Shown here: positions 1 to 64,000 of the stretch, in pieces
Layout: each line of letters opens with the position of its first letter
Numbering within the stretch: the stretch's first letter is position 1
Notes under the pieces: generated by a model
Seen by the model: the letters and a program-made list of their open reading frames with translations, nothing else
Databases searched by the model: none
What the model was told of the DNA's origin: nothing
Assembly: GCA_011523055.1 (NCBI GenBank)
Contig: WTHQ01000019.1
Location: forward strand, 25,282 to 89,281
Length of the DNA stretch: 64,000 bases
Direction of reading: 5' to 3'
Source of the DNA: Methanobacteriota archaeon
GTDB taxonomy: Archaea; Thermoplasmatota; Poseidoniia; Poseidoniales; Thalassarchaeaceae
Position numbers and translations under genes: made by a program

Positions 1-117
1 ATCCTCTTCACCCTATTCCTCGCCATCTTCTCTGCCCTCCTATCCAACCATGCTGATATGCCGCGCTTTTTTGATGAGCTATTGAGAGTTGAATCTGGAT
101 GAGAATCAATATTCTGA
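1..117 (+). CDS. 3' end of a CDS running in from the left edge (hydrophobic C-terminus ...ILFTLFLAIFSALLSNHADMPRFFDELLRVESG*)
   Basis: Frame 1 is open from position 1 to TGA at 115-117. The translation is membrane-protein-like. No start is visible because the window truncates it. Confidence 0.3.
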
Positions 118-607
118 GTTCCTAGGTTCTGGCTCACTTCTATTCCACCGACTCGTATCTCCTCGGGCTCTTCCTTTCCTATGTCTAACTCTATTGATTC
201 TTTGTTAATTGATGAGACTCTGTCTGGGATGTTCATTTTCCTACTTTTCTTTCCCTTAGTTTCGAGTCTAGCCAGAGCATCATCGGCCCTCGACCAAAGA
301 CCAGCATCTTCTTGGCTGTATGTCTTGTTCAGCCTACTAATTGCACTGGACCTAAGATATTCGTGATCCTTGCTCCTATTGCCTTGAAAAAACAAAATTA
401 CACCAATTAGGAGCGCTATGACGTGCAAGATGATCTCACCATCTCTATCAGAATCTAAGACAGAGTCAAGTGCGGGAAGGGTCATTCTAAAGGAAAACAG
501 AATTATTGTTGGAGTCATGAACAAGGCAAATGAGACGGGAAAGGACCTGTTTGCCATAGACTACCCTGTCACATTCTTGAAATTAATGTGACCATTCAAT
601 CGTAGGT

Positions 608-1126
608 GTGATGTACATAATGCGATCCATCCGAGCCATGAGGGTCATTGTCGCAACCACGCTGCTTCCTCATGAGCAACCTGAGATCGTCGTAAGTGCC
701 ACACGTAGCCTCTTTCCTGATTGGAACCCTGAAGAAATCCCTGCAAGGAGGAAGTATCCTACTAAGGCCAATCCAATCAGGTTGGTCTCGGATGTTTCTA
801 GCCTAGAGAAATTAATTGAGAATTGCAAGGCAAACAGGATACTTGATACCGCCCTTGACGCAATGTCTTTGAATTCTGACGGAGATACAACCCATTTTTC
901 CCTCTCGAGGCAGGCAGCCTTGGCAGGTAGGTGCTCCTTCGTTATCGAGGAAGCTCCCGTTGGAGGGACCATCGATGTGACCTTGACCTGCGTGAATTTG
1001 GACGCATATCTCGCTGAAGTGACCTACCACACTGGCCGTGAGGAATACCCTCGATACCCTAATGACGAGTCCTCAATGAATGATGATGGGAGCTCTTCCA
1101 TATGGGTTTCAAAGAAGAGGAGATAG
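608..1126 (+). CDS. hypothetical protein (172 aa)
   Basis: Long ORF convergent with the downstream minus-strand gene. No recognisable motif. Confidence 0.3.
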   Translation: MMYIMRSIRAMRVIVATTLLPHEQPEIVVSATRSLFPDWNPEEIPARRKYPTKANPIRLVSDVSSLEKLIENCKANRILDTALDAMSLNSDGDTTHFSLSRQAALAGRCSFVIEEAPVGGTIDVTLTCVNLDAYLAEVTYHTGREEYPRYPNDESSMNDDGSSSIWVSKKRR

Positions 1127-1127
1127 C

Positions 1128-2144
1128 TCACGGAACTCCCTCTTCCATCCAGCGCCTCACAATGGGCAAGTCAGCTGGCAGCCAATTCAAAGAATCCAAT
1201 TCGCACCTCTCGAGCCATCTAGACATGTCATGCTCCTTGAGAACTATCAATGATGGGTCCACAACCCCACAGTCAACAACTCTGAGGACAACTAATCCAT
1301 CATCATAAATGTGGGAGACCTTAGCAACTTGTTTTTTTGCTGATACTGATATTGCAAGCTCCTCTAGCACCTCCCTCTCGACAGCATCAAGTGGACTTTC
1401 ATGCTCCTCGATTTTACCACCAGGGAACTCCCAGAACCCCGACCTCTTGTCTCCTGGTGGTCTCCTGCATGCTAGGACCCTCCCCAACTTATCCTTGATC
1501 AACGCTCCAACCACGTTCACAGTTGGGACCTGGGCTATCCCCCTAAGCAACTTGGTGACGAGGGTTGTTTGTCTTTGCAAAGGGATTCTCTCTATTGGTG
1601 GCAAATGGATGAACAAAATTGGTAACTTTATCTGGCTTTGTTCTCTCATCAGGAGTTCAGCGGAAAGGGTTCTGAAATATGCCTCATTGCAAACGAAGTT
1701 CCCGCAATCCGTGCTAAGCACCACATCATCGTGATCATCTGCAAACTCTCTCAGAAACTGCAGGTTGAAAGTAGTGTCAATGTATTCGTCAGCATCTCTC
1801 TGGATAGATGAGTCTCGCAACTGTCGTCCGGAATTATCTCGTGTCCTCATGTCAAGAATATTTTTCGCACGGATCTCGATGTTGATTTCGGTCCGATCCA
1901 TAGCAATGCCAAGCAATATCACTGCATCGAAATTGCCTGACAGGATGTCCTCCGCTGGCAACCGCGAGCCTCGTTCATCGACAGTTAGGATCTTCGAATG
2001 GATCGAGGCATTGACAGAATCTTCTGAACAGGACCTTGCGACATCCCAGGAATGGTTGGAATTCATTCCGTCGAATGGCTCGAAACCGGTAATCAGAACT
2101 CTTGCGTCCCCTTGACTCTTTGACAACAATAGCACCACGCACAA
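1128..2144 (-). CDS. pyroglutamyl-peptidase I (PCP) domain fused to a C-terminal NUDIX hydrolase domain
   Basis: N-terminal half: ITGFEPFDG...STDCGNFVCNEAYF...LFIHLPP, i.e. PCP-like Glu/Cys/His elements. C-terminal half carries a canonical NUDIX box GGKIEEHESPLDAVEREVLEELAI (Gx5Ex7REVxEELGI). Confidence 0.7.
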   Translation of the reverse strand: MCVVLLLSKSQGDARVLITGFEPFDGMNSNHSWDVARSCSEDSVNASIHSKILTVDERGSRLPAEDILSGNFDAVILLGIAMDRTEINIEIRAKNILDMRTRDNSGRQLRDSSIQRDADEYIDTTFNLQFLREFADDHDDVVLSTDCGNFVCNEAYFRTLSAELLMREQSQIKLPILFIHLPPIERIPLQRQTTLVTKLLRGIAQVPTVNVVGALIKDKLGRVLACRRPPGDKRSGFWEFPGGKIEEHESPLDAVEREVLEELAISVSAKKQVAKVSHIYDDGLVVLRVVDCGVVDPSLIVLKEHDMSRWLERCELDSLNWLPADLPIVRRWMEEGVP

Positions 2145-2188
2145 TTGGAAGGGATCAATTTTTTGTCAAGTAAGACCTCTCGATAGCC

Positions 2189-2518
2189 ATGACCTCCACG
2201 GAGCTCGCTGTCAGCATTGACCCGGCTCCACCTGCTAGGGCGACCCCCTTAGGTATTTTGAGGGCTATTTGGAACGAATTGAGTGGGGGGGTGGGGCCTT
2301 GGGGCGCTCTTCGGCCAGCCTTCTCAATCCTCCTGTCGTTTGTGCCATTTTTATTCCTGGGGCAGCATTTCAACAGGCAACACAGGAAAGGAGCATGGTG
2401 GTTTGTACTACAACTCCCGCTCTTGTTGACAGTGGTTCTATGGCCGTTAATTTATGCTTGGTCAATCATTGACTCTTGGTGGGTTTCAAACGGCATTGTC
2501 TCCGATCGCCCAGGCTGA
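2189..2518 (+). CDS. hypothetical small membrane protein (109 aa)
   Basis: ORF fills the gap between two minus-strand genes. Two predicted hydrophobic helices (FSILLSFVPFLFLG, WWFVLQLPLLLTVVLWPLIYAW). Confidence 0.3.
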   Translation: MTSTELAVSIDPAPPARATPLGILRAIWNELSGGVGPWGALRPAFSILLSFVPFLFLGQHFNRQHRKGAWWFVLQLPLLLTVVLWPLIYAWSIIDSWWVSNGIVSDRPG

Positions 2519-2520
2519 GC

Positions 2521-3093
2521 TCAAAAGTTCTCTGGAATTCTCATGGGGCTGAAAAGGTGGCCCGGACTTCTCGACTCCGATAGTTGGATTCGGATTAGCC
2601 TCTCCCAATCTCGTAACAAAGCCAACGCGGATGAGAAAGGAACCTCTACGGCGTTGATTGTGGTTCTCATCAGTGTATCTAGGATGTCCATCCTATCTTC
2701 ATCTAGCGATCCGAGTAGCCTGTCCAAAGGAAAGGAGTCTATCAGGGGCGACCTTGAATCGCCATCAAAGGGAGAGGGGGAGAGCAGGTGACTTGGTAGC
2801 CTTTCATCACTATCCTCGGCGACCCGCCGTAGCTCCTCGAGTAGGATCCTGATGTACTTGGAGACCACTAAGGCAACCTCAACCACTGGCATGTTGTATT
2901 GATTCACGAATGCTACCATGTTCTCCTGTATGAATAAGATCCTTTCACCCAGTGGATCTCGAGGATCGGGAATTTTCGATTTCTTGTCCAATGATGACAC
3001 CTCATGGCACTGTTCTGTCATCATACCTGATTGGGGAGCCCGAGTTACCACGGACTCCATCGAGCAAGTCATCCGCGATCTCGAACCTATCAT
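2521..3093 (-). CDS. hypothetical protein (190 aa; true start probably at an internal Met)
   Basis: ORF lies downstream of the giant gene on the same strand. Its first ~90 nt overlap the giant gene's 3' end, so a later start is likely. No motif recognised. Confidence 0.3.
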   Translation of the reverse strand: MIGSRSRMTCSMESVVTRAPQSGMMTEQCHEVSSLDKKSKIPDPRDPLGERILFIQENMVAFVNQYNMPVVEVALVVSKYIRILLEELRRVAEDSDERLPSHLLSPSPFDGDSRSPLIDSFPLDRLLGSLDEDRMDILDTLMRTTINAVEVPFSSALALLRDWERLIRIQLSESRSPGHLFSPMRIPENF

Positions 3094-6000
3094 TCAACCA
3101 ATCGCCGTCCGTATCCCAGTTAATCGGGCTCGTTCCCTCTGCTATTGAGTCCCCGTCAAAGTCTAGGAGCCACCAGCCGTATGGATACTCGCCTAAACCG
3201 GTATTGGGCAAGTGAAATTTGTCCCCAGCAAACCTTCCGAATGAATCGGTCCAGTTCCCGCTTAGTAGGACATTGTCATTGCTTGTGTCTATCTCCGTGT
3301 AGTCTTGATCGTTGTCATCAATCACAAGCGCATAGAGGGTGTCACTTTGGCTAATTCTGTTCATTCGGAGGTAATTCGTAGAGAGTGATACGCTGGATCC
3401 ACACAGCCCGAGGACCACCTCACGAAATTGCCATCCCTCCTGAACCTCATTCCCCCTGCAGTCGGTCAAGGGGGAAGCTCGGACTAGAGAGGGAGAAGAC
3501 AGGGATGCGTTCACAATTCCAAAATATTCTTGGAAATTGGTGTAGGGGACGTATTGGCAGCCTCCGAGGTTACACTCGAAATCACCATCTCTATCTGCAT
3601 CCCCTCCCACATCGGATGGGTCTGTTGGATCTAGAGTGAACCATGTCCAATTCAGTATCGGCCTGGAGATAGAGCCCCCATTGATGTTCACTGGCTTCCA
3701 ACTATTCGTGGATATTTGTTGCCAAACGACTTCGATTTGCATTAGTGATGACCAATTGTCATTGACCTCGTTCCAACCGAGGTGATACTCATAGAAATCA
3801 GGTAGCATGTCCCCATCCGTGTCGTTATCTAGTGGGTTTGTACCATACTTTAGCACCTCTCTGCCGTCAGAGAGGTTGAAATTTTGATTGTAGTTTGTAA
3901 CAGAACCGTCAATCGAAAACTCAGGCTGCATTAGAATTGAGTCTTGGTCCGTGTCATTTGATAGGGGTAATGTTCCGTTGTTGTATTCCATAAGGTTCGT
4001 GAACAACAAAGGCGTGGAGCCTGGGCTTATTTGCCCAGATGAGTTGAATGGTAGGAAGGTTCTGCTCTCCCAACTGCCTTGGACAGCGACATCATCCAAA
4101 CTGGTCCTGTCATACCAACCATCAGCGTCTGGGTCGTAGGAGCCGTCAAGGGGGTTCAATGGGTTGAGTGACCACCTCATCTGAGATTCTGGCAGTGGCA
4201 ACCACGTACCAAAGACAGAATAACAATACTCCCAACCATCCGGCAGCCCATCCATGTCGGAATCATCATCAGTGGGATCACTTATTCCAAGCAGGGTTTG
4301 ATTGAAGCTATCTGGGTCAAACTGGTTAATCAGTCCCATCCTCTCCAGGGACTGATCTGATTTGGTCGAAAAGGTTCTGTATAGGCTAGTTATCGCCTCC
4401 TCTTCTGAAAGCCCGTTCTCAAATTTCATCGCATTTATTGCATCCTTTGCGTAGGATACTGTCCCCATGCCTTGAGGAATAGTATCGATAGCGAGTAGCT
4501 TGCCATAGACCCTAGATTCATATTCAGCCAAATTGGTAAAGGACTCTGATGGAGATATCGTACCATCTCCATTGCAATCCCATGAGTCTTGGTCTGAGTC
4601 TCGATTCACATCCGTTGATGTTAATGGGTTGATTGACCATTGATTGGCCTCAAGGTCCCACTCAGTAAACCAATATTCGTATCCGTCACTCATACCGTCT
4701 CGGTCTGTGTCGGATTCACTTGGATCGGAAATTCCCAACAATGCACCCAACAAAGGCCTCACAAATCCTTCTGACTGCCAGTCGTTGAATTGAGAAATTG
4801 CGATGTGGGCCCTCCCCTGCTTGGTGAACAAAACCCTGTAAACCCTGTTCATTGATTCTAGTGCATCTAGTGACGTCGCCTCCTCGTAGAACCTGGGTGC
4901 ATCAGGAGGGGCAAGTGCGCCGTTCTCCGGGTTCGAATTCGTCAGGTTCAGTTCGACCAAGTCAGTCAGGCCATCGCGATCTGAATCAAACTGTCCATCA
5001 GACGGAACCAGTGGATTAAGAGTCCATGTTCCCTCTTCGTTATTCCATTTCGTGAAAATCATTTCTACCCCATCCAGCAGTCCGTCACCGTCTGTGTCTG
5101 GGTTGTTAGGATCGGCTGTGAGTGCACTATTGGGGTCCTTGGACCTCGCGGATTCTCCGAAAGACGCAGTTGAATCTGCGGTCAACCAAGGGGTTGGAAG
5201 CCAGTCCCCGCCGCTGTTTAGAAGGTAGAATTGAGGTGTGGTGATAAGTGAGTCGATCTCGCTCAGATTACCCTCTATAGAGTTGTACTCTTCCCAATTG
5301 GTCAGTCCGTCTCCATCTGGGTCTCCAACATCGTCATCCCCATTGACAGGATTCAGTGTCCACTTCTCCTCGAAGACGGACCATCTGGCGTGATATGCCT
5401 CCCAACCATCTGGCATCCCATCTGAGTCCGTGTCAGGGGAAACGGGGTTAGAGGCACCCACGTCTAGCTGTGTAATGTCAGTCAAGAGGCTGATAACCTC
5501 GGTGCTGGCTAGTTCTCCAAAGGACCCCTGTGGCTCGCTTATTTCGTCTGAGGAGTTGAACAGCCATGTCGTCAGATTCTCAGGGAGGCTCTCCGAGAAT
5601 GACCATGCCCCACCAACTAGAATTTCTGATCTCAGATGATATTCAAACCAATTGACAAATTCCTCCTCTTGGGATAGAATTCCGTCTCCGTTGACATCAT
5701 AGCCATCGCCATCTGGGTTTTCCATGGCATCAGACCCATTCAATGGGTTGATGCCTTGATTGTCGAGGTTCCAGGAACACGCATAGCGAGCCTCCCAACC
5801 ATCTGGCAGTGAGTCCCCGTCTGAATCAATGACATTAGGGTCTGTTGCAACCCAACTTAACGCGCTTGCTGACGACTCCCCATGAGTTATGAGTCCATTC
5901 TGTCTCACAGTCTCAAGCAAGACGGACCAGCGATACTCACAAGCGTTGGTGAGCCCATCACCGTCAGCGTCTTCATCTGCGTCGGTGGGATCGAGGGGGT

Positions 6001-8746
6001 CCAGTGTCCAGATGTTTCCGCCGGTATAGTCGTCGCCAATCCATCTTCTGTTCTTTATCTCCCACCCATCAGGCATGCCATCTCCGTCTGTGTCAGGGTT
6101 AGTCGGGTCGGTCGGGACGTCCGAGCCACCACCAGATCCGGAATTGAGCCACCCTGCTAGGTGAACTTGTCTGGCTAGTATGCCATCTGATTCATCGCAA
6201 ATTTGCTCAGGGACCCCTACACCGCCGGTTGAGAGGTAGTGGCATTGGAAGAGGGTAGAGTCGTAGAACCACCCCCAATACTCCTCCCCGTCCGACAACC
6301 CATCCCCGTCAGAATCGATCATTCGTGGGTCGGTGCCGTTGGATCCGTTCTCGGATGAGGAGACATAGCGATACTCATCCAAGTTTGTCCATTGGGCCTC
6401 AAATCCAAAGGGTCCTTCGACAATAAATCCGTCAATGTCCTCGTCTCGGGAGGAGTCAAACGGGTTCGTTGGATCAAGTCCGTGGTAGAATTCCCAGCCA
6501 TCGGGCATACCATCGTAGTCTGAGTCGCTTGAAGTTGGGTCCATTGGGTATATGTTCATGAATTTTCCAGGCTCTATTCCGGAGGCAAACCATCGTTGAC
6601 CGTCGGAAACCCATGAGGTTACATCTGAAATAGGCCCACTCACAGAAACTGGAGGGTCTATCATTCCTAATATCCCACTACCATCCCCCTCAAGTGCCCA
6701 CAGCCCGTCCCTGGAGCCAATAAGAAGCATGCCTGGGATCTGTTCCACAGAAAGGACATCGTTACCGCCGGACAACCAGGTATCGGGATTGAACATCCTG
6801 TCATTTGATATCGCAAACGTCGGTTCTAGAAAGAGGTCCTCTATGTCGATGAAATGTATCCCGGATGGAGTCCCGAGCCAGACTCCAGTGAGTTGGCCTA
6901 TCTCCCCATTGCTAGTCAATATCCCCGCTGGCTCGAGTACGTTGACGACGGACGACTTTGAGGAGTTGAGCAAGTCGGCTATCCCAACGAAGCTTTCAGC
7001 ATTCTCTTCGGTGTACACCCAAAGAGGTGAGCCAAAGGTCTCAGAAAGATCATTCGTTATCCAACGAATCAACCCGGAGTCAGTACCGACTAACAGGAGG
7101 GGGGTATCCCCCGGCCTATCCAGATGAAGGGATACAGTTCCTGTGGCGTTCCTCGAAGAAAGGATCTGTTCTAGAGCTTCCACTGCAGTGGGGCTCTCGA
7201 TGGTCAGTCTACCCTGGTCCGAATTAATTCTAGTAGTGTGTGCACCACCTTGGTTGCCGAGCAAGAGGAGTGCCCCGGGCCCCATCGAGGCTGATGTTGG
7301 ATTCACAGAGAGTATTGGATCAAATTCTAAGAAAAAGGAGGAGTCGAGATTCAATCCATCTTCGGTGAGGGGGAACGCACCAATGCCGAAGTTGGAGGAG
7401 AGTACCAACGCATTCGAGTCATCAGATAGGGTCAACAGGATTGAGTCGGTTATGGTGCCAGGCACAGGTTGTTGGAATGCTTGAGTTGTTTGGGAGATCG
7501 GGTCGAGAATAGTGACACTATTTCTGGAGGTGATAACTAGAGTTCCCAGGAGTTCAGAAACCTGTGTACTAACGATCGCCGAGTCAGAGATTGATGGCAC
7601 TGAGGTCTCAGTCAAAAATGAAGCTTCATCGGGCCTTTCTGATGAGCCGAGATACAAACCGGGCCGGACTGAGTAGCCATCATCTTCTGAAACTTGAAAT
7701 TCTTCATAATTACTCAGCGCTTCCCCCCACATGGATGTTGCGATGGAATTGTCAGGCGTGAGGAATCCGTCGCGGTTCGAATCCCAACCATCAAGATCCG
7801 TATCGACAATTGAGTCAGAGGCATTTCTGGGACTTAGGCCGTAATGATATTCCCAACCGTCTGATATTCCGTCTCCCGGTACAGCCAGAGGGGTCGGAAC
7901 GCCCTCAACGATAGCGTATGAGTCTGAGTCTGGATATCTTGGATCGCTCCCCAACCAACCAGGAATTCCAGTCTCAGTCTCGACTGTTGTTTGGCATGCT
8001 CCAACGGTTATTCCAGGGATTGGACCTTGACACCATAACCCGTCCCTCTCGTCGAGCCAGCCATTTGGTTGCGTGTACCTGTATTCCTCGGAGCTGGTGA
8101 AGCGCTCCCCAGGCTCTAGTACTCCATCTCTGTCAAAATCGTAGCCATCTCCGCAGCCCCAATCCAACAGCCCAATGCATTGGTCTGGATCTTCGATCGC
8201 ATCTCTTGGGTCAAGAGGGTCAAAATAGAGGCAAACCCAGGCGGTTGATGCTTGATCTATGTATCCAGCACCTCCGTCCGTACACATACTAATTTCGTAT
8301 CCATCAGGTAGTCCGTCCCCATCTGTGTCTGATTTCCTTGGATCAAGATACTCTCTGAACCCACTGTCTGTCTCCTCTGGCGATTTCCCAGTCAATGATA
8401 GTCGAGTGGAGAAGCAGGCCTCCAAGCTGTATGGCCAGCAGAATTCCTGGAGGGCGGTGGCTCCGTCCCGATCGTGGTCGCTGAGGTTGTCAGTAGAGTC
8501 TAGAGGATCCAGGCCGAGCACTATGAATTCTTCTTCTATCGTAGGAATTCCGATCGCGGAAGAGAATGCACTTTCGTGAACGTCGGGTATCTGATCTTCG
8601 TCAGTATCGACGGCTACCGGGGCCCCTCCAGTGGCCTCTTCCGGATTTACTGTTCCTACGGGGCTCTGCGGTCTTGTTTGTGATAGGAAAAGGACGCTTG
8701 AAAGCATGATTATTGCGAGAAATGCCGCAGTCTGTTTCCTCCGCAT
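3002..8746 (-). CDS. giant secreted calcium-binding repeat protein (1914 aa) with ~18 bacterial-type thrombospondin type-3-like repeats
   Basis: N-terminal signal peptide MRRKQTAAFLAIIMLSSVLFLSQT. Recurrent motif [DN]PxxxD[TS]DxDG[LM]xDGxE, for example DSDTDGDGLPDGYE, NPDTDGDGMPDGWE, DPNNPDTDGDGLLDGVE, DPTDDDSDMDGLPDGWEY. Trp/Tyr-rich spacers between repeats. Confidence 0.85.
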   Translation of the reverse strand: MRRKQTAAFLAIIMLSSVLFLSQTRPQSPVGTVNPEEATGGAPVAVDTDEDQIPDVHESAFSSAIGIPTIEEEFIVLGLDPLDSTDNLSDHDRDGATALQEFCWPYSLEACFSTRLSLTGKSPEETDSGFREYLDPRKSDTDGDGLPDGYEISMCTDGGAGYIDQASTAWVCLYFDPLDPRDAIEDPDQCIGLLDWGCGDGYDFDRDGVLEPGERFTSSEEYRYTQPNGWLDERDGLWCQGPIPGITVGACQTTVETETGIPGWLGSDPRYPDSDSYAIVEGVPTPLAVPGDGISDGWEYHYGLSPRNASDSIVDTDLDGWDSNRDGFLTPDNSIATSMWGEALSNYEEFQVSEDDGYSVRPGLYLGSSERPDEASFLTETSVPSISDSAIVSTQVSELLGTLVITSRNSVTILDPISQTTQAFQQPVPGTITDSILLTLSDDSNALVLSSNFGIGAFPLTEDGLNLDSSFFLEFDPILSVNPTSASMGPGALLLLGNQGGAHTTRINSDQGRLTIESPTAVEALEQILSSRNATGTVSLHLDRPGDTPLLLVGTDSGLIRWITNDLSETFGSPLWVYTEENAESFVGIADLLNSSKSSVVNVLEPAGILTSNGEIGQLTGVWLGTPSGIHFIDIEDLFLEPTFAISNDRMFNPDTWLSGGNDVLSVEQIPGMLLIGSRDGLWALEGDGSGILGMIDPPVSVSGPISDVTSWVSDGQRWFASGIEPGKFMNIYPMDPTSSDSDYDGMPDGWEFYHGLDPTNPFDSSRDEDIDGFIVEGPFGFEAQWTNLDEYRYVSSSENGSNGTDPRMIDSDGDGLSDGEEYWGWFYDSTLFQCHYLSTGGVGVPEQICDESDGILARQVHLAGWLNSGSGGGSDVPTDPTNPDTDGDGMPDGWEIKNRRWIGDDYTGGNIWTLDPLDPTDADEDADGDGLTNACEYRWSVLLETVRQNGLITHGESSASALSWVATDPNVIDSDGDSLPDGWEARYACSWNLDNQGINPLNGSDAMENPDGDGYDVNGDGILSQEEEFVNWFEYHLRSEILVGGAWSFSESLPENLTTWLFNSSDEISEPQGSFGELASTEVISLLTDITQLDVGASNPVSPDTDSDGMPDGWEAYHARWSVFEEKWTLNPVNGDDDVGDPDGDGLTNWEEYNSIEGNLSEIDSLITTPQFYLLNSGGDWLPTPWLTADSTASFGESARSKDPNSALTADPNNPDTDGDGLLDGVEMIFTKWNNEEGTWTLNPLVPSDGQFDSDRDGLTDLVELNLTNSNPENGALAPPDAPRFYEEATSLDALESMNRVYRVLFTKQGRAHIAISQFNDWQSEGFVRPLLGALLGISDPSESDTDRDGMSDGYEYWFTEWDLEANQWSINPLTSTDVNRDSDQDSWDCNGDGTISPSESFTNLAEYESRVYGKLLAIDTIPQGMGTVSYAKDAINAMKFENGLSEEEAITSLYRTFSTKSDQSLERMGLINQFDPDSFNQTLLGISDPTDDDSDMDGLPDGWEYCYSVFGTWLPLPESQMRWSLNPLNPLDGSYDPDADGWYDRTSLDDVAVQGSWESRTFLPFNSSGQISPGSTPLLFTNLMEYNNGTLPLSNDTDQDSILMQPEFSIDGSVTNYNQNFNLSDGREVLKYGTNPLDNDTDGDMLPDFYEYHLGWNEVNDNWSSLMQIEVVWQQISTNSWKPVNINGGSISRPILNWTWFTLDPTDPSDVGGDADRDGDFECNLGGCQYVPYTNFQEYFGIVNASLSSPSLVRASPLTDCRGNEVQEGWQFREVVLGLCGSSVSLSTNYLRMNRISQSDTLYALVIDDNDQDYTEIDTSNDNVLLSGNWTDSFGRFAGDKFHLPNTGLGEYPYGWWLLDFDGDSIAEGTSPINWDTDGDWLNDRFEIADDLLDGVRGNSGSPIRYDDRTVP

Positions 8747-8848
8747 GCTTCTCTCCGATGTGAATATGCTTCAGGAACGTATATCACCATAATGGAGCGG
8801 TGTTCGTACGAATTGTAGATATTTCCTATTGCTCTAGTTCTCGAGACA

Positions 8849-9697
8849 ATGATAGATTCATTCATTGATCGACTGGCTTGCCATGGGGTTGTGGTACTGG
8901 AAATAACTCACCTTGGCTCCGGTAGTTCCGGCAATTCAGTGGTGTACAAGAGTGACGAGGCGGTTTTCTTGATTGATTGCGGGTTTTCCACGAAACAAAT
9001 GGAAAAGAGGCTTTCTTTGGTAGGTATTAATCCTTCAGATGTCAATGACATCCTGATCACACACCACCACGCAGATCATTCTAAATCCGCATTAAAATCT
9101 GCAATGAAATGGGGCGCTCGGCTCCATTCTAACTTAGAGACAGCAATGAGGATGGGTTGGCAGCCAATTACAGAGGTCAGGACATTCGCAGATTTGGATC
9201 GCGTGGAAATTAATCACGAAATTAGTGTCATCCCAATTCCAGTTCCTCACAATGATGCAGAGAATGTAGCGTTCATTATCTCCATGAATGGGCAAAGAGC
9301 AGCTTACGTGACAGATCTGGGTGAGGCAACTGATGAGTTGAAAAAACACCTGAAGGGTTGCTCTCACATATCGATCGAGTCGAATTACGATCAGCAGAAA
9401 CTTATGGATGGCCCCTACCCAGATTCCTTGAAAAGAAGGATTTCCGGACGTGGTGGCCACCTTTCTAATCTGCAAACCGCGAGTATCCTACAAGAGGTTG
9501 TTACGCCATTGACGAAATCCATTGTCTTGTGCCATTTATCAGAGAAGAACAACGCACCTCACCTTGCGGAGAGTGAGACCCTGATGAAGATACACGACAT
9601 TTTTCAAGGTGACCTCTCAATCTCAGGCAGTTTGGGGCCAGACTTTACTCACGTTCTGGGGGTTGCCCCCTCCAAGAAGATACGTAGGGAAGTGTGA
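8849..9697 (+). CDS. MBL-fold metallo-hydrolase (YycJ/WalJ-like, COG1235)
   Basis: HLGSGSSGNS near the N-terminus; ILITHHHADH metal-binding motif; GGHLSN; conserved downstream His/Asp. Confidence 0.8.
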   Translation: MIDSFIDRLACHGVVVLEITHLGSGSSGNSVVYKSDEAVFLIDCGFSTKQMEKRLSLVGINPSDVNDILITHHHADHSKSALKSAMKWGARLHSNLETAMRMGWQPITEVRTFADLDRVEINHEISVIPIPVPHNDAENVAFIISMNGQRAAYVTDLGEATDELKKHLKGCSHISIESNYDQQKLMDGPYPDSLKRRISGRGGHLSNLQTASILQEVVTPLTKSIVLCHLSEKNNAPHLAESETLMKIHDIFQGDLSISGSLGPDFTHVLGVAPSKKIRREV

Positions 9698-12223
9698 CTA
9701 TCGCCCCATCAGTGCTCTATGCACTGAATTTTGGATTTCTTTCATCCGTTTGTGGGCCCCAATGTCCTTGAAAACTGACAAGGACCTTTGGAGGTAGGCT
9801 ACTCTCTCGGATCTGTCGCTTCCTATGGCCCCGAGGCGGGCGAGGATCTCTGCCTGTAGGAGCCTGAAGTCGTTCGCCTCGGCTATGGATAGTGCGTCTA
9901 GGTAATGCTCAGAGGCCTCACTGGTTCTACCGACATCAACAAGAACCTGGCCTAGAAGCATCTCTGTCTCCACCGCATTAGTTGGGTTTGCATCCTCAGA
10001 AAATGTTTCTAGTGCCGCATTGTAATGCAATAAAGACAGCTCCACGTCCTTGGACTTTGCATAGAACCTCCCCAGGATGGCCCTGGATCGGGCATGCAGT
10101 TGCTGTTTATCCAATTCCAACGTCAAATCGTGGGCGCTCATTGCATGTTTCCTCGCCTTCTCGGATTCTCCGATTTCTAGGAAGCCATCAGCCAGCCTTA
10201 GTTGTGCTGAGATCAATTCCCTTTGGTCCTCGACCTCTAGCATCTCCTCTACGTTTTGGTACACCTCCCTGGCTCTTCGATCGTCTCTCCTTTGTCTGAA
10301 AATGGCCCCCATGCTGATGTACGAGTCCGCAGCGCCCCTTGCATCCTTGGTCTTGATCTGGAGGCTGAGCGCCTGCCTCAGCGTTTCCAGCGCATCATCA
10401 AGAGCCCCACGCTTGACCTCAAGGTCTGCGCGTGTGGAAAGTATTCTCGACATCGACTTTGAGTCCTTGATTCGCCTTGTTATGGATGTGGCTGAGTCTA
10501 GCTCCTTCTCCGCTTCGTCCCAGTTGCCCTGTATCAGCAGAATCTCCCCTGACAGCTCATGTACCAATGCTTGGGTTTTAGCCTCAAGGGCATCACCTTC
10601 TATGCCTCTCAGAATGCCAAGCAATTCAGTGTGGCCACCTCGCACGAGATCCAGTCCGTGGCCCTCCAATACGTGAGCTAGGGCCTCGAGGTCCCCGGAC
10701 ATGCTGAGGTGGTGAAGGTGTTCTATCCTGTCCTCCGTAGTAACAGATTGTTTCCCGTACCATTCAGCTGCAGATTTGTGCAGGTCTCTTCGAATTTGCT
10801 CATCCATTGACCTTGATGAGAATTCTCTAACGAGGTCGTGAACGTCCAGTTCGTCTTGGTTTGCCCTCCGCGCAAGCCCACCCTCGATAAGGCTCTCAAT
10901 GGCATCTTGCGAGGTCGGCCTCGGGAGGGCTTCGGAGGGTATTGGCTCCCTGAAAACGCTAATTGCCCCTAGAATGTTCTTCTCTTCTGAGGTCAGTTTG
11001 CTGAAGATCTCCTTCTCGACGAAGGCTTCGAGAGTGGTGTGGACTGACCCTGTGAAGTTGCCCCTATTGATGAGTTCGAGTACTAGGGGGTGCCCCCTGG
11101 AGAGGGCGTATATGTGGGAGAATCCAGGGTCGTCGATGGTTGACATGGAGCTCAGTAGTTTCCTGCTGGCACTTCGATCCAGTCCCTCAAGCCTGAGGTA
11201 GGTTGAGACTGTTCGGCCCCTTGGGTCGAATTCCGGCAGCAGCCTCCTGAATGATCTGGTGAACAGCACCATTCCAGCCTCACCACACTCATCTATCCTT
11301 TCAGACACTGACACAAGGATTGTGACCAGGGCCTCGTCGCTTATTTTGTGGACGTCGTCAATCACAACGAGTGATGGATTCTTCCTCATCCCCTCGATGA
11401 TTATGTTGGAGCAAATCGAGGGGTTCGGAGTCTGGGCTCCTTCCAGATAGTCCGAGAGTTCCATTTGACCCATAAGGCCCAGCCACTCCCCCATCGCCTC
11501 CAGGAATGAGCGTGAGCCGTCCCTCTCCTGGCATCGGTGGAAAAGTAGGTTCCTACGGTGCGTGAAGCGTTCAATGACCTTTGCTGCAAGTGCGGTCTTA
11601 CCTATGCCCGCGATCCCTGGGACGACGATCGACGTTGAGGCTTCTTCCAGCAGGTTCGCGATTTTGTCTAGCTCAGCCTCCCTCCCAAAGAATTTCCTAA
11701 CACGGGGCAAGTCCGCCAAAGATGATGAGAATTGTCTTTCGATATGCTTTGTGAGGTCCCTCTCTATGAGTTCCGAGTTCAAGCTCGTTAGATCAATCGT
11801 AGCATCATCGTCCATGTACCTGAGTACGTCAACGTGTCGGAGATCTATGTCGGACTTAGACACCAGCTCAGATATCGATAGCTCCTGGATCATACCACCT
11901 GATTGGATGGTTTTCACCAATTTACCGGACACCGATTCCCAGACCTCGTCGGATAGTGAGACCCCCTCGTCTGTCAGAAAGTATGCTTTCCTCTTCCTGG
12001 TGACCCCTGTGATGTGAGCTTGTCTTTCGATGACATGGCCGGATTCCTTCAGTGAGCCTATCGCCCGTGGAACGTTTGATCTTGCAATCGAGACAGCGTT
12101 TGCAATTCCCATCTGTGATAGGGCGAAGGGAACCTCGACCCTATCGCGGTAGTCGGCGTAGTCCCTTAGGTGGAGGAGTATGCGGATTTGAACGCCAGGT
12201 CGTGATGTGTTGTGACGAGGCAT
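9698..12223 (-). CDS. STAND-type signal-transduction NTPase: N-terminal winged-helix DNA-binding domain, AAA/NB-ARC-like ATPase, C-terminal TPR array
   Basis: wHTH-like N-terminus (VQIRILLHLRDY...GIANAVSIARSNVPRAIGSLKESGHV). FFGREAELDKI followed by Walker A VVPGIAGIGKTALAAKV. Walker B-like LVVIDDVH. C-terminal ~350 aa of TPR-like helical repeats. Confidence 0.8.
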   Translation of the reverse strand: MPRHNTSRPGVQIRILLHLRDYADYRDRVEVPFALSQMGIANAVSIARSNVPRAIGSLKESGHVIERQAHITGVTRKRKAYFLTDEGVSLSDEVWESVSGKLVKTIQSGGMIQELSISELVSKSDIDLRHVDVLRYMDDDATIDLTSLNSELIERDLTKHIERQFSSSLADLPRVRKFFGREAELDKIANLLEEASTSIVVPGIAGIGKTALAAKVIERFTHRRNLLFHRCQERDGSRSFLEAMGEWLGLMGQMELSDYLEGAQTPNPSICSNIIIEGMRKNPSLVVIDDVHKISDEALVTILVSVSERIDECGEAGMVLFTRSFRRLLPEFDPRGRTVSTYLRLEGLDRSASRKLLSSMSTIDDPGFSHIYALSRGHPLVLELINRGNFTGSVHTTLEAFVEKEIFSKLTSEEKNILGAISVFREPIPSEALPRPTSQDAIESLIEGGLARRANQDELDVHDLVREFSSRSMDEQIRRDLHKSAAEWYGKQSVTTEDRIEHLHHLSMSGDLEALAHVLEGHGLDLVRGGHTELLGILRGIEGDALEAKTQALVHELSGEILLIQGNWDEAEKELDSATSITRRIKDSKSMSRILSTRADLEVKRGALDDALETLRQALSLQIKTKDARGAADSYISMGAIFRQRRDDRRAREVYQNVEEMLEVEDQRELISAQLRLADGFLEIGESEKARKHAMSAHDLTLELDKQQLHARSRAILGRFYAKSKDVELSLLHYNAALETFSEDANPTNAVETEMLLGQVLVDVGRTSEASEHYLDALSIAEANDFRLLQAEILARLGAIGSDRSERVAYLQRSLSVFKDIGAHKRMKEIQNSVHRALMGR

Positions 12224-12285
12224 GGAAGTAGGCTATACCCTTCTCAATGAAAAGGATTGTTTACACAAGATCATGATTGACGCCT

Positions 12286-15200
12286 TTAGGCTTGGTCCTC
12301 TGGGACCCATTCCCCTGCTTCGACGTCCCACAACCAACCAGGGTTCTCAGCATCCTTGATGAATCTCTGATCCTGTGAAGCTGTATGGTCATCAATCAAG
12401 TCGCCACCATCGAACTCAACGAATCTCGCTCCAAGCGCGCCGAGGGCCGCGAGCACCAGCAACAGTGCACCTATCAATCCCCATGGGAGGCTCCCATCAT
12501 CGTCGGATCCATCTGATATCTGTGCCCCTTCTATCGGGTCTCCAATGCCCATGGTGAATTGTGGGGTGACTGTCCCGACGATCCTGTTTGCCGGTATGAT
12601 GAGGTTCCAAGTGCTATCCTCCTTGACCACTGTTGAATTTGCAGGGTTGGTGTCGATGTAAGCCGTGACTGACCTACCAGGTATGCCAGTGCCCTGGAAT
12701 AGTATGCCCGTGTCGCCCGGCCCGAGAGTACTGGTTTCCGGCTCGTTGACTGAAAAGATAGTTGGGATTACAATGAAGTCAACGGGATCAGATTGGACCT
12801 TTGAACCAAACACGTCTTGTGCGATGAAGACAACGTTCTCCATGTTCCATTCCGACATGTCCGTTGTGTAGAAGGCCATCACGTCCGGATCATATGTAGC
12901 GATGCCACTTGAGTCGATCCTGATTCCAATGGCATGTTGATCATCGATGACTGCCATTATTATGTCCTGATCAGGGTCGGGATCTGAGAAGTGATTGGTC
13001 AGGTCGATGGTTATCGAAGTGCATCGGTCGAGCAGATCAAGGTTTTCGGCATCGCAATAGAGGGTGAATTCCTGCTGCCAGCCCTCGCTGTCGAAAATAG
13101 GACGGTTGTTTCCTCTGTTCGGGGGGTTGTCAGCAATGAACTCTATTTGGTCCCACTGCGAGTGACCAATTCCATCGAAGCTCCGTGCATGTATCGTGTA
13201 AGGTCGATCATGCTGTAGATTCCGGGAGTCCCATGATGTCGACCAATAATCTCCTTGGATTTCGGATCCTGTCAAGGTGATCGTGTCCACAACGATTCCG
13301 TCTATTGGGTCCCTGATTTCTATATCTATCCTGTTTACCTCTCCGTCAGGGTCCTGAGCGACTCCTGAAATCAGACTATTTTCTGATGCTGTTACGTATG
13401 AGCCATCAACTGGCTCCGATAGTTGCAATAGAGGTTTCCTGTTCTCATTATCGATTGTTAAAGTCAAAACCTGTGGATTGCACTCGTCAACGATGCCCAG
13501 ACAGAAGTCTGAGTCAGATGCCCAGATGGTAAAGGTGTAGTCATCTGAGGTTCTTGGCAGTGCTGCGTAACTCCATTCATACGTCCATGCGTTTCCAGTC
13601 CAAACAGCATCTGCGGGTGTGTCACTGTAGTACCCATCCCCCTCGATTATGAAATAGATGTCTTGAATATCGGAACCACAACTCAGAGGGCACCCATAGT
13701 CATCAGTTGCGATCCCTGAGAAGGTTATTTTTTTGTCTTCAATTCTGTGGGTTGTTGAGTCAGCTGGTTCTGAGACTGTTATCGATGGTGGTTGAGTGTT
13801 GAGTTTTACCGTCTTGGATACAATCTCGCTGTAATCGAGGCCGTCGAAGGACCGTATCTCGAACACATAGTCATCCTCCGGATACTCCGACATGTCCAAT
13901 GAGTATTCCCATGTCCTGAACGGATGATTTGTTCCAGTGACCTCTCCTGGCCCCATTCCAGACGTGTCAATGGCGGTGCCGGCATTCTCCCATGCCCCAG
14001 TAAATGGATCCTTCACCTCGACCCTGTGCACGTAACCCTTCTGTGCCCACCTAGACTCTTCCGCGGACGGGTAGACTCCGATCCACTCTCCGTCCCATGC
14101 TGTGCCTGTGATCGTGACTATTCTCTTGAAGGACGTGTCACTTGATTCATCCAGACTTATTGAGGGAGCGTCATTTTCCAGCGTCACCGTTCCCTCGTAG
14201 GTGGACTCTGGGAGAAGGAAGTCATACTGATAGTAACCTGACCCGAATTTGTACCCTGTTACGAAGTACTTTGACATCTCACGGCTACCAGTAGAGTAGT
14301 CACAGGAGTCATCCTGCGTGTCATAGAGGAGGTCGCCATCGTTGTCTATCCCATCCGAGCAAGAGTCCTCATACTCGTCATCTGCGAAGCCGTCTGGGTT
14401 GTCCCCTCCTTGCAGACCCCTGAAGTCGAGATGTGAGTTTGATGGTAGCGCGATCCATGGCGTCCTTCCGTCCTCGAGCGTCTCAAGGGAGTAGAGGTCA
14501 TTGCCCACTCCATCCTCGACTAGTATGTTCGCCCCAGGCACGGCCGTGCCATCTACTATGGCTTGGAACCTTACCATCTCCGCGCGCTTCACCTGTACAG
14601 AGTAGAATGTCGGCTGGGTCGCGATTTGAATCTTGGAGAGGTCCAAGTTCGCGACGTTGGAGAAAGTGAACACAGTGGAGTTGTTATCCATATTCAACGC
14701 CAATGGGAAGTCAAGGGGAGTGTAGTCGGGGCAGATAGCGCAGCTCGTTGTTTGATGAGGCACTATATTTGTGTCCCAGTCCCCATCCGGATTACCATCG
14801 TTGTCGTTGTCTACGACTCCCGGCCATGCTTCTTGATCGTCCCATGAGAGCTTGACCGGCACTTCCCCAGCAGGGGCGTCTGGAATTGTTTCCGATTGGA
14901 CCGTGACCGATGATTTCGTCACATTGTAGGTGCTAGTGACCCCGTTCCATAGATTCTCGGTGAAATATGCAAGTGTGCCATATTGTTGAGCTCCAGCGGC
15001 ACCCGTGTCAAAGTTCTGGAGGACAGCACCCTGAGAATTTAGGTTCCAGGTGTTCCTCTGGACATTGAGCAACGCCCCCGTTGCCCTGATTCCGTCGGCG
15101 GACCCGCTTGCGGTGAAGACGTTATCGACAAGTGTCGCACCTGCCCTGTGAACCATCACGACCGGACACGTAAACTCCCCGTCCCAGTGCGTATTGGACT

Positions 15201-16533
15201 GGCATGTGCCGGTCCCGAGGCTTGAGACCTGGTTGTTTGCGAAGTACAGCCTTCTGACATCGGGGTTATCGCCGACCCAATAGTCTCCGGCAATCACTGG
15301 CTCCCTTGCAGTGTCGCTGATCGTGTTGTTCTGTGCGTCTACGTCGAATGAGCCTATGAGCCAGAGCCCATTCCAACCACCAATCGGCCCGATGTCATTT
15401 CCGTGTATAGTCGCACGACTGGACTGGATGGCGATTCCCGAGCCACTCGCTGCCCCGCTGAGGTCATTTTCATGGATCTCGGCTAGAGATCCCGCATAGG
15501 CGGTTATCGGAGTGCCGTCTGCGGTTGTGATGACATTATTGGAAACGTTGGTCGGGTACTCATTCGAGCCGATGGTAATCATTCCGTTTATGTCCACGCC
15601 ATTGCAATTTACGTTGATTGTGGAATCCGTGACCTTACCGGCTGAGGACCTGTAGCTGAGCCCGAAATCTCCACTGATGACGTTTATGTTTCTGAAGTCT
15701 GCGAATGATTCTTCGACCCAAACCGCTGATCGGCCGTTATCCTGATTTCGACACCCTCTCTCAGTGGATATGAAATCGGAGTTCTCGAAGGTGATGGGGA
15801 TGCTTCCTGTGCCTCCCCCATAAATCTGGACAGCGTTCCCTGTGACTCCACTCTGCTCATCATTTCCAACTGTGTAGGTGCCACCAACGAATCTTGGTTG
15901 GGCGAGCTCCGTTGCTAGTACGCTTGAGGTGTTGGTGTCCGTGAACTGGAGCTCCACCAATTCAGGGGATGCCCCCTGGAGCACTAGGGCCCCATAACGG
16001 AATTGGTTCACCGTGGGAACTGGAAATGGGACGCCCCATGCCGACTCGATATCGAGGAACTGAAGTACAGTCTCAGACAGATCTATTGTACTGCGGATGA
16101 TTATGCCCTCGCCACATGAAGGGTCCTCGATACCAAGGGTGGATGTTCCATAGGACATACCATCGCAGTCCCCCTTGGCGGACGCGTTGGATGGATCTAG
16201 CCAGGTCATCGATATGCGACTGGAGGCAGAGGCGTCCTGGGAAGCCCCGCAAGATGCCGCGCCGACGCAGAGATTCCCACGGGCCTCCAATGAGGTTCCA
16301 TTGGAGAATGTGACTTCAGTGGATGGCTCGATTATCAATTTTGCACCAGGTGAGATGATTATGTCACCGCTGACGGTATGCGACCCAGACCATGTCTCTA
16401 TTGAGTTGATGTAGCCTGAGCTGGTTGTATTCTGGGCGGACACTGAGGAAGCGGGGCCTACCAATGCAGCCAATGTTGAAAGTAGTAGAATGGTCACCAG
16501 CGCTCTGCTCTTCAATCCGGCCAACTCGCCCAT
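12286..16533 (-). CDS. giant cell-surface protein (~1415 aa): right-handed parallel beta-helix region, acidic DNDGD-type calcium-binding motifs, multiple Ig-like domains, C-terminal TM anchor
   Basis: Start chosen at the internal Met MGELAGLKSRALVTILLLSTLAALVGPASSVSAQ (signal peptide); the annotated ORF extends to 16752. PbH1-like repeats (NNVITTADG...IHGNDIG...NNTISDT...). DNDNDGNPDGDWD and IDNDGDLLYD motifs. C-terminal LPWGLIGALLLVLAALGALGA helix. Confidence 0.85.
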   Translation of the reverse strand: MGELAGLKSRALVTILLLSTLAALVGPASSVSAQNTTSSGYINSIETWSGSHTVSGDIIISPGAKLIIEPSTEVTFSNGTSLEARGNLCVGAASCGASQDASASSRISMTWLDPSNASAKGDCDGMSYGTSTLGIEDPSCGEGIIIRSTIDLSETVLQFLDIESAWGVPFPVPTVNQFRYGALVLQGASPELVELQFTDTNTSSVLATELAQPRFVGGTYTVGNDEQSGVTGNAVQIYGGGTGSIPITFENSDFISTERGCRNQDNGRSAVWVEESFADFRNINVISGDFGLSYRSSAGKVTDSTINVNCNGVDINGMITIGSNEYPTNVSNNVITTADGTPITAYAGSLAEIHENDLSGAASGSGIAIQSSRATIHGNDIGPIGGWNGLWLIGSFDVDAQNNTISDTAREPVIAGDYWVGDNPDVRRLYFANNQVSSLGTGTCQSNTHWDGEFTCPVVMVHRAGATLVDNVFTASGSADGIRATGALLNVQRNTWNLNSQGAVLQNFDTGAAGAQQYGTLAYFTENLWNGVTSTYNVTKSSVTVQSETIPDAPAGEVPVKLSWDDQEAWPGVVDNDNDGNPDGDWDTNIVPHQTTSCAICPDYTPLDFPLALNMDNNSTVFTFSNVANLDLSKIQIATQPTFYSVQVKRAEMVRFQAIVDGTAVPGANILVEDGVGNDLYSLETLEDGRTPWIALPSNSHLDFRGLQGGDNPDGFADDEYEDSCSDGIDNDGDLLYDTQDDSCDYSTGSREMSKYFVTGYKFGSGYYQYDFLLPESTYEGTVTLENDAPSISLDESSDTSFKRIVTITGTAWDGEWIGVYPSAEESRWAQKGYVHRVEVKDPFTGAWENAGTAIDTSGMGPGEVTGTNHPFRTWEYSLDMSEYPEDDYVFEIRSFDGLDYSEIVSKTVKLNTQPPSITVSEPADSTTHRIEDKKITFSGIATDDYGCPLSCGSDIQDIYFIIEGDGYYSDTPADAVWTGNAWTYEWSYAALPRTSDDYTFTIWASDSDFCLGIVDECNPQVLTLTIDNENRKPLLQLSEPVDGSYVTASENSLISGVAQDPDGEVNRIDIEIRDPIDGIVVDTITLTGSEIQGDYWSTSWDSRNLQHDRPYTIHARSFDGIGHSQWDQIEFIADNPPNRGNNRPIFDSEGWQQEFTLYCDAENLDLLDRCTSITIDLTNHFSDPDPDQDIIMAVIDDQHAIGIRIDSSGIATYDPDVMAFYTTDMSEWNMENVVFIAQDVFGSKVQSDPVDFIVIPTIFSVNEPETSTLGPGDTGILFQGTGIPGRSVTAYIDTNPANSTVVKEDSTWNLIIPANRIVGTVTPQFTMGIGDPIEGAQISDGSDDDGSLPWGLIGALLLVLAALGALGARFVEFDGGDLIDDHTASQDQRFIKDAENPGWLWDVEAGEWVPEDQA

Positions 16534-16582
16534 GCTTGCACTCGGCGTGTCAACAGATATAACCCTAGGCGGGATATGGGAG

Positions 16583-17815
16583 TCACCAGTTGTCTGCGGA
16601 GGCCTCGATGGCATCTCGCCATGCCACAGCATCAAGCATGCCATATCCTGATCTCGGATCGTGGCCGATCTGGTCTTTCGTTTGTTTTGCGCTCTCGGCA
16701 AGTGCCCTCTTGAAATGATGAATGCGGTCCTCATCGTAATCCTCGAGGTCAAGAAGGTCTTTTTCAGAGAGATCCTGGAGGATCAATGACAAGGTAGCGG
16801 TGACAAACATGGTAGCGTCACTTGTACCGGTTGAATATGCATAGGGTGGAGATTTCTCACTGGAAACGGTGGATAGAATGTAGGACCCAGGGGCTAGGAT
16901 CTCAGGCTTTTGGTTCGGCCAGACTCTAACTGACTCAGTGTATGGGTCGAAGTCCGAACCGATTGAGGTGTTTGACCAAGGCGTCAGAAACCTGTCATAC
17001 GCACCGACGCTGATGACTCCCTCTACGTTTGCGGGCGTTGATACGTCTAGATTGTTCGGTCCGGCGTTGCCCGCCGCGGCAACGACGAAGATCCCACTAT
17101 CAAGTGCATCGTTGACTGCGGTGGAAACGGATCTCGATGCTTGTTGGGAAGATGCCTCGAATGGGCCGCCCAGTGACAAGCTGATAATGTTCACCTGTTG
17201 AGAAACACGGCACCACTGGATGGCATCTGCAACTCTGATGCTATTGCCGGTGGTGCCCTCTGGACCTAGGCCGACCGCTATGCTTAGTGTCACACCCTTT
17301 GCCATGCCGCTCAATGGGCCAGATCCGTTCGAGACGAGCAACCCGGCCATGGCGGTGCCATGGTGAGATTGGCTAACGTCCCTAACCGAATCATGCTGAA
17401 ATGCGTAAAAGTCCCTGAATCCAACTAGATTCATTTTTTGGAGATCGGGGTGCGAGGCATCTATCCCCGTGTCGACTATGCATACTTTGATCCCGCTTCC
17501 GTCCAATCCCTCATTGGCTAGGTCCCTCACTCCTGAGGACTCATATGCCCAGTCCGAGGCAGGGAGGTACGGGGTCAATAATGGTTGGATCATCGGCCAG
17601 AGCAGCATCATAACGATCATTGTCGCGGCCCCCCCGACCGCACCATATGGCCATACGAAGGTGGAGATTGAGGTCATCGGCCTCCGAAGGTCCCTGGCCT
17701 CGAGGTCAGAGAGGCCATAGGCCTCCCCAGGATACCCTTCCGCCTCTTTGTCGACCGCTGTCAGGATGGCACGGTCCCCCGGTTCTGGCATCAACTCGAC
17801 GCCATCGCCAGGCAC
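16583..17815 (-). CDS. subtilisin-like serine protease (peptidase S8) with N-terminal TM segment
   Basis: Catalytic Asp VCIVDTGID, His HGTAMAGL, Ser GTSDATMFVTA. N-terminal hydrophobic helix GAVGGAATMIVMMLLWPMIQPLL. Alternative start at MTSIS possible. Confidence 0.85.
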   Translation of the reverse strand: MPGDGVELMPEPGDRAILTAVDKEAEGYPGEAYGLSDLEARDLRRPMTSISTFVWPYGAVGGAATMIVMMLLWPMIQPLLTPYLPASDWAYESSGVRDLANEGLDGSGIKVCIVDTGIDASHPDLQKMNLVGFRDFYAFQHDSVRDVSQSHHGTAMAGLLVSNGSGPLSGMAKGVTLSIAVGLGPEGTTGNSIRVADAIQWCRVSQQVNIISLSLGGPFEASSQQASRSVSTAVNDALDSGIFVVAAAGNAGPNNLDVSTPANVEGVISVGAYDRFLTPWSNTSIGSDFDPYTESVRVWPNQKPEILAPGSYILSTVSSEKSPPYAYSTGTSDATMFVTATLSLILQDLSEKDLLDLEDYDEDRIHHFKRALAESAKQTKDQIGHDPRSGYGMLDAVAWRDAIEASADNW

Positions 17816-17835
17816 TGCTACCCACCTACGCTCAG

Positions 17836-20800
17836 TCAGAAGGGCGCGTTGGGTTTCCTTCCGGGCCTTCTGGTCAATAGGATCAAGAGGCCCCCGAGAA
17901 TGACGATTAGCACGACCATCAAAACTTGGGTGGCATTTCCAGCCTCATCGACACTTGGAGACTGGAGGTTGTATTTCTTTGTGTAAGGGTCCTCAGAGGA
18001 CTCCTTCCCGTCAACCGATTCTATTGAGAAAACGATCCAAGCATCCCCTTGAGTGAGTGAGCTGAAGTTAAGGTCCAAGAATGCCGTGTCTTGGCCACCT
18101 GCAGGAATCGAGAGGACTGTACTAGCGTTGATGCCGGATAGCTCTGCTTGAGCGGAGGTCTTGTGGTCCGCCCTGACCACTACCTCTCCTGCTTCAACCA
18201 AACCATTGTTTTCTACTGTCAGCACCACAGTCTGAGTTGATCCATAGACAGGGTCCTTGCCCCCTCCCAACCATGAAACACTATCTCTATCGATCGATAT
18301 GACGGCAAACTGCGCGCTTACCTCAAGCACAACTGGTTGGTATTCAGTCTGATCGCCGCCGATGACGTACATGGTTAGCGAGAACGGCTCGTCTGTGGCA
18401 GCCTCTGGCGCACTCAGTACGACGGATACTGCTTGGCTTTCGAACGCCCCAACGGTGACCGACTGCACGCCGGTCCTCGTCCAACCTTCGGGCAAGGCAT
18501 CATCGTCAAATGAGATCGCGAACACCTCGTCCGAATTCCCATCGTTCTGGAACGTTAGCTGTAGGTTTTGCTGGGATCCCGGCCTGACGCCATACAACTC
18601 ATCGGGTTCCTCCGCTAGGCTCCAACCAGTAGTCTTTGGGACGTTGACCATTACCTCAACGTCCTCATTGACCCCATTGTCTGATGATATCTGAATGGCC
18701 ACTGCCCGTCCGTCGGGGAAGTGCCGTGCCACAGTGGAGTTCGGGGGCGTAATCTTGACACTGATGGTCTTCTGGTCGTCATCAATTGACATTAGTAGGG
18801 TCGTAGAATCGGTGTACTCCCCGGACCCGTTGTCAATTTGGATCGCCCATTCGGCTGAGTCGGTGCCTGGTACTGTGGCCCTTATGTTGAATTCATCTGA
18901 TGTCTCATGGCCCTCGTAGTCAATGACGACCTCGACGAATATTGGGTCGTAACCCCCCATACCATCGAGTTCTGCGACAAGTATTCCGGCTTCGTCGACG
19001 ATGGCGGATGTTGATGAGCCCACAGACGCCGATATGGCGCTATTTGAGATTCTATTGAACCTCAGGTCGATTGGTGCAGTCTCGAATGAGTCCGAAATGG
19101 TTGACGAGGGGATGCTGATGGACTGGCCTGCCTCGTATGCCATGGTCCTATCCTGCTGGTGGACCTCGAAATCCCCAGAGACGGTAACAGAACCCGATGG
19201 GAGTAGTACCCTGATTTCTCCGTTTGAGGGCACAGCCAGCCTCCATTCTACTGAGGGGCCTGACTCCATGAGAAGCGTTATCTCATCGGCTAGGATATCG
19301 GAGCCATCCAGGTCCATGTCGATTGAGGAGATGGAGTGGAGTCCGCCCTCGTAGTCGATCCATGAGCCATTCATCACGAGCCATCCCCCGGGCACGAGGT
19401 CAACGTCCGCTTGGCCCCCATCCACTAGATCTGCGAATATGGGGGCGAAGGCGACCAGGTTTCTGGATTCATCACGGATCTGTAGCACGTACCTGCCGGG
19501 CTCAAGATCAACGGACCATGTCCCGTCCCAATCCTGTCCCCCTCCCTTGTCAGCTGAGACTGATGGCATTGCGAATCCCTCTCTTGGGACCAATAGGATT
19601 TCAATATCGTCCGACCAGGCGGGATCCACTGATTCACCGAGGTATGTGATGCTGCCTCTGGCCGTGACCGTACCTGCTGTGAGTTCGACATCTAGGTCGA
19701 CTGGCGCGCTCTCGATGGAAGTGTTGGCTTCCATGGTCGCGAATCCGTCTTTTTCGACTGTTATAGAAAGGGTGACATTCGACCGCACCAACGTTGAGTA
19801 TGTTCCAGACTCATCAGTGGTGATTTCCACTGTGGACTGTCCGTCATCCACCAATATGGTAGCATTGGATACTCCCTCTGCGACATCTGCTTGGCCGTCC
19901 TTGTCGAAGTCCCAGAACACCTTCCCAGAGAGGGTGACCTCCCTCTGCGCTTGGAGTGTTACTTCCCTGAGCTGCCCTGCTTGAACCTGGTCAATGTGCG
20001 TCTCTTGAATGACTATCCTGACGCCACCGACCTCTTCGTCATGGCTTATGCTCCAGTTGCCTGGGACGACGTTTGCTGACGAGGAACCAGTTTCGTTCGT
20101 GATGGGCATCTTCACCGAACCCAGGCCATCCTGCGACTCGAGGAATAGTCTCTGGCCCGCAACAGGGCTGGAGGACTCAGTGTCGAGTATCGTTATGTTC
20201 AACGTGGCCATCTCTGTGAGTTCCAATGTCATTTCAGGGGACTCTGAGCCTGCGATTACCTCGACATGGGACCTGACTCCTAGCACAGTGTTGTCACCGG
20301 GCTCAAAGCCATCAATCTCAATTATTGTTTGCCCTGTTGGCAGCAGGGCGAGTATGTTGCCGTCTTCATTGGTCCTCAGCGTTGTCACTGTCACAGGATC
20401 CGTGTCAATGTTCCTGAATTTCACATCCAAATCAGGAACAGGGGCCAGGAGTTGGTCAAGGATGGTGACATTGACGACCCCCTCTGGATCAAACCCTATG
20501 TCTCTGGCAAGGGATGTTGGTTGGTAGGGAACCTGTAGATTGGTGTCACCAGTTAGGATCCTCGTGCCGAAGAGAGTCTCGTCCGGGTTAAGGATGGATG
20601 TCTCGATGACGTAGTTGCCCGGTTCCAGCTCTATGTTCGCGGATCCTGTCGTGGATGTTGTTAGGTTCCGCTCGATTCCATTTGGGTTGAGTGGGACGAT
20701 CCTGAAGTCCGCAACTACGCCACTGCCGTTCGTGAAATTGCCATCCCCTGAGGTGTCGATGAAAGCAAACAGGTCCAAGGTGCTGTTGACTGGTGTTATG

Positions 20801-23800
20801 GTTATCTCTATCGTTGTTCCTTGCTCCGTGGTGATCGGGTTGTGATCTAAATTGGAGTCCAACAAAGAGACGGTCCAATCTCCAACAGGGAGTGCTATCT
20901 CGAAGTTCCCAATTTCGTCGACTTCGGAGGTCCAGGTTACTGCAGAGGACTCGTTGGTCGCAATGACGGATAGCCTCTCCCACCCTAGGATCGAATCCTC
21001 GTAAAGGTAGGTTCCTCGGTTCACGGTAACTATTCCCTCATACACCACTCCTTTTCGAGTTACGAGGCTGATGGGTTGGTTCTCCTCAGAGGTGAAGACG
21101 ACTAGTCCATCCACCAGGTTGCCCAAGCCGACCGTCGATGTTACTGTGACGTTTTCGCCCACGGGCAATGTGAATTCGAAATTACCATCCTCATCTGCCA
21201 CGGTGGATATCTCGAAGCCATCCCATCTCGCTACGACTTCGGCGTACTGGACAAAGTCATCCGGCCCAGGTGGGGTGTCATCATCCGATGTGAGAACTGT
21301 GCCCAGGAGCTGGGAGCTTGTTCTGAATTGAACTGTTTTGTACATGTCCTGATCGAGGGCTATTCGCTCCCATACCTGGGTGTTGCCAAGGGTGTAGTTC
21401 AATAGGTATTCACCGGGTAGTAGCTCTGCTTTGTAGGTCTCAGAATCTTGGTCATAAGCCATGTCAAAGACCTCATTGTTTGAAGAGTGCTGTATCTGCA
21501 AGTCGAGACCTCTGACCAAATCTCCAGTTTCAGATTGCAACGAGATTTCAAGATCGGCTGTGACAGGTACTATCAGATCGAGGGAGATGGCTCCTGACTC
21601 GGCGTCCTCTGGCGATAGCTCCGCCACGACATCGAAGAATCCATCGGAGTCGGAGTCGTATGATATCGTGTGTGGTCTTGCCGGGATCGGTCTAATTTCG
21701 ATGGTCCCACCCTCGCTGATGTCTATGGTGCAGGGCGACGATATTTTCAGGGCACAATCACCAGGTTCGTTCTGGCTCTGTAGGTCTGTATCAGTGAGTA
21801 CCACGCTCCCTGTGGCGGGAGTGCCATCTTCTTGCAGAAGGGTGGCGGTTACAGAGAGGCCGTCCACCTGGATGAGTCGGGTTTCCGTGGCAGGGGTCCT
21901 CAGGATGGAGAACTTCTCGGAAACTTCGACCTCCTGGCCGGTGTCCATTACAACGCTTACGCTGTATTCACCAGGGATGGCGTCTGATAAGTGGAAGGTG
22001 CCCTCACGTACCATCTGACCACTGAACACTCCGTCCCCTTGGAAGACACCGTTACCGGAAATTTTTCCAGAGGCCCCGTCCTGAACTACGAATCTACCAG
22101 CTGCTGTAAATGAGGCGTTGTCATAATGGCGAATGAACTCAGACTGACCGTTGGAGACGAATCTTCCCGTTGCATTCACTGACCCGGAGACCAGTATGTC
22201 GCCACTTTGGGTCAGACAGGTCTCAGAGCCGACAGGCATGGTGTCGTTGTCGCCACAGGTAGTCGGTTCGGATCCCTCGGAAAGGGCTCCGTTCAGGATA
22301 CCGTTCCCGTTGAAGGTTCCAGTACCAGAAACTGACTGGTTATTCCTTATCGTTTGGCTCAGTGTTCCTGTGAAGCCCTCTGCCCGTGCTGGGCTCGAGG
22401 AGTCGAACTGCCCGATCCCATCGAACACTGCACTGCCCTCTCCTGCGAAGTAGAGGCCCTCGCCCTCGATCGACCCGGATGATGTCGATATTGAGTAACC
22501 GGGGTGGGAAGCAGAGGGGTCGGCTGGCGTGAGGACGACCGTGGCGTTCTTTATCGGGTCGCCTGCAAAGGAAGGGTCTCCTGCCCACTGGACCTGCCCT
22601 GTGGAGGTGACGGCGGGTACGCTAACATCAACTGCCAGGGTCGCCTCTCCGTTGCTGTGCCCCTCCTCTCCGTCAACCATGATAACCTGAGAGCCCAGGT
22701 ATGTGGTTCCTGCAACCCCGCCCAGTATTGCGGTGATTGGGTTGATGGTTCGGTCCTCGCCGTCGACTTGCTCTCGGGTGATATCGGAAAGCATGTCGAA
22801 GGCGCCCGACTCTATCTGGGCCCTTGCATCGGTTTCGTCTACTGATCCGTAGAAAGCGCTAACCCTTATCTTCCCAGATGGTATGGTCGAGGTGAATTGG
22901 CCTAGGTCATTGGCCGTCTCGGATCCGATGGGTATCCAGTAGGTCCTGGGGTCGGTGTCCATTCCTTCCTCTGAGCTGAATGCGTCCCTCTCAATCAGAA
23001 TTTTCGCATTTGGCACCGGCTCCCCTGTTTCTAGAGTCACCGTGCCGGTTAGCGTGGCACCGCTGTAATACTTGAGTATCTTGACATTGGAGTTCGCATT
23101 TCCGATCGCGTTGTAGTACTGGCTGGGGTCGACACGTGGGTCACTCCAGTTGTAAATGTCAGGTGTGCCGTCGGCATCCGAGTCCAAGTAGTCAGAACCA
23201 TCGTCGTGGTAGTTCGCCAACACGAAGTGGTTCATCATGGCCCCCGGCAGGGCGTAAGCGTTCCTGAGGGGGGTGTCGGGGGTTCCTGATCTTGACCATG
23301 TAGGTCCGGGTTGCCCAGTATTACCAGGGTCGAGACCCAAAGAGGTAGTTCCATAGCCTACGTAAATTTTCGAGAGGAATGTCTCGAAGAACTCTGGCTG
23401 TTGGATGTAGTCAATGTCCTCAAGTGCGATTATCTGACTCTGGTCTGTTATTGCTCCAGACTGTTGTCGGACGATGTCATCAAGGTACTCCTGCTCATAC
23501 TCACCCGCCGTACGGGGGATAATCGGGCCGTCGCCCCTTCGAGTGAGGTAGCTGCTCGAGATGTAGTCTTCTGGATCCAGTCCCGCTAGGGTAGTGGGGG
23601 CATAGAAAATACCCGTGGTTTGGCCTCCGTGGTAATTGTAACCATCGTAGAAAAGACCACCGAGTGGGTATAGTCTGTCATCAATGGCGAAATATCTCAC
23701 GTCGGTGCTTCTCTGGGTGGTCTCCCCTATTCTACCCTCAAAGGTCTGTACTTCATGCTCTACCTCACTTAGGTCCGAAACTAGTCCTACTATCTGGTCT

Positions 23801-26800
23801 AGGTTGAGTGTATGGGTGATGAATGCTCTGCCAACCGCCAGTTTCGCGTTGTTCCTGTGGATTCCGGTTGACAGGTCGTTGTAGTCCTCAATCAGGTCAG
23901 AAGTGTACCTGTAGTCGCCAATAATGTAGTGAGTTGGGCTGGGGGAGAAGTAACTGGATGAGGACCTAGTTGTGTTGAAGAGACGCATGGCTTCGTTTGG
24001 GTCGTCCATGCGCTCACCGACTATCTCTCCGTCCTCGAGCACGTACCAACCAGACTTGGAGGGCAGACCGGTAGTTGACAAGAATGACCCACTTAGTAGT
24101 TGGACACCACCATCCTCGTGTATGAGTGCGAGCGAACGTGCCTCCACGTCTTCTACCGACATGCTGTGTATTCTCTCTAGTTCCCTGATTTGATTATCCT
24201 GGAAATAATGGCCTAGTGCCTCCCGATTGTCTTCATCTGTGACTCCACCCATTCTGAGGGCGTTCATTACCAGCAGGGCGAGGACGTCCTCCTGGCCTGA
24301 GCTGAGTAGGATGTTCCCCGAGATTGGTATTCCAGATTGGAAATTGTCTGCGACCGTGGGGTGCTGTCCGTGGGAAAGCGCTTGGAACCCATAGTCCCAC
24401 CAAGATAGGAAGGCAGGGCGTTCTGTGAAGGCGGTTTCTGAGTCCTGTTCGGATAGCCACTCATAGGCCATGTTCCAGCCCCCTCCATTGAAGCCTGGCC
24501 CAAAGGTACCTAGGTACCAACAGCCACTCGTGCAACGCTCGTCCGGCGAGTATTGGTTGGAGTTGAGGACGGAGAAACCTAGAACCTCGTACCGCAGCAC
24601 ATCCGGCATTATCCCCTGGATGGTCTCATCAACGTCACCAGCAGAAGAGTCACCACGGGGTATCCCTGAATCTATGCCGTAGGTGGCGTGTTGGGAGAAA
24701 ACGATGAGCAGGACCATCAGCGCAGCTGGTACGCCTGGCCTTGATCGGCTAGCGGAGAAAGTGCTGTTGAACCGTGCCCTTGGAGATCCGATGCCTGTTT
24801 TCTTCCAGTGTTTGACAAATTCTGCTGGGTTGGCGTAAGCCCACATGGCAGTGAGACCTATGCCGCCTACGACTGCCATCGGGGGCCCTGCGTTGAATAT
24901 GAACCTACCAGCGGTCCAGGACATATAGGACGCGACAACTATCCATGTTCCTAGAGTGAATGATGCTGTGTCCTCGTTCCTTCCACCCCTCCACATCAGC
25001 ATAACCCCATAGCCAATCGCGGCGATGGTCACGATTGGGCCGAATGAGGCGAACAGGATGCCCCTGTCTGGAGCCTGTGCCTCTCCAATGGTTGAGAAGA
25101 CCTTGTTCTTCGAGAAGTAGAAGCCACCAGTGGTTAGGATGTCCCAACCGGCGTACCACCCAAGGGCCTGCAAGGCGTAGAGGACTCCCAACACGGTTAG
25201 CGTGAGCGTGGCAGTGGTTGTGAAGACCATGAGCCATGGTTTGTCCCTAGACGCGGAAATAACGTAACCAAGGCCGAGTGTGAACCCTAGCATGTAGATC
25301 ATGGGGGCCATGCCGCTTGGGTTTGTCAGCAGGTTCATCCCTGGCCAGATGTAGAATGGGAGCGGGATTATGATCGCGGCAGCAAGCATCTGTAGCATCG
25401 CGGATGTGATGGGAAGCGTGTCCCTCCCCCTAAACAGATTAAGGAATACTATGCCCGAGTACCCCAGGAAGAGGATTCCTGGCGCGTAGACGAATCCCTT
25501 CCAAGCAAGCCCAGCGGTTGCGAATGAGATTCCTGAGAGGGTCGCGTAGACCATGGTGGTCCTCTGCGAGTGCCACATGAACCTGATTCCCGCGAGGATG
25601 TACAAAGGGTTCCAAGAGGTTCTAGAGAATAGACGATCCTGCCTCATGCCCATCATGGACCTGACCCACCAGTAGAATCCCAGTGTGAGGAAGAACATGG
25701 CGAATGAATCGTGGTCTGCCAACCCGAAGGTCGAGTGAGTGATGTGGCCCGGCATGAATGCTATCAACCAAGCAGATGCGATGCCTGCCAGAGGGGAGTG
25801 GAACCTTCTGGCCATCGCCGCCACGGGGAGCACTATTAGCGCGCCCCAGATTGCAGGCTGGGCTTCCACTGACCACCAAACTGCTTCCGAGAGAGACATG
25901 TCCGCCACCCACGACAGAAATATTCCTCCGAGGGCGAGTGACCATGAGAAGAGGGGCGGCCGGGGGTTGAGCCCCCCCACAGGGTAATTGCGGTCTGCGT
26001 CAAACACAAGGTGGGCCCTCTCATAGGCGACGTAATCGATGATTCGCTTCATGTACCATGGATCAGATCCCCCAGACATGTCCCACTCCCCGATAATCGA
26101 GGCGTTCATGGCAGGAATTACGTTCCACACGACTCGGACGATGAAACCTACTACGAGGGCCATGCCGACCAGGATGGCGTAGTTGTGATTTTGCCACCAC
26201 CTTCTGAGATGTGAAGGTTCCCTGAGGGGGGCCATAGCACCTAGATGTCCCCTTGAGGCCAGAACAATGATGCCGACATTCGACCAGAAGGTAATGAGCA
26301 ACCAAAGGATCATCGGATAAGAGCCGTCGTCTGTCAGAGCAGCAGGGAAACCGGATACTCCGACGTCACTCAATCTCCCAAGAGTGTAAATTACCCAATT
26401 CAGAGATGCCACGGATGCTAGGACATTCCATCTTTCTGCTTTGAATAGGCAGACGACCATGACCACAGCAGCGGAGAAAAGGCCCCAGAAGGGCCCGAGA
26501 AAGGCGCCATTGTCGTAGACCGATGGATCATCTATGGTAGCCAGCCAGACCATGGGAACCAGGAGTGAGGTCATAATCGCACCGGCAGCGAGATGGATGG
26601 ATTTGTTCTTGATGTCGAACGGCAGCTCCGAGAGCATGCCCGACCTGCTATTTCTGTCAAGGGTCTTGGACAGCATCAACGAGACGTAGAGGGCGCCCAT
26701 TACCATAACGGAGGCCATTGAAGAGAACCTAGCGCCCAGATAGGCGCGGGCGGCATCGGTCTGTGAGCCGTCCGGAATCTCTGAATTCAGCGCGTATATC

Positions 26801-27210
26801 ACAGCGAAGTAAATTCCGATGATGCTTCCGACGAGGAAATTCGCCTCAATCGGCCTGCCCTTCGAAGTCAGGACATGTGTCCCCATGGAAGTGAGGAGGA
26901 ATGTTATGCATAGCGCTGCAGGGGCGACAAGGGAGGCTCCAAGAGAGGTAGCTATGAGAATGGTAGGGGCTATCCAATCGTCGAGTTTCGTCACAGAGGG
27001 GTGCTCCGAGCTAATCCTCCCGAAAGCCGCGCCAGTGGCAGCCACGGCTGGAAGAGCGAGGAGGGCTATTTCGTCCGTCCATCCATTCAGTCCCGAGACC
27101 TGTGCAGTGATCAAGAACACAAAAAAGGCGGCTGCCAACAGGATTGGGCCGCCAAGTATGCCTTTCATCGAGGCTGCATCGGTGTTGCCGTTTTTGTCTA
27201 TCATTTTCAT
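17836..27210 (-). CDS. aglB: giant (3124 aa) membrane protein: extra N-terminal polytopic domain + AglB/STT3 oligosaccharyltransferase core + ~2000-aa Ig-like/beta-sandwich ectodomain + C-terminal TM anchor
   Basis: STT3 signature WWDYGFQ (codons at 24388-24402). EL1-type motif GSDPWYMKRIIDYVAYERAHLVFDADRNYP. TIxE-like TIGEAQAPD. More than 20 predicted TM helices in the first ~850 aa. Long ectodomain of repeated ~100-aa beta-sandwich units. Ends ...QVLMVVLIVILGGLLILLTRRPGRKPNAPF. Confidence 0.8.
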   Translation of the reverse strand: MKMIDKNGNTDAASMKGILGGPILLAAAFFVFLITAQVSGLNGWTDEIALLALPAVAATGAAFGRISSEHPSVTKLDDWIAPTILIATSLGASLVAPAALCITFLLTSMGTHVLTSKGRPIEANFLVGSIIGIYFAVIYALNSEIPDGSQTDAARAYLGARFSSMASVMVMGALYVSLMLSKTLDRNSRSGMLSELPFDIKNKSIHLAAGAIMTSLLVPMVWLATIDDPSVYDNGAFLGPFWGLFSAAVVMVVCLFKAERWNVLASVASLNWVIYTLGRLSDVGVSGFPAALTDDGSYPMILWLLITFWSNVGIIVLASRGHLGAMAPLREPSHLRRWWQNHNYAILVGMALVVGFIVRVVWNVIPAMNASIIGEWDMSGGSDPWYMKRIIDYVAYERAHLVFDADRNYPVGGLNPRPPLFSWSLALGGIFLSWVADMSLSEAVWWSVEAQPAIWGALIVLPVAAMARRFHSPLAGIASAWLIAFMPGHITHSTFGLADHDSFAMFFLTLGFYWWVRSMMGMRQDRLFSRTSWNPLYILAGIRFMWHSQRTTMVYATLSGISFATAGLAWKGFVYAPGILFLGYSGIVFLNLFRGRDTLPITSAMLQMLAAAIIIPLPFYIWPGMNLLTNPSGMAPMIYMLGFTLGLGYVISASRDKPWLMVFTTTATLTLTVLGVLYALQALGWYAGWDILTTGGFYFSKNKVFSTIGEAQAPDRGILFASFGPIVTIAAIGYGVMLMWRGGRNEDTASFTLGTWIVVASYMSWTAGRFIFNAGPPMAVVGGIGLTAMWAYANPAEFVKHWKKTGIGSPRARFNSTFSASRSRPGVPAALMVLLIVFSQHATYGIDSGIPRGDSSAGDVDETIQGIMPDVLRYEVLGFSVLNSNQYSPDERCTSGCWYLGTFGPGFNGGGWNMAYEWLSEQDSETAFTERPAFLSWWDYGFQALSHGQHPTVADNFQSGIPISGNILLSSGQEDVLALLVMNALRMGGVTDEDNREALGHYFQDNQIRELERIHSMSVEDVEARSLALIHEDGGVQLLSGSFLSTTGLPSKSGWYVLEDGEIVGERMDDPNEAMRLFNTTRSSSSYFSPSPTHYIIGDYRYTSDLIEDYNDLSTGIHRNNAKLAVGRAFITHTLNLDQIVGLVSDLSEVEHEVQTFEGRIGETTQRSTDVRYFAIDDRLYPLGGLFYDGYNYHGGQTTGIFYAPTTLAGLDPEDYISSSYLTRRGDGPIIPRTAGEYEQEYLDDIVRQQSGAITDQSQIIALEDIDYIQQPEFFETFLSKIYVGYGTTSLGLDPGNTGQPGPTWSRSGTPDTPLRNAYALPGAMMNHFVLANYHDDGSDYLDSDADGTPDIYNWSDPRVDPSQYYNAIGNANSNVKILKYYSGATLTGTVTLETGEPVPNAKILIERDAFSSEEGMDTDPRTYWIPIGSETANDLGQFTSTIPSGKIRVSAFYGSVDETDARAQIESGAFDMLSDITREQVDGEDRTINPITAILGGVAGTTYLGSQVIMVDGEEGHSNGEATLAVDVSVPAVTSTGQVQWAGDPSFAGDPIKNATVVLTPADPSASHPGYSISTSSGSIEGEGLYFAGEGSAVFDGIGQFDSSSPARAEGFTGTLSQTIRNNQSVSGTGTFNGNGILNGALSEGSEPTTCGDNDTMPVGSETCLTQSGDILVSGSVNATGRFVSNGQSEFIRHYDNASFTAAGRFVVQDGASGKISGNGVFQGDGVFSGQMVREGTFHLSDAIPGEYSVSVVMDTGQEVEVSEKFSILRTPATETRLIQVDGLSVTATLLQEDGTPATGSVVLTDTDLQSQNEPGDCALKISSPCTIDISEGGTIEIRPIPARPHTISYDSDSDGFFDVVAELSPEDAESGAISLDLIVPVTADLEISLQSETGDLVRGLDLQIQHSSNNEVFDMAYDQDSETYKAELLPGEYLLNYTLGNTQVWERIALDQDMYKTVQFRTSSQLLGTVLTSDDDTPPGPDDFVQYAEVVARWDGFEISTVADEDGNFEFTLPVGENVTVTSTVGLGNLVDGLVVFTSEENQPISLVTRKGVVYEGIVTVNRGTYLYEDSILGWERLSVIATNESSAVTWTSEVDEIGNFEIALPVGDWTVSLLDSNLDHNPITTEQGTTIEITITPVNSTLDLFAFIDTSGDGNFTNGSGVVADFRIVPLNPNGIERNLTTSTTGSANIELEPGNYVIETSILNPDETLFGTRILTGDTNLQVPYQPTSLARDIGFDPEGVVNVTILDQLLAPVPDLDVKFRNIDTDPVTVTTLRTNEDGNILALLPTGQTIIEIDGFEPGDNTVLGVRSHVEVIAGSESPEMTLELTEMATLNITILDTESSSPVAGQRLFLESQDGLGSVKMPITNETGSSSANVVPGNWSISHDEEVGGVRIVIQETHIDQVQAGQLREVTLQAQREVTLSGKVFWDFDKDGQADVAEGVSNATILVDDGQSTVEITTDESGTYSTLVRSNVTLSITVEKDGFATMEANTSIESAPVDLDVELTAGTVTARGSITYLGESVDPAWSDDIEILLVPREGFAMPSVSADKGGGQDWDGTWSVDLEPGRYVLQIRDESRNLVAFAPIFADLVDGGQADVDLVPGGWLVMNGSWIDYEGGLHSISSIDMDLDGSDILADEITLLMESGPSVEWRLAVPSNGEIRVLLPSGSVTVSGDFEVHQQDRTMAYEAGQSISIPSSTISDSFETAPIDLRFNRISNSAISASVGSSTSAIVDEAGILVAELDGMGGYDPIFVEVVIDYEGHETSDEFNIRATVPGTDSAEWAIQIDNGSGEYTDSTTLLMSIDDDQKTISVKITPPNSTVARHFPDGRAVAIQISSDNGVNEDVEVMVNVPKTTGWSLAEEPDELYGVRPGSQQNLQLTFQNDGNSDEVFAISFDDDALPEGWTRTGVQSVTVGAFESQAVSVVLSAPEAATDEPFSLTMYVIGGDQTEYQPVVLEVSAQFAVISIDRDSVSWLGGGKDPVYGSTQTVVLTVENNGLVEAGEVVVRADHKTSAQAELSGINASTVLSIPAGGQDTAFLDLNFSSLTQGDAWIVFSIESVDGKESSEDPYTKKYNLQSPSVDEAGNATQVLMVVLIVILGGLLILLTRRPGRKPNAPF

Positions 27211-27312
27211 TCACCCAGTACAGCCGAGGCTGTCCAGCATCGCGGCCACCTTGCCTCTCCATTTAAGCGGGACGGTCACATTGTCAACAGGGAAGTGGCG
27301 ATGACATCCCGA

Positions 27313-28578
27313 TCAGCGTTCCTCGAGAGCCCTGTGGCCTATGTCGCGCCTGTAGTGTCCACCTTTGAGTTCAACTTTGGACATTCGGGCATACGCATTC
27401 CGCACTGCGCCCTCAAGGTTGTCCGAGATGCCCGTCACGCTCAACACCCTCCCTCCGGAGGAAAGCACATCATTTTCCTCTCTCATGGTGCCTGCGTGGT
27501 GAATGATAGCCTCGATCTTTGAATCCTCTTCAAAGATTCCCGTAAGTGCTCGTCCTTTCTTGGGATTTTCTGGATATCCCTCGGATGCTAGTACGACCGT
27601 TGCAGCATGCTTCGGGCTAACCTCTAGGTCAAATTCTGACAATCTCCCCGTAGAGGTCGCCCAGAGGAGGTCTCCTAGGTCTGATTCGATTAGTGGCAGG
27701 GTTACCTGGGTCTCCGGATCCCCTAGCCTCACGTTGAACTCCACTACTTTGGGCATCTCTTCCTCTATCATCAGACCGACGTATAGGCAGCCTCTGTAAG
27801 GTGAAGTCTGGCTCGAAAGGTAATCGTACATTGGCTGTATGATTCTTTCGACAACATGGCACATGACGGATTCCGTGACGATTGGCGCGGGGGAATACGC
27901 GCCCATGCCACCTGTGTTTGGGCCTTCATCTTGATCATTGAGCCTCTTGTGGTCTTGGCTTGTTGGAAGAACCGAGAATCCGGATTCGTCCATTAGGACA
28001 AGGATTGATGCCTCTTCTCCAGGGAGAAACTCCTCGATTAGGACCCTACCGTCCATTTCTACCGCTTCTCTGGCAGCAGCCATAGCCAATGCATAGTCCT
28101 CTGTTACGGTCACGCCCTTGCCAGCAGCCAGGCCGTCTCTTTTGATCACCCATGGATTTGAGAATCCCTGCAGGGCTTCTTCGATTTGGGATGGGTGATT
28201 GATCACAATTGACCCCGCGGTCGGAATGCCCAAGCTGTCCATTATTCGCTTGGCGTGTTGCTTAGATCCCTCCAATTTCGCTCCTTCTGCATTGGGCCCA
28301 AAGCAGGGGACCCCCATTTCCCTAAGTCTGTCAGCCAGACCGGCTACGAGCGGGGCCTCAGGCCCAATTACCACAAGGTCTGCGTTCAGATGGGCCGCTA
28401 GTTCGCAGAGAGAATCAATGTCGTCAGCACTAACATCATGGTTCAACCCCACCTCAGATGTGCCAGCGTTTCCTGGTGCTATGTGAATTTCAGACACCGA
28501 TTTCGATTTAGCCAGTCCCAGCGATATGGCATGTTCTCTCCCACCAGATCCAACGATCAGCACGCGGCCATCCTTCAT
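27313..28578 (-). CDS. purD: phosphoribosylamine--glycine ligase
   Basis: MKDGRVLIVGSGGREHAISLGL N-terminus. ATP-grasp region and C-terminal GARS motifs (VLSVTG..., RRDIGHRA). Confidence 0.9.
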   Translation of the reverse strand: MKDGRVLIVGSGGREHAISLGLAKSKSVSEIHIAPGNAGTSEVGLNHDVSADDIDSLCELAAHLNADLVVIGPEAPLVAGLADRLREMGVPCFGPNAEGAKLEGSKQHAKRIMDSLGIPTAGSIVINHPSQIEEALQGFSNPWVIKRDGLAAGKGVTVTEDYALAMAAAREAVEMDGRVLIEEFLPGEEASILVLMDESGFSVLPTSQDHKRLNDQDEGPNTGGMGAYSPAPIVTESVMCHVVERIIQPMYDYLSSQTSPYRGCLYVGLMIEEEMPKVVEFNVRLGDPETQVTLPLIESDLGDLLWATSTGRLSEFDLEVSPKHAATVVLASEGYPENPKKGRALTGIFEEDSKIEAIIHHAGTMREENDVLSSGGRVLSVTGISDNLEGAVRNAYARMSKVELKGGHYRRDIGHRALEER

Positions 28579-28615
28579 GGCTCCCGCAAGGTGTAGGGGC
28601 ATATGACTCAATTCA

Positions 28616-29293
28616 TCAGTAGGGTACTGATTTCAGGCCCAGCTTGAAGCCGAGAATGTTGGTTAACCTGTGCATGACGGGCGTGAGAATTAGTAATCCG
28701 ATGACATATGGCCTCACGGTCTCCTCGAAAAAGATCGTGTCCTCGAACATGAGCGCTGTGCACGCGAAAATGGCTAACGCAAAGGGTATGGTGTCCAAGA
28801 GAGGGGCGCGTGAGGAGATTTCCCCCTCTCTCTTAAGGCCTCTTCGCCTTTTGAAAAACGACCCTATGCTGTCCCCAAGCATACAAGAAAATCCAAGCGT
28901 GAATCCAATGATTGCAGCAGAAACAATAGGATCCTCATTGTAGGCGAAGGATTCACTGGGCAGGTTTCCAACAGGATCCAGCAATGGCCGGTGTTCAGCG
29001 GTCGTCCTTCCACCCCATAATGTATGGGCGAGAACAGTTAGAACAGCTGAAAACACCGCGCCACCGAAGAGGCCTTCCCATGATTTTCCATCCCCTAAGA
29101 CCCTGTTACCATCGTACCAGTTTCTACCAAAGTCGATCTTGTGGCTTTGAAACTTCAGAATATCAGGGATCCACTTTCCAAACAACATAGCCCCCGTGTT
29201 GGCTAGATATGCTGGACCAAAGAGAATTATCACGGATATGACGTTTAAGACAACTTCCATCAAAGAATCACTCGGGAGCAACTCGCTTGCCAC
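28616..29293 (-). CDS. carS: CDP-archaeol synthase (CDP-2,3-bis-O-geranylgeranyl-sn-glycerol synthase)
   Basis: Close motif-level match to archaeal CarS: IDFGRNWYDGNRVLGDGKSWEGLFGG, MLGDSIGSFFKRRRG, and C-terminal KLGLKSVPY. Confidence 0.85.
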   Translation of the reverse strand: MASELLPSDSLMEVVLNVISVIILFGPAYLANTGAMLFGKWIPDILKFQSHKIDFGRNWYDGNRVLGDGKSWEGLFGGAVFSAVLTVLAHTLWGGRTTAEHRPLLDPVGNLPSESFAYNEDPIVSAAIIGFTLGFSCMLGDSIGSFFKRRRGLKREGEISSRAPLLDTIPFALAIFACTALMFEDTIFFEETVRPYVIGLLILTPVMHRLTNILGFKLGLKSVPY

Positions 29294-29338
29294 GATTCAG
29301 CGTGCCGACGCCTTTGACTTAACTATGACCTGTGTTGG

Positions 29339-31051
29339 GTGATATTGATGTCCTTCTTCCTGTTGAGCACCACCATGCGAACTGCCATATGGTCGATATT
29401 GACTGTCTTGATCGTGCTATCGATGAATGTCGTTGCACAAACAGAGGAAATCAACTCAGATATTGTGTGGGATACCGACCGATCACACTCAGGGACGATC
29501 ATAGTTTCCTCTGGACACTCGCTGACAATCGAAAACTCGATCGTCAACATGGGTGAGGGGTCTGGTATCGTGGTAGAGGAAGGAGGAAGACTGGAAATAC
29601 TCGACTCCGAGTTGACCGCGACAAGCCCGCCTGTTGGCATCGTTGGATTTGGTTACGGGATCGGAAACAAGGCCTCCTCATTCAAAATCCCAGCAAGTGA
29701 CTATGATTCGAGTTTCAAGGCTACAATAATGCCTCAAGACGGAGGCTCATTCTTCGGGTTTGAATTCATGATTGAAGGAGGCGAATCAATTTATGGTAAT
29801 GAGTCCGAAATGGTGATTGATTTTGACTCCCAAGCCTCCGATACCTGGATAACCATCCTTGGAATTCCAACAAACATTGTCGGAATTGCACTCTTGGAAA
29901 TGGAGTTTGATGGCGGAAATGTTATCCAGATACCCGGAGTAGATCTTGAGACCAAGAACATGAGGCCATCTGGCTCATTTGGGTTCCATATTAGTTCCAA
30001 TGGGTTGGTCGAGATTACTGGCTCTAAGATTTTAGGGGGTAGTTTGCAATTTGATGGTGAAGCAAGTATTGTTGACAGTACGCTCAACAGAAGTACGCCA
30101 GTCATTGCAATGTCTGATGTCGCTGAGATCTCAATGTCTGATGTCTCAATCTCTTGGTCTCTGGATGATCATGACCTCAGGATGGGTCCGTCCACGACTC
30201 TCTCCACAAGTTCCGTGGAATGGTCAGGGGGTTTGACAGATAGATGGGAGAGGAGAGTGGGTCAGCAGATGGTTGAGTTCTCATCCTCCGGCGTGGTTTA
30301 CAGTGTCCAGGGGCTCGGTTACCAACAATCGAATTTGGGATCCTTGATCTCTGATCAAAATGGCATGGGAATCATTGGCTCAGGGGCTGAAAGAGTTGTT
30401 GAAATTGGCTGGGCAATAGACTCTGATCAGTATAACCAGTCACCCATCTGGGTCGAGCAGGCGGTAGTAATCACCGAACTATACCGGACTGCTTGGAATC
30501 CCCAATCTGAGGTCGAGGACTACGGCGGACGCGTGGCAGTTGACTGGAACAAATCGACTGTCATCGCCAAGGCCGGATCTCCAGACGTCATATCCTGGAA
30601 TTCACCAGATATTCACATCCTGTCAATGAGTCATGATGGAGAGTTATCCGCTGACCCAAACAAGGGTTGGAAGGGCAATGTTTCAATCGCCAACACAGGT
30701 AACTCCGACGCAATCGTCTACTTTGTGTGCGATGATGCAGAGACAGGTCTCAGGCAATCCATCGGCGATTCTTATGTCGGAGGTAAAATCGAGGCAGGGG
30801 GCACAGAAGGATTCCCGATCAATTGGACGCCAGTCGGAGAGGGCGATATGGCCATCACCTGCTCAATTCTTACCCCCAGCCAACTCGTCGAGGAAGATAC
30901 CTGGGGAGGTGGTTCTATCACATCGCCCATTATCAGTTTCAGCGTGCAGGAAACAGGCGAAGCTGGAAGCGCTATACCTGCTCTGGTGGCAATGGTTGGC
31001 GCGGCCCTAATCATGGGATTCTACACATTCAGGAGATCGAAATCAGCATGA
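29339..31051 (+). CDS. hypothetical secreted surface protein with C-terminal TM anchor (beta-helix-like N-terminal region)
   Basis: Signal peptide MRTAIWSILTVLIVLSMNVVAQT. SGHSLTIENSIVNMGEGSGIVVEEGGRLEILDSEL repeat-like strands. Ends AIPALVAMVGAALIMGFYTFRRSKSA. Confidence 0.6.
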   Translation: MILMSFFLLSTTMRTAIWSILTVLIVLSMNVVAQTEEINSDIVWDTDRSHSGTIIVSSGHSLTIENSIVNMGEGSGIVVEEGGRLEILDSELTATSPPVGIVGFGYGIGNKASSFKIPASDYDSSFKATIMPQDGGSFFGFEFMIEGGESIYGNESEMVIDFDSQASDTWITILGIPTNIVGIALLEMEFDGGNVIQIPGVDLETKNMRPSGSFGFHISSNGLVEITGSKILGGSLQFDGEASIVDSTLNRSTPVIAMSDVAEISMSDVSISWSLDDHDLRMGPSTTLSTSSVEWSGGLTDRWERRVGQQMVEFSSSGVVYSVQGLGYQQSNLGSLISDQNGMGIIGSGAERVVEIGWAIDSDQYNQSPIWVEQAVVITELYRTAWNPQSEVEDYGGRVAVDWNKSTVIAKAGSPDVISWNSPDIHILSMSHDGELSADPNKGWKGNVSIANTGNSDAIVYFVCDDAETGLRQSIGDSYVGGKIEAGGTEGFPINWTPVGEGDMAITCSILTPSQLVEEDTWGGGSITSPIISFSVQETGEAGSAIPALVAMVGAALIMGFYTFRRSKSA

Positions 31052-32254
31052 TTGAACGGCATTCCAGCTCTCGGATGTGTATTGGCCAGCGTCATTCAAA
31101 TTGGTCTCCTCGTACAAGTAATAGCTCGTGTGTTGGATAGATTCTGTAGACCATGGATCTAGGTTTTGTCCTACTATTGTGAGAGAATAACATCCGAAAC
31201 CAGATTCCATCCAATCCTCCTTCAGTATCACAGATCTATCAATGTCCTGGGCCACGGTGCTGCCACCTAACCTCATACTGGGGCCTGAGTCACCGATATA
31301 TGCTGATCCGGAGCCGTACTCACCGCCAACTGAAAGCCATGTAGCGGTTGTGTGCCTTACCTCTATCACTGGATAGTCTATGGAATCTGAGCCCTCGTAG
31401 GTCATGACTACATCCAAATCGTAGTCGGCAAAAGGCATGGCTGCTATGAATTCCTGCGAGGAGCCCAATAGTCCGGCTGTGACATCCAGTGCAACACCCG
31501 AGAGACAGCGATCCTTCGTGGATCCCTCACAATCTTGCGTCTTGAAAGACGGGGTGGCAGTCACATCAACCCCCGTGAGGGTTCTCGATAGGGCGTTGGA
31601 GTCGAGGTTCCTTTCCCATGTGTTGCCATCTATCTCAACGATAATGCGATATTCCGAATCTGGCAAGGCATTCTCATTGTAGAATGCTTGAATGGGTATT
31701 TTCAGCCGACCATAGTCTCCCTGCCCATCTTCTTTGTCTATCGTGAGGCTCGAGGTAGAGGTGTAAGAATAAGATCCTTGGGCAATAGTGACGGAGGCAT
31801 CATATGTTCCTGAGCCACCATTTTGCCTGATCTTCAGTACCAGTTCATCGGTTTCCTCATCGTGCTCAATTTGTCCGAGGGACATCTCCCCAGTCAGAAG
31901 GAGTGCGATGGCAAAGTTAGAAGACAGGAGGAGTATGAATGACATGCCTACCGCTATTGTCGGCAATGAAGCAGGGGCAGGCCGGCCGATCGAGATCCAT
32001 ATCGCCCCGCCCGAAATAAAGAGGACTGCGGCGGAGAGGTAACCTGCATTTTCACCGATGAAGATTCCGCCAAACCACATCACTATGAAGTACGGGACAA
32101 CCATGCCTCCGAGGATGAGCATTGCCAGCCTAGAATTGGAATTCATATCATTTTGCCGCGATGGTTTGCTGGAGCCTGATGGTTCGGTGTGGCCCAAATC
32201 AGCATTGCCAGTTTGTTGTTTTGCCGCCTTCTCCAGGAGTCCCCCGTTCGACAT
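31043..32254 (-). CDS. hypothetical membrane protein (3 N-terminal TM helices + extracellular domain)
   Basis: Hydrophobic helices LAMLILGGMVVPYFIVMWFGGIF, YLSAAVLFISGGAIWISI, IAVGMSFILLLSSNFAIALLL, followed by a Ser/Thr/Asp-rich soluble domain. Confidence 0.55.
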   Translation of the reverse strand: MSNGGLLEKAAKQQTGNADLGHTEPSGSSKPSRQNDMNSNSRLAMLILGGMVVPYFIVMWFGGIFIGENAGYLSAAVLFISGGAIWISIGRPAPASLPTIAVGMSFILLLSSNFAIALLLTGEMSLGQIEHDEETDELVLKIRQNGGSGTYDASVTIAQGSYSYTSTSSLTIDKEDGQGDYGRLKIPIQAFYNENALPDSEYRIIVEIDGNTWERNLDSNALSRTLTGVDVTATPSFKTQDCEGSTKDRCLSGVALDVTAGLLGSSQEFIAAMPFADYDLDVVMTYEGSDSIDYPVIEVRHTTATWLSVGGEYGSGSAYIGDSGPSMRLGGSTVAQDIDRSVILKEDWMESGFGCYSLTIVGQNLDPWSTESIQHTSYYLYEETNLNDAGQYTSESWNAVQSC

Positions 32255-32320
32255 GTTGGCACTCCCACGGTGAAGAGCCTGTTATGAAGCAGTCGACGTG
32301 AGGGGCGTTGCTGCGTCTGA

Positions 32321-33268
32321 TTAGAGCGTTGGGGCCTCGAGCGGGATCACGTTCCCATCTTCATCAATCGCAGGAACATTGTCTTTCCTTGGGCCCCGGC
32401 CTGCTAGAGCAGCGGCTGCGAGCGCGGAAATCATCATTGTACCTACAATCTCAAATCCAGGTAGGTAGATTCCTCTAATGTAGATCGTCATGGTCTGTAT
32501 CTGATAATCTGCTATTCCGACAGTCTTGATGGAGTAGTCACTAGTTGCCTTGAAGTTGAGGTTGTAGTATTTGTCAGTCCACCCTTGGTTCTTGGGCGTT
32601 CTCATCTGAACGTATATTTTCTGAGGGGGGGCCATCGACTCGATTTCCACTGAGACAAGGGGTATGCTCAGTTGAAATCCCTCATCATTGAGCTCTTCCC
32701 TGTTATCAATCCCTATGGCAAACCTGTCCATGGCGTTCCCGTCATTGTGTACCGCAAAGACAAGGTTAGTATCGACTTTTGGTCTCAATTGTATGAACGC
32801 AACGTCGCTTTCAACCCTCAGTCGGCTGAATTGCCTAATGATTGCCAACACAGTGTACGTCGAAGGTGAGCTCGTCACAGGTACGCCGTTTGCTTGTGTA
32901 ACTTCTGCTGTGATCGCTACGGTTTGGGATCCCTCAGGTGCCCTAAGATCGGCCCTCAAGGTTACCTGGAAAGATGCGGACAAGCCATTTCCGACTGTAA
33001 CGCTGGCAGGCCCTGAATACGCTAGGTTGCCTGCTTGTATCCTTATCTCTACCTTAACCTGGTGTACAGAGGGATTCTCGAGGTTGCAGTTTACGATCGT
33101 AGAGCGTGGAGCACCTGGCTCTACGTCGATAGGCGAGGGTTGAGAACAAGTGAGAGTGATATCCGGTACAGCCCCTTGGGCCTGGACAGCAGCAGCACCC
33201 GCCCATGTGCTGAGCACGTAGACAACAAGTATCATCACGGCTCCTCGTGCTGACCTGCGGGCTGTCAT
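32321..33268 (-). CDS. hypothetical secreted protein with two CARDB/Ig-like beta-sandwich domains and C-terminal PGF-like TM anchor
   Basis: Start set at MTARRSARGAVMILVVYVLSTWAGAAAVQA (signal peptide); the ORF extends to 33364. C-terminus ...YLPGFEIVGTMMISALAAAALAGRGPRKD. Confidence 0.55.
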   Translation of the reverse strand: MTARRSARGAVMILVVYVLSTWAGAAAVQAQGAVPDITLTCSQPSPIDVEPGAPRSTIVNCNLENPSVHQVKVEIRIQAGNLAYSGPASVTVGNGLSASFQVTLRADLRAPEGSQTVAITAEVTQANGVPVTSSPSTYTVLAIIRQFSRLRVESDVAFIQLRPKVDTNLVFAVHNDGNAMDRFAIGIDNREELNDEGFQLSIPLVSVEIESMAPPQKIYVQMRTPKNQGWTDKYYNLNFKATSDYSIKTVGIADYQIQTMTIYIRGIYLPGFEIVGTMMISALAAAALAGRGPRKDNVPAIDEDGNVIPLEAPTL

Positions 33269-33376
33269 ATTGAAGCCTTCAGGATAAGCCGTATTTAGCG
33301 GTTCTTCAGTGATGGATGAATTATCGGTCTTTTGAGTGCACAATTTGTGATCACCGATTTCCAAACAGACGGTTTC

Positions 33377-33453
33377 TGGTGGACCCGACCGGATTTGAAC
33401 CGATGACCACCCGGTTATGAGCCGGGCGCTCTAACCAACTGAGCTACGGGTCC
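33377..33453 (-). tRNA. tRNA with CAU anticodon (elongator Met or Ile2), CCA encoded
   Basis: Reverse complement reads GGACCCGUAGCUCAGUUGGUUAGAGCGCCCGGCUCAUAACCGGGUGGUCAUCGGUUCAAAUCCGGUCGGGUCCACCA. 7-bp acceptor stem GGACCCG/CGGGUCC. D, anticodon (CCCGG-CUCAUAA-CCGGG) and T arms all fold canonically. Confidence 0.85.
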
Positions 33454-33654
33454 CCGTGCTTGACGCGACAGTTCACAGATTTGGATGTTCTCGATAATCA
33501 ATGTTGGAAGTAGACATGAGATTCTTCGAGAATAGTGAGGTAATCACGGCTCTAACTCCTAGTAACCACCATATTACTGTTAGAAAATCACGTTTCCACG
33601 TGACTAAGTAGATACTTGCATCCACAGTAAGTGTGAACTAAAACACTTATTCGG

Positions 33655-36378
33655 TTGTTCCCCCCCGGGCGTAACGATAACATGTCTGGCAACCGCTCTG
33701 GAACCTATCTCATAGTTGGAATTATCCTAATTGGATTGAACGCATTTGCATTCGCACCGTACGTGTCGGACGCCACATTGGAAACAGTTCGAGATACAGT
33801 TGAGTCAGGTTATGATGACGAGGAGGATTACTCAGGGGATGATGAGTGGTCTGAATCAGTATCGCAGCGGACGTACTTCGCATACTCAATGACTAACCCG
33901 TCAGATGTGTTGGAAGGAAATGCTCCGGAATTTACCAAAATGGGCCCATTTATCTACAATGTCACAGTCCACAATGACCTGCTGGGATGGAACTCAGAAA
34001 ATGCAACAATAACATACTCTTCATATGACGTGTTCGAGCATTGTGCTGATTGCGTGTGGGAGGATTCCGACGGAGTGGAACATCAATCGCTTCCCGAGGA
34101 TACGCAAGTTACCAATCAAAACATCCTGTGGAACACCCAATTGATAGCCGGCATCTCTACCGGAATCCAATACGGTGAGCAGTTTGCCAAGGCAGGATTC
34201 ACCAAGAGCATGATGACCTATGACATGATGTATCTTGCACCGAGCATGGACACTGCGGATCAGATCTCAGAACTTGTGTCTGGCGCAGAAGCCGCTATTG
34301 ACGCCCAAACGGGTGGTCAGCTGGATGCACTAACGGTTTCGGCGATGGCTGACGCTATGGTTCTTGACGGTTTCTTCGCAAGTTGGAATGCAACCCTTGA
34401 TGACGCCCAGAGACAAGGCCTTGGAGCCGACGTGATGTCACCTGACTTCAGCGCTGCGGCAGGTTCGATAATGAATAGCGCCGTAGACGCAAGCAGCCAA
34501 GAATGCATGGCCTTGACCTGCGACTATGGACCATGGATGGTCGCAGCATGGGGTGAGCCCAGCTCAGTGATTACCCCCCTCCGTGCGGACCTACTGGGAT
34601 ATGGCACCACCGATCCTGTTGAAATGACTCTTATGGATTGGGCGGTGTACGCAGGCGCTGCGTCCATGATGCAGGCGAACGGAGCTGGGGTCCCCCCGGA
34701 GCTTGCCTCGAACGAATCAAACTCACACAAAGTTGGGGTTCTCACAGGCTACGATTTCAAGTCAAGCAGCGGTGAAATCTACGTGGATGAACTCAATTAC
34801 TTCCTGTTCGGAGTGAATGAAGCCACAGGATACCCAGCGGGGATGCTCGCCGAACAGGACCTGAGTGGAATTCCCCTCTACGGAGTGGTTCTCTCGTTGC
34901 TACCCCTCACTGCTAGCCCCCCAGACTACATGGGTTACATCGAGGAGTACAGCATACCTGGCATCCTAACTATGCAGGGCGTCGCTGGTTGGTCATCAGG
35001 CTGGCAGCTTGCAGAGACCCATTTCCCAATGCGCGTTGTCAACCCCGCAGCCTCTGGAACAATGGATGCCGACACGTGGTGGAAGATGTCTTTCGGAGGG
35101 GAAGAGCCTCTGCTAGGCGGAAACATAGCTGTGGGACTAAACAGGAACATGGCGGCAGGAGAGGGTTCAAACCTCGCACTAGAAAAGGTAGATGAGATTC
35201 TCTACGATGGGCCGTATGCATTGACAAACTCTGACATGGCAACGATGTTCATGTACGGGGAGTTGTCAGGAATGACATTCCCCATGACAGCTAGTGGCCC
35301 TGGAGTCGGCGGGGTCCAGAGCGTCTGGGATGATTCCCATGTCGCAGGCATGTACGGAATTTCTGAATCCGATGCTTCCCTATTGAGGTCATGGGTCAAC
35401 GATCTGATGTTCGGACAGGTAGTCGGCCTGCTATTGAACTTCCAATATGGTGCTGGCCCTCTAACCACCCAATCAATCAGCAACTGGCTGTATGGCTGGT
35501 CGGACCCTGTCCTTGTGGGCCTATACGGCGCTGAGAACAGTTGGGTCAGCCTTGAGACAAATGCCACCTACTATGGGAGCGGAGGGCTTTCAACCGGCGA
35601 TTACAGCGTCTATGAGGAAACCACGTCCGCCGATGGAGGGACCCCTGGGCTGCGGGTCGCGGAAGGCTACCTCGATTCCGAAACGGGCGAGATCTACGGA
35701 ATGGGGCCTGACATGCCATGGAGATCGGATTCAGCTGAGGAGGCCACTCTCGGTCTGTTGTCTAGTCACGTTGGAAATGACCTAACCGATCAATCAGGAG
35801 CGATCGGTGGCATCGTCAATGACCCAGATGAACCTCAATTGGTGAACTTAGTGGGCTATGCTCTCGCAGAGACAGAAGTGATTGGCGACATCGTGTTCAA
35901 GGACATTCCAATGGTTCATCACAGAGTATCTCTAGAACCAACGGAGAACCAAATCCAAGCCAAGCTAATCGGCTCTGGCACGGTTATCGACGTTCTTCCA
36001 GGCGCCTTGCCAGTCTACTTTGAATCCAACGTTGACATCTACGTCGAGGAAATAACGGGTATCGCGATGTATGGGAAGAGCAAATCGACCTTCCACCTCG
36101 ACCTGAGGGGTCCTGGGATGATGGATCCAGTTCTAAACGTGGACACGCATCCAGTGTTCGAGATCCATACCGCTAGCGAGATCGGGGACGATGATGCAGG
36201 AAGTTTCGTGTCCGCCGTCATTGACAACCAGGGAATGTTCTTCTGGACTGACTTCGGGTCAGGGGCTGATGGTTCAACAGATGACCTCGTCGACTTCTTG
36301 GCATTCGGAATCTATGTCTTGGCGGTCGGGCTTCTAGTAGCGGGAGCCAGGGGCCGCTCGTCCACAGAAGCCGAGTAA
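33655..36378 (+). CDS. hypothetical large surface protein (907 aa) with N-terminal signal/TM and C-terminal TM anchor
   Basis: N-terminus GTYLIVGIILIGLNAFAFAPYVS. C-terminus LVDFLAFGIYVLAVGLLVAGARGRSSTEAE. No recognisable catalytic motif. Start may be Met at 33682. Confidence 0.6.
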   Translation: MFPPGRNDNMSGNRSGTYLIVGIILIGLNAFAFAPYVSDATLETVRDTVESGYDDEEDYSGDDEWSESVSQRTYFAYSMTNPSDVLEGNAPEFTKMGPFIYNVTVHNDLLGWNSENATITYSSYDVFEHCADCVWEDSDGVEHQSLPEDTQVTNQNILWNTQLIAGISTGIQYGEQFAKAGFTKSMMTYDMMYLAPSMDTADQISELVSGAEAAIDAQTGGQLDALTVSAMADAMVLDGFFASWNATLDDAQRQGLGADVMSPDFSAAAGSIMNSAVDASSQECMALTCDYGPWMVAAWGEPSSVITPLRADLLGYGTTDPVEMTLMDWAVYAGAASMMQANGAGVPPELASNESNSHKVGVLTGYDFKSSSGEIYVDELNYFLFGVNEATGYPAGMLAEQDLSGIPLYGVVLSLLPLTASPPDYMGYIEEYSIPGILTMQGVAGWSSGWQLAETHFPMRVVNPAASGTMDADTWWKMSFGGEEPLLGGNIAVGLNRNMAAGEGSNLALEKVDEILYDGPYALTNSDMATMFMYGELSGMTFPMTASGPGVGGVQSVWDDSHVAGMYGISESDASLLRSWVNDLMFGQVVGLLLNFQYGAGPLTTQSISNWLYGWSDPVLVGLYGAENSWVSLETNATYYGSGGLSTGDYSVYEETTSADGGTPGLRVAEGYLDSETGEIYGMGPDMPWRSDSAEEATLGLLSSHVGNDLTDQSGAIGGIVNDPDEPQLVNLVGYALAETEVIGDIVFKDIPMVHHRVSLEPTENQIQAKLIGSGTVIDVLPGALPVYFESNVDIYVEEITGIAMYGKSKSTFHLDLRGPGMMDPVLNVDTHPVFEIHTASEIGDDDAGSFVSAVIDNQGMFFWTDFGSGADGSTDDLVDFLAFGIYVLAVGLLVAGARGRSSTEAE

Positions 36379-36387
36379 GTCGCACGC

Positions 36388-36852
36388 CTAGGCACTGAGG
36401 CAGTGAGAGATTACTGATTCGTAATCCGGCTGAACCCCTGGGTTCTCCGCTGCCCATGCGTAGCTCACCCTTCCATCCGGCTCAATCACGAAAATTGATC
36501 TCGTTGCCACGGTGTACCCGGGTATTACAAAATCATGGTAAGTCACCCCGAATGAGTCAATCACAGACCTGTGAACATCAGAGAGAAGGGGGAAGGCGAT
36601 TCCGCTCTGCTGGGCAAAGGCCGCATTGGAAAACGGTGCGTCAACTGAAATTCCCACCACACTGCACCCCGTATTTTCGAGGTCGGACATCATGTCTGTC
36701 AGTGTGCACATCTCCTCAGTGCATACCCCAGTGAAAGCAGCGGGGTAGAATGCAACTAACAACCTTGAATCTAGATGGTCGCGGCTATCGAATATCGACT
36801 TGTCTTGTGCAGTCAACTGGAAATCAGGTGCAACATCACCAACGCTCAGCAT
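36388..36852 (-). CDS. bcp: peroxiredoxin (Bcp/PrxQ-type thiol peroxidase)
   Basis: MLSVGDVAPDF...FYPAAFTGVCTEE (peroxidatic Cys motif). Start set at the MLSVGD Met rather than the ORF start at 36894. Confidence 0.8.
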   Translation of the reverse strand: MLSVGDVAPDFQLTAQDKSIFDSRDHLDSRLLVAFYPAAFTGVCTEEMCTLTDMMSDLENTGCSVVGISVDAPFSNAAFAQQSGIAFPLLSDVHRSVIDSFGVTYHDFVIPGYTVATRSIFVIEPDGRVSYAWAAENPGVQPDYESVISHCLSA

Positions 36853-36893
36853 ATAGGGTCCATGATGGGCAGGGTTCACCAACCCTCCGGTCA

Positions 36894-38630
36894 TTACATC
36901 CTGCTCGGAGCATCCATGCCAAGCAGGTTCAACCCATGTTCAAGGATCCTTCCTGTGATCCGGCATAGTTCGATTCTCTGATCCCTTATCTCTTTGTTCT
37001 CGGTTAAAACTGGACAGTTTTCGTAGAATGAGCCGAATGCTTGTGACATCTTGTGTAAATGTTTGCAGATTCTGCTGGGTGCTAGATCTGCCAGGGCGTG
37101 GTCCACAGCCTCTGGGTACTTCAAAACCTCTCGGGCTAGCTTCATCTCGTGTTCGCTAGCCAGCTCAAAGGATGTGAATTCCGTGCCTCCTTGGCTATGC
37201 CTTTCCTTGTTCAAGATGCTGTTAATCCTAGCATGGGCGTATTGGATGTAGGGGCCTGTCTCCCCTTCAAAACTCAGCATTTTGTCCCAATCAAAAATAT
37301 AGTCCTTGGTCCTGTCTGATTTAAGATCAGAGTATTTCACCGCCCCGATACCAATGCTCCGGGCGAGAATCCTGAGATCTTCTTTGGAGATGTCCGGATT
37401 CCTTTCCAAGACCGCTACTGAGGCTCTCTCAATTGCTTCATTCAGGAGATCTAGAAGTCTTATGGCCTCCCCGCTCCTACTCTTCAACTTCCCACCATCA
37501 GGCCCGAGCACCAGTCCAAAGGAAACGTGCGTGGCGGTATGGCGATCCCCCATGAGGCCGCCTTTCCTCGCGCTAGCAAAGACCATCTCGAAGTGTTGTT
37601 TTTGCTCAGCCCCCACGACATAGATCAAATCATCCGCATTGAGCCTCTGTGTTCTGTCAGAAATACACGCCAGATCTGTTGTTGCATAATTGTACCCTCC
37701 ATCGCTCTTTCGGATAATGAGAGGCAGGGGGTCGCCATCCCTGTTAACCCAATCCCCTGGATAGATTACTAGTGCCCCGTTGTTCGTCTCAAGTATTCCT
37801 TTTTCATGAAGTTGTTCAACTAATCCCGGCAACAAAGGATCGTATTTTGATTCGCCCATCACATCATCCCTCGTCAAGAGTACGCCGAGCAACTCGTAGA
37901 CCTCTTGGAAATGGCCCATTGATATGTCAACCAGCTGGCTCCATCTCTGAAGGGTTGGCCCATCCCCGGCCTGCAGTGAGACAACCCTCTCCCGGGCCCT
38001 TTGACGGAAGTTTTCGTCTTCATCGAACTTAATTCGGCACTCCCTGTAAAATTCCCCCAAGTCGGAGAGCGCTTCCACGGGGTCGATACCATCGGAGTCG
38101 AGATCCTCAAGCCTCTCAATCAACATGCCAAAAGGAGTGCCCCAATCTCCAACATGATTCTCTCGAATTACTCGATTTCCCTTTGCCTCGAAAATGCGGG
38201 CCAGAGAGTCACCGATGACCGTGGACCTCAGATGGCCCACGTGCATTTCCTTGGCAATGTTCGGTGAGGAGTAGTCTACAACGACTGTTCTTTGGGAGGC
38301 TTTTTCCACCCCCAAAGTTGGATGCCTGCAAATATCGACTAGCCTGGAGGAAACCCAACCCGAACTCGCTCTGAAGTTAACATAGCCAGCCTTGGAACTG
38401 ACATTTGCGATTCCAACTAAGTGTGGGGCCAATATCTCTGCTGCCTCATCAGCAATATCCACTGGCGACCTCTTCAGGACACCTGAAAACCTGTGGAATG
38501 GAACTGCCAAGTCCCCGTGGGACTTGTCGGTAGCATCACCAATTATCGATCTTGGGTCGAGGTTATCTATGCCAATGCTTGACAGGACGTGGTCCATCCC
38601 AGTGGCTACAGGTTCGACCAAATCACGCAT
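36894..38630 (-). CDS. argS: arginine--tRNA ligase
   Basis: Class I HIGH-type motif SPNIAKEMHVGHLRSTVIGD. ArgRS-typical N-terminal add domain and C-terminal DALR anticodon-binding region. Confidence 0.9.
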   Translation of the reverse strand: MRDLVEPVATGMDHVLSSIGIDNLDPRSIIGDATDKSHGDLAVPFHRFSGVLKRSPVDIADEAAEILAPHLVGIANVSSKAGYVNFRASSGWVSSRLVDICRHPTLGVEKASQRTVVVDYSSPNIAKEMHVGHLRSTVIGDSLARIFEAKGNRVIRENHVGDWGTPFGMLIERLEDLDSDGIDPVEALSDLGEFYRECRIKFDEDENFRQRARERVVSLQAGDGPTLQRWSQLVDISMGHFQEVYELLGVLLTRDDVMGESKYDPLLPGLVEQLHEKGILETNNGALVIYPGDWVNRDGDPLPLIIRKSDGGYNYATTDLACISDRTQRLNADDLIYVVGAEQKQHFEMVFASARKGGLMGDRHTATHVSFGLVLGPDGGKLKSRSGEAIRLLDLLNEAIERASVAVLERNPDISKEDLRILARSIGIGAVKYSDLKSDRTKDYIFDWDKMLSFEGETGPYIQYAHARINSILNKERHSQGGTEFTSFELASEHEMKLAREVLKYPEAVDHALADLAPSRICKHLHKMSQAFGSFYENCPVLTENKEIRDQRIELCRITGRILEHGLNLLGMDAPSRM

Positions 38631-38634
38631 AATA

Positions 38635-39882
38635 TCAATTCCAAGGGTACCTCAGAATGGCTGCTATCCCACCAAAGCTGTTGGCAAGAGTCGCCCCTTC
38701 TTCAGAATCTAGAGACACTAAGGAGACATTTGACGAGGTCCTTGCCGCCAAGAGGCTCAACTCATCCACTATATCCATGGTCCTCTCTTCGTCCTCATTT
38801 GGGGAACCAGTGCCACACTTCGGGCAGTCTGGTATGTCAGATCTTGATTGCTGTGAAGTCTCCCACTCGTGGTCACAGGCCTTGCAGGCCCATCCAACTC
38901 GTCGTATCCTCAACCCCTCTGAAAGTAACAGTGTCTCCACTGCCCCTTGTTCCAGGGCAGCCCTGATGAAAACCTCCCCGAACGTTGCCTTGGGGTTAGT
39001 TTGCATGACTTCTCTCAAGAACCTATCAACGAGTTCTCTTTCGGCGTCTAAGTCGATTTTATCCATTAGTGAGCCAGCCCTTTGAACGAGCTCCCTCAAG
39101 CCACTCTCATTCGAGTATCCAACATCAAAGTAGGGCTCCCTAACCAGTTTCTTTATTTCATGGTGGAGGTAGTCGTTTTTCATCACGAAGTCCTTGGTCC
39201 CACCTGGCCCTCCGACGATGATCCCCCGGATGTTCTCAATGTTAGGTAGCCAGTAGGAGCAGGCGTGCTCGGTTGCTCTCTTGAAGAAGTTGTGGGCTGC
39301 CTCTTCAATTAGCCTCTCGAATCTCTGAGCTGATTGGCCCCCTTGCCTGTGTTTTCCCATTATGTTGCTCTGCAGTTCTTCCTGGCAGTGGATCCTCTTT
39401 CCTGTCGCTATCCCGTAAGCAGCTTCACCCCTGTCAATAACAAAAAGCCCGTATGACGTTCGATCGATCAACATCTCCTCGAGTTGTGAAATCTCGAAGC
39501 TCGAGTCGCACCTATACCTGAACGATTGGAGTGTGTCAGGGGGGTCATCAAGTACTATCGAGGCTAACCTAGTTTTGTTGTTCCCGATGATCACGTGTCC
39601 CACAAACAGGGCAATGCCCCTCTCTCCAGGGGTATTGTAGCGATTCAAGGTCGCTATAGCCGATTCAATGGCGTCCTGAACGTGTTTTTTCGTGGACTTG
39701 GACTTGATGTTTGCAGCCTGCCCTGCCTCTTGAGATAGCTGTTGCCTGACATCGTGTATCTTTTTGTCTGGGGGAATTATCACGGAAACAAGTTCTGTCC
39801 CCATCCCCTTCATTCCCCTCAGATCCTCAAGGGCCTTCTTCAGCCTTAGTCGACGATATTGCTGTTCGGGATCGTCGGACAT
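38635..39882 (-). CDS. prf1: peptide chain release factor aRF1
   Basis: NIKS motif (AANIKSKSTKK) and GGQ motif (HRQGGQSAQRF). Start set at MSDDPEQQYRRLRLKK by comparison with canonical aRF1 N-termini; the ORF extends to 39999. Confidence 0.9.
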   Translation of the reverse strand: MSDDPEQQYRRLRLKKALEDLRGMKGMGTELVSVIIPPDKKIHDVRQQLSQEAGQAANIKSKSTKKHVQDAIESAIATLNRYNTPGERGIALFVGHVIIGNNKTRLASIVLDDPPDTLQSFRYRCDSSFEISQLEEMLIDRTSYGLFVIDRGEAAYGIATGKRIHCQEELQSNIMGKHRQGGQSAQRFERLIEEAAHNFFKRATEHACSYWLPNIENIRGIIVGGPGGTKDFVMKNDYLHHEIKKLVREPYFDVGYSNESGLRELVQRAGSLMDKIDLDAERELVDRFLREVMQTNPKATFGEVFIRAALEQGAVETLLLSEGLRIRRVGWACKACDHEWETSQQSRSDIPDCPKCGTGSPNEDEERTMDIVDELSLLAARTSSNVSLVSLDSEEGATLANSFGGIAAILRYPWN

Positions 39883-39977
39883 GGATACGACCTGTATCCA
39901 ACCCAGAGGGCTAGATTGATGAAGGCTGTGGGGGGAGTCGACGAGTTCTTGATATCCGTTGACCCTTTGGGGTTGCC

Positions 39978-40679
39978 GTGGACGCTTGTGTTCTGGCACT
40001 CGGAGGGAGTCTGCTGACTGATGATTCCACGGTTTTTGGGGATTGGATCAGGGGAGTGGCTAGAATATTGGAGCCCAGATCCCCACCCATGCACCCCACT
40101 GTTGTTGTGGTTGGCGGGGGCGTATCTGCCAGGAAGGGCATCAGCATGGTAATCAATTCTACCGACAACCCATTGGCTCATGACAGGGTGGGAATTTCCG
40201 CTACACGCTTGAATGCAACAATCATCCGAGAATGTTTGTCAGCATACGGAATAATCGTGGCCGAAAGGTTGCCAAGTAGCGCCTCCGAAGCGGTTGAGAT
40301 CTCGAGCAATGGAGTGGTTGTCATGGGTGGCACCCATCCAGGGCATACAACTGATTACGTGGCAATCGAGGTCGCTTCAAAATTCTCTGCAGGAAATTGT
40401 ATCATAGCCACGAATGTATCACATGTTTATTCCTCTGACCCCAAAGTTGACCCGGATGCTATGCCCATGGAGATGGTGGACCACGAAACTTTGAGGCAAC
40501 TGGTTGGAGAGCCTGGCGATCACCAGGCCGGAGGGAGGTCTGTCGTTGACCCAGTGGGGGCGGCCTTGGCCAGAGAGAAGAAGATTGAGCTCTCCATCCT
40601 AGATGGAAAGGACCTTGTTGCTCTAGAATCTGCCATAATCGGGAACAAGTTCCGGGGCACGCGAGTGACGAACAATTGA
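39978..40679 (+). CDS. pyrH: uridylate (UMP) kinase, archaeal type
   Basis: Amino-acid-kinase-fold motifs: VLALGGS, VVVVGGG, TDYVAIEVA, ATNVSHVYSSDP, VDPVGAALAREKKIELSILDG. Confidence 0.8.
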   Translation: MDACVLALGGSLLTDDSTVFGDWIRGVARILEPRSPPMHPTVVVVGGGVSARKGISMVINSTDNPLAHDRVGISATRLNATIIRECLSAYGIIVAERLPSSASEAVEISSNGVVVMGGTHPGHTTDYVAIEVASKFSAGNCIIATNVSHVYSSDPKVDPDAMPMEMVDHETLRQLVGEPGDHQAGGRSVVDPVGAALAREKKIELSILDGKDLVALESAIIGNKFRGTRVTNN

Positions 40680-40909
40680 TGGGTGGAACTGTGTCACAGA
40701 ACAGAAAGAGTCGGAATACATTGACTCCCCACCGGCACTGCACCGTTTGTTGGACGCCCATCCCCTTGGATAGGGACCCTGCCATTTGCAGGGAGGAGGC
40801 TTGTGCGGTCACACAATCTAAGCGCGAAGCGTCAAGAAAGCGCTTCACGATCATGCTGTACCTGTTTCCCGCAATTGCGTTGGTTCTGGCCTTCCTGTCA
40901 GCAATGTAG
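40676..40909 (+). CDS. small zinc-ribbon membrane protein (77 aa)
   Basis: Start overlaps the pyrH stop (TGATG). CTVCW...CREEAC four-Cys cluster followed by C-terminal TM helix LYLFPAIALVLAFLSAM. Confidence 0.4.
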   Translation: MMGGTVSQNRKSRNTLTPHRHCTVCWTPIPLDRDPAICREEACAVTQSKREASRKRFTIMLYLFPAIALVLAFLSAM

Positions 40910-40940
40910 GCGCAATCATCATTTCACATAGCCCCTGACC

Positions 40941-41531
40941 GTGGCCATGCGAGTCGTGCGTGTACTGTCCATACTGCCCGGTGCTGTTGGGGTGGCTTGC
41001 ATGCTGATAGGGGGGTTGAGCACCCTTGGTTTCAGCCTCGACTCGGAAAGGATAGAGATTCCAATCGTGCCTTGCAGTGATGCCTCTGAGGAGGGTTGTC
41101 TTGTGGGCATGACGGGGTCTGACCTAGACGTTCCTGGAGGCTTTATCCTATTGGACGTCAAGATGGGAATCGAATGGAGCGAGCCGTCGAAGAGTTGGAT
41201 AGGAGTGGTGGATTCTGCTTATGCGGAGGATTGCCCCCCCAACTCGGATGGTCTGACGCCATGCAACAAAGACGATTTCCAATACATATCGGGCGGACCT
41301 GACGCAGACGGTGAGTTTTCACTGGATCTTCAACCAGGGTCATACAGATTTGTTTCTGCAGGCAAGGAAGGGGCAGATCTCGATGAGCAACTGGTGGTGA
41401 TTCAACCCGTGATAGCACTAGCCCCTTTCTTGGAGTTGGTTCTGATGATAGTTGGGCTAGTACTCCTCATTTGCGCCATTGAAATGATTTACCCGGTAGA
41501 GGTTTTGTGGAGAAGATTCCAAAAAATCTGA
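40941..41531 (+). CDS. hypothetical secreted/membrane-anchored protein (196 aa)
   Basis: N-terminal hydrophobic segment VLSILPGAVGVACMLIGGL. C-terminal TM LAPFLELVLMIVGLVLLICAI. Confidence 0.45.
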   Translation: MAMRVVRVLSILPGAVGVACMLIGGLSTLGFSLDSERIEIPIVPCSDASEEGCLVGMTGSDLDVPGGFILLDVKMGIEWSEPSKSWIGVVDSAYAEDCPPNSDGLTPCNKDDFQYISGGPDADGEFSLDLQPGSYRFVSAGKEGADLDEQLVVIQPVIALAPFLELVLMIVGLVLLICAIEMIYPVEVLWRRFQKI

Positions 41532-41575
41532 TTCCACAGGGTTTCATTGAATAACCCCTTTGCTTTGAGAGTGTC

Positions 41576-41695
41576 ATGAAGTCCCAGAAATGTGCTAACT
41601 GCAACACACCTGTTGAGGTTGAGGGGCTCCCAAGGTCATATGGTGGATTTTACCTGTATTGCAAGGTCTGTGGAAACAATTGGCTAGTCGAATAA
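41576..41695 (+). CDS. small zinc-ribbon protein (39 aa), not in the supplied ORF track
   Basis: MKSQKCANCNTPVEVEGLPRSYGGFYLYCKVCGNNWLVE*, with CxxC...CxxC. Its 3' end overlaps the convergent NOG1 gene stop by a few nt. Confidence 0.4.
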   Translation: MKSQKCANCNTPVEVEGLPRSYGGFYLYCKVCGNNWLVE

Positions 41696-42748
41696 GACCT
41701 CTTTGATCTCATTATCCTCTCTGTGCCAACCTTCTGGCAACTCAAGAGGGTCCCCCACTGCATCCGCGTCGATCTCATGCACAAGCCGCTCACGCAACTC
41801 TTCCAGACCAAACGATTCTATCGAGCTGACCTTGATCGCACCCGGTATGCTCCCTTCAAAATGTAAGTCTGATTTTGAATGAATCAGCAGAATTTTCCGC
41901 GCACGAATCAATGTCTTTACCTCATCTAACAGACTAAATTGTTCGTCGAGGTCAGTCCCTCCTGATCCCGAGGGGTCGATGAGGAACAGTACTACATCCC
42001 CCACATTCTCCAAGGCAGCTATGGCTTGCATCTCAATAGCATTACGTTGATCATTCGGACGGTCTAGGAGGCCAGGGGTATCGACCATCTGGTACTTCCT
42101 CCTTCTGTGCACAAAATGACCTAGGTGGAGCCTCTTGGTGGTAAATGGGTAGGCCGCAACTTCAGGATCCCCAGAAGATAATGCTGTGATCAATGCGGAT
42201 TTGCCTACGTTAGGGGAGCCTGCGACGACTATGCAGGGATCGCTTGCGTCGATAGAGGGCAATTCGCGAAGTACGTCTCTAGCACGGTTCAGCCACTCTA
42301 GTTCAGGGCCCAATTGCTCCAGAACTGATGCGAACCTACCATATGCAGACCTCCTACTATTGTGAAATTCTTCTATTTTCCTTATTCTCAGCATTTCAGA
42401 TTGAATTCTTCCTGAAATTTTCCTGATTTGTTCTGCCCCCCATTGTATGGCCCCCAAATTCTTCCTGTATTCATCAGCGCCAACGGATGCGTCGATCAGG
42501 GCTTGGTCGAAATCCGAGAGAGAATTTAGACTTGGCCACTTTGAAACCCAGTCCAATAGTGTGGTAGCTATTGTATCTGAGGATGATTGTACCATCCTAT
42601 TCATTTGTTTTCTGACTCTGTGATATTTGTCCGGATCGTCGACCAATCCTGACATCTTGCTCGCACGTCGAAAGGACTTGTCAATTATTTCCTGGGGGAG
42701 TAAAACCGTTGGAATTTTCCTCCATTCCGCAGTAGCCACGATTACCAC
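41684..42748 (-). CDS. NOG1-family GTP-binding protein
   Basis: G1 VVAGSPNVGKSALI, G2 FTTK, G3 DTPGLLDRP, G4 HSKSD. NOG1-type N-terminal helical domain. Confidence 0.8.
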   Translation of the reverse strand: MVIVATAEWRKIPTVLLPQEIIDKSFRRASKMSGLVDDPDKYHRVRKQMNRMVQSSSDTIATTLLDWVSKWPSLNSLSDFDQALIDASVGADEYRKNLGAIQWGAEQIRKISGRIQSEMLRIRKIEEFHNSRRSAYGRFASVLEQLGPELEWLNRARDVLRELPSIDASDPCIVVAGSPNVGKSALITALSSGDPEVAAYPFTTKRLHLGHFVHRRRKYQMVDTPGLLDRPNDQRNAIEMQAIAALENVGDVVLFLIDPSGSGGTDLDEQFSLLDEVKTLIRARKILLIHSKSDLHFEGSIPGAIKVSSIESFGLEELRERLVHEIDADAVGDPLELPEGWHREDNEIKEVLFD

Positions 42749-42845
42749 CCAAGAGGCCCTGCTAAGGCTTTGGTATTGAATTGCATTGATTACGAATACA
42801 CTACGTCCCGTCTTCCTTATTTATCCCGGATGTTGGGCGTTGGTC

Positions 42846-43295
42846 ATGGCTGGTGGGAACCCCAAGGATGAAGCGGTGGTACCGGACTGGGCGATTGACC
42901 TGTACAAATCATACGGATCCCCGGATCTATCAACTCACGACGACGTGTATGTGGGCCCATTGATAGGCCGGAAGTCGGGATTGAGGAAAGACGACATAGT
43001 CGAGATGGTCATTGATGCCCGTGCTGTCAGGGAGGAACAGCAGAATGTGATTAGAGGCATGTTGATTTCCACGGGTCGAAGCTCAATTGACCTGTTGGAT
43101 GAGGACGGTAGTTTCCGCTCATTTTCCCGGGATGTCGTTGTTGAAATCCGCCTAATTGCCCACATGCGACCACAATACATCGACGATGATGAGCTTCTCT
43201 TCTTTGAGCGAGAAGATATGCGAAGAAGGACGAGCGTCAGCGAGCAGGCCGAAAGGAAAGCAGATGGACATGATGACTCACATGTCTGGGGTTGA
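42846..43295 (+). CDS. hypothetical protein
   Basis: ORF divergent from the NOG1 gene. Start chosen at MAGGNPKD. No motif recognised. Confidence 0.4.
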   Translation: MAGGNPKDEAVVPDWAIDLYKSYGSPDLSTHDDVYVGPLIGRKSGLRKDDIVEMVIDARAVREEQQNVIRGMLISTGRSSIDLLDEDGSFRSFSRDVVVEIRLIAHMRPQYIDDDELLFFEREDMRRRTSVSEQAERKADGHDDSHVWG

Positions 43296-43299
43296 TTTG

Positions 43300-43632
43300 A
43301 TGTCGACTCTATCAGACAAAAAATGCGTACCATGCCAAGGGGGCGTCCCTTCCCTCTCAGAAACTGAGATAATGCAGTTGATGCCAGAACTCAATCAATC
43401 TTGGAAGGTGATTGACAATCACCATCTCAAGAGATCATTTGGATTCCCGGATTTCTCCTCTGCCCTCTCATTCGTGAACCAAGTAGGAGAAATCTGTGAA
43501 GAACAAGGACACCATGCTGACTTTGAGCTTGGATGGGGCCGGGTCGTGGTCCTGATTTGGACTCACAAGATAGACGGTCTCGTGGAGTCTGATTTCATAT
43601 TAGCCTCGAAAATAGACGAAATCGGTGTATGA
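43300..43632 (+). CDS. pterin-4a-carbinolamine dehydratase (PCD/DCoH)
   Basis: PCD signature EEQGHHADFELGWGRVVVLIWTHKIDGL. Start set at MSTLSDKK; the ORF track starts earlier in a frame overlapping the upstream gene. Confidence 0.75.
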   Translation: MSTLSDKKCVPCQGGVPSLSETEIMQLMPELNQSWKVIDNHHLKRSFGFPDFSSALSFVNQVGEICEEQGHHADFELGWGRVVVLIWTHKIDGLVESDFILASKIDEIGV

Positions 43633-43918
43633 GATGGATGATGGGGGTCTGCGCATTCATGCGTTCATATGCACGAACAATCGCGATCCTGCCCATCCGA
43701 AGAAATCCTGTGGTTCCAGAGGGGCATTGGATATATTGTCACAACTAAAGAAGATGGCTAGAGAGTCTGGATTGAATGATGTTAGGATCAATAAATCTGG
43801 CTGTCTGGGCAAGTGCGAGGAGGGGCCCGCATGCGTTGTGTACCCAGAGGGGAATTGGCACAGACTCTCCCTAGACGAAGATGAGATGAGGAATTTCGTT
43901 CTCGGTCTGAGTGAGTAA
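43625..43918 (+). CDS. thioredoxin-like [2Fe-2S] ferredoxin
   Basis: Cys at positions 16, 29, 60 and 64 (spacing 13 and 4), matching the Trx-like 2Fe-2S ferredoxin ligand pattern. Contains GCLGKCEEGP. Confidence 0.6.
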   Translation: MYEMDDGGLRIHAFICTNNRDPAHPKKSCGSRGALDILSQLKKMARESGLNDVRINKSGCLGKCEEGPACVVYPEGNWHRLSLDEDEMRNFVLGLSE

Positions 43919-43954
43919 TCAGTTTCCTAATTTTCTCAATCTCTGGCTCCATGT

Positions 43955-45016
43955 CTACAGCGCGAAGTACGCTTCTATACCCGGAACATTGGAAACGGCA
44001 TCACCGTATGTCTGCAAGTGCATCTCAGCATTTGTGGGGATTAGTTCCTCAGTGTCCAACAAGTCCCTGAGAATCTCTTTACCTACTTGATCATCACTCA
44101 GCGAGGCTAGTGCCTGCTGAATTGTAATTACTGTCATAGCATCCATGTTGGCTGGGTTGTAAATTGCAGGATGGCTTGGGGCCTGGGCGAAAGGCGGGAG
44201 CATAACAACCTCGTCCCTCTCGAGGCACCAGTCGTAAGCGAGATCACCTTCGCAATGAGAGTCGAATGTCGTGTCCTTAACTAATGCAACGTCGCCAGTT
44301 CCATCCATCATGCACCTCATTGCACCCATGTAGGAGGAATATGGAGTACTTCCCCTGGGTATGCTTGAGTCTTCGGAGAAGAAATTTTGCACTGTTGCCT
44401 CCAAGGAGTCGATCTCCTCCGGATCACCAACGACTTGCGCATATCCATTTCCAATGAGGTAGCCCATAGGAATCAACATGCCCGCGGATTTCAGCCACCC
44501 AGTGTGACATGACGTTTTACCCTCCATCTTGGCAAATGGGTCTGTATCAGGATCGTCGTCTGAGTATGCTGATGCAATGTCGGAGTCGGCCCTTACCCAA
44601 GCCGTGGCGTTGTAGTACGTTCGTCCATCAGACTTCGTCTCAGCCGCCAACACATCCAGGCCATAAACCTCCCATGCCAACCACGCAGCAGCGCCATCCA
44701 TGAATCCTATGTCCGCATTGCCCTTGTCTATCGCCTCGATCATTGATCCAGAATCTGGGACAGGATAGATCTCCACGCCCCATTGATCACCTAGGATTAG
44801 GCTCAACTTGTCGGCTAGATGTTGGGGGTTGGTATCCAAATTGCTGTAGTCTTCCTGCACTTGGTAGGCGATTGTAAGGCAATTCTTCCCTTCACTGCAT
44901 TCGCCGTCATCTTGCTCACTTATGCCCATGAATACACCGACCATTAAGATCAGCAAAATCACAATTGAAATCCACTGTTTTTCTTTGGACGCCGTAGTCA
45001 AACCAGACGTTGCCAT
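43955..45016 (-). CDS. membrane-anchored single-lobe transferrin-family protein
   Basis: Motif-by-motif match to a transferrin lobe: TYYNATAWV (cf. FYYAVAVV), KTSCHTGWLKSAGMLIPMGYL (cf. [20 protein letters not shown]), NFFS, GDVALVKDTTF (cf. GDVAFVKHST), AQAPSHPAIY (cf. AQVPSHTVVA). Putative Fe ligands Asp/Tyr/Tyr/His conserved. N-terminal TM WISIVILLILMVGVFMGI. Confidence 0.7.
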   Translation of the reverse strand: MATSGLTTASKEKQWISIVILLILMVGVFMGISEQDDGECSEGKNCLTIAYQVQEDYSNLDTNPQHLADKLSLILGDQWGVEIYPVPDSGSMIEAIDKGNADIGFMDGAAAWLAWEVYGLDVLAAETKSDGRTYYNATAWVRADSDIASAYSDDDPDTDPFAKMEGKTSCHTGWLKSAGMLIPMGYLIGNGYAQVVGDPEEIDSLEATVQNFFSEDSSIPRGSTPYSSYMGAMRCMMDGTGDVALVKDTTFDSHCEGDLAYDWCLERDEVVMLPPFAQAPSHPAIYNPANMDAMTVITIQQALASLSDDQVGKEILRDLLDTEELIPTNAEMHLQTYGDAVSNVPGIEAYFAL

Positions 45017-45029
45017 GGGGCGGCGAAAA

Positions 45030-45062
45030 TGTGATCTTCAATAAAGATTAGGTTAGCCTAAA
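45030..45062 (-). promoter_or_regulatory. putative archaeal TATA/BRE promoter for the transferrin-like gene
   Basis: AT-rich AAAAATTATAAATTATTTG about 20-45 nt upstream of the start at 45016. On the minus strand it reads TTTATAATTTTT. Confidence 0.25.
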
Positions 45063-45082
45063 AATTATAAATTATTTGTGAT

Positions 45083-46570
45083 TCACACACTCGGATCAGC
45101 TAAAATAGGGTTTTCAACATACAGACTCGGTCCGCTGCTGAGATAGCACATGACTCCTCTCCGACTCCGGGAGTCTTCTGGAGTCGAGTCGTCCCCAGAT
45201 GCACAGGATCCGGTACAACCATCTGCGAATGCTATGAAAACTCGGCCATCCCTGTCTATGTGTAGGTCATTGAAGTCCAGGAGGTTCCTATTGGACCCCC
45301 CGATATCCCTGCAATCACCACTATTCAGGCAAATGCTCCCAATTTGTACGGGATCCGATGTGACTCTATGTGTCTGAAACACTGGATTGGCATCCAGAGC
45401 GTTCAAGCTGTAAGTTACGTAGAGGTGGTATGTCACGTTGGAGTTTGCGTAATGGGCATTCCCATCCCATGGCTCTCCATCTAGGTTTGGTTGACCAATT
45501 TGGGATGAATTCTCGCTACCGAGGTATGTGATGGCTATCCTTCCTGGGTCTCCTGCGTCCACTTGAGGGAAAACAGACGAGATAATCTCCACGGGGCTTA
45601 TCCTGATGCTATCTTGCTCCCATGTCTCCCCAGAATCCGTACTCCTCGACATGTAGACCCCCTCGTCGGCACCGGTCCAGATGTGGTAAGCGTTGGACTG
45701 TGTGTCGGTTGCTACTTCTGAGTTCTTACGGGGGTACGGGGTGCCTGAATCCTCACCCATGGTCTCTGCAAACCAAGTAAACCCATTGTCCTTTGAAACG
45801 ATGACCGTCGGGGTCTCCACCCTCGGGGTGACGTACACCGTCCCGTCAGGTGCAGAGGTGATTGCTCCATGGAGTCCGCCATCCGTGGTGGCAAGTCCGA
45901 TTACCTGGCCTCCAGCCTCGAATGACGCGCCCCCGTCAAAGCTCGTGAAACAGAAAATTCCTGCCAATTTGTTGTAGCAGTAGTAGACCGCTTGATCATA
46001 AAAGGACTGTGATACTTGGCCAAAGGCCCCATAGCCACTCGTCGTCCAAGGACCTGTTGCCAATTTGATATGATCATTTATTGGAGTCGTTCCTGAATCG
46101 TGGGGGTTACCGATCCAAGTGTCGCCATCATCATCGCTCCAACAAATCCAAGAGGTTTCCAGACCTTGCATTTGAACGTTGAATATCCTATCTGTGACTG
46201 GGTCAACCCAACCCCATGGGTCATTGGTTTGAAATGCGCACATTGGTCCGGTGACATCCTCCCAGGTCTCGCCATAATCACATGATCTCATGACTTTTTC
46301 AAATGCGATAAAGAATACGCATCCCGTTGAGGTCACCCCGATACTGGGCTCTGCTCCGTCTTGGCCCACGTCACTTAGGTTGAATACCATCCTGATTGGC
46401 TCCATGTCAATCGGCAAACCATCAGCTCCAGTTACGAACACGCCCTCCATCTCTGTTGGGGGGGTCGGCTCGGCGAGCTGCTTGCTGTTTTGAAGGCAAC
46501 CCGATGCCGGCATCAGGGCTAACATCAGGGCAAATGAGACTGCGATCCCTTGTCGGTTCACAGGTTGCAT
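45083..46570 (-). CDS. secreted BNR/Asp-box repeat (sialidase-like beta-propeller) protein, probable lipoprotein
   Basis: Signal peptide with Cys (ALMLALMPASGC). Asp-box motifs SRSTDSGETW, CDYGETWEDV, DDDGDTWIG, DNGFTWF, SFDGGASF. Confidence 0.7.
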   Translation of the reverse strand: MQPVNRQGIAVSFALMLALMPASGCLQNSKQLAEPTPPTEMEGVFVTGADGLPIDMEPIRMVFNLSDVGQDGAEPSIGVTSTGCVFFIAFEKVMRSCDYGETWEDVTGPMCAFQTNDPWGWVDPVTDRIFNVQMQGLETSWICWSDDDGDTWIGNPHDSGTTPINDHIKLATGPWTTSGYGAFGQVSQSFYDQAVYYCYNKLAGIFCFTSFDGGASFEAGGQVIGLATTDGGLHGAITSAPDGTVYVTPRVETPTVIVSKDNGFTWFAETMGEDSGTPYPRKNSEVATDTQSNAYHIWTGADEGVYMSRSTDSGETWEQDSIRISPVEIISSVFPQVDAGDPGRIAITYLGSENSSQIGQPNLDGEPWDGNAHYANSNVTYHLYVTYSLNALDANPVFQTHRVTSDPVQIGSICLNSGDCRDIGGSNRNLLDFNDLHIDRDGRVFIAFADGCTGSCASGDDSTPEDSRSRRGVMCYLSSGPSLYVENPILADPSV

Positions 46571-46625
46571 TCATGACAGGTGAACTTGAACTCTACTGAA
46601 CTTTGTCCGATATCAATCGGTGTCA

Positions 46626-47036
46626 TTACAATCTAACAGGCCTAGTGGCTCCGCAAGCCTGGCACTTCAGTAAGGTTGTGCGATCTTCCTTGATGAAGCG
46701 AGTGTCTGGTGCCCTGCATTGACCACAGAGGATGTAGTTCTTGACATAGGCGACTATTTTCTCCTTGATACGCTTGGGGGGCACTCTGCCCTTCAGCAAT
46801 ATTCTGGTATTTTCCTGAGTACCTGATGTTCCCAACTCGTTGATCAGAAACTGATAAACATGATTTGGGTCTCGATCCATCGAGTCCACGATTGAAGAAA
46901 AGTTCCGCAAGATGGTTTGATTGCCCTCCAACAAGATCTCAGGCTCGGGCATGGTCCACCTTGCCCTTTCACTGATGTCCTTGGGTATGAGGCCACGGGC
47001 CCGGTCGAGTAGTGACTCATAATCGAACGATCCCAT
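46626..47036 (-). CDS. translation initiation factor 2 subunit beta
   Basis: eIF2B_5 domain with C-terminal zinc ribbon YILCGQCRAPDT...LKCQACGA. Confidence 0.85.
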   Translation of the reverse strand: MGSFDYESLLDRARGLIPKDISERARWTMPEPEILLEGNQTILRNFSSIVDSMDRDPNHVYQFLINELGTSGTQENTRILLKGRVPPKRIKEKIVAYVKNYILCGQCRAPDTRFIKEDRTTLLKCQACGATRPVRL

Positions 47037-47088
47037 GGCCCAGCGTGCAGACTATCCCTTTTCACCCCACCGGAGATGATATTGGTAA

Positions 47089-47556
47089 GTGTCCACATCG
47101 AAGGCCATGGTGAGACCAGTTGAGGTAAAGGTCGTTAGGACTCATGCAGATGCGACTCTGCCGGAGAAAGCATCTGAATTCGCTGCAGGATGGGACATAA
47201 GAGCCTTGGAGGAGACCGTGGTGTCGTTCCGTAGTTCGGTCATGGTCCCAACAGGAATAAGAATCGCTATACCAGAGGGTTATGAGGGACAGATCAGAGC
47301 TCGATCCTCGTTGGGGAAAAAGGGCTTGATTTTACCGCATAGCATAGGAACCATAGACTCGGACTACAGAGGGGACCTCTACGTTCTGATGACGTGGATA
47401 GGCGAAGGGGACTCCTATGTGATAAGGAAAAAAGAGAGGATAGCACAACTGGTCATAGCGCCTATCCCGGAAGCGACATTCAGGGAAGTTGGGATTGAGG
47501 AATTAGGTGTTACGAAACGCGGCGAAGGGGGATTCGGCTCCACTGGTCGGTTCTGA
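47089..47556 (+). CDS. dut: dUTP diphosphatase
   Basis: Trimeric dUTPase motifs AAGWDI, RSSLGKKG, GTIDSDYRGDL, RIAQLVI, KRGEGGFGSTG. Confidence 0.85.
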   Translation: MSTSKAMVRPVEVKVVRTHADATLPEKASEFAAGWDIRALEETVVSFRSSVMVPTGIRIAIPEGYEGQIRARSSLGKKGLILPHSIGTIDSDYRGDLYVLMTWIGEGDSYVIRKKERIAQLVIAPIPEATFREVGIEELGVTKRGEGGFGSTGRF

Positions 47557-47614
47557 TGTAGTATTGATAGTATGTGCGAAGCATTCTTGATACATGGGCT
47601 CCCCTTAATGGACA

Positions 47615-48199
47615 ATGCCGCCTCAATCGATAGATGAACTCCGATCGACTGTGGCAGCTATGAAGGCCAAGGGTTTGAACTCTCAACAGATCGCTGATGA
47701 GCTATCGCTTTCCCAGACCACGATACAATGGCTTTCATCCAGCCAGGCCCCCGTTGAGGATCACCCCGTGGACATCAGAGTTGGTTGGAGATCGATTGCC
47801 GTGAAGGGTGAAAGGATAGAATCCGTCTCCGAAATTTTTGCGGATATAATGTTGGAGGAGGTTGGAACTGACGTGGATGCGATTGTGGGAATCTCGATTA
47901 ATGGAATTCCATTTGCAACCTGCATTGCGGCTGGCATGGACCTTGAGCTCAGCATAGCACGAACCATAAGCGAAGAAGAAGGAGGGCATTTGTCCGAGGT
48001 GTTTGCTGGAATCAAGGGGAAGAGAGTCGTTGTCATTGATGACGTGGTATCATCTGGAATGACCATGCGGAAGACGATCGAGCACCTGACAAACTCAGGT
48101 GCAGAGGTGATCTTGTGCCTTGTATTGGTAAACAAAACATGGATGGACGAGTTAGACGGAGTGCCATTGAGAGCACTAGTTAGGGCGGCAAGAATCTGA
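47615..48199 (+). CDS. PyrE-like phosphoribosyltransferase-domain protein with N-terminal HTH (GfcR-family regulator)
   Basis: N-terminal HTH LNSQQIADELSLSQTTIQWL. PRPP-binding motif VVVIDDVVSSGMTM. Confidence 0.65.
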   Translation: MPPQSIDELRSTVAAMKAKGLNSQQIADELSLSQTTIQWLSSSQAPVEDHPVDIRVGWRSIAVKGERIESVSEIFADIMLEEVGTDVDAIVGISINGIPFATCIAAGMDLELSIARTISEEEGGHLSEVFAGIKGKRVVVIDDVVSSGMTMRKTIEHLTNSGAEVILCLVLVNKTWMDELDGVPLRALVRAARI

Positions 48200-48203
48200 G
48201 TGT

Positions 48204-49778
48204 GTGCACATGCATTGGGCGAACCATGCCGCGATTAGACTGTCCCAGAGGGAGGGCATACAGACAATCGCATCTGGGATCACTCCCTCGGGAAGTTTCC
48301 ACATCGGACACCTGAGGGAGATTCTCACTGCAGAGATGATCCACAGGTCGTGTATTGACATCGGCCTGCAATCAAGATACATCTTCATTGTCGACAGCAT
48401 GGACCCCCTCCGGAGAGTGTATCCATTCCTGAGCGAAGAATACCAGGATTTCATTGGGAAGCCCTTGGCCAACATACCTGCGCCGGGCCCCGAGGGAAGG
48501 CCTGATCCCACTTTGGGAAGTTATGCTGACCACTTCCTCAGGCCATTCCTGGTGGCTCTGAAAGCGATAGGAGTTTCACCAGAATTAGTCATGAGTCACG
48601 AAGTATATTCATCTGGAAAAATGGAAGGGAAGATAGACGAGGCAATATCGAAGCGCTCTGAAATCAGAGAGATAATTGAGTCTATTTCCGGCAGGGAACT
48701 CCACGAGGATTGGTTCCCATACAACCCCTTGGGGTCAGATGGTAGTTTCGATGGAGTCAAGGTGTTGGGCTACGAAAATCCCTACGTTCATTGGATAGAT
48801 GAAAAGGGAGTGGAAGGGAAAAGCGACATCCGCAAGGGACAGGGTAAAATGCCATGGAGAGTGGATTGGTCTGCCCGCTGGGGCCTTCACGGGATCACCT
48901 GCGAACCAGCAGGAAAGGATCATGGGGCAGCAGGGGGCTCTTACGACACAGGAATTCCAATATCAAGGACACTTGGCTACGAACCCCCTGAAAAAATGGT
49001 CTATGAATGGATCCAGATCAAGGGGGGCGGTCCGATGTCAAGCTCAAGTGGGAACACGATCGGCCCAATAGAAGCTCTCGAGATTGTTCCCCCTGAGATT
49101 ATTCGCTTCCTGATCGCGAGAACGAAGATGGGGAAACACATCGACTTTGATACAGGGAACATGCTCTTCGAAATAGCAGATGAGTACGAAAGGCTTTCAT
49201 CAAGCCCGCCGGTAGTTGATGTGAGTGCTCCTAGGAGGAAGCAGGTCGCGGCACAAACGGCGTTAGGAGCTCTAAAGTTGAGTCAAATAAAACCCGGGGA
49301 AGATCCAGGTTCTGATCAAGTCCCCCTCAGGCATCTTGCTATGCTCGCCCAGGTTAGATCAGGGGATCAAGAAGTTTGGTCGTCCTTAGTTAGGTCAGGC
49401 CACATTGAAGGTCTCCCCAGTGAGTCTTTGAAGACCCGGCTGAGAAAAATGAGGGATTGGATTGCTAGTGACCATTTTCCTGATGAGCATAGAATTCATA
49501 TTTCGACAAAAATACCTGATGCGATCCTGACGGACTTATCTTCCTCTCAGAAGGACTTCCTCCTCTCCCTATCCGTCTCTCTGGAAGCATGTGAATGGTC
49601 AGAGCCCGAGATAAATTCAGCTCTCCTCAGAACCATGGACGACAGCGAACTATCGAGAAAGGAGTGCTACTCGTTAGTCTACAAGGCACTAATTGGGCGT
49701 GATCGAGGGCCCAAAGTCTCCACTTTGATCACTGAATGCGACAGGAGCATTATGGTAAATCTGCTGAATTCCATCTAG
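48204..49778 (+). CDS. lysK: lysine--tRNA ligase, class I
   Basis: HIGH-type motif SGSFHIGHLREI; class I LysRS KMSKS variant PMSSSSGNTIGP. Confidence 0.9.
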   Translation: MHMHWANHAAIRLSQREGIQTIASGITPSGSFHIGHLREILTAEMIHRSCIDIGLQSRYIFIVDSMDPLRRVYPFLSEEYQDFIGKPLANIPAPGPEGRPDPTLGSYADHFLRPFLVALKAIGVSPELVMSHEVYSSGKMEGKIDEAISKRSEIREIIESISGRELHEDWFPYNPLGSDGSFDGVKVLGYENPYVHWIDEKGVEGKSDIRKGQGKMPWRVDWSARWGLHGITCEPAGKDHGAAGGSYDTGIPISRTLGYEPPEKMVYEWIQIKGGGPMSSSSGNTIGPIEALEIVPPEIIRFLIARTKMGKHIDFDTGNMLFEIADEYERLSSSPPVVDVSAPRRKQVAAQTALGALKLSQIKPGEDPGSDQVPLRHLAMLAQVRSGDQEVWSSLVRSGHIEGLPSESLKTRLRKMRDWIASDHFPDEHRIHISTKIPDAILTDLSSSQKDFLLSLSVSLEACEWSEPEINSALLRTMDDSELSRKECYSLVYKALIGRDRGPKVSTLITECDRSIMVNLLNSI

Positions 49779-52700
49779 ATGGTGCCTATCGTCAAACTCC
49801 TGGGCTCAGGTAAACCCTTGGCCATCTCAGAAATAGCGAGTACTTCCATTGTGGCGCCAGACAGGGTAGTGACGAATGGTATGTTCAACTCAACTGCCAG
49901 CCTTCTCATCATGTTTCCATCCAAGACCGCGCCGCCGGAATTTGTTGGTGTATTGATGATCAACTGGATCCTCCCCTCCCTCATGAGGTCCAATGCATCG
50001 GGAGACCCTTGTTCAGTTATCCGGAAGGCGTTGTTCACCTCCAGACCGCCTATCTCCCTTAGTGCCGCAGCCGTTCCACGAGTCGCATAGAGTTCGAATC
50101 CCAATTCTTTGAGGGATTTGGCGAGGGGGATTATTGAGTCTTTGTCGGCATCCTTCACTGTGAGGTATACGCCACCTTGGGTTGGAACGGGAATTTCGGT
50201 AGCCATCCTGGCTTTCAGATAAGCTGCGGCAGCGTTCTCGTGGGACCCCATGACCTCTCCTGTGGATTTCATCTCTGGCCCGGGAGCTGGGTCCAACCCA
50301 CGCAGTTTGATGAAGGGGAATACTGGGGCCTTGACTGCGACGGCGTCTTCTTGCCTCTCCGGAATATCCAGATCGGACAGCCTATCTCCCATCGTCAGTC
50401 GTGCTGCTATCCTCGCAAGTGGTATGCCGGTTGATTTTGCAACGAATGGGAAGGTCCTGGACCCCCGAGGATTCACCTCTAGGACATACAGGAGATCCCC
50501 CTTGATTGCGTATTGGATGTTGAAGCAACCGATTACACCTAGCTCTAGTCCGATTATTCGCGTCCATTCTTCGACGATGGAGAGGATTCTATCCGGGACG
50601 TTTTGGGTCGGGATGAAGCATGTAGAGTCGCCTGAGTGAATTCCAGCTTCCTCAAGATGTTCCATGACAGCGCCGATCAGGACCTCTTTGCCATCACATA
50701 CAGCATCCACGTCAAGTTCGATGGCGTTGCCGAGGTATTCATCTACTAGCAAGGGTTTCTCCGGTGCTACGTAGGCCTCGTTCATGTATGCCTCTAGCTG
50801 AATATCATCTGTCAGGACCTCCATGCCTCTACCTCCTAGGACATATGATGGTCGGATCAGGACTGGGTACCCTATGGTCTGGGCAGCAGCTCGAACTGCT
50901 TGGGGGTCGATGGCTGTAGCCCCTCGTGGCATCCTGAGATTGTACCTCCGAGCAAAATCCTCGAACCTATGCCTGTCACTTGCCTCGTCAACGGAATCTG
51001 GTGAAGTTCCAGCCATTTTCAGTGATATTCCCATCTTCTCAAGGTGGTCAAGTTGGCCTTCGATCGGCAGCGCGAGATTGATGGCGGTTTGGCCGCCGAA
51101 TTGAAGGAGGATGCCATCAGCTTGCTCACGTAGCAATATTTCCAAGACAGATTCTAGCGTTAGTGGGTCGAAGTAGAGTCTATCGCTCGTGTCAAAATCA
51201 GTGGAGACGGTCTCTGGGTTGTTGTTGATGATGATGGCCTCGTGCCCCATGTCCCGAATTGCTCCAACAGCATGGACGCACCCATAATCGAACTCTATGC
51301 CTTGGCCTATCCTAATTGGTCCTGAGCCAATGACGACGATGCGTTCGACCCCCTCCTTAGGCTTTTGAGGCGTAACATCAACCCCCTCACGGGCATCCCC
51401 TCCCTCATACGTCGAGTAATAGTAAGGGGTAACTGCGGCGAACTCGGCCGCACAGGAGTCGACCATTCTGAAGACTGGATGGATCCCCAGCGAGTGTCTG
51501 TGCCTCGTCATCAACTCCGTGGTTTGATTTTCTCCTTCTATTGAGAAGCCATTCATAGCATCGGATATGTGGGCATCGGAGAATCCATATCCTTTCCACC
51601 TCCTGATTCTACCTTCATCTAGATCTGCAACCTTGTTATTTTCGCCATAGTCTAGAATTTCCCCTTCAATGGTGGCCATGATCTGGAACCTATGCAAGAA
51701 CCATCGCGTGACGCCTCCTGTCAACTCCCTGACCTTCTCGATGCCCCACCCTCTCCTGAATGCCTCGAACAAGGCCCCCATTCTCCTATCAGATGGGATT
51801 GTCAGCCATTCCTCCAAAGTCTCGTCACTGAGGGGGGTGGTGGATCGCTCATCATTGGTCTCGCCCCCCGACGCATCGGCCATGGTCAGAGGCCTGGGGT
51901 GGGGTGATCCGTATTCTAGGCTGGACCAAGCCTTGAGGAATGCCTCCTCGAAGCGCCTACCGATTGCCATCACCTCCCCAGTTGATTTCATCGAGGTTCC
52001 AATCGTTCTGTCTGCAGTCCTGAATTTGTCGAATGGCCACCTTGGGATTTTGACCACGCAATAGTCCAGGGTGGGTTCGAATGCGGCGGTCGTCCCTTCG
52101 CCAGTTATTGGGTTTGGGAGTTCATCCAAGGTGTATCCGACTGCAATAAGAGCGGCCATTCTCGCTATTGGGTATCCTGTGGCCTTGGATGCCAGAGCCG
52201 ACGATCGACTTACCCGAGGATTGACTTCGATGACCCTGTAATCACCAGTCGATTGCTCGACTGCAAATTGAACATTGCATCCGCCTTTGATGTTCAGCCT
52301 TCGGATCAGTCTCAGTGCGGCATCCCTGAGTATTTGATGATCCTTGTCAGACAAGGTCTGTTGTGGGGCTACTACAACGGATTCACCAGTATGTACGCCC
52401 ATTGGGTCTAGATTCTCCATGGTGCAGACAATGATAGCGTTGTCTGAGGAGTCCCTCATTACCTCATACTCGTGCTCCTGCCATCCGAGTATGCTCTCCT
52501 CGATTAGCACTTGACCTATGGATGAGTGCAATATGCCCTGTTGGGCGATCTCCACCAACTCGCCTGTGTTGAATGCAGTGCCGCCTCCGAGCCCTCCCAA
52601 TGTGAATGCTGGTCTGATCAGGAGAGGGTATGCGCCCAAGTCCTCGGCTGCTTCAAGGACCTCTTCGACAGAGCTGCAGGCGATTGCCCTGCAAACGGGC

Positions 52701-53122
52701 AGTCCGATCTCCTCACAGACTTTCTTGAAGCGATCCCTGTCCTCAGCATCGTCTATCGCATCAAGGTCACAGCCGATTAGTTCGACTCCCAGCCTGGCCA
52801 ACGTCCCATCATGGGCGAGTGCCGTGGCAATGTTCAGGGCAGTCTGGCCGCCCATGCCCGCCAGCAATGCGTCAGGAGACTCGATCTCCAATATCCTAGT
52901 GACAACCTCGGGCAATAACGGCTCGATGTAGATCTTGTCAGCCATCTCAGGATCATTCTGAATGGTTGCGGGATTGGAGTTGATCAGAATCACCTCATAA
53001 CCATCATCCCTGAGTGCCCTACACGCTTGGGACCCCGAAAAGTCGAACTCGGCAGCCTGCCCAATTCTTATCGGGCCAGACCCAAGGATGACGATACGTT
53101 GCAAGTCGTTCCTTCGTGGCAT
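49775..53122 (-). CDS. carB: carbamoyl-phosphate synthase large subunit
   Basis: IVILGSGPIRIGQAAEFDFSGSQA N-terminus. Duplicated ATP-grasp halves (second half IVVIGSGPIRIGQGIEFDYG). MGS-like C-terminus. Confidence 0.95.
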   Translation of the reverse strand: MPRRNDLQRIVILGSGPIRIGQAAEFDFSGSQACRALRDDGYEVILINSNPATIQNDPEMADKIYIEPLLPEVVTRILEIESPDALLAGMGGQTALNIATALAHDGTLARLGVELIGCDLDAIDDAEDRDRFKKVCEEIGLPVCRAIACSSVEEVLEAAEDLGAYPLLIRPAFTLGGLGGGTAFNTGELVEIAQQGILHSSIGQVLIEESILGWQEHEYEVMRDSSDNAIIVCTMENLDPMGVHTGESVVVAPQQTLSDKDHQILRDAALRLIRRLNIKGGCNVQFAVEQSTGDYRVIEVNPRVSRSSALASKATGYPIARMAALIAVGYTLDELPNPITGEGTTAAFEPTLDYCVVKIPRWPFDKFRTADRTIGTSMKSTGEVMAIGRRFEEAFLKAWSSLEYGSPHPRPLTMADASGGETNDERSTTPLSDETLEEWLTIPSDRRMGALFEAFRRGWGIEKVRELTGGVTRWFLHRFQIMATIEGEILDYGENNKVADLDEGRIRRWKGYGFSDAHISDAMNGFSIEGENQTTELMTRHRHSLGIHPVFRMVDSCAAEFAAVTPYYYSTYEGGDAREGVDVTPQKPKEGVERIVVIGSGPIRIGQGIEFDYGCVHAVGAIRDMGHEAIIINNNPETVSTDFDTSDRLYFDPLTLESVLEILLREQADGILLQFGGQTAINLALPIEGQLDHLEKMGISLKMAGTSPDSVDEASDRHRFEDFARRYNLRMPRGATAIDPQAVRAAAQTIGYPVLIRPSYVLGGRGMEVLTDDIQLEAYMNEAYVAPEKPLLVDEYLGNAIELDVDAVCDGKEVLIGAVMEHLEEAGIHSGDSTCFIPTQNVPDRILSIVEEWTRIIGLELGVIGCFNIQYAIKGDLLYVLEVNPRGSRTFPFVAKSTGIPLARIAARLTMGDRLSDLDIPERQEDAVAVKAPVFPFIKLRGLDPAPGPEMKSTGEVMGSHENAAAAYLKARMATEIPVPTQGGVYLTVKDADKDSIIPLAKSLKELGFELYATRGTAAALREIGGLEVNNAFRITEQGSPDALDLMREGRIQLIINTPTNSGGAVLDGNMMRRLAVELNIPFVTTLSGATMEVLAISEMAKGLPEPRSLTIGTI

Positions 53123-54444
53123 TATGCTCTGCTCCTTACGCCTTGGGCTGATTTCAAGTGAGTTGCGACCATTGACTCGAATCGATCGAAGAGGAGTGAT
53201 GCGTCATGGGGTCCGGGGCAAGCTTCGGGATGGAATTGAATTGTGAAACAAGGCTTGTCCAAGAGATCCAGTCCCTCGACAGTCCCGTCGTTTGCGTTAA
53301 CATACCTGACTTGGAATTCTGACTCCAGTGTATTTCCGCAGGAGTCGGAGAGGGCCCCAGAGGGATGTGGAGCCAACATCCCCCTAGATGGGTCCTCGAC
53401 AGCAAACCCATGGTTCTGGCTAGTGATGTGGACCTTGTTGGATTGCAGATCTAGAACTGGCTGATTCGCACCCCTGTGTCCATATCTCAACTTGTATGTT
53501 CTCAAGCCGGCGGCAAGTCCCATGAGCTGATGTCCAAGGCAGATTCCCATGACTGGAAATTCCTTTCTTACCGCTTCAGCCAAACATTCCTTCACCCTGC
53601 TAGCTGCGCCAGGATGGGCTGGATCCCCTGGGCCGTTTGAAGCGAAAAACGCGACGGGGCTCCAGGCCTCGATGATTTCATCGAAAGACATGTCTGCTGG
53701 GCACCAGACGACTTCGAACCTCCTGCTTAGCTCTCTGAGAATGTTGAACTTGATTCCACAGTCAAGAACTGCTAGTCGTGGCAACGGCAGGCCTTCGTTA
53801 GAAGTAGCCCCCTGATTTAGGATCACGGGCGATGGTATTGTTACCTCGGCTACCAAATCACACTCGTCAGGTGGGCGCATTGATTTGAGTGTGTTTGCCA
53901 TATCTTGCTCCATTGCCAACGGCCCAAATATTGCAAGCATCGTACCATGCTCCCTCACTATTCTGGTCAGCGAACGGGTGTCTACGTCGCAAATTCCAGG
54001 AGTGCCATGGATTGCTAGAAAGTCATGCACACTTCCGATCGAGTCCCGATGGTCTGGTTGGAGCATCAGTTCCCTGCATACAATCCCCCTTGGGTGTATT
54101 CCAGAGGACTCACTCAGCCCTTGGTGAATCCCATAATTTCCTAAGAGGGGCCATGTGAATGTGAGGATCTGCCCATTAAACGAAGGATCGGTCATACTCT
54201 CCTGATAACCGCACATTCCCGTTGTGAATACCAACTCACCCATACCGATTCCACATGATCCGAATAGCCTACCTTCAAGCCTAGTTCCGTCTGCGAGTAG
54301 TAGTAGGCCTTCTGGCCCGGTAAATTCGGGTACCTGGGAGGACTCGAGTAAAATATCAGCCGCATCTTCAAAATTTGGTGGATCAGTTACTCCTTGTTGC
54401 CCGACCCCGGGGCTGAAAGTGCCACGGTTCGGAGCCTTTGACAT
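53122..54444 (-). CDS. carA: carbamoyl-phosphate synthase small subunit (glutamine amidotransferase)
   Basis: CPSase_sm N-terminal domain (LLLADGTRLEGRLFG). GATase triad region GICLGHQLM...HPE. Carries ~40 extra N-terminal residues relative to canonical CarA. Confidence 0.9.
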   Translation of the reverse strand: MSKAPNRGTFSPGVGQQGVTDPPNFEDAADILLESSQVPEFTGPEGLLLLADGTRLEGRLFGSCGIGMGELVFTTGMCGYQESMTDPSFNGQILTFTWPLLGNYGIHQGLSESSGIHPRGIVCRELMLQPDHRDSIGSVHDFLAIHGTPGICDVDTRSLTRIVREHGTMLAIFGPLAMEQDMANTLKSMRPPDECDLVAEVTIPSPVILNQGATSNEGLPLPRLAVLDCGIKFNILRELSRRFEVVWCPADMSFDEIIEAWSPVAFFASNGPGDPAHPGAASRVKECLAEAVRKEFPVMGICLGHQLMGLAAGLRTYKLRYGHRGANQPVLDLQSNKVHITSQNHGFAVEDPSRGMLAPHPSGALSDSCGNTLESEFQVRYVNANDGTVEGLDLLDKPCFTIQFHPEACPGPHDASLLFDRFESMVATHLKSAQGVRSRA

Positions 54445-54477
54445 CAGTTATGTTGGCATAATGCGATTCTTATACAT

Positions 54478-55050
54478 TCACAAAGGTTCCTTCTTTCTGT
54501 CGAATATCGACTTCCCACTTTTCGAGGGCAAAACCTTGATTTCTGGATTGGAAAACCTACTTTCCAAGGCTACGGACTTGAACCACTCTGACATTGTGAT
54601 GGCTAGGGCGGCTACCTCAGAATGTGGTTGGTTGCCAACTGATACGTTGTAATCGGCGATCCCAAACAACTCACCTGGCACCTTTGCCCCTCCTACGACC
54701 AACGCGACAGGGCGATCGCGCCTTACCTTCGGCAGTGCCTCTAGGTGGCTTTCACCATACATCGTAAGGTGAATCACAGTTCCAGCAGGACAGTCTTCAC
54801 CTCCTTGTTTGAATTTTTTGAGATACCCCATTGGATTTGTACCAAAGCGGGCATTGAATTTGCCTCCGAATCTCCCGGAGACCTCTGTCAATGTTTGGAC
54901 GATGCTCGGATCGTGATCTCCAAAGATTACCATTCCATCGGCACCCAGGGCTCTGGCGGTGAGGCCCAAGTGGGAGGTCATCCTCTTGTCACGATCGACT
55001 CGGTGTCCAAGTCGGATTACATCAAAAGTTGGTAGCCAGTCCATGTCCAC
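54478..55050 (-). CDS. tRNA (cytidine56-2'-O)-methyltransferase
   Basis: IRLGHRVDRDKRMTSHLGLTARALGADGM matches the aTrm56 SPOUT N-terminus. Confidence 0.75.
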   Translation of the reverse strand: MDMDWLPTFDVIRLGHRVDRDKRMTSHLGLTARALGADGMVIFGDHDPSIVQTLTEVSGRFGGKFNARFGTNPMGYLKKFKQGGEDCPAGTVIHLTMYGESHLEALPKVRRDRPVALVVGGAKVPGELFGIADYNVSVGNQPHSEVAALAITMSEWFKSVALESRFSNPEIKVLPSKSGKSIFDRKKEPL

Positions 55051-55053
55051 GGC

Positions 55054-55677
55054 TCATGGAAACGGTGTTTGCTCATCATCCTCACCCTCGTTATACTCCT
55101 TAGCTACCTCAAAAACGTCAAACGGGAGATAATGGTGTTGCCCTAGGACCCATGAGAGGAGTATTGCACTGATACCACTCATGACAGCTAGGTATGTCAA
55201 AAGTGAAAGAACAGCGAGTCGTGTAGTCGCAGCAAGTGCGATGGTTACCTCGTCGATGGAACCCACCAATAGGAGCCCTATTGGTTCAATTATCAGGTAA
55301 GCGACGAGAAGGGCTGTTCCACCACCAAAAAGGAGGGCCCACGGAGTGCCTCTATAGCTCCCAAAAACGAAGACTACGGTAGATAGGAGGACTAAAATCG
55401 GAACAACGATGCTGGCTGTTTGAAATTCCAGGCCGAGCAGCGAGCTCGGTATGTCTGAGTCTCCGAGTTGAGCCCCTCCCTTCGCGACTGTTATCCACCA
55501 GACCAAGGCGGCAGCCATAGCATAGGCACCCGAGAGAAGTCCAGCGTTGGTCATTAGACTTCTCATATGGTGGGAATCAGTCGGATTATGCCTTAGGACG
55601 ATGGACTGCATCAATTCTGCAGTCTCTGGTGGTATAGGGTCTTCATTACGGTCTTCTGACCCCCCCTCCTCTATCAT
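55054..55677 (-). CDS. hypothetical polytopic membrane protein
   Basis: Five or six predicted TM helices. Acidic C-terminus. Confidence 0.5.
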   Translation of the reverse strand: MIEEGGSEDRNEDPIPPETAELMQSIVLRHNPTDSHHMRSLMTNAGLLSGAYAMAAALVWWITVAKGGAQLGDSDIPSSLLGLEFQTASIVVPILVLLSTVVFVFGSYRGTPWALLFGGGTALLVAYLIIEPIGLLLVGSIDEVTIALAATTRLAVLSLLTYLAVMSGISAILLSWVLGQHHYLPFDVFEVAKEYNEGEDDEQTPFP

Positions 55678-55715
55678 CGTGCACCATCCAATTCCATTAC
55701 ATCATAAAGCCAACG

Positions 55716-56582
55716 TTGTTTCCGACGTCCGTGAGCGCAGACTTGGGGGGTCCTGGGTTCCACGGGACGGGCTCTGGACCAGCACTGATGGGAGTCGTAA
55801 ACGTAACTCCTGACTCATTTTATTCCAGGTCAAGGGTATCGGGGGTCGAAGAAGGCATAATTCGTTCCTTAGAGATGATTGAACAGGGCGCTTCGATAAT
55901 TGACATAGGGGGGGAGTCTACTCGGCCCGGTTCTAAACCAGTGTCAACAGACGAGGAGGTTTCAAGAGTGATTCCTGTGATAGAAGGTGTATTGGAAGCC
56001 TATCCAGAAGCGATTATTTCGGTGGATACCAGCAAGCCATCAGTTGCCAAACGAGCCATCTCCTCAGGGTGTAGGATGGTGAATGATGTAACTGGCGCGA
56101 TCGACCATGAGATGATCGATCTTGTTGCCTCGACCGACTCATGGATTTGCGTGATGCACATGAAAGGTGTACCTAGCGACATGCAAAATGACCCCAAGTA
56201 TGGAGATGTCGTATCAGAGGTCAGGAGTTTTCTGGGCACAAGGGTTTCTTCGTTGTTGGACGCAGGGGTAGAAAGAAACAAGATTCTGGTAGACCCCGGA
56301 ATAGGGTTCGGCAAGACTCTGGCACACAATTTGGAGCTATTGAAGAGCGGTCGTGACATAATTCCGGAAGAGGGTGTCGGCATTCTATGGGGAGTCAGTA
56401 GGAAGAGATTATTCGCTGACTTGCTTGGCAGAAATGACGTTGATGAGCGCTTGCCCGGCACATTAGGAGTAGCGGCCGCGGGGTACTTGGCTGAGATTGA
56501 TGTTCTCAGAGTTCATGACGTAATGGCCCATTCTGACTTGATTCGATCTTTGCACTCAAGTATTCATGGAAGTGAGGTCTGA
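55716..56582 (+). CDS. folP: dihydropteroate synthase
   Basis: MGVVNVTPDSFY...IIDIGGESTRPGS...VDPGIGFGK pterin-binding motifs. Confidence 0.85.
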   Translation: MFPTSVSADLGGPGFHGTGSGPALMGVVNVTPDSFYSRSRVSGVEEGIIRSLEMIEQGASIIDIGGESTRPGSKPVSTDEEVSRVIPVIEGVLEAYPEAIISVDTSKPSVAKRAISSGCRMVNDVTGAIDHEMIDLVASTDSWICVMHMKGVPSDMQNDPKYGDVVSEVRSFLGTRVSSLLDAGVERNKILVDPGIGFGKTLAHNLELLKSGRDIIPEEGVGILWGVSRKRLFADLLGRNDVDERLPGTLGVAAAGYLAEIDVLRVHDVMAHSDLIRSLHSSIHGSEV

Positions 56583-57745
56583 TGAGCAGCCCGATACTAG
56601 ACCTTAGCCCGGAAATCAGAGTCGTGGGAACAGCACACGTAAGTAAAAAATCAATACAGTTGGTTGAGGAGCAAATCTCGGAATTCAAACCGGATGTAGT
56701 CGCAGTAGAGCTCTGTAGCTCAAGATTATCCTCATTGAAAAATCCAACTGCTTTGGATGATGAGGATCTGTTGTCTATAATTAAGGACGGGAGGTCAGGG
56801 ATGATATTGCTCCAATCTGCCCTCGCCGGTCAGCAGAGAAGAATGGGCATCGACCATGGAGAGAAACCAGGAGCCGAGTTGCTTGCAGCTATCGATATTG
56901 CCCAAGAGGATGCTATCCCTGTCGAGTTGATAGACAGGGACATTGTAACGACGCTCAAAAGGTCTTGGAAAAAAATGGGCATCCTAGAGAAATTCAGAGT
57001 TCTGAACGCACTACTGTGGGAGAATGATTCAGAAGATCCCGAGGATGTAGAAGCCCTCTTGGAAGACTCGGACATGCTTACCAGAGTCCTAGAAGAGGCG
57101 CGAGTCGTCGCACCCAATGCAGGCTCCGTGTTAATCGATGAGCGAGACAGATATATGGCGAACAAAATCAACATGCTATCCAATCGGGGACGGATATTGG
57201 CAGTGGTCGGAGCAGGTCATCTCAAAGGAATAGAGAGGGAATGGGAGACAACACGGGAAAAGGACTCTGAACAGGTAATTTCAGACCTTGAAAGAATCCC
57301 GAAACCAGCAAGATGGCCAAAATTGGTCGTAGGACTGATTCCTGCCATGCTTATAGGCATTTTAGGATGGATGTGGTATAATGGAGATCTTTCGGGTATC
57401 GAGGACACACTAGGGTATTGGATGGTTGCCAATGCTGCATTGGCTGGACTGGGGGTTGCTGTAGCAGGTGGGCATCCGGCCTCAATCATGGTTGGGGCCA
57501 TCGTTTCTCCATTTACGTCATTAAATCCTGCATTAGCAGCCGGTTGGTTTGCTGGTTACACCCAATACAAACTGCAAGGACCGACGGGGTTGGATGCGAG
57601 GGAGTTCCTATTGGTAGAGGACATCAAAAGCCTGTGGAAGAACCGTGTAGGTAGGATCCTCCTTGTCACTGCCTTTGGAAACCTCGGCTCCTCGTTGGGC
57701 GCTTGGTTGGCAGGTGCCGCGATACTGGGATCCGTGTTGGGCTAG
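56582..57745 (+). CDS. TraB/PrgY/GumN-family protein
   Basis: IRVVGTAHVSKKSIQLVEEQISEFKPDVVAVELC and GAGHL motifs typical of the TraB family. Two C-terminal TM helices. Confidence 0.75.
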   Translation: MSSPILDLSPEIRVVGTAHVSKKSIQLVEEQISEFKPDVVAVELCSSRLSSLKNPTALDDEDLLSIIKDGRSGMILLQSALAGQQRRMGIDHGEKPGAELLAAIDIAQEDAIPVELIDRDIVTTLKRSWKKMGILEKFRVLNALLWENDSEDPEDVEALLEDSDMLTRVLEEARVVAPNAGSVLIDERDRYMANKINMLSNRGRILAVVGAGHLKGIEREWETTREKDSEQVISDLERIPKPARWPKLVVGLIPAMLIGILGWMWYNGDLSGIEDTLGYWMVANAALAGLGVAVAGGHPASIMVGAIVSPFTSLNPALAAGWFAGYTQYKLQGPTGLDAREFLLVEDIKSLWKNRVGRILLVTAFGNLGSSLGAWLAGAAILGSVLG

Positions 57746-57999
57746 CCCGAGGGATTGTGAGTCATTCCCCAATCAAGGCGTGCCCAACTCCTCTCATGGA
57801 TGTAATACAAGAGCATCTTCGTCACTATCTCAAGACTAGCCACTGTTGCAGCCAATGAGGTTGCCTCTCCCCCTGAAATTCCCATATCGGCACCAATCCA
57901 CCTCGCAGCGAAGAACGTTAGTATGAACGTGTCAGTAGTGGCGATTAGCCTCCATGTCATCGTTTTCACAAAGCTTCGAGAGGGTTTGGCTTGGTCCAT
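57742..57999 (-). CDS. small membrane protein (DUF-type, 85 aa)
   Basis: Two TM helices. No functional motif recognised. Confidence 0.4.
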   Translation of the reverse strand: MDQAKPSRSFVKTMTWRLIATTDTFILTFFAARWIGADMGISGGEATSLAATVASLEIVTKMLLYYIHERSWARLDWGMTHNPSG

Positions 58000-58036
58000 G
58001 TTGGCTCACCAGGCCATTTGGATTTCTCTATTTCGG

Positions 58037-59275
58037 CTACATGGATTCAATCAGTACTGCGATCCCTTGCCCTCCGCCAATGCAAGCAGTAGCGATCCCG
58101 AGCCCTCCGCCAGACCTCTGGAGCTCCAACGCCAAAGTGTGGAGTAGCCTGGTGCCAGTAGCCGCCAGGGGATGGCCGAGCCCAACTGCGCCACCATTCA
58201 CATTCACGATTTCTTGATCTATACCGAGGTCCTTCATACAAGCAACTGCCTGGCCCGCGAATGCCTCGTTTATCTCCCATCGGGAAACGTCGCTTACGTT
58301 GAGGCCTGCCCTATCTAGCGCCATCCTGGAGGAGGGGACTGGCCCATATGCCATGATGGCTGGCTCTAGGCCTACAATACCCCATGACAGGATCCTTGCC
58401 AGCGGTTGATCACCGTCCAACTTGGCCTTTTCGTGCGACTTGATTACCAAGGCTGCAGCACCATCTACGATCCCAGATGCATTGCCCGCGGTGACCAGGG
58501 AGTCCGGGCCGAAGTGGGTTCGTAGGTTGGAAAGTGTCTGCTTCGTGGTGCCTGGGACAAAATGATCCTCGTCATCAGGACCAATAATCCTGTCACCCGC
58601 CTTCACTGGGACGATTTCCTCCATCCATGTTCCCTTTCTGATGCTCTCTTCTGTTCTTTGGTGGCTCAACGCAGCGAATGCGTCTGCTTGCTCGCGGGAT
58701 ACTCCAAGCCTCCTGCACAATTCATCGCTTGTCTGTGCCATGAATTTGTTTGATATAGAGTCTAATAGGTTGGTAAAAAGGTAGTCTTCCATGTCCTTTT
58801 CCAGTGTTTCTCCATTTTTTGGTGGTCGGCCGAGTCGATTTTTATGTCGAGTGCCCCTTAGGACCATGGGAGCCTGACTAAGGTTCTCCATGCCTCCTGC
58901 GACCACAGTCTGTGCCTCGCCAAGCATAATCATCTGGGCTGCTGAGACCACGGATTGAGCTCCACTGCCACATAGGCGGTTGAGAGTGAGCATAGGTGTC
59001 TCTTGAGGTATCCCCGCTCTGAGGCCTGCATGCCTCGCCCCGAAGATTGCTTGGCCAGAGGTCTGTAGTGCGTGGCCCATCACGACATGGTCTACTGATT
59101 TCGGATCTGTTCCTGTGGATTCAATAGCCCCCTTTATGACCTCAGTCCCGAGATCCTCAGCAGATAGTTCGGCGAGAAGTCCCCCTTTCTCACCATCGCC
59201 TCTTTTCCCCCCAGACCATTCGCAAAAGGGGGTTCTTTTTCCACCGATGATTACAACTTCGTTGGCCATGAGCAT
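58037..59275 (-). CDS. acetyl-CoA C-acetyltransferase (thiolase)
   Basis: N-terminal VVIIGGKRTPF. Active-site Cys region LNRLCGSG. C-terminal GLGIATACIGGGQGIA. Start set at MLMANEVV. Confidence 0.85.
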   Translation of the reverse strand: MLMANEVVIIGGKRTPFCEWSGGKRGDGEKGGLLAELSAEDLGTEVIKGAIESTGTDPKSVDHVVMGHALQTSGQAIFGARHAGLRAGIPQETPMLTLNRLCGSGAQSVVSAAQMIMLGEAQTVVAGGMENLSQAPMVLRGTRHKNRLGRPPKNGETLEKDMEDYLFTNLLDSISNKFMAQTSDELCRRLGVSREQADAFAALSHQRTEESIRKGTWMEEIVPVKAGDRIIGPDDEDHFVPGTTKQTLSNLRTHFGPDSLVTAGNASGIVDGAAALVIKSHEKAKLDGDQPLARILSWGIVGLEPAIMAYGPVPSSRMALDRAGLNVSDVSRWEINEAFAGQAVACMKDLGIDQEIVNVNGGAVGLGHPLAATGTRLLHTLALELQRSGGGLGIATACIGGGQGIAVLIESM

Positions 59276-59289
59276 CGGAAAATGTCCGG

Positions 59290-60273
59290 CTACATGAGGA
59301 TAACTAGAGCCGAGGCGGTCGCCGCCATCATGCAAATTGTGGAGATTGCCCCAACAGTCAATATGGGTCTCGACGCACTTAGAAGATCTTCAAATTGGAT
59401 GCTCATCCCAATCATCACAAGAATTGGAACCATCAATATGCTCCCAGAGTATTCCATTGGCTGTGAGAGTGATTCAGGCAGTAGAAAGGACGAGGCTACG
59501 GATGCTACAATGAACCCAGGAAGAAACATAGGGATCCTCGAGAGAGCTTTCGAAGTGTTTCCATCTATTTCTCCTGCCCTTGATGAAAAGGTGGCTGCTA
59601 ATGGTACGACGAGTAATAAGGCCAGCACCCTGGTCAGCTTCGTTCCAGATGCAAGCACTAGAGCATCTCCGCCCATTGCCTCGCCGGCTGCTATTGCCTG
59701 AGGGACTGCGTGGACGGTTGCGCCTGCCCATATCCCTGCTGCATCTGTGTGGAGCCCGATGACCCTAGCCATTATCGGAACCGAGAGGAAGGTGGCCAGA
59801 CCAAGTATGTTTACTACTGCTAGGATAGATCCAGTCTGTTTTGTAGAGAGTCGCAGACTAGGTGCTACGGCGAGCACCGCACTATTCCCACAAATTGCTC
59901 CACCGGCCCCTAGAGCGAAGGCTTCGATTCTGTCGATGCCAAGGGCTCTTGAAAGCAACATTGTGCATGTGAAGGCCGTAAAAATCGAGGTGGCAATTGT
60001 AACCAATCCTACGAAGCCGATGTGATCAGAGAATACGACCTTAATGTCCAAACCGAAACCGAGGAGTATGATCGCAAGGGGGAGTAAGGTATTGACCCAT
60101 ACTTTGTTGACGAGGGGGTCCATGTTCACTTTTTTTGAAATTAGTAGTCCGAACAAAAAACCCATTGTCCCGGTTCCAAATGACAGCAACCCTCGCGCGT
60201 TCAGAGCATAGTCAACAAAAATGGACAATAGGCTAATTGTCAGGACCGTTAAGATCCAAATCGATCTAGCCAA
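59290..60273 (-). CDS. polytopic membrane transporter (possibly UPF0324/YeiH-like)
   Basis: About 10 predicted TM helices. Family assignment is tentative and rests on size and topology only. Confidence 0.5.
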   Translation of the reverse strand: MARSIWILTVLTISLLSIFVDYALNARGLLSFGTGTMGFLFGLLISKKVNMDPLVNKVWVNTLLPLAIILLGFGLDIKVVFSDHIGFVGLVTIATSIFTAFTCTMLLSRALGIDRIEAFALGAGGAICGNSAVLAVAPSLRLSTKQTGSILAVVNILGLATFLSVPIMARVIGLHTDAAGIWAGATVHAVPQAIAAGEAMGGDALVLASGTKLTRVLALLLVVPLAATFSSRAGEIDGNTSKALSRIPMFLPGFIVASVASSFLLPESLSQPMEYSGSILMVPILVMIGMSIQFEDLLSASRPILTVGAISTICMMAATASALVILM

Positions 60274-60289
60274 CGGCTCACCGTTAGTA

Positions 60290-61780
60290 TTACTCTGGTT
60301 CTTCCTTATTCATGGTTCCCAAGAACTCGGGTAGATCCACGCCTGCATTTCTTGCCACGTCATGAAGTGGAGGGAGGCTTCTCACGAGGCTGCTGACGAA
60401 GTCAGAGGTTGCAGATCCATCAGCGGAACCACCTCCGTCCCACACGGTAATGCTGTCTATCTTGAGGTTCTTTATTGCCTCAACCTGCGCTGAAACCATC
60501 TCCTCGATCTTCTCGACCATCAAGAGAGTGGCTGCAGCCTTGGGGTCGCCACCGGTGCTGGTAACTAGGTTAGCGTAACCCTCCGCTTTAGCTTGCAACA
60601 CCTTCTGAACACCAGCGGCCTCGGCCTCGTATTGCATTAGGACGGCATCTGCCTGGCCAGCAGCTATTCTCCTTTGGCGCTCTGCCTCGGCTTCTGCGGC
60701 GATCTCGATCTGTTGTTTCTGAATGTTCTCCCTAACGATGTCGCTTGCCCGCAACCGTTCCTCTTCCTCTACATACTTCGATTTCTGGATCTCGGCCTCG
60801 GCTTGAGCCTTGGCAATCTCGGCTCTTTGCTTTGCTAGTGCCTCTGCTTCAGCTAGATCGGCATTAACCTTCGCGATCTGTGCTTGTGAGGAGTTCTCGC
60901 CCTCTACGGCGATGGCTTCTTGCTCATTTACGAAGACACGTTGGTCTGCCTCAGCCGCCTTCTTCCCCTTTTCTGCTTGGGCCATGTTTTCCGCAACTTG
61001 AATTTCCCTGGCCCTGTCGGCCTCTGCGGAACCCACGGCACCATCCCTCTCAGCGTTGGCAACGTCCACGCGGGCCCTCTCGACGGCCTCTGATGCGGCC
61101 TTCTTACCAATGCTCTCGATGTAATTGGATTCATCGGTTATGTCGACTATGTTGACGTTGATGAGGTACAAACCGACCTTGTTCAGCTCTGCGTCAACAT
61201 TTGTCCTGATGAGGTCAAGGAAGGCGTCCCTATCTTGGTTTATTTGCTCTATGGTGAGCGTCGCTACGGTAAGCCTCAACTGTCCGAATATTATCTCCTT
61301 GGCCATTTCCTCGACTTGGTCGAGATTGAGTTCCAGCAACCTTTCTGCAGCCGAGCTCATTATTCTGGGGTCGGTGGAGACACCGATTGTGAAGGTGCTT
61401 GGTACGTTTATCCTAATGTTCTGTTGGGAGAGAGCGTTCCTCATGTCTATATTGATGGTCATCGGTGTAAGTGAAATGTAGCTGTAATCCTGGATAAGTG
61501 GCCACACAAGTGTTGCTCCGCCGTGTATTACCTTGGAGGCTTCAGCGCCAGCGGTTCGGCCGTAGATGACCATGATTTTATCCGGAGGGCACCTCTTGTA
61601 ACGCTGGGCAAAGAAGATTACAACCGCAACAAGGAGGAGGATGCTCACGAACATTAGCACCCCAACAGCTGCAGCCGCACCCCCTCCATCGTCCTCCTGC
61701 GCAGAGACTACGGGGGCTAACAATATGGCGTTCAAAACAGCGAGGATGGTCGCGTGGCCTCGATGGGACATGGTGCCCAC
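60290..61780 (-). CDS. flotillin-like SPFH/band-7 protein
   Basis: N-terminal TM hairpin, SPFH domain, and a long Ala/Glu-rich coiled-coil flotillin region (AEAEALAKQRAEIAKAQAEAE). Confidence 0.8.
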   Translation of the reverse strand: MGTMSHRGHATILAVLNAILLAPVVSAQEDDGGGAAAAVGVLMFVSILLLVAVVIFFAQRYKRCPPDKIMVIYGRTAGAEASKVIHGGATLVWPLIQDYSYISLTPMTINIDMRNALSQQNIRINVPSTFTIGVSTDPRIMSSAAERLLELNLDQVEEMAKEIIFGQLRLTVATLTIEQINQDRDAFLDLIRTNVDAELNKVGLYLINVNIVDITDESNYIESIGKKAASEAVERARVDVANAERDGAVGSAEADRAREIQVAENMAQAEKGKKAAEADQRVFVNEQEAIAVEGENSSQAQIAKVNADLAEAEALAKQRAEIAKAQAEAEIQKSKYVEEEERLRASDIVRENIQKQQIEIAAEAEAERQRRIAAGQADAVLMQYEAEAAGVQKVLQAKAEGYANLVTSTGGDPKAAATLLMVEKIEEMVSAQVEAIKNLKIDSITVWDGGGSADGSATSDFVSSLVRSLPPLHDVARNAGVDLPEFLGTMNKEEPE

Positions 61781-61836
61781 TCGGCAATGGAGGATATGAA
61801 GCCTGTGCCGTCTTCTGGGTTTCTACTACGGGTAGA

Positions 61837-62445
61837 TCACTCTTCTTCGGGGGCGTACTTCATTGGCTCAACTATCAATATAGTTCCTACTACTGCCTTG
61901 ACCGTTACTGTTTCCTCATTGGCTATCATAGACCCGTCTACGGACTTAGCGTCGTATTGCCTTAGCGAGCCCTTGATGCTGACCGAGACCTGTCCGGTTC
62001 CGCCTTCCGGGATCCTTAGATATACTGTACCGCTTGTTCCCACCGCGTCGTCTATCTCGATTGTGCCCTCGGCTTGGAGGGCTATGAAGAATTGGAAGAC
62101 TTTGCCAGTCGCGAACATCGAGGCGCCACCAGAAATTCCGCCTACAATAATTGCGAGAACTTCAGGTCCACCGGACTGCATTACGATGATTCCAGTTAGT
62201 CCGAAAAACATCATGAAGGCCATTACGCCTTGGAAGGTAAGTGCCTTGAACGAGGCATCAGCCCCCATCGCATCGATGTCGACCCCAAAAACACCCTCTG
62301 CAATGTCACCTATCCCACCGAGGACGACCACTAAAACCAACCACAACAGGAAAAGAACTCCGCCGATGACAGCGGAGGCCCCGAACATTAGCTCAACTCC
62401 TGTGGCATCTAACAACCCGAACACAAAATCGATGATTCCAACCAT
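61837..62445 (-). CDS. NfeD-family membrane protein (flotillin-associated)
   Basis: Multi-TM N-terminal half plus C-terminal OB-fold-like soluble domain (GTVYLRIPEGGTGQVSVSIKG). Located immediately upstream of the flotillin gene, as in yuaF-yuaG. Confidence 0.7.
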   Translation of the reverse strand: MVGIIDFVFGLLDATGVELMFGASAVIGGVLFLLWLVLVVVLGGIGDIAEGVFGVDIDAMGADASFKALTFQGVMAFMMFFGLTGIIVMQSGGPEVLAIIVGGISGGASMFATGKVFQFFIALQAEGTIEIDDAVGTSGTVYLRIPEGGTGQVSVSIKGSLRQYDAKSVDGSMIANEETVTVKAVVGTILIVEPMKYAPEEE

Positions 62446-62489
62446 GGCAAGCCTAGGTGAGATTCACAGATAGTGCTGTCGATTGTTTT

Positions 62490-62747
62490 CTATCTTTTGA
62501 GCCAAATGCCGTACATCCTCTCGAGAGCCAGTATTGGGCCAACGCTCAAGCCAGTTGCCATTCCTGCAAAAACGATTGAAAATCCGTGATCAAACCATGT
62601 GTTGGCCAGAGAGTACGAGGAGAGGCACACTCCTGCAAGCAATATGGGTATCAGGACCCTTCTCAGGAAGATATAGTACCCCCCAAGCCCATCGAAGGCC
62701 GGGTTTCCCGTTACCTGATCGATGATCTTGCCAGCCTTGGTCATCAT
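62490..62747 (-). CDS. small membrane protein (85 aa)
   Basis: Two TM helices. In-line with the NfeD/flotillin genes. Confidence 0.4.
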   Translation of the reverse strand: MMTKAGKIIDQVTGNPAFDGLGGYYIFLRRVLIPILLAGVCLSSYSLANTWFDHGFSIVFAGMATGLSVGPILALERMYGIWLKR

Positions 62748-62753
62748 CGATCC

Positions 62754-63104
62754 TCACGATGAGATTATGCTACCCAATACATCCAAGGACCCGATGACCA
62801 TCAGGATTATCGGCACACTCCACCAACCTGCCCTATTCACAATTGTCCTGTCATCAACTCTTGTAATTCGTCCTTGATCGTCCCTATCCAGGCGCGTCTT
62901 TTCCAATTTTGAATAAGAATTGTCGAATTCTTTTTGATACTTCCCAACGGATGTGAGGAAGTAGATTGCCAACAGGGCAGTGGTTCCACCGGTCACACCG
63001 AAAATTTCGGCAACAGCATTGACACCCTGATCCTGTAAGTATTGCCAAAGCATTAGTTGGGCCACGGCTAGTAGCCCAATCATGACTGAGTCCGATCTTG
63101 CCAT
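62754..63104 (-). CDS. small membrane protein (116 aa)
   Basis: Three predicted TM helices. Separated by 6 nt from the next small ORF on the same strand. Confidence 0.4.
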   Translation of the reverse strand: MARSDSVMIGLLAVAQLMLWQYLQDQGVNAVAEIFGVTGGTTALLAIYFLTSVGKYQKEFDNSYSKLEKTRLDRDDQGRITRVDDRTIVNRAGWWSVPIILMVIGSLDVLGSIISS

Positions 63105-63151
63105 GTACCCAAGATGCAGTAACTATTGATCAAATCTTGCCCTTATTCCAC

Positions 63152-63607
63152 TCATCTGAGGTGCTTTGGTCTTCCGTTCCAAATCCCCCAAGTACCCTTC
63201 CCGATCGCGATTACTCTTTCCTCTTGATCCCTTATCTCCCCTTGAACATGCGCTATGGATCGACCTCTCCTGAGAACGGTCCCTGTGCAAATGAGTCCAC
63301 TATTCACCTTGGCAGCATTGATGTAGGATATGTCCAATTGAGCAGTCGCACACCACTCCTCCTCGCTCAATGAAGAGACTGTGGCCCCTCCCATCGCTGT
63401 ATCCAACAACGTCGCTTGTAGACCTCCATGAGCTACGCCACCCTTATTCAGGTGACTTTCGTCTACTTTGACCCCCACTGAGCATTTTCCATTTGACATG
63501 GAGATGAGCTCGATTCCGAGGGATTCCTGAAGTTTGCCGATGTGGGGAAATGACCGGGAGCCTTCACTTGCCATTGTCGATACGCCCCTTCCCACCGTTT
63601 TTTTCAT
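63152..63607 (-). CDS. PaaI-family hotdog-fold thioesterase
   Basis: [18 protein letters not shown] motif (HGG...D...G). Start is uncertain: Met at 63631, 63607 or 63574. Confidence 0.7.
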
Positions 63608-64000
63608 GCCACTCCAGTTTGCACAGCCCATAATCGACTATACAGCCCAGATAGTTGTATCAATTCATCGTGGGAGCCCATCTCGGTTATTCCCCCTGAA
63701 TCCAGTACTGCGATTCTATCGGCATTACGAACCGTAGATAGCCTGTGCGCGATTATGATAGTTGTCCTGTTCTTAGAGAGTTTCTCTATCGATCTTTGCA
63801 GAGCTGCCTCTGTTTCGTTATCGACATTGCTGGTCGCTTCATCCAGCACGAGTATCGGGGCATCCTTCAGGACCGCTCTGGCGATCGCTAACCTCTGCCT
63901 CTGACCGCCTGACAGCCTGTGTCCGTCTTCTCCAACTTCCGTCTCCCAGCCATCGGGGAGGGTCCGTATGAACTCCATCGCCTCTGCTATGTTTGCTGAG
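63604..64000 (-). CDS. ABC transporter ATP-binding/permease protein, C-terminal part (gene continues past the window end)
   Basis: ABC signature [14 protein letters not shown]. Walker [11 protein letters not shown]-loop IIIAHRLST. The reading frame stays open to position 64000. Confidence 0.8.

Follow-up and report, generated by a model that had tools for sequence, protein, structure and literature searches.

A conserved acidic protein of Marine Group II archaea with calcium-loop modules and a beta-propeller, most likely a cell-surface receptor or adhesin

The DNA analysed here, a stretch of 64,000 nucleotides (the window), contains a complete gene for a 1914-aa protein whose most likely role is that of a cell-surface receptor or adhesin stiffened by calcium. 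In its fuller form, that of an exported, highly acidic, Ca2+-loaded cell-surface glycoprotein conserved across Marine Group II (Poseidoniales) and presenting a ligand-binding propeller, we hold this reading with about even confidence; what the analysis establishes is the gene with its repeats, how the N-terminal half of the protein folds, and that both sequence and synteny are conserved. The open reading frame given in an earlier note on this DNA was borne out in position, length and ATG start, and its product has a mass of 209 kDa, a pI of 4.05 and a net charge of -256. The tools and literature searched gave no tested function for this protein, and earlier work on Poseidoniales mentions "thrombospondin genes" only as an annotation category. 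The gene, its main regions and its downstream neighbour are as follows:

3002..8746, minus strand: complete gene of the acidic 1914-aa protein, predicted to be exported; ATG start, TGA stop at 3004..3002 (ORF list and translation)
8681..8746, minus strand: predicted N-terminal export signal, aa 1-22, MRRKQTAAFLAIIMLSSVLFLS (hydrophobicity, AF2, conservation)
7667..8614, minus strand: N-terminal Ca-loop region, aa 45-360 (loop listing, AF2, conservation)
6557..7666, minus strand: 7-bladed beta-propeller of the Reg_prop type, aa ~361-730 (AF2, Foldseek, profiles)
3167..6556, minus strand: C-terminal Ca-loop region, aa 731-1860, with ~8 two-loop modules (loop listing, self-HMM, BLAST)
3005..3166, minus strand: C-terminal tail, aa 1861-1914 (column identity 0.82, above that of every other region)
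2521..3000, minus strand: downstream acidic protein of ~150-160 aa, ending ...PGHLFSP-x-x-IPENF (ORF and synteny)

The assignment of the repeats to the bacterial TSP3 type holds at Pfam's own threshold, with TSP3_bac (PF18884) matching five stretches at 48.1 bits (cutoff 25; E 1e-12). Relative to 2000 composition-preserving shuffles of the protein, the pattern D.D.DG..DG.E was observed 8 times (0.00 in shuffles), D.D.D...D..E 13 times (0.02) and D.[DN].[DN]G 22 times (0.58), and 11 of the 12 such repeat motifs in the whole window fall inside this ORF. Because an iterated self-built HMM found 16-17 copies of a 21-aa repeat (consensus x-[DN]-P-x3-D-[ST]-D-x-D-G-[ML]-P-D-G-[WY]-E), the ~18 repeats counted earlier are a fair estimate. 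By module-versus-module BLAST, the true unit is a two-loop module of ~55-95 aa (typically ~60), present in ~11 copies that are 30-50% identical to each other (E down to 6e-18); what had been described as linkers beginning with W-x-L/T-NPL is instead the W-T-L-N-P-L with which the module's second Ca loop, the more degenerate of the two, opens, and the strong repeats lie 70-149 aa apart rather than ~60-120 aa. The best example is the following:

5930..6115, minus strand: two-loop module, aa 878-939, PTDPTNPDTDGDGMPDGWE...WTLDPLDPTDADEDADGDGLTNACEYR (self-HMM, BLAST, AF2)

Here the self-HMM matches aa 878-898 (E 6e-14) and aa 917-939 (E 1.5e-9), AF2 gives a block of pLDDT 79-89, and the module shares 50% identity over 58-60 aa with those at aa 1098 and 1210. 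At the DNA level, TRF detected no repeats and direct repeats reach at best 60-74% identity over ~50 nt, so the recent duplication that the earlier note had raised is excluded; the repeats are ancient. In at least 99% of 117 orthologues, positions 1, 3 and 5 of the 28 DxDxD loops stay D/N/E/S, which we count as an indication of purifying selection on all 28 loops.

The N-terminal Ca-loop region consists of three two-loop modules (loops at aa 47/90, 140/203 and 315/322, and a degenerate one near aa 291) with four conserved Cys pairs (103/111, 155/172, 190/198 and 239/251); its loop ligand positions are 100% conserved, its Cys are kept in pairs, and AF2 models it with pLDDT ~85-95 and scant regular secondary structure. 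The same model (aa 1-760; pLDDT 87.9, pTM 0.76) is all-beta from aa 363 to 724, with pLDDT ~90-97, and Foldseek against the PDB matched this domain to WD40-like propellers (1e-8) and to the BT4663/BT4673 sensor propellers (6e-8 to 7e-7). This 7-bladed propeller, together with the helical and beta inserts described below, does not agree with a protein "built almost entirely of such repeats". BT4663 (4a2l) was also the sole match of the family profile among PDB sequences (E 2.4e-8), the propeller-domain profile matches Reg_prop proteins in a library of 1.84 billion proteins, and PorZ_N_b_propeller, a weaker likeness, matches 3 of 13 family members; Pfam Reg_prop has no match in the window protein itself. 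According to PDB entry titles, the Bacteroides sensor propellers, which lie outside the cytoplasm, belong to heparin / heparan sulphate glycan-sensing systems. Unlike them, the window protein has just one propeller and lacks Y_Y_Y, kinase and other signalling domains, and ligand binding would be its putative role.

The propeller is probably the functional head of the protein, a part that the earlier note missed. It has the lowest column identity (0.48 vs 0.62-0.82 elsewhere from aa 45 onward) and is 34% identical to its counterpart in L010 vs 60-65% for the Ca-loop flanks; it diverges about twice as fast as the remainder of the protein, for which relaxed constraint or evasion of viruses would be an equally good explanation. 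A conserved polar pocket was not found in the propeller, most of whose invariant residues are Gly, Trp, His and Pro belonging to the blade motif, so a single conserved ligand is unlikely.

In the C-terminal Ca-loop region, strong loops begin at aa 741, 811, 885, 974, 1105, 1217, 1346, 1495 and 1642, partner loops at aa 768, 926, 1010/1017, 1142, 1254, 1383/1390, 1538, 1598 and 1716, and the modules are set apart by variable inserts. The AF2 model of the C-terminal 1180 aa is of moderate quality (pLDDT 71, pTM 0.41), and Foldseek of this region against solved structures returned no match (best E 3.1). Three elements stand out in the model:

4736..4891, minus strand: helical insert 1, aa ~1286-1337 (AF2 helices, C-terminal-model residues 552-603, pLDDT ~69-81)
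4292..4534, minus strand: helical insert 2, aa ~1405-1485 (AF2 helices, C-terminal-model residues 671-751, pLDDT ~70-85)
3548..3751, minus strand: beta-rich subdomain, aa ~1666-1733 (AF2 strands, C-terminal-model residues 932-999, pLDDT 83-91)

The beta-rich subdomain holds the Cys pair 1725/1730 (conservation 0.97-0.98). The tail carries two loops, DFDGDS and DTDGDWLNDRFE, and the terminal motif DG-x-RG-x-x-SP-x-RYD-x-R, and has no transmembrane or hydrophobic segment.

A hydrophobicity scan of the whole protein agrees with the earlier description of a signal peptide and no obvious anchor: the sole 19-aa window with a Kyte-Doolittle value above 1.5 is N-terminal (hydrophobic segment aa 4-25), and the C-terminus is anchorless. 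AF2 places a helix at aa 2-22 followed by a low-confidence linker, S22 and Q23 are conserved in at least 90%, and the hydrophobic region ends in ...SAQ, ...VAQ or ...QAQ in other exported proteins of the window, an [AS]-Q context that the 1914-aa protein has in common with other signal peptides of the genome. The segment probably serves as a Sec signal peptide that is cleaved near S22/Q23, with an uncleaved signal-anchor as the alternative. Eighteen conserved Cys are lost in pairs across orthologues (190/198 are conserved at 0.72 each and 1763/1782 at 0.65 each), and four N-x-S/T sequons are 100% conserved, with no overall sequon enrichment (21 observed vs 17 expected). From the sequence we infer export, Ca2+ binding, disulfides, glycosylation, signal cleavage, surface retention and ligand binding. 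Given the signal-like segment, the paired Cys, the acidic pI and charge and the anchorless C-terminus, the proposed "Ca2+-dependent extracellular scaffold or adhesin" stays the most reasonable class, even though the repeat unit had been mis-described and the propeller overlooked.

We envisage that a Sec-type signal would carry the protein out of the cell, where its 28 DxDxD loops, arranged as ~11 TSP3_bac-type two-loop modules and including three that fit the EF-hand pattern, would bind seawater Ca2+ (about 10 mM). The bound calcium and about 9 disulfides could then stiffen stretches almost without regular secondary structure into a protease-resistant scaffold bearing the 7-bladed Reg_prop-type propeller as the likely ligand-recognition head, for which, by analogy with the Bacteroides sensor propellers, a glycan or other surface polymer is the most plausible ligand. 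Since signal cleavage would leave the protein without a membrane anchor, its retention at the surface is probably non-covalent, for example, in many lineages, via a C-terminally anchored protein of ~1800 aa encoded downstream.

The full-length gene is found in Poseidoniales MAGs of both families, with orthologues of 1884-2039 aa (median 1908), and 116 of 120 homologues among the matches listed measure 1880-2050 aa. Its adjoining genes, a divergent MBL-fold gene upstream and the ~150-aa protein downstream, are kept in 79 loci. The gene does not stand apart from the other giant genes, as had been suggested, given that the neighbourhood from the STT3 giant through Peptidase_C15-NUDIX is conserved together at one MGIIb locus, and mostly kept at MGIIa loci; its surface-related genes encode an STT3/AglB fusion, an S8 protease and an anchored beta-helix protein. 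The downstream protein starts at a GTG at 3000, 1 nt past the stop of the 1914-aa gene (its in-frame ATGs at 3024/3021 would overlap that gene), and in essentially all loci with enough flank it follows either directly or past the ~1800-aa gene. Its homologues, which come from marine metagenomes only, contain no Pfam domains and, where named, belong to Poseidoniales or "Euryarchaeota"; it is a probable operon partner, presumably co-transcribed. The gene of the ~1800-aa protein, whose transmembrane helix is C-terminal, lies ~35-130 nt downstream and in the same orientation in MGIIa and in some MGIIb lineages; neither this window nor many of the MGIIb loci have it.

Such an arrangement also suits an S-layer-like envelope protein, namely an outer component lacking its own anchor and held by the C-terminally anchored partner, with Ca2+ bridging acidic loops within or between subunits. 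A core gene of constant length, present in both families with fixed flanking genes, accords no less well with a structural part in the envelope than with adhesion; the Ca-loop regions are conserved as strongly as neighbouring enzymes (identity to L010 of 63% for MBL, 56% for STAND and 41% for C15-NUDIX), an STT3/AglB glycosyltransferase and an S8 protease are at hand, and a tail that is the most conserved part of the protein would be expected of an assembly or attachment interface. The large anchorless outer protein and adjoining membrane-anchored partner of Sulfolobus, SlaA/SlaB, are paralleled in MGIIa and some MGIIb loci, although the likeness is one of logic, with no kinship of sequence or fold. 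We nevertheless consider this explanation unlikely, as Pfam and NCBIfam S-layer families have no match, the anchored partner is missing from this and many MGIIb loci, sequons are not enriched, and a description of the Poseidoniales cell envelope was not found in the literature searched.

Rather doubtful is a released extracellular matrix or aggregation factor, in which Ca2+ would cross-link the protein to acidic polysaccharides or other cells. The lack of an anchor after predicted signal cleavage, the extreme net charge and the many Ca sites are compatible with it, and "thrombospondin genes" of this order have been tied to aggregation and adhesion (PMC6461757, PMC8821943), but losing a protein of this size to open seawater would be costly for a small planktonic cell, and the strongly conserved tail and gene partners suggest specific protein-protein attachment.

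The EF-hand pattern, D-x-[DN]-x-D-G-x-[ILV]-x-x-x-E, fits three loops, after each of which comes a short helix motif, N-x-x-E-Y:

8105..8140, minus strand: aa 203-214, DFDRDGVLEPGE (D1, D3, D5, G6, hydrophobic at 8, E12; positions 1/3/5 and G6 100% conserved)
5663..5698, minus strand: aa 1017-1028, DVNGDGILSQEE (directly after the DGDG loop at aa 1010)
4544..4579, minus strand: aa 1390-1401, DCNGDGTISPSE (directly after the DSDQDS loop at aa 1383)

Dockerins use the same pattern, extracellular protein is thought to be degraded by these archaea (PMC6336850), and an S8 protease gene lies within the conserved neighbourhood, all of which would suit a cellulosome-like docking scaffold whose EF-hand/dockerin-like loops or propeller recruit exo-peptidases, e.g., the nearby S8 subtilase. 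It is a very improbable explanation, however, because Pfam EF-hand and dockerin models, like cohesin HMMs, have no match in the protein, the loops stand singly inside TSP3-type modules, neither as paired helix-loop-helix nor as duplicated dockerin segments, and the analysis identified no partner bearing a matching module.

Orthology to eukaryotic thrombospondin/COMP or to the myxobacterial adhesin CglD, suggested by the resemblance of the DxDxDG loops and disulfides to the thrombospondin type-3 "wire" and by weak local NCBIfam matches (CglD 44.7 bits, MtsD 16.3 bits), is effectively refuted by the absence of Pfam TSP_3 and TSP_C matches at E<=1, of thrombospondin/COMP chains in PDB sequence searches with the protein or the family profile, and of Pfam VWA matches, and by a CglD score far under the 400-bit equivalog cutoff. 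As a precedent for the receptor or adhesin that we favour, CglD of Myxococcus xanthus is still instructive, being a prokaryotic TSP3/COMP-like cell-surface adhesin that contains disulfides and serves adhesion and traction in a Ca2+-dependent manner (bioRxiv 10.1101/2023.10.19.562135). Both proteins share the short acidic D-x-D-x-D-G repeat and the Pfam model PF18884, but CglD, a bacterial lipoprotein of 1130 aa, has a VWA/MIDAS domain and EGF-like modules, whereas the window protein is archaeal, longer, has no Cys near its N-terminus and carries the Reg_prop-like propeller. The thrombospondin signature domain is composed of consecutive Asp-rich Ca2+ loops, stapled by disulfides and with scant secondary structure, beside a globular beta domain. 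Like this wire, the N-terminal model of the window protein combines high pLDDT with little secondary structure; unlike it, the repeat unit is a two-loop module of ~60 aa, and the globular neighbour, an L-type lectin domain in thrombospondin/COMP, is here a beta-propeller.

The 1914-residue product of the unbroken reading frame at 3002..8746 (-), which opens with ATG and closes with TGA, belongs by its sequence to the TSP3_bac repeat class. TSP3_bac (PF18884) is the sole Pfam family on it, with a whole-protein HMM score of 48.1 bits against a gathering cutoff of 25 bits (E 1e-12, five stretches), and the same family is precomputed for several orthologues. Against 2000 composition-preserving shuffles, the motif D.D.DG..DG.E was observed 8 times (shuffle mean 0.00), D.D.D...D..E 13 times (0.02) and D.[DN].[DN]G 22 times (0.58), while a self-built HMM converged on 16-17 copies of a 21-residue repeat, x-[DN]-P-x3-D-[ST]-D-x-D-G-[ML]-P-D-G-[WY]-E. 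The repeats described in the earlier note are therefore real, and its figure of ~18 was a fair count. The unit is a different one, since listing all loops with their context shows them to be paired: a strong loop (...DTDGDGMPDGWE) is followed at 27-63, mostly 37-43, residues by a second loop, preceded by W-[TS]-L-[ND]-P and terminated by N-x-x-E-Y. What had been taken for aromatic linkers starting with W-x-L-NPL is actually the second half of a two-loop module of ~55-95 residues, present in about 11 copies with 30-50% mutual identity and E values down to 6e-18 in module-against-module BLAST; self-BLAST of the whole protein returned the identity match only. Nor do the repeats look recently duplicated, a point that the note had proposed to settle from repeat DNA identity: no DNA-level tandem repeat was found in the gene, the best being 60-74% identity over ~50 nt, which marks the repeats as ancient, and together with loop positions kept down to 42% identity this rules out recent tandem duplication. 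All 28 DxDxD loops carry D, N, E or S at positions 1, 3 and 5 in at least 99% of 117 orthologues, and we regard them as candidate Ca2+ sites. As an observation, the finding of the earlier note is real and well supported, with three corrections, namely the repeat unit, the ancient age of the repeats and a propeller.

This propeller, at residues ~361-730, had been missed and occupies the stretch from which the Ca loops are missing. AlphaFold2 (AF2), run on residues 1-760 with a 53-sequence alignment (pLDDT 87.9, pTM 0.76), predicts an all-beta propeller at residues 363-724 (pLDDT ~90-97), for which Foldseek against the PDB returned WD40-like propellers at about 1e-8 with probability 1.00, including the periplasmic BT4663 and BT4673 propellers of Bacteroides sensors. 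Among PDB sequences, phmmer with the whole protein found nothing, and a profile of the whole family found exactly one match, BT4663 (4a2l, E 2.4e-8). Pfam Reg_prop (PF07494) has no direct match on the window protein, and when the propeller by itself was the query of a word-index homology search, orthologue fragments were all that was recovered. A domain-only profile, run exhaustively against 1.84 billion representatives, gave 25 matches below 1e-30, with orthologues and fragments among the matches listed, and about 1100 below 1e-10; five of the seven non-orthologue matches scanned are Reg_prop proteins. On the strength of the AF2 model, the Foldseek matches and the profile matches, the predicted domain is a divergent Reg_prop-like propeller. 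Residues 45-360 were modelled with pLDDT ~85-95 and very scarce regular secondary structure, as expected for ion-organised loops. For the C-terminal 1180 residues the model was moderate (pLDDT 71, pTM 0.41), with two helical inserts and a beta-rich subdomain, and Foldseek found no PDB match to it (best E 3.1).

With thrombospondins the giant protein has only the short Ca-loop repeat in common. The TSP_3 repeat model (PF02412) does not match it at E<=1, the C-terminal L-lectin-like domain TSP_C has no Pfam match, and no thrombospondin or COMP chain appeared in PDB sequence searches with the protein or the family profile, which rules out a homologue of eukaryotic thrombospondin/COMP. The nearest characterised prokaryotic protein of this type is CglD (NCBIfam NF033765, an equivalog with a curated cutoff of 400 bits), which, unlike the giant protein, has a VWA domain with a MIDAS motif and a lipoprotein signal. 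An orthologue of CglD is ruled out by a score of 44.7 bits, local and confined to the repeat region, by the lack of any match to Pfam VWA families and by the lack of an N-terminal lipoprotein Cys, the first Cys lying at residue 103 and none close to the N-terminus. The absence of Pfam matches likewise rules out RTX, cadherin and Calx-beta Ca2+ repeats. Three second loops (aa 203-214, 1017-1028 and 1390-1401) fit the canonical 12-residue EF-hand pattern D-x-[DN]-x-D-G-x-[ILV]-x-x-x-E; no EF-hand or dockerin HMM of Pfam matches the protein at E<=1.

Marine Group II (MGII) is uncultured and has been described as comprising the most abundant planktonic archaea of surface oceans (PMC6461757, PMC6864105). 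Since Rinke et al. reported "widespread thrombospondin genes" in Poseidoniales, taken as adhesion genes (PMC6461757), and Orsi et al. mention calcium-dependent adhesion domains in hypothetical proteins of MGII (PMC4511931), the general idea has been published before, as an annotation category. We found nothing published on this family or on its propeller, module structure or synteny, nor, in the literature found, any description of the MGII cell surface, and a metatranscriptome paper does not mention the gene. What is new is the combination of a TSP3-type Ca2+-loop scaffold with a Reg_prop-like propeller, fixed across an uncultured, globally abundant archaeal order, and the loose label of "thrombospondin gene" used in comparative genomics is hereby corrected.

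The first homology search retrieved 290 proteins; 116 of the 120 listed measure 1880-2050 residues, at 42-100% identity, and the named ones among these 120 are all "hypothetical protein", from Candidatus Thalassarchaeaceae, Poseidoniaceae and "Euryarchaeota" MAGs. With one genome per GTDB species, the best 80 loci all carry the giant gene, in Poseidoniales MAGs save two evidently mis-binned contigs. These two, L043 (CAXRAI010000019.1) and L066 (JAOMAZ010000002.1), deposited as "Salinimicrobium sp." and "Deltaproteobacteria bacterium", hold a complete Poseidoniales locus, and their labels probably stem from binning or sorting contamination of public assemblies. The neighbourhood of the gene has a common order in both Poseidoniales families, MGIIa (loci L003 and L005) and MGIIb (L001 and L002), as follows.

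Gene order around the giant gene (coordinates refer to the window unless a locus is named)
Order 1, 17836..27210 (-): STT3/AglB-fused giant protein, seen at MGIIb locus L001/L002; MGIIa loci begin downstream of it
Order 2: S8 subtilase, likewise only L001/L002
Order 3, 12286..16752 (-): beta-helix/Big_7 protein with a C-terminal transmembrane helix
Order 4, 9698..12223 (-): STAND NTPase-TPR
Order 5, L003 5204..8984 and L005 5010..8775: three further genes in MGIIa only, two of them pilin-like (DUF7289)
Order 6: MBL-fold gene in divergent orientation
Order 7, 3002..8746 (-): giant gene
Order 8, L003 15876..21299, L005 15886..21204 and many of loci L027-L084: ~1800-aa protein with a C-terminal transmembrane helix, MGIIa and some MGIIb
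Order 9, 2521..3000 (-), L001 15766..16236 and L003 21310..21762: ~150-aa acidic protein with the end PG-x-LFSP-x-x-IPE-x-F
Order 10, further on, 1128..2144 (-): Peptidase_C15-NUDIX

Housekeeping archaeal genes, for CDP-archaeol synthase, aRF1, ArgRS and carbamoyl-phosphate synthase, surround the giant gene, whose GC of ~0.50 is that of the remaining window; this GC and the order-wide synteny rule out a horizontally acquired island. The housekeeping genes and the names of the homologues mark the window as a stretch of chromosome from an MGII archaeon, one that is MGIIb-like. The MBL gene and the ~150-aa gene border it in essentially all loci with enough sequence (79 loci scanned), the latter coming right after the giant gene or, where present, after the ~1800-aa gene. 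In the window, the ~150-aa frame may start at a GTG 1 nt past the giant's stop or at an ATG overlapping the giant, and the layout suggests that the two genes are co-transcribed. In the ~150-aa protein hydrophobic segments, whether signal or transmembrane, are absent, and Pfam gives no family for it; those of its homologues that carry names belong without exception to Poseidoniales or "Euryarchaeota". The protein encoded between the two in MGIIa and some MGIIb genomes, of 1770-1807 residues, has a signal-like N-terminus, a Trp-rich cytoplasmic tail behind its C-terminal helix and no Pfam domain; tblastn found no homologue of this MGIIa partner anywhere in the window, and the gene is lost in the window's lineage.

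As for the other neighbours, the 1488-aa beta-helix/Big_7 protein bears a signal-like segment, a transmembrane helix at residues 1419-1449 and a short Trp-rich tail (...PGWLWDVEAGEWVPEDQA) loosely recalling that of the MGIIa ~1800-aa protein. The 841-aa STAND-type NTPase (AAA_16/NB-ARC, with an N-terminal HTH and C-terminal TPR repeats) keeps its position in both families, and the 338-aa fusion of pyroglutamyl peptidase (Peptidase_C15) and NUDIX is conserved nearby across the order. In MGIIa the trio separates the STAND NTPase from the MBL gene; two of its members resemble archaeal type IV pilins at their N-termini (DUF7289, Pilin_N), and the window has none of the three.

Across 117 aligned orthologues the length of the giant protein is 1884-2039 residues (median 1908) and 18 Cys are conserved, two weaker pairs sharing the same value (0.72 for both 190 and 198, 0.65 for both 1763 and 1782), a pattern expected of disulfide partners. 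Column identity is 0.82 in the C-terminal tail (aa 1861-1914), 0.66-0.78 in the Ca-loop regions and 0.48 in the propeller. Compared with L010, a representative MGIIb genome, the Ca-loop regions are 60-65% identical and the propeller 34%, beside 63% for the MBL gene, 56% for the STAND NTPase and 41% for C15-NUDIX, so that the scaffold is constrained like enzymes and the propeller diverges about twice as fast. A database cluster representative, P0001, reported as 100% identical, departs from the window protein at residues 1108 (S/G) and 1789 (S/Y).

Asp makes up 11.2% of the protein and Lys 0.9%; with a pI of 4.05 and a net charge of about -256 it is strongly acidic, and its sole hydrophobic segment is at the N-terminus (aa 4-25). 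In the other predicted exported proteins of the window this segment closes with ...SAQ, ...VAQ or ...QAQ; the counterpart here is ...FLSQ, with S22/Q23 at least 90% conserved, and we read it, from sequence, as a probable cleavable Sec signal peptide, though it could also be an uncleaved signal-anchor. Cleavage as predicted would leave the protein without any anchor, for its C-terminus (...SPIRYDDRTVP) has neither a transmembrane anchor nor a PGF-CTERM-type sorting signal, and nothing hydrophobic occurs beyond residues 4-25. An archaeosortase substrate is ruled out by the lack of a C-terminal transmembrane segment, and a type IV pilin-like signal by the lack of a [KR]-[GA] cleavage context ahead of the hydrophobic stretch. 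Four N-x-S/T sequons are 100% conserved, though such sequons as a whole are not enriched in the protein (21 vs 17 expected).

The function that we infer for the giant protein is to serve at the cell surface as a receptor or adhesin built on a Ca2+ scaffold, a general picture in which our confidence is about even. Once exported from the cell, its 28 loops would be occupied by Ca2+ of seawater, and the bound Ca2+, with about nine disulfides, would stiffen the long stretches that have hardly any secondary structure into a protease-resistant scaffold, on which the variable propeller would be displayed for recognition. If the Reg_prop propellers of Bacteroides glycan sensors are a guide, the ligand would most plausibly be a glycan or other polymer, and the C-terminal tail, the most conserved element, is a good candidate for the interface to a membrane-anchored partner. 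The main rival explanation, in which the protein is a structural, S-layer-like component of the envelope, draws on its fixed length and order-wide conservation and on the anchored partner encoded adjacent to it; described S-layer protein families in Pfam or NCBIfam do not match the protein, and we consider this explanation unlikely. A joint reading, in which the giant and its ~1800-aa partner would together form the main S-layer-like envelope of MGII, a Ca2+-bridged coat of TSP3-type loops instead of the usual Ig-like or beta-sandwich domains, with the fast-evolving propeller as the face exposed to viruses and grazers, appears to us improbable; if true, the giant would also become a prime candidate for the receptor used by viruses of Poseidoniales. 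Two smaller rivals, a matrix or aggregation factor shed by the cell and a scaffold for the docking of enzymes, are each less probable than a structural envelope component.

For one large predicted surface protein of the whole order, the domains are now mapped, 28 candidate Ca2+ sites are listed and the head domain is seen to be clearly variable; the protein offers a concrete target for metaproteomics, antibody or FISH-coupled labelling, virus-receptor studies and tests of particle or cell-cell attachment. Its importance would grow substantially if it were the main envelope protein or virus receptor of Poseidoniales.

Two further proteins of the window deserve mention. The 3124-aa protein at 17836..27210 (-) is an unusually large AglB fusion. 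Its N-terminal part is a multi-pass oligosaccharyltransferase domain of STT3/AglB (PF02516, E 1.5e-14), with about 13-17 hydrophobic segments within aa 13-740, and is joined to an extracellular region of ~2300 residues that contains CarboxypepD_reg domains, followed by a C-terminal transmembrane helix; L001 has a 3171-aa counterpart in the equivalent place. At 33655..36378 (+), a 907-aa protein matches the CD36 family (PF01130, E 3.8e-10, 39.3 bits against a Pfam cutoff of 26.5) and is hydrophobic near both termini, with a single segment at either one (aa 15-39 and 876-901), which is the CD36-like topology; a CD36-like protein is, to our knowledge, unusual in an archaeon.

Follow-up and report, generated by a model that had tools for sequence, protein, structure and literature searches.

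Among the described systems close to the locus studied here is the oligosaccharyltransferase AfAglB-L of A. fulgidus (GT66; 3waj, 5gmy, and 7e9s), in which a GT-C core with acidic external-loop motifs and WWDYG is accompanied by an external C-terminal domain, the solved chains measuring ~790–870 aa. Other parts of the locus recall further known proteins. Mycosins, which belong to type VII secretion, have an Asp/His/Ser fold without a classical propeptide and are tethered to the membrane, being anchored C-terminally, beside a large envelope machine. PH0952 of Pyrococcus horikoshii and MalT place a P-loop NOD before a TPR sensor, MalT having a C-terminal LuxR-type HTH, and NOMO, a rod of the eukaryotic ER, is a string of CarboxypepD_reg-type beta-sandwiches with one C-terminal TM helix.

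Across Thermoplasmata, AglB is widely found in very large fusions. These go unmentioned in a review of archaeal N-glycosylation (PMC11407970), and full-text literature searches found neither the giant AglB nor the gene cluster presented here in earlier work. The host is a Marine Group II (MGII) archaeon of the Poseidoniales. Rinke et al. (2019, PMC6461757) describe MGII as the most abundant archaeal plankton of ocean surface waters, without any cultured member, and our literature searches found no description of their cell envelope. The stretch of DNA analysed (64,000 nucleotides, hereafter the window) belongs to a clade that clusters apart from 66 loci, among them every locus named Thalassarchaeaceae. 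On its minus strand the genes for AglB, a subtilase (S8), a beta-helix protein (BH), and a STAND regulator follow each other in that order, with gaps of 20, 49, and 62 nt:

28616..29293, minus strand: carS, upstream of purD (Pfam)
27313..28611, minus strand: purD, upstream of AglB (Pfam)
17836..27210, minus strand: AglB, STT3-family N-oligosaccharyltransferase, 3124 aa (Pfam STT3 and CarboxypepD_reg; fold match to AfAglB 7e9s)
16583..17815, minus strand: S8, membrane-anchored subtilase, 410 aa, GTG start (Pfam Peptidase_S8)
12286..16533, minus strand: BH, beta-helix protein, 1415 aa, ATG start at 16533
9698..12223, minus strand: STAND regulator, 841 aa (AAA_16, NB-ARC, TPR_12)

Rfam and tRNA scans detected no RNA genes within the cluster region. 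The other genes of the window are housekeeping ones (ArgRS, aRF1, LysRS, and CPSase).

Components of the cluster and their known relatives

The AglB of the window has a multi-spanning GT-C core of the STT3 type (Pfam STT3, 54.8 bits, cut-off 24.5) and ~24 predicted TM helices overall. It shares with AfAglB-L all the features listed above, but has three to four times the length of the solved chains, the additions being ~10 TM helices at the N-terminus, ~2,100 extracellular residues, and a C-terminal anchor. Its parts are the following:

26176..27210, minus strand: N-terminal extension, aa 1–345, ~10 extra TM helices, found in the Poseidoniales type only
24211..26175, minus strand: STT3/AglB catalytic core, aa 346–1000, with D404xD406, D499-H-D501, and WWDYG
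24388..24402, minus strand: WWDYG, residues 937–941 (motif search)
17956..24210, minus strand: extracellular C-terminal extension, aa 1001–3085, a sequon-rich CarboxypepD_reg / transthyretin-like beta-sandwich array
17839..17931, minus strand: C-terminal TM anchor (TM at 3094–3112) and cytoplasmic tail ...TRRxGRxPxAPF-COOH

The PDB sequence matches of the core are STT3A/B and the AglB C-terminal domain, and Foldseek searches with the predicted model, in which the catalytic loops have low confidence, gave 7e9s, 5gmy, and 3wak as best matches (E ~4–7e-9; 4e-9 for 7e9s), with STT3A/B also at the top. The DxD, DHD, and WWDYG motifs are invariant in 31 orthologues. Full-length orthologues measure 3124–3338 aa, and their source names include Candidatus Thalassarchaeaceae, Poseidoniales, and marine group II/III. 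There is no conserved instance of DxxK in AglB; QxxExxxI is conserved (Q1007 and E1010 invariant, I1014 near-invariant), sits in a helix ~70 residues past WWDYG, and may be a counterpart of the DK or MI motif that shapes the Ser/Thr pocket in the external domain of the family. CarboxypepD_reg was matched by the whole protein at 9e-22 and by the extension at 1e-23, the latter with weaker matches to CarbopepD_reg_2, NPCBM_assoc, and NOMO_5th, and BLASTP of AglB against itself revealed no internal sequence repeats. Since the TM core precedes the added extracellular residues and a second anchor ends them, the ectodomain is tethered at both ends. The terminal A-P-F and the basic residues of the tail are near-invariant (31–41 orthologues). 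The PGF-type C-terminal motif is absent, the C-termini consisting of a TM helix and a basic tail, and the archaeosortase-A-associated subfamily model TIGR04154 scores 129.8 bits, under its cut-off of 450.

The array and single C-terminal TM helix are built as in NOMO, although in AglB it is the oligosaccharyltransferase itself that carries the array; this likeness comes from sub-threshold Pfam matches (NOMO_5th here, NOMO1-like_2nd in relatives) and is a resemblance only. Giant AglBs of other Thermoplasmata (2,000–2,775 aa) also join an oligosaccharyltransferase core to a CarboxypepD_reg / NOMO-like array, with an oligosaccharyltransferase domain 28–37% identical to the Poseidoniales type. Unlike the latter, those of 2300–2767 aa have no N-terminal extension (the alignment begins at query residue ~330–380), and S8, BH, and STAND are absent from their loci, where the downstream genes are Endo_dU, PTH2, and Cdc6 (L088) or DUF362 (L090). 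A beta-helix/CARDB protein downstream of a non-MGII AglB (L087) proved not to be homologous to BH.

The S8 protease (Peptidase_S8, 1.3e-39, 136.7 bits, cut-off 21.8) has a cytoplasmic N-terminal segment, a TM helix at 58–76, and an extracellular catalytic domain, without a propeptide. The DTGID, HGT, and GTS blocks and residues 6–45 are shared by 95% or more of 77 orthologues, and the strong conservation of residues 6–45 supports the GTG start. The nearest solved relative is Tk-SP (3afg, 4e-28), the alignment with which places the catalytic Ser, while the best NCBIfam model is that of mycosin (TIGR03921, 1e-29; 103.8 bits, under the cut-off of 278.75). In contrast to mycosins, S8 has its anchor at the N-terminus together with a conserved 45-aa cytoplasmic segment, and no secretion-system genes lie nearby.

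For BH, the mechanical ORF starts with a TTG at 16752 and has 1488 aa; the ATG start giving 1415 aa is the correct one, since orthologues measure 1414–1425 aa and the product then opens with a signal peptide. BH carries acidic Cys-rich and Ig-like regions and ends in a TM helix (1349–1367) and a 48-aa tail with the conserved cytoplasmic sequence PGWLWD..EW. The window copy stays below the Pfam cut-offs (Big_7, E 0.0017; Beta_helix PF13229, 23.5 bits vs. 25.9), Beta_helix being matched at 1e-5 or better in the orthologues of L003–L005, L091, and L093, and sequence and profile searches of the PDB gave no usable match to a solved relative. In the window copy the count of sequons is 10 vs. 13.4 expected, so density is not above composition, but 11 of ~13 sequons hold their position in 80% or more of 78 orthologues, compared with 1/13, 2/10.8, and 7/24.8 for control motifs. 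This positional conservation, the one line of support, makes it very likely that BH is N-glycosylated. The extracellular extension of AglB contains 26 sequons vs. 15.4 expected, and AglB orthologues have a mean of 42.8 vs. 24.2 for the reversed motif.

The STAND protein consists of an N-terminal winged-helix-like region, a P-loop NOD, and a TPR sensor (AAA_16, 37.0 bits, cut-off 32.6; NB-ARC, 29.4, cut-off 23.5; TPR_12, 68.4, cut-off 30.1). Among 74 orthologues, residues 9–90 are near-invariant and the Walker A motif (GIAGIGKT) is invariant. PH0952 is the nearest solved relative (6mfv, 1e-29, residues 172–480), and TPR_MalT and MalT models match weakly. The MalT equivalog NF003420 scores 41.9 bits, under its cut-off of 537, and the C-terminal HTH is missing; instead of it, STAND has a winged-helix-like region of ~170 aa at the N-terminus, for which HTH_Crp_2 gives 20.8 bits, under the cut-off of 27.

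A previous reading of the sequence alone (the sequence-only reading) had described four head-to-tail minus-strand genes with short gaps and carS and purD upstream on the same strand; the ORFs lie where it placed them, and those of carS and purD agree with Pfam. Its 3124-aa oligosaccharyltransferase fusion is borne out by the STT3 core, the CarboxypepD_reg array, and the catalytic motifs, and its subtilisin-like protease with an N-terminal TM helix by Pfam and the predicted topology. Its domain calls were right overall, although the Ig-like, Beta_helix, and wHTH matches are sub-threshold in the window copy. The 1415-aa length and C-terminal anchor of BH were confirmed but the beta-helix/Ig-like label has no match above cut-off here, and in the 841-aa wHTH-NTPase-TPR protein the NTPase and TPR parts exceed the cut-offs whereas the wHTH does not. 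Sequon enrichment, which it suggested looking for in both giant proteins, was found in the AglB extension but not in the density of BH, where it is the positions that are conserved.

Conservation of gene order in Poseidoniales

Short-gap co-directional quartets are nothing unusual in prokaryotes, and the above-chance signal is the conserved arrangement. The gene order on which the sequence-only reading had built its functional link proved invariant: as far as the contigs reach, AglB, S8, BH, and STAND are arranged alike, in order and orientation, in 80 species-level genomes (GTDB species-representative Poseidoniales loci), and the same gene order appears in 10 further, metagenomic loci, with AglB identity down to 30% and GC of 35–67%. 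The cluster block is identical in L001–L006, and in L091, L093, and L094 (AglB 30–34% identical, GC 44–67%) carS-purD-AglB-S8-BH-STAND is kept with other genes downstream. Upstream genes differ in L092 and L093. The published MAG SIMO Bin 19-2 has the same order (its eggNOG seeds in the reference genome with MG2_ locus tags run in numerical sequence: carS 1285, purD 1284, AglB 1283, S8 1281, and STAND 1279). Across the order, identity is 48–58% for S8, BH, and STAND, 55–58% for purD, and 45–56% for carS, and protein lengths vary by ~6% at most.

Rearrangements were found in the flanks, upstream of a 570-aa gene (L003–L005) and downstream of STAND (L091, L093, and L094), and none inside the cluster. 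The four genes are therefore an evolutionarily linked set, kept in order through flank rearrangements. However, purD adjoins AglB in 10/10 of the loci that reach it, with carS beside purD in 9/10 (it is inverted in L091 and uncalled in L092, where tblastn locates it on the opposite strand). Since the linkage of purD, a purine gene without relation to the envelope, is equally tight, synteny alone cannot prove shared function. Conservation also extends, in at least 64 loci, to a small gene downstream of a TSP3 giant, and may therefore be partly plain collinearity of a core-genome region.

Spacers, promoter-like elements, and transcription

The intergenic spacers were compared across genomes, with promoter and terminator calls that are motif inferences, an archaeal promoter consensus for this lineage not being established. 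In the window they contain the following elements:

27211..27312, minus strand: purD–AglB spacer, likely AglB promoter, with TATA-like TTAAAT at 27261..27266, conserved 5' leader at 27221..27250, and SD GGGTGA
17816..17835, minus strand: AglB–S8 spacer, 20 nt, too short to hold a separate promoter, with Shine-Dalgarno-like AGGTGG
16534..16582, minus strand: S8–BH spacer, with TATA-like CCTAGGGTTATAT at 16557..16569, ~27 nt ahead of the start codon of BH, and ATATC (GATAY) twice
12239..12255, minus strand: BH–STAND spacer element CCTTTTCATTGAGAAGG, near-palindromic and AT-rich, at the position of the conserved A-a-a-.-T-t-t-T (-34..-27)

The elements of the purD–AglB spacer are conserved in L001–L005, L093, and L094, and L091 has a related form (CATAAAAAG and GGTGGCGCAGATGCTCCAGCC). 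Upstream of S8, a G-rich site at -11..-8 is the sole conserved feature of 77 distinct sequences, and 68 of 69 genomes have an AglB–S8 gap of 13–85 nt (median 42), the outlier having 998 nt. As only an SD-like site precedes S8, this gene is probably co-transcribed with AglB. Before BH and STAND, promoter-like elements are conserved 24–37 nt upstream of the start codon; for BH the consensus is cCc.t...tTaAattc at -37..-22 (75 distinct sequences). GATAY 5-mers are three-fold enriched in the S8–BH gap only, and a hairpin with a T-run follows S8 in many genomes. The idea that the conserved element ahead of STAND might be a generic promoter word in this genome found no support, strict forms of the motifs showing no enrichment elsewhere in the window, and the element may be either a promoter or an operator. 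Median gaps for AglB–S8, S8–BH, and BH–STAND are 42, 84, and 58 nt (69–78 genomes), the last one being 49–70 nt in 70 of 77 genomes, and gaps of the cluster widen to 147–410 nt in divergent lineages.

All four genes are transcribed in situ. Transcript coverage in two samples was 0.35/0.38 for AglB, 0.18/0.16 for S8, 0.16/0.18 for BH, and 0.19/0.18 for STAND, and that of the neighbours in the same samples was 0/0.08 (purD) and 0.01/0.05 (MBL). These expression data come from one MAG and few samples. Log2 fold changes in published metatranscriptomes, which lack S8 and are near significance for AglB only, were +2.05 for AglB, +1.91 for BH, and -0.05 for STAND.

A probable general oligosaccharyltransferase in a conserved gene neighbourhood

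The reading we favour, with a probability of roughly 60%, is that of a conserved MGII AglB neighbourhood with a role at the envelope, which comprises a general oligosaccharyltransferase, an AglB–S8 unit, and separate promoters for BH and STAND. AglB and S8 would be transcribed from AglB's own promoter, BH from a separate promoter of leaderless type, and STAND from a third one. AglB would glycosylate exported envelope proteins generally, BH and its own stalk included, S8 would act on the same cell surface, and STAND would be a cytoplasmic ligand-sensing transcription factor. We infer joint action of the four products at the envelope. AglB is probably the general oligosaccharyltransferase of the lineage, and probably its only one: in the examined part of the SIMO Bin 19-2 annotation table it is the sole gene assigned to COG1287/K07151, and since it appears there as the only such enzyme, it is probably not dedicated to one substrate.

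This last point bears on the proposal of the sequence-only reading, a single dedicated operon that makes, glycosylates, and matures a giant surface structure (BH and/or the AglB stalk) with STAND in direct control, which we regard as unlikely. Several observations speak for it: the genes are a linked set whose order survives flank rearrangements, the co-directional gaps are short in ~70–78 genomes, the N-extended type of AglB strictly co-occurs with the S8/BH/STAND trio, the sequons of BH are conserved, the genes are transcribed with similar coverage of S8, BH, and STAND, and the GATAY repeats upstream of BH could serve as an operator for the neighbouring regulator. The single operon and the dedicated oligosaccharyltransferase are not supported. 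Promoter-like elements precede BH and STAND, terminator-like hairpins follow S8, the gaps reach 147–410 nt in divergent lineages, and in the sparse expression data AglB and BH increase whereas STAND does not change, so that the cluster is probably not one operon. There is no sign of any cleavage event, and neither maturation of BH by S8 nor control of the cluster by STAND found support in the tests made.

If each gene but S8 seems to own a promoter, the opposite view also has to be weighed, namely that these are functionally unrelated neighbours frozen in a slowly rearranging core segment, AglB having a general role only. The equal linkage of purD and carS, the collinearity between SIMO Bin 19-2 genes 297–314 and the part of the window from ~1 to 36 kb, and the housekeeping character of the remainder of the window would fit this, but we find it unlikely, as rearrangements hit both flanks, together with the carS inversion in L091, and none fell inside the cluster, three of the four gene products are envelope proteins that have a membrane anchor and a conserved segment on the cytoplasmic side, and S8 lies 13–85 nt behind AglB with nothing but an SD-like site. 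A defence module, with an Avs-like STAND-TPR NTPase and a protease guarding the surface against viruses, is hardly credible: STAND-TPR and subtilase architectures are known in defence systems, yet the weak PADLOC matches (TPR 1.9e-6, subtilase 5e-22) are generic only, the fixed core position in every genome and the purD-level conservation are unlike variable defence islands, and the N-terminal effector resembles a winged helix of DNA-binding type, not a nuclease or protease. A more integrated version, in our opinion quite improbable, would be a self-contained unit that both builds and senses the envelope: the doubly anchored AglB stalk of 2,100 residues, S8, and BH would form one assembly, an MGII cell-coat scaffold with a built-in glycosylating enzyme; the TPR sensor of STAND would read the cytoplasmic segments (...RRxGRxPxAPF-COOH of AglB, residues 6–45 of S8, and the PGWLWD..EW tail of BH) and then act on the GATAY repeat array before the BH promoter.

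The cluster provides conserved targets on which metaproteomics, glycoproteomics, cryo-tomography, and heterologous expression could show how MGII cells build and monitor their surface.

Genes and products of the cluster

The four genes between positions 9698 and 27210 lie exactly where the sequence-only reading had placed them, separated by gaps of 20 (AglB–S8), 49 (S8–BH), and 62 nt (BH–STAND):

17836–27210, minus strand, AglB, giant STT3-family N-oligosaccharyltransferase (OST), 3124 aa
16583–17815, minus strand, S8, membrane-anchored subtilase, 410 aa, GTG start
12286–16752, minus strand, BH, beta-helix protein, 1488 aa from TTG or 1415 aa from the ATG at 16533
9698–12223, minus strand, STAND, regulator, 841 aa

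Upstream of AglB on the same strand are purD and carS, and the presence of carS identifies the organism as archaeal. The ATG start of BH was confirmed, with orthologues of 1414–1425 aa and a signal peptide that then becomes N-terminal, and the GTG start of S8 is supported by strong sequence conservation of residues 6–45. Among the domains initially proposed, STT3, Peptidase_S8, and NOD/TPR were recovered, whereas Ig-like, beta-helix, and winged-helix domains fell below Pfam cut-offs in this copy.

AglB is a member of the AglB/STT3 family by core, motifs (D404xD406, D499-H-D501, and WWDYG at 937–941), and fold, the model of residues 1–1100 (pLDDT 71) matching A. fulgidus AglB and eukaryotic STT3, but it does not belong to the archaeosortase-associated AglB subfamily. 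Residues 1–345 were confidently modeled by AF2 as ten TM helices (pLDDT 87, pTM 0.83); this domain neither matched Pfam nor had a convincing neighbor among solved structures. As these added helices are even in number, the canonical topology would be kept, with residues ~940 to 3090 outside the cell, and the last TM helix is predicted to bring the conserved basic tail, whose last residues are A-P-F, back to the cytoplasm. The external part gave CarboxypepD_reg matches together with weaker NOMO-like ones, and no internal sequence repeats were found in it.

S8 combines a Peptidase_S8 domain with a single N-terminal TM helix, and is a subtilase but not a mycosin. BH has a signal peptide, a beta-helix region, and a C-terminal TM segment. 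STAND, a STAND-TPR protein with a P-loop NOD and a TPR sensor (TPR region 550–841), resembles its nearest solved relative, PH0952 (6mfv, 1e-29), and not MalT. A defense reading of the cluster was rejected, the PADLOC models matched being generic ones. Over 30–50% identity, lengths are near-fixed across all related loci (AglB 3124–3338, S8 403–419, BH 1414–1457, and STAND 838–849 aa), something unusual among large repeat-like surface proteins that suggests a defined architecture.

Sequon (N-x-S/T) enrichment, suggested as a check on both giants, was seen for the extracellular AglB stalk (26 vs. 15.4 expected) but not for BH (10 vs. 13.4). In BH, positional conservation is far more telling than density: across 78 orthologues at ~50% identity, 11 of ~13 sequons per protein fall in columns where no fewer than 80% of the sequences have one, compared to 1 of 13 for the reversed motif, 2 of 10.8 for N-x-A/G, and 7 of 24.8 for D-x-S/T. 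These conserved positions include N35, N78, N116, N201, N402, N537, N617/618, and N1299. BH is thus very likely an N-glycoprotein, judging from this pattern, although this is no proof of a dedicated pathway, since any archaeal surface protein served by a general OST would fit. Within the portion of the annotation table of SIMO Bin 19-2, a published MAG, that was covered, the giant AglB is the sole COG1287/K07151 gene, which suggests that it is the general OST and speaks against one dedicated to this system.

Conservation and linkage

Full-length AglB relatives form more than 120 clusters of remarkably constant length (3124–3338 aa), assigned, where names are given, to Candidatus Thalassarchaeaceae, Poseidoniales, or marine group II/III. 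All six metagenomic loci compared (AglB 38–66% identical) share one block: a beta-helix gene of 540–575 aa on the opposite strand, followed by carS, purD, AglB, S8 (403–415 aa), BH (1414–1424 aa), STAND (841–849 aa), an MBL-fold gene on the opposite strand, and lastly a TSP3-repeat giant of ~1900 aa. A BH-anchored scan with one genome per GTDB species gave 141 relatives, and in the 80 loci of these that were compared by tblastn AglB, S8, BH, STAND, MBL, and the giant keep a constant order and orientation as far as the contigs reach, so the expected synteny does exist across related genomes. S8, BH, and STAND are 48–58% identical across these genomes, with purD and carS in the same range, and by this measure belong to the strongly constrained core genes rather than to the variable surface genes.

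When AglB residues 1–1100 were searched exhaustively without a profile, the matches fell into two tiers. The first comprises about a dozen 50%-identity clusters (39–51% identical, 3146–3228 aa) aligned from near the N-terminus. In the second (28–37% identical, many members of 2000–2775 aa) the alignment starts only at query residue ~330–380. Of this tier three loci were compared, one of them bearing the name Thermoplasmata archaeon; all carry OST plus CarboxypepD_reg arrays, and the S8/BH/STAND trio was found in none of them. Fusions of this giant type are thus common among Thermoplasmata. On this comparison, the additional N-terminal domain goes together with the trio, and both are confined to Poseidoniales. 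Giant AglBs lie among giant surface genes elsewhere too: in L088 (1–17350), a non-MGII Thermoplasmata contig, an 8356-aa ORF and a 1077-aa Ig/PKD protein precede a 2449-aa AglB.

The surroundings are collinear as well, which on its own would make the cluster no more than part of a frozen core segment. A small gene past the TSP3 giant is kept in at least 64 loci, gene order in SIMO Bin 19-2 (genus O1) follows that of the window between roughly 1 kb and 36 kb, and purD, a gene of purine synthesis, adjoins AglB without exception. However, both flanks have been rearranged while purD–AglB–S8–BH–STAND remained unbroken. Other genes lie upstream of the 570-aa beta-helix gene in three metagenomic loci (L003–L005), and in the most divergent Poseidoniales-type loci (L091, L093, and L094; GC 44–67%; AglB 30–34%, BH 34–44%, and STAND 49–51% identical) the MBL gene and the TSP3 giant are swapped for two other genes. 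Furthermore, carS is inverted in L091 and the upstream genes differ in L092 and L093, yet the five genes are intact in L091, L093, and L094, the order in L092 being readable up to BH, inside which its contig ends. Given these rearranged flanks, purD and the four genes are steadier than their surroundings. The finding is real: the cluster is unusual for the size and architecture of its AglB and for its strict linkage, the parts themselves being ordinary.

Probable transcription units and possible regulation

Intergenic gaps are short in the related loci and overlaps were never seen; in divergent lineages the S8–BH gap is enlarged to 147–410 nt.

Intergenic gaps in related loci (median; usual range; outlier)
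AglB–S8: 42 nt; 13–85 nt; 998 nt
S8–BH: 84 nt; 48–117 nt; none
BH–STAND: 58 nt; 49–105 nt; 219 nt

Right-aligned upstream profiles (75–77 distinct sequences per gene) contain only a G-rich Shine-Dalgarno-like site before S8, a conserved cCc.t...tTaAattc at -37 to -22 before BH (in the window CCTAGGGTTATAT, 16557–16569), and an AT-rich element at -34 to -27 before STAND. Right after the S8 stop codon, many genomes (e.g., loci L016, L018, L021, L026, and L031) have a conserved hairpin, CGAGCC-TAC-GGCTCG, often with a T-run, that resembles a terminator or a site of RNA processing; the 49-nt gap of the window lacks it. AglB has its own TATA-like TTAAAT (27261–27266) in the purD–AglB spacer (27211–27312, minus strand) and a conserved leader, GGTGGCCGCGATGCTGGACAGCCTCGGCTG (27221–27250), with a small hairpin just ahead of the Shine-Dalgarno site. 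This leader, without Rfam match, is kept across very divergent Poseidoniales (L001–L005, L091, L093, and L094) and may be a regulatory 5' UTR.

In published data (Damashek et al., 2021; PMC9723583), each of the four genes is transcribed in two marine samples.

Normalized transcript coverage (PMC9723583; FN66, FN71)
carS: 0.45, 0.19
purD: 0, 0.08
AglB: 0.35, 0.38
S8: 0.18, 0.16
BH: 0.16, 0.18
STAND: 0.19, 0.18
MBL: 0.01, 0.05
TSP3 giant: 0.10, 0.07

Coexpression was only partly seen in these thin data, as in the differential test of that study STAND stayed unchanged (-0.05 log2) while AglB (+2.05 log2, adjusted p 0.06) and BH (+1.91 log2, not significant) rose, S8 not being among the genes tested. 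Both the promoter-like elements before BH and STAND and this divergence in expression argue against a single operon, and the most economical reading of the upstream motifs would be three transcription units: AglB and S8 together as the first, BH as the second, and STAND as the third.

Short cytoplasmic segments are conserved in AglB (the tail), S8 (residues 6–45), and BH (tail PGWLWD..EW), and within the winged-helix-like region of STAND (1–170) residues 9–90 are nearly invariant. In the S8–BH gap (window 16534–16582 and the gaps of L007–L094) there are 99 GATAY/RTATC 5-mers vs. 33 ± 6 in shuffles, a three-fold excess inflated by shared ancestry; they are depleted in the AglB–S8 and BH–STAND gaps. 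Copies persist in L091 (5), L093 (7, a 67% GC locus), and L094 (4), and the sites may form a candidate operator array ahead of the BH promoter. Together these features motivate a hypothetical scheme: the TPR sensor would read the cytoplasmic tails, and the regulator would act on the BH promoter.

Neighboring genes and nature of the link

The cluster is flanked by two further large secreted proteins (the first two entries below), both syntenic in Thalassarchaeaceae-type loci; three other genes of the window follow them in the list:

3002–8746, minus strand, TSP3-repeat protein, 1914 aa, signal peptide, without C-terminal anchor
29339–31051, plus strand, beta-helix protein, 570 aa, signal peptide and C-terminal TM helix
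8849–9697, plus strand, MBL-fold gene, convergent with STAND with zero spacer
33655–36378, plus strand, archaeal protein of 907 aa with a CD36 family match (Pfam 3.8e-10)
1128–2144, minus strand, pyroglutamyl peptidase (Peptidase_C15) fused to NUDIX

A weak homologue of the 570-aa gene (23–27% identity) is still upstream in L091, L093, and L094. The MBL gene, whose orthologues give weak Anti-Pycsar Apyc1-like Pfam matches, has low transcription in the published data and is missing from the divergent loci. The CD36-family gene is conserved in position in L006 and SIMO Bin 19-2 (gene 297), where the Peptidase_C15–NUDIX fusion is likewise annotated (gene 314).

Among the papers searched we found no description of the giant AglB or of the cluster; Rinke et al. 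(PMC6461757) mention only thrombospondin genes, which are widespread. The sequence-only reading had proposed a co-directional module producing, glycosylating, and maturing a giant surface structure. A single operon, a dedicated OST, and proteolytic maturation find no support here, but the proposal is partly supported in that the link among the four genes is evolutionary and envelope-related.

Follow-up and report, generated by a model that had tools for sequence, protein, structure and literature searches.

The giant gene in the window (the whole 64,000-nt stretch of DNA analysed) belongs to a family of stalked AglB oligosaccharyltransferases (OSTs), which is real and conserved across Marine Group II (MGII). 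We lean toward the view that this Poseidoniales gene (most likely Thalassarchaeaceae, MGIIb) encodes an active AglB that carries its own extracellular scaffold, glycosylated and attached to the membrane at both ends. MGII, which have no cultured members and an essentially undescribed cell envelope, are among the most abundant archaea of the surface ocean. At three to four times the size of any OST characterised so far, their N-glycosylation enzyme offers a concrete entry point to the cell surface of MGII, for example by metaproteomics, glycoproteomics, cryo-ET and antibodies. The gene was divided as follows:

17836..27210, minus strand: giant aglB/STT3 gene, a single ORF of 3124 codons plus stop, with an ATG start
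26206..27210, minus strand: N-terminal extension, aa 1–335, about nine transmembrane (TM) helices, an orphan domain
24631..26205, minus strand: STT3/AglB transmembrane catalytic core, aa 336–860, with TM1–TM13, EL1 and EL5
22711..24630, minus strand: extracytoplasmic catalytic and peripheral domain, aa 861–1500, highly conserved, after TM13
17941..22710, minus strand: stalk, aa 1501–3090, at least 10 recognisable β-sandwich modules (Pfam tiles, internal HMM repeats)
17875..17931, minus strand: C-terminal transmembrane anchor, aa 3094–3112, the top hydropathy peak of the protein, found in all complete homologues
17839..17874, minus strand: basic cytoplasmic tail TRRPGRKPNAPF with the conserved ...APF-COOH end (consensus LTRRxGRRPxAPF)

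Gene integrity and distribution

The single uninterrupted 3124-aa ORF at 17836..27210, described in the initial annotation, was confirmed. A survey for equally long homologues yielded at least 120 full-length proteins of about 3100–3340 aa, with identities from 38% to 99%; the closest homologue is a 99%-identical protein. Signature peptides of the family matched at least 593 species-representative loci. We examined 79 loci from independent assemblies, all of them Poseidoniales. They come from many different projects; single-cell genomes (AG-xxx) are represented, as are long-read MAGs, whose contigs measure 0.7–1.6 Mb. Every complete locus carried one collinear, uninterrupted ORF of 3124–3324 aa, and the gap fraction of the homologue alignment was ≤0.09 in every 100-aa block.

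The initial annotation had named an assembly artefact, a hidden frameshift or a chimeric join as a possible source of the long ORF. Homologue lengths, the collinear alignment and the 79-assembly survey rule out misassembly or frameshift, since the same collinear ORF recurs in single-cell, long-read and other independent assemblies. Evidence for an artefact was sought and none was found, the only odd loci being L024 and L014, and we regard its probability as negligible. The ORF of L024 is shorter (1810 aa), and that of L014 is broken by masked N runs. The homologues align from Met3, and nt 27204 may be the true start.

Many of these proteins are labelled 'STT3 domain-containing' or 'carboxypeptidase regulatory-like domain-containing' in the databases, and many entries are named 'hypothetical protein' or 'glycosyltransferase family 39'. 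We found no description of giant AglBs in the literature on Marine Group II/Poseidoniales glycosylation, S-layer, or Thermoplasmata AglB.

Catalytic core

The Pfam comparison showed that the AglB/STT3 core proposed in the initial annotation is bona fide. STT3 (PF02516; CAZy GT66) matched aa 353–698 at 54.8 bits (curated cut-off, 24.5). In phmmer and profile searches, the core matched STT3A/B and AfAglB, and the catalytic motifs fell in register. The predicted model has the 13-TM GT-C fold and is superimposable on the solved catalytic subunits of OSTs. STT3 TM1 corresponds to aa 346–364. With an identity of 55–71% across homologues, the core is the best-conserved part of the protein. Four motifs were located:

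26053..26064, minus strand: EL1 motif D383-P-W-Y, aa 383–386, with the first catalytic Asp; aligned and invariant
25708..25716, minus strand: second acidic motif D499-H500-D501 of the DxD/DxH/DxE type; aligned and invariant
25081..25092, minus strand: TIxE motif T707-I-G-E710 in EL5, assigned by pattern position; T707, I708, G709 and E710 invariant (n = 31)
24388..24402, minus strand: WWDYG motif, aa 937–941, aligned with the WWDYG of STT3A/B and AfAglB; invariant

Invariance was scored over 31 sequences reaching down to ~40% full-length identity (46% across the aligned first 1200 aa). D383, in GGSDPWYMKR, aligns with GGNDPWYYYR of AfAglB and with D103 ('DPWF') of human STT3B, and the whole segment G380–R389 is invariant in the 31 sequences. 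In the reference OSTs, the first catalytic Asp of EL1 is D47 (AfAglB) or D56 (PglB). D499-H-D501 aligns with D-H-H of AfAglB and D-N-E of STT3 and is likewise invariant in this set. The annotation had read EL1 as 'DPW...R...DxD'. Its DPWY part was borne out, but the catalytic second acidic motif is D499-H-D501 and not D404-x-D406. The latter pair, apparently the one meant, also proved invariant. Both the WWDYG coordinates and the TIxE-like motif (TIGE, aa 707–710) of the annotation were correct. We infer the position of TIGE between TM9 and TM10, because this loop was modelled at a pLDDT below 50; low model confidence is expected for the flexible EL5. The structure models also have low confidence at the catalytic loops and the WWDYG region.

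The DK/MI motif, which completes the +2 Ser/Thr pocket, was not located: a comparison of aa 1140–1240 with PDB sequences gave only chance matches and no alignment with solved AglB domains. The invariant block R1172-Y-F..D1177..L1180.PLGG..Y1193-H.Q1197.TG is a candidate by position. Compared with AfAglB, this block would presumably have Ile in place of the expected DK Lys. Membership in TIGR04154 (archaeo_STT3, the archaeosortase A system-associated OST) was rejected: the score of 129.8 bits against a cut-off of 450 indicates a relative, not a member.

By its sequence, the core is a genuine STT3/AglB that keeps every residue known for metal and acceptor-sequon binding: D383, D499/D501, E710 and WWDYG. 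Because all these residues are kept, the core most likely acts like other AglBs, using a dolichol-phosphate-linked glycan to modify Asn-x-Ser/Thr at the outer membrane face. Among the homologues examined, we saw no lineage that kept the stalk with decayed catalytic motifs.

N-terminal extension

The extra polytopic membrane domain of ~330 aa noted earlier at the N-terminus was confirmed: about nine hydrophobic helices lie within aa 15–320, ahead of STT3 TM1. The extension was seen in Poseidoniales only and has no counterpart in the AglBs of other Thermoplasmatota. An origin by duplication of the protein's own STT3 TM domain was rejected (hhalign probability 0.3%). An HMM search of loci L080–L083 and of 181 extension-free proteins found no separately encoded version.

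Peripheral domain, stalk and anchor

Block-wise identity to the query was 0.42–0.68 over aa 861–1500 versus 0.28–0.42 in the stalk, with a sharp fall at about aa 1500. The domain at aa 861–1500 consists of α/β units, modelled at a pLDDT of about 80–88, and contains the first CarboxypepD_reg module at aa ~1386–1462 (Pfam match, tile 1). The initial annotation had assigned ~2000 aa to a repeated Ig-like ectodomain. The β-sandwich repeats are present, but the repeat stalk proper covers ~1600 aa (aa ~1500–3090). The assignment of aa 861–1500 to the repeats was not upheld, this part being a highly conserved, enlarged catalytic/peripheral domain instead.

In the stalk, CarboxypepD_reg/transthyretin-like modules come first and NPCBM_assoc/CARDB-like modules follow. 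CarboxypepD_reg (PF13620, clan Transthyretin) scored 77.6 bits against a cut-off of 32.3, and tiling revealed more copies. The AF2 model of aa 1500–2059 is all-β with a pLDDT of 80–91. Its pTM of 0.47 means that the relative domain positions are unreliable and that an arch and a compact packing are not distinguished by it. Foldseek matched the stalk model to Gram-positive pilins/adhesins and SdrD B domains. The stalk also contains invariant Cys pairs. Lying behind a 22-TM enzyme, it therefore has no signal peptide.

The stalk of the 3124-aa protein contains 24 N-x-S/T sequons versus 12.2 expected. Over 27 homologues, the counts were 932 observed and 429 expected (2.17×), whereas the catalytic ectodomain stood at 0.8×. 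Eighteen sequon columns of the stalk are kept in ≥60% of the sequences, and one is present in 27/27; positions at aa ~2161, 1511 and 1679 are examples of conserved sequons. The giant AglB has the highest sequon enrichment among the surface proteins of the window. This enrichment, a point absent from the initial annotation, suggests that the stalk, too, is glycosylated.

The C-terminal TM helix and basic tail, also described earlier, were confirmed, with hydropathy values of 2.83 (19-residue window) and 3.41 (17-residue window) for the helix. The proposed topology is self-consistent, the AglB C-terminal domain and the ectodomain both being extracytoplasmic. The last residue is F in 122/123 proteins with the N-extension versus 10/181 of the type without it, an association confounded by phylogeny because both features mark one clade. 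In relatives with PGF-CTERM, an archaeosortase would remove the C-terminal helix. PGF was absent from the last 40 residues here and in all 123 MGII-type homologues; it precedes the helix in 21/181 relatives without the N-extension.

Related stalked AglBs in other Thermoplasmatota

Stalked, anchored AglBs of 2000–2800 aa occur by the hundreds in other Thermoplasmatota MAGs, named Thermoplasmata and Methanomassiliicoccales, and the stalk-and-anchor design was present in the non-MGII relatives analysed (n = 181). Their cores are 28–37% identical to that of the giant AglB and collinear with it through the first CarboxypepD_reg module. In one example, P0139 (NCBI MFA5772382.1), the collinearity of the aa 861–1500 domain extends as far as aa 1485. 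Like the giant AglB, these proteins have a CarboxypepD_reg...NPCBM_assoc stalk followed by a C-terminal TM and a basic tail. They differ in having no N-extension (the core begins at aa ~10–100) and no conserved ...PF-COOH end, and a PGF-CTERM-like signal is present in some of them. Compared with the giant Poseidoniales AglBs, they have shorter stalks whose length varies more from protein to protein. The stalked AglB design is not unique to the window. The initial annotation had called the architecture unusual; this holds relative to the characterised OSTs of 700–880 aa, but the design is the rule within a large clade. Methanomassiliicoccales is an order with cultured members; should one of these have a stalked AglB like those in MAGs of this name, experiments would be feasible.

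Comparison with known systems

The characterised archaeal OST AfAglB-L (Archaeoglobus fulgidus; PDB 3WAJ/3WAK/5GMY/7E9S) has about 870 residues (chain 875). The giant AglB is longer at both ends: ~335 aa of TM helices precede its core, and the conserved ectodomain behind the core is enlarged and followed by a multi-domain stalk of 1600 aa and a second membrane anchor. The two proteins are only 14–18% identical.

In the eukaryotic OST, ribophorin I/Ost1, OST48/Wbp1 and ribophorin II/Swp1 each place a lumenal β-sandwich with a single C-terminal TM beside STT3 (6EZN, 6S7O). Both of these entries were among the database matches obtained. The accessory subunits resemble the stalk by functional analogy only: they are separate polypeptides, and the stalk is much longer. 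Homology of the stalk to ribophorin/OST48 was rejected, as no Ribophorin or DDOST Pfam match was obtained at E<0.1.

NOMO (nodal modulator) is a type-I membrane protein of the ER. Its transthyretin-like/CarboxypepD_reg domains, about 12 in number, form a bead-string of the same Pfam clan as the stalk, likewise with a C-terminal TM anchor. Unlike the giant AglB, it begins with a signal peptide and has no enzymatic domain. Pfam NOMO_5th matched the giant AglB faintly (E 0.053) and its relatives at E 7.2e-10; NOMO1-like_2nd gave a weak match in relatives. These sequence matches are at the clan level and do not imply orthology.

PGF-CTERM-type ends are typical of archaeal S-layer glycoproteins. 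For membership among these secreted, highly abundant and lattice-forming proteins, the sequon enrichment of the stalk is indirect evidence. The Haloferax-type S-layer glycoprotein (PGF-CTERM/archaeosortase A) shares the tandem Ig-like domains, the dense sequons and the C-terminal helix with a basic tail. It is secreted via a signal peptide, whereas the stalk is fused to an enzyme and its MGII type has no PGF.

Proposed mechanism and alternative explanations

Two genes downstream of aglB bear on its possible function:

16583..17815, minus strand: subtilisin-like S8 protease, membrane-anchored near its N-terminus (Pfam Peptidase_S8, E 1.3e-39; hydrophobic segment at aa ~55–80)
12286..16533, minus strand: β-helix surface protein of about 1415 aa (weak Pfam Beta_helix match; signal peptide and C-terminal TM)

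The S8 gene lies directly downstream on the same strand, after a gap of 20–45 nt, in 54/55 Poseidoniales loci, and it is probably co-transcribed with the giant aglB. The β-helix protein is encoded by the second downstream gene and has a homologue in 53/53 loci.

In the scaffold model toward which we lean, AglB would be a single chain that crosses the membrane with about 23 TM helices. Its C-terminal 1600 aa would form an extracellular scaffold of about 15 β-sandwich beads, with a fixed length across the order. Because the stalk sequons are held at about twice the expected density, the catalytic domain of the protein probably N-glycosylates the stalk, in cis or between neighbouring copies. Since the stalk terminates in a TM helix whose tail fits the positive-inside rule, both ends should lie in the same membrane, and the stalk would be an arch or canopy above the active site, not a free fibre. 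By analogy with the ribophorins/OST48 or with the NOMO rod, it could serve as an intrinsic accessory module. It may keep the enzyme within the glycoprotein envelope and display or arrange its substrates, the co-encoded β-helix surface protein being one candidate. In the most speculative step, the N-terminal nine-helix domain and the ...PF-COOH tail may dock and close the arch. The family shows that an STT3 catalytic subunit and an extracellular accessory apparatus can be combined in a single polypeptide, which bears on the evolution of the multi-subunit eukaryotic OST.

An extended form of this model, a single-chain OST 'holoenzyme' that is also an envelope organiser, appears rather unlikely to us. 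Docking of the tail with the N-extension would close the glycosylated arch, which would capture and glycosylate nascent surface proteins. The adjacent S8 protease would mature the captured proteins, for instance the β-helix protein, and the arch would set the geometry of the MGII cell envelope. We estimate an arch height of about 25–30 nm from 15–16 beads of ~4 nm folded back. If this were true, archaea would have evolved accessory β-sandwich modules tethered beside STT3 either before the eukaryotic OST subunits appeared or independently of them.

The adjacent, membrane-anchored S8 protease could also point to a polyprotein. The chain would then be cut after translation, e.g., by this protease, into a normal-sized AglB, with the N-extension kept or lost, and a separate, heavily glycosylated type-I coat protein; the fusion would serve stoichiometric co-delivery and glycosylation in cis ahead of release. 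The drop in conservation at about aa 1500 fits such a cut, the sequon-rich stalk would suit a surface glycoprotein, and some relatives have the PGF-CTERM-type ends of S-layer glycoproteins. We nevertheless consider cleavage improbable. No recognisable cleavage site was found, and the fusion persists in two non-MGII loci without an adjacent S8 gene. Moreover, several hundred relatives included no split two-gene version, the short matches being fragments at contig ends. The initial annotation had instead suggested that the stalk could position the catalytic site relative to an S-layer or, alternatively, that the product may itself be a structural surface protein glycosylating its neighbours. On the first of these ideas, the stalk would be a spacer or molecular ruler, setting the distance from the membrane to an outer layer or the height of the active site, with no role toward substrates. 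Length and domain order are indeed tightly conserved (collinear, about 3124–3338 aa), the β-sandwich rod resembles pilin/adhesin shafts, and the weak NOMO-domain matches of the relatives recall a protein proposed as a spacer of ER sheets. In STT3 structures (3WAJ, 6S7O and related entries), the active site is within the TM core, beside the membrane. The stalk therefore cannot shift it. Both stalk ends are anchored in the membrane, and we found no account of an S-layer in the literature on Poseidoniales. We consider this role improbable, too.

The pilin/adhesin-like fold allows a further explanation, in which the protein is an adhesin or particle-binding fibre and its STT3 part a degenerate enzyme serving as a polytopic anchor only. 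MGII archaea are considered particle-associated, and several large surface proteins are encoded around the giant gene. However, the invariance of every catalytic residue and the strong conservation of the core, the highest in the protein, are not expected of a mere anchor, and the repeat number is constant, unlike that of typical adhesins. We judge this explanation very improbable.

Expression and other loci

The aglB of an MGIIb MAG (gene 305, putatively the giant form) was differentially transcribed in coastal metatranscriptomes (PMC9723583). In both non-MGII loci inspected, the gene for the stalked STT3 had no S8 protease gene beside it. One Methanomassiliicoccales locus has purD and a gene for a giant NosD/β-helix protein near its stalked STT3.

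Open reading frame and catalytic core

The giant AglB is encoded by a single ORF, as proposed in the initial annotation. The true start may lie two codons downstream, because the alignment of the homologues begins at Met3. A hydropathy scan resolved three groups of helices.

Segments of the giant AglB
Window 17836..27210, minus strand: single ORF, 3124 aa
aa 1-335: N-extension, an orphan TM domain
aa 15-320: helix group 1, ~9 hydrophobic helices
aa 346 onward: helix group 2, STT3 helices
aa 861-1500: conserved ectodomain, α/β region and first CarboxypepD_reg module
aa ~1500-3090: stalk, β-sandwich modules
~aa 1986, 2080, 2246 and 2445: stalk CarboxypepD_reg modules (Pfam)
~aa 2876 and 2986: stalk NPCBM_assoc/CARDB-like modules (Pfam)
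aa 3094-3112: helix group 3, one very strong helix, followed by TRRPGRKPNAPF
Window 17839-17874, minus strand: cytoplasmic tail ending ...RRPxAPF-COOH

The AglB/STT3 core assigned from the sequence was recovered by Pfam STT3 at aa 353-698 (54.8 bits, cut-off 24.5). NCBIfam TIGR04154 matched aa 350-973 with 129.8 bits, far under its subfamily cut-off of 450. Using phmmer against PDB sequences and the family profile, matches were obtained to human STT3A/B, yeast Stt3 and A. fulgidus AglB. In these alignments, D383 (GGSDPWYMKR) corresponded to the EL1 catalytic Asp and D499-H-D501 to the D-x-(D/H/E) motif. The WWDYG motif, located exactly at the predicted nt 24388-24402 (aa 937-941), was aligned to its counterpart in STT3/AglB. 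Residues G380-R389, D499-H-D501, T707-I-G-E710 and W937-G941 were invariant in 31 sequences, the most distant of which share ~40% identity over the full length and 46% over the first 1200 aligned residues. The DK/MI motif was not located when aa 1140-1240 were compared with PDB sequences. Judged by its sequence, the protein is an intact and conserved AglB in which every catalytic feature that could be tested is present. It is joined in one chain to an orphan TM domain, a stalk of several β-sandwich domains and a second membrane anchor.

Conservation in Poseidoniales

An assembly artefact as the origin of the giant ORF was ruled out by independent full-length homologues and loci. The homology search yielded one 99%-identical protein and >120 full-length relatives of 3100-3340 aa; those listed showed 38-78% identity at ~100% coverage, under the source names marine group II/III euryarchaeote, Candidatus Poseidoniales and Thermoplasmatota. 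Scanning one genome per GTDB species, we found the signature peptides in at least 593 loci, and all 79 loci retained were from Poseidoniales. Every whole-gene locus carried a single uninterrupted ORF of 3124-3324 aa, ending with a TM helix and ...RRPxAPF. These loci include single-cell genomes and long-read MAGs, and a hidden frameshift or stop, raised as a concern in the initial annotation, was not seen across these independent assemblies. The sole exceptions among the related loci examined were L024 (3250-8679), where the gene codes for only 1810 aa, probably owing to a frameshift or a fault in the assembly, and L014, where it is interrupted by masked N runs. An alignment of 27 sequences was collinear and almost gap-free.

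Identity to the query in the 27-sequence alignment
N-extension: 0.28-0.35
aa 300-1500: mostly 0.53-0.71, one block 0.42
Stalk: 0.28-0.42
Tail: 0.54

N-terminal extension, stalk and anchor

The extra polytopic membrane domain noted ahead of the core was evident as the ~9 helices of group 1. The N-extension matched no Pfam family, and structure comparison gave no specific match; its HMM matched only MGII-type proteins, the giant AglBs of Marine Group II (Poseidoniales). An origin of the N-extension by duplication of the STT3 core was rejected (hhalign probability 0.3%). Its basic loop (aa 320-345) would fit a cytoplasmic placement before STT3 TM1.

The ectodomain is collinear with its relatives as far as aa 1485. 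The repeated β-sandwich modules anticipated beyond it were borne out by the Pfam modules and by an all-β AF2 model of aa 1500-2059 (pLDDT 80-91), which resembles the shafts of Gram-positive pilins/adhesins and SdrD B domains. Internal HMMs revealed additional, divergent module copies. The query stalk contains 24 N-x-S/T sequons against 12.2 expected, with just 5 in the first 1500 residues. Over 27 homologues, 932 stalk sequons were observed vs 429 expected (2.17x), and the catalytic ectodomain stayed at 0.8x expectation. Eighteen stalk sequon columns were kept in ≥60% of the sequences, one of them in 27/27. Two invariant stalk Cys pairs, aa 1652/1665 (~22216-22257, minus strand) and aa 1819/1827 (~21730-21756, minus strand), lie in TTCGDNDTMPVGSETC and GDCALKISSPC, respectively. 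These pairs probably form disulfides or bind metal, as would suit an extracellular stalk. The C-terminal TM helix and basic tail were as described initially, and the ...RRPxAPF-COOH terminus may serve in docking or sorting.

Gene neighbourhood

The neighbours of the giant aglB in the window include CDP-archaeol synthase and purD, which identify the host as an archaeon. In Poseidoniales, purD lies directly upstream (50/50 loci), an S8 subtilase directly downstream on the same strand (54/55), and a large β-helix protein gene next (53/53). The S8 protein bears a hydrophobic anchor at its N-terminus, and the β-helix protein combines a signal peptide with a TM helix at the C-terminus. The spacer between purD and aglB, 102 nt long, contains a TTAAAT element (27255-27268, minus strand) ~45-50 nt upstream of the aglB ATG. 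If this is an archaeal TATA box, as it may be, aglB would have its own promoter. Differential transcription in coastal metatranscriptomes has been reported for an MGIIb aglB (PMC9723583).

Role of the additions

The stalk is probably extracellular, to judge from the topology of STT3, the positive-inside character of the tail, the invariance of the Cys pairs and the enrichment in sequons, and it is probably N-glycosylated itself. The function of the additions we can only infer: since both ends are tethered, the stalk would form an arch or canopy, most plausibly an accessory or scaffold module that is part of the chain itself. Cleavage of the giant chain into an enzyme and a surface protein, for which the S8 neighbour is a candidate protease, seems improbable to us, and we give equally little weight to the stalk as a pure spacer. 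Less likely still is an adhesin whose enzyme is vestigial, given that no other part of the protein is as strongly conserved as the core.

The giant AglB falls in a known enzyme family and is not a new kind of system, since its sequences are already public and partly annotated as STT3. We found no description of giant AglBs in the open-access literature searched. Their size, double anchoring, order-wide conservation and the abundance of their hosts should surprise specialists.

Relatives in Thermoplasmatota

An exhaustive core-based HMMER search (E up to 0.001) gave 643 clusters at 50% identity. About a dozen were of the MGII type, followed by many proteins of 2000-2800 aa, those named being from Thermoplasmata, Methanomassiliicoccales and Thermoplasmatota MAGs. 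Their cores are 28-37% identical to that of the giant AglB, but start at residue ~10-100, without the N-extension, and WWDYG occurs at ~aa 570-800. Like the giant AglB, they have a TM helix and basic tail at nearly every C-terminus, and they share its Pfam pattern (CarboxypepD_reg, SdrD_B, NOMO-like, NPCBM_assoc). The named ones carry the database labels 'carboxypeptidase regulatory-like domain-containing', 'STT3 domain-containing' or 'GT39'. Thermoplasmatota also have forms of ~1100-1300 aa without an anchor. A terminal Phe was present in 122/123 MGII-type proteins vs 10/181 without the N-extension; PGF preceded the C-terminal helix in 0/123 and 21/181, respectively. The stalk and anchor are common to the non-MGII relatives, the N-extension is confined to the MGII type, and the ...PF end largely so; therefore, the former are old within Thermoplasmatota and the latter are additions in Poseidoniales.

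A PGF-CTERM-like end (PGF, helix, Arg-rich tail) was seen in the non-MGII stalked AglBs P0138, P0158, P0168, P0172, P0174 and P0233. If this is a true signal, the OST itself would be an archaeosortase substrate. At locus L082 of a Methanomassiliicoccales MAG (JBNARQ010000002.1), a 2172-aa stalked STT3 lies near a CARDB protein, a thioredoxin, purD and a 2081-aa NosD/β-helix protein. The thioredoxin (107 aa; 15432-15755, plus strand) gave a weak OST3_OST6 Pfam match, and its gene is the second one downstream of the STT3, behind that of the CARDB protein; OST3/6 are thioredoxin-like subunits of the eukaryotic OST. At L080, from a Thermoplasmata MAG, an 8356-aa protein with no Pfam match on record (1-4512, plus strand) and then a 1077-aa Ig/PKD protein immediately precede a stalked STT3.

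Other genes of the window

A 907-aa protein (33655-36378, plus strand) with N- and C-terminal TM helices matched the Pfam CD36 family at aa 72-166 (E 3.8e-10), and its hairpin topology also agrees; the CD36/SCARB family is usually considered eukaryotic. For two further genes, both on the minus strand, no homologue was present in the downstream flanks available from the related loci, which end within the β-helix gene. The first (9698-12223) encodes a STAND-type NTPase (AAA_16/NB-ARC) of 841 aa, which has an HTH at its N-terminus and TPR repeats at its C-terminus. The second (3002-8746) encodes an acidic surface protein of 1914 aa that carries a signal peptide and bacterial TSP3 (calcium-binding) repeats.
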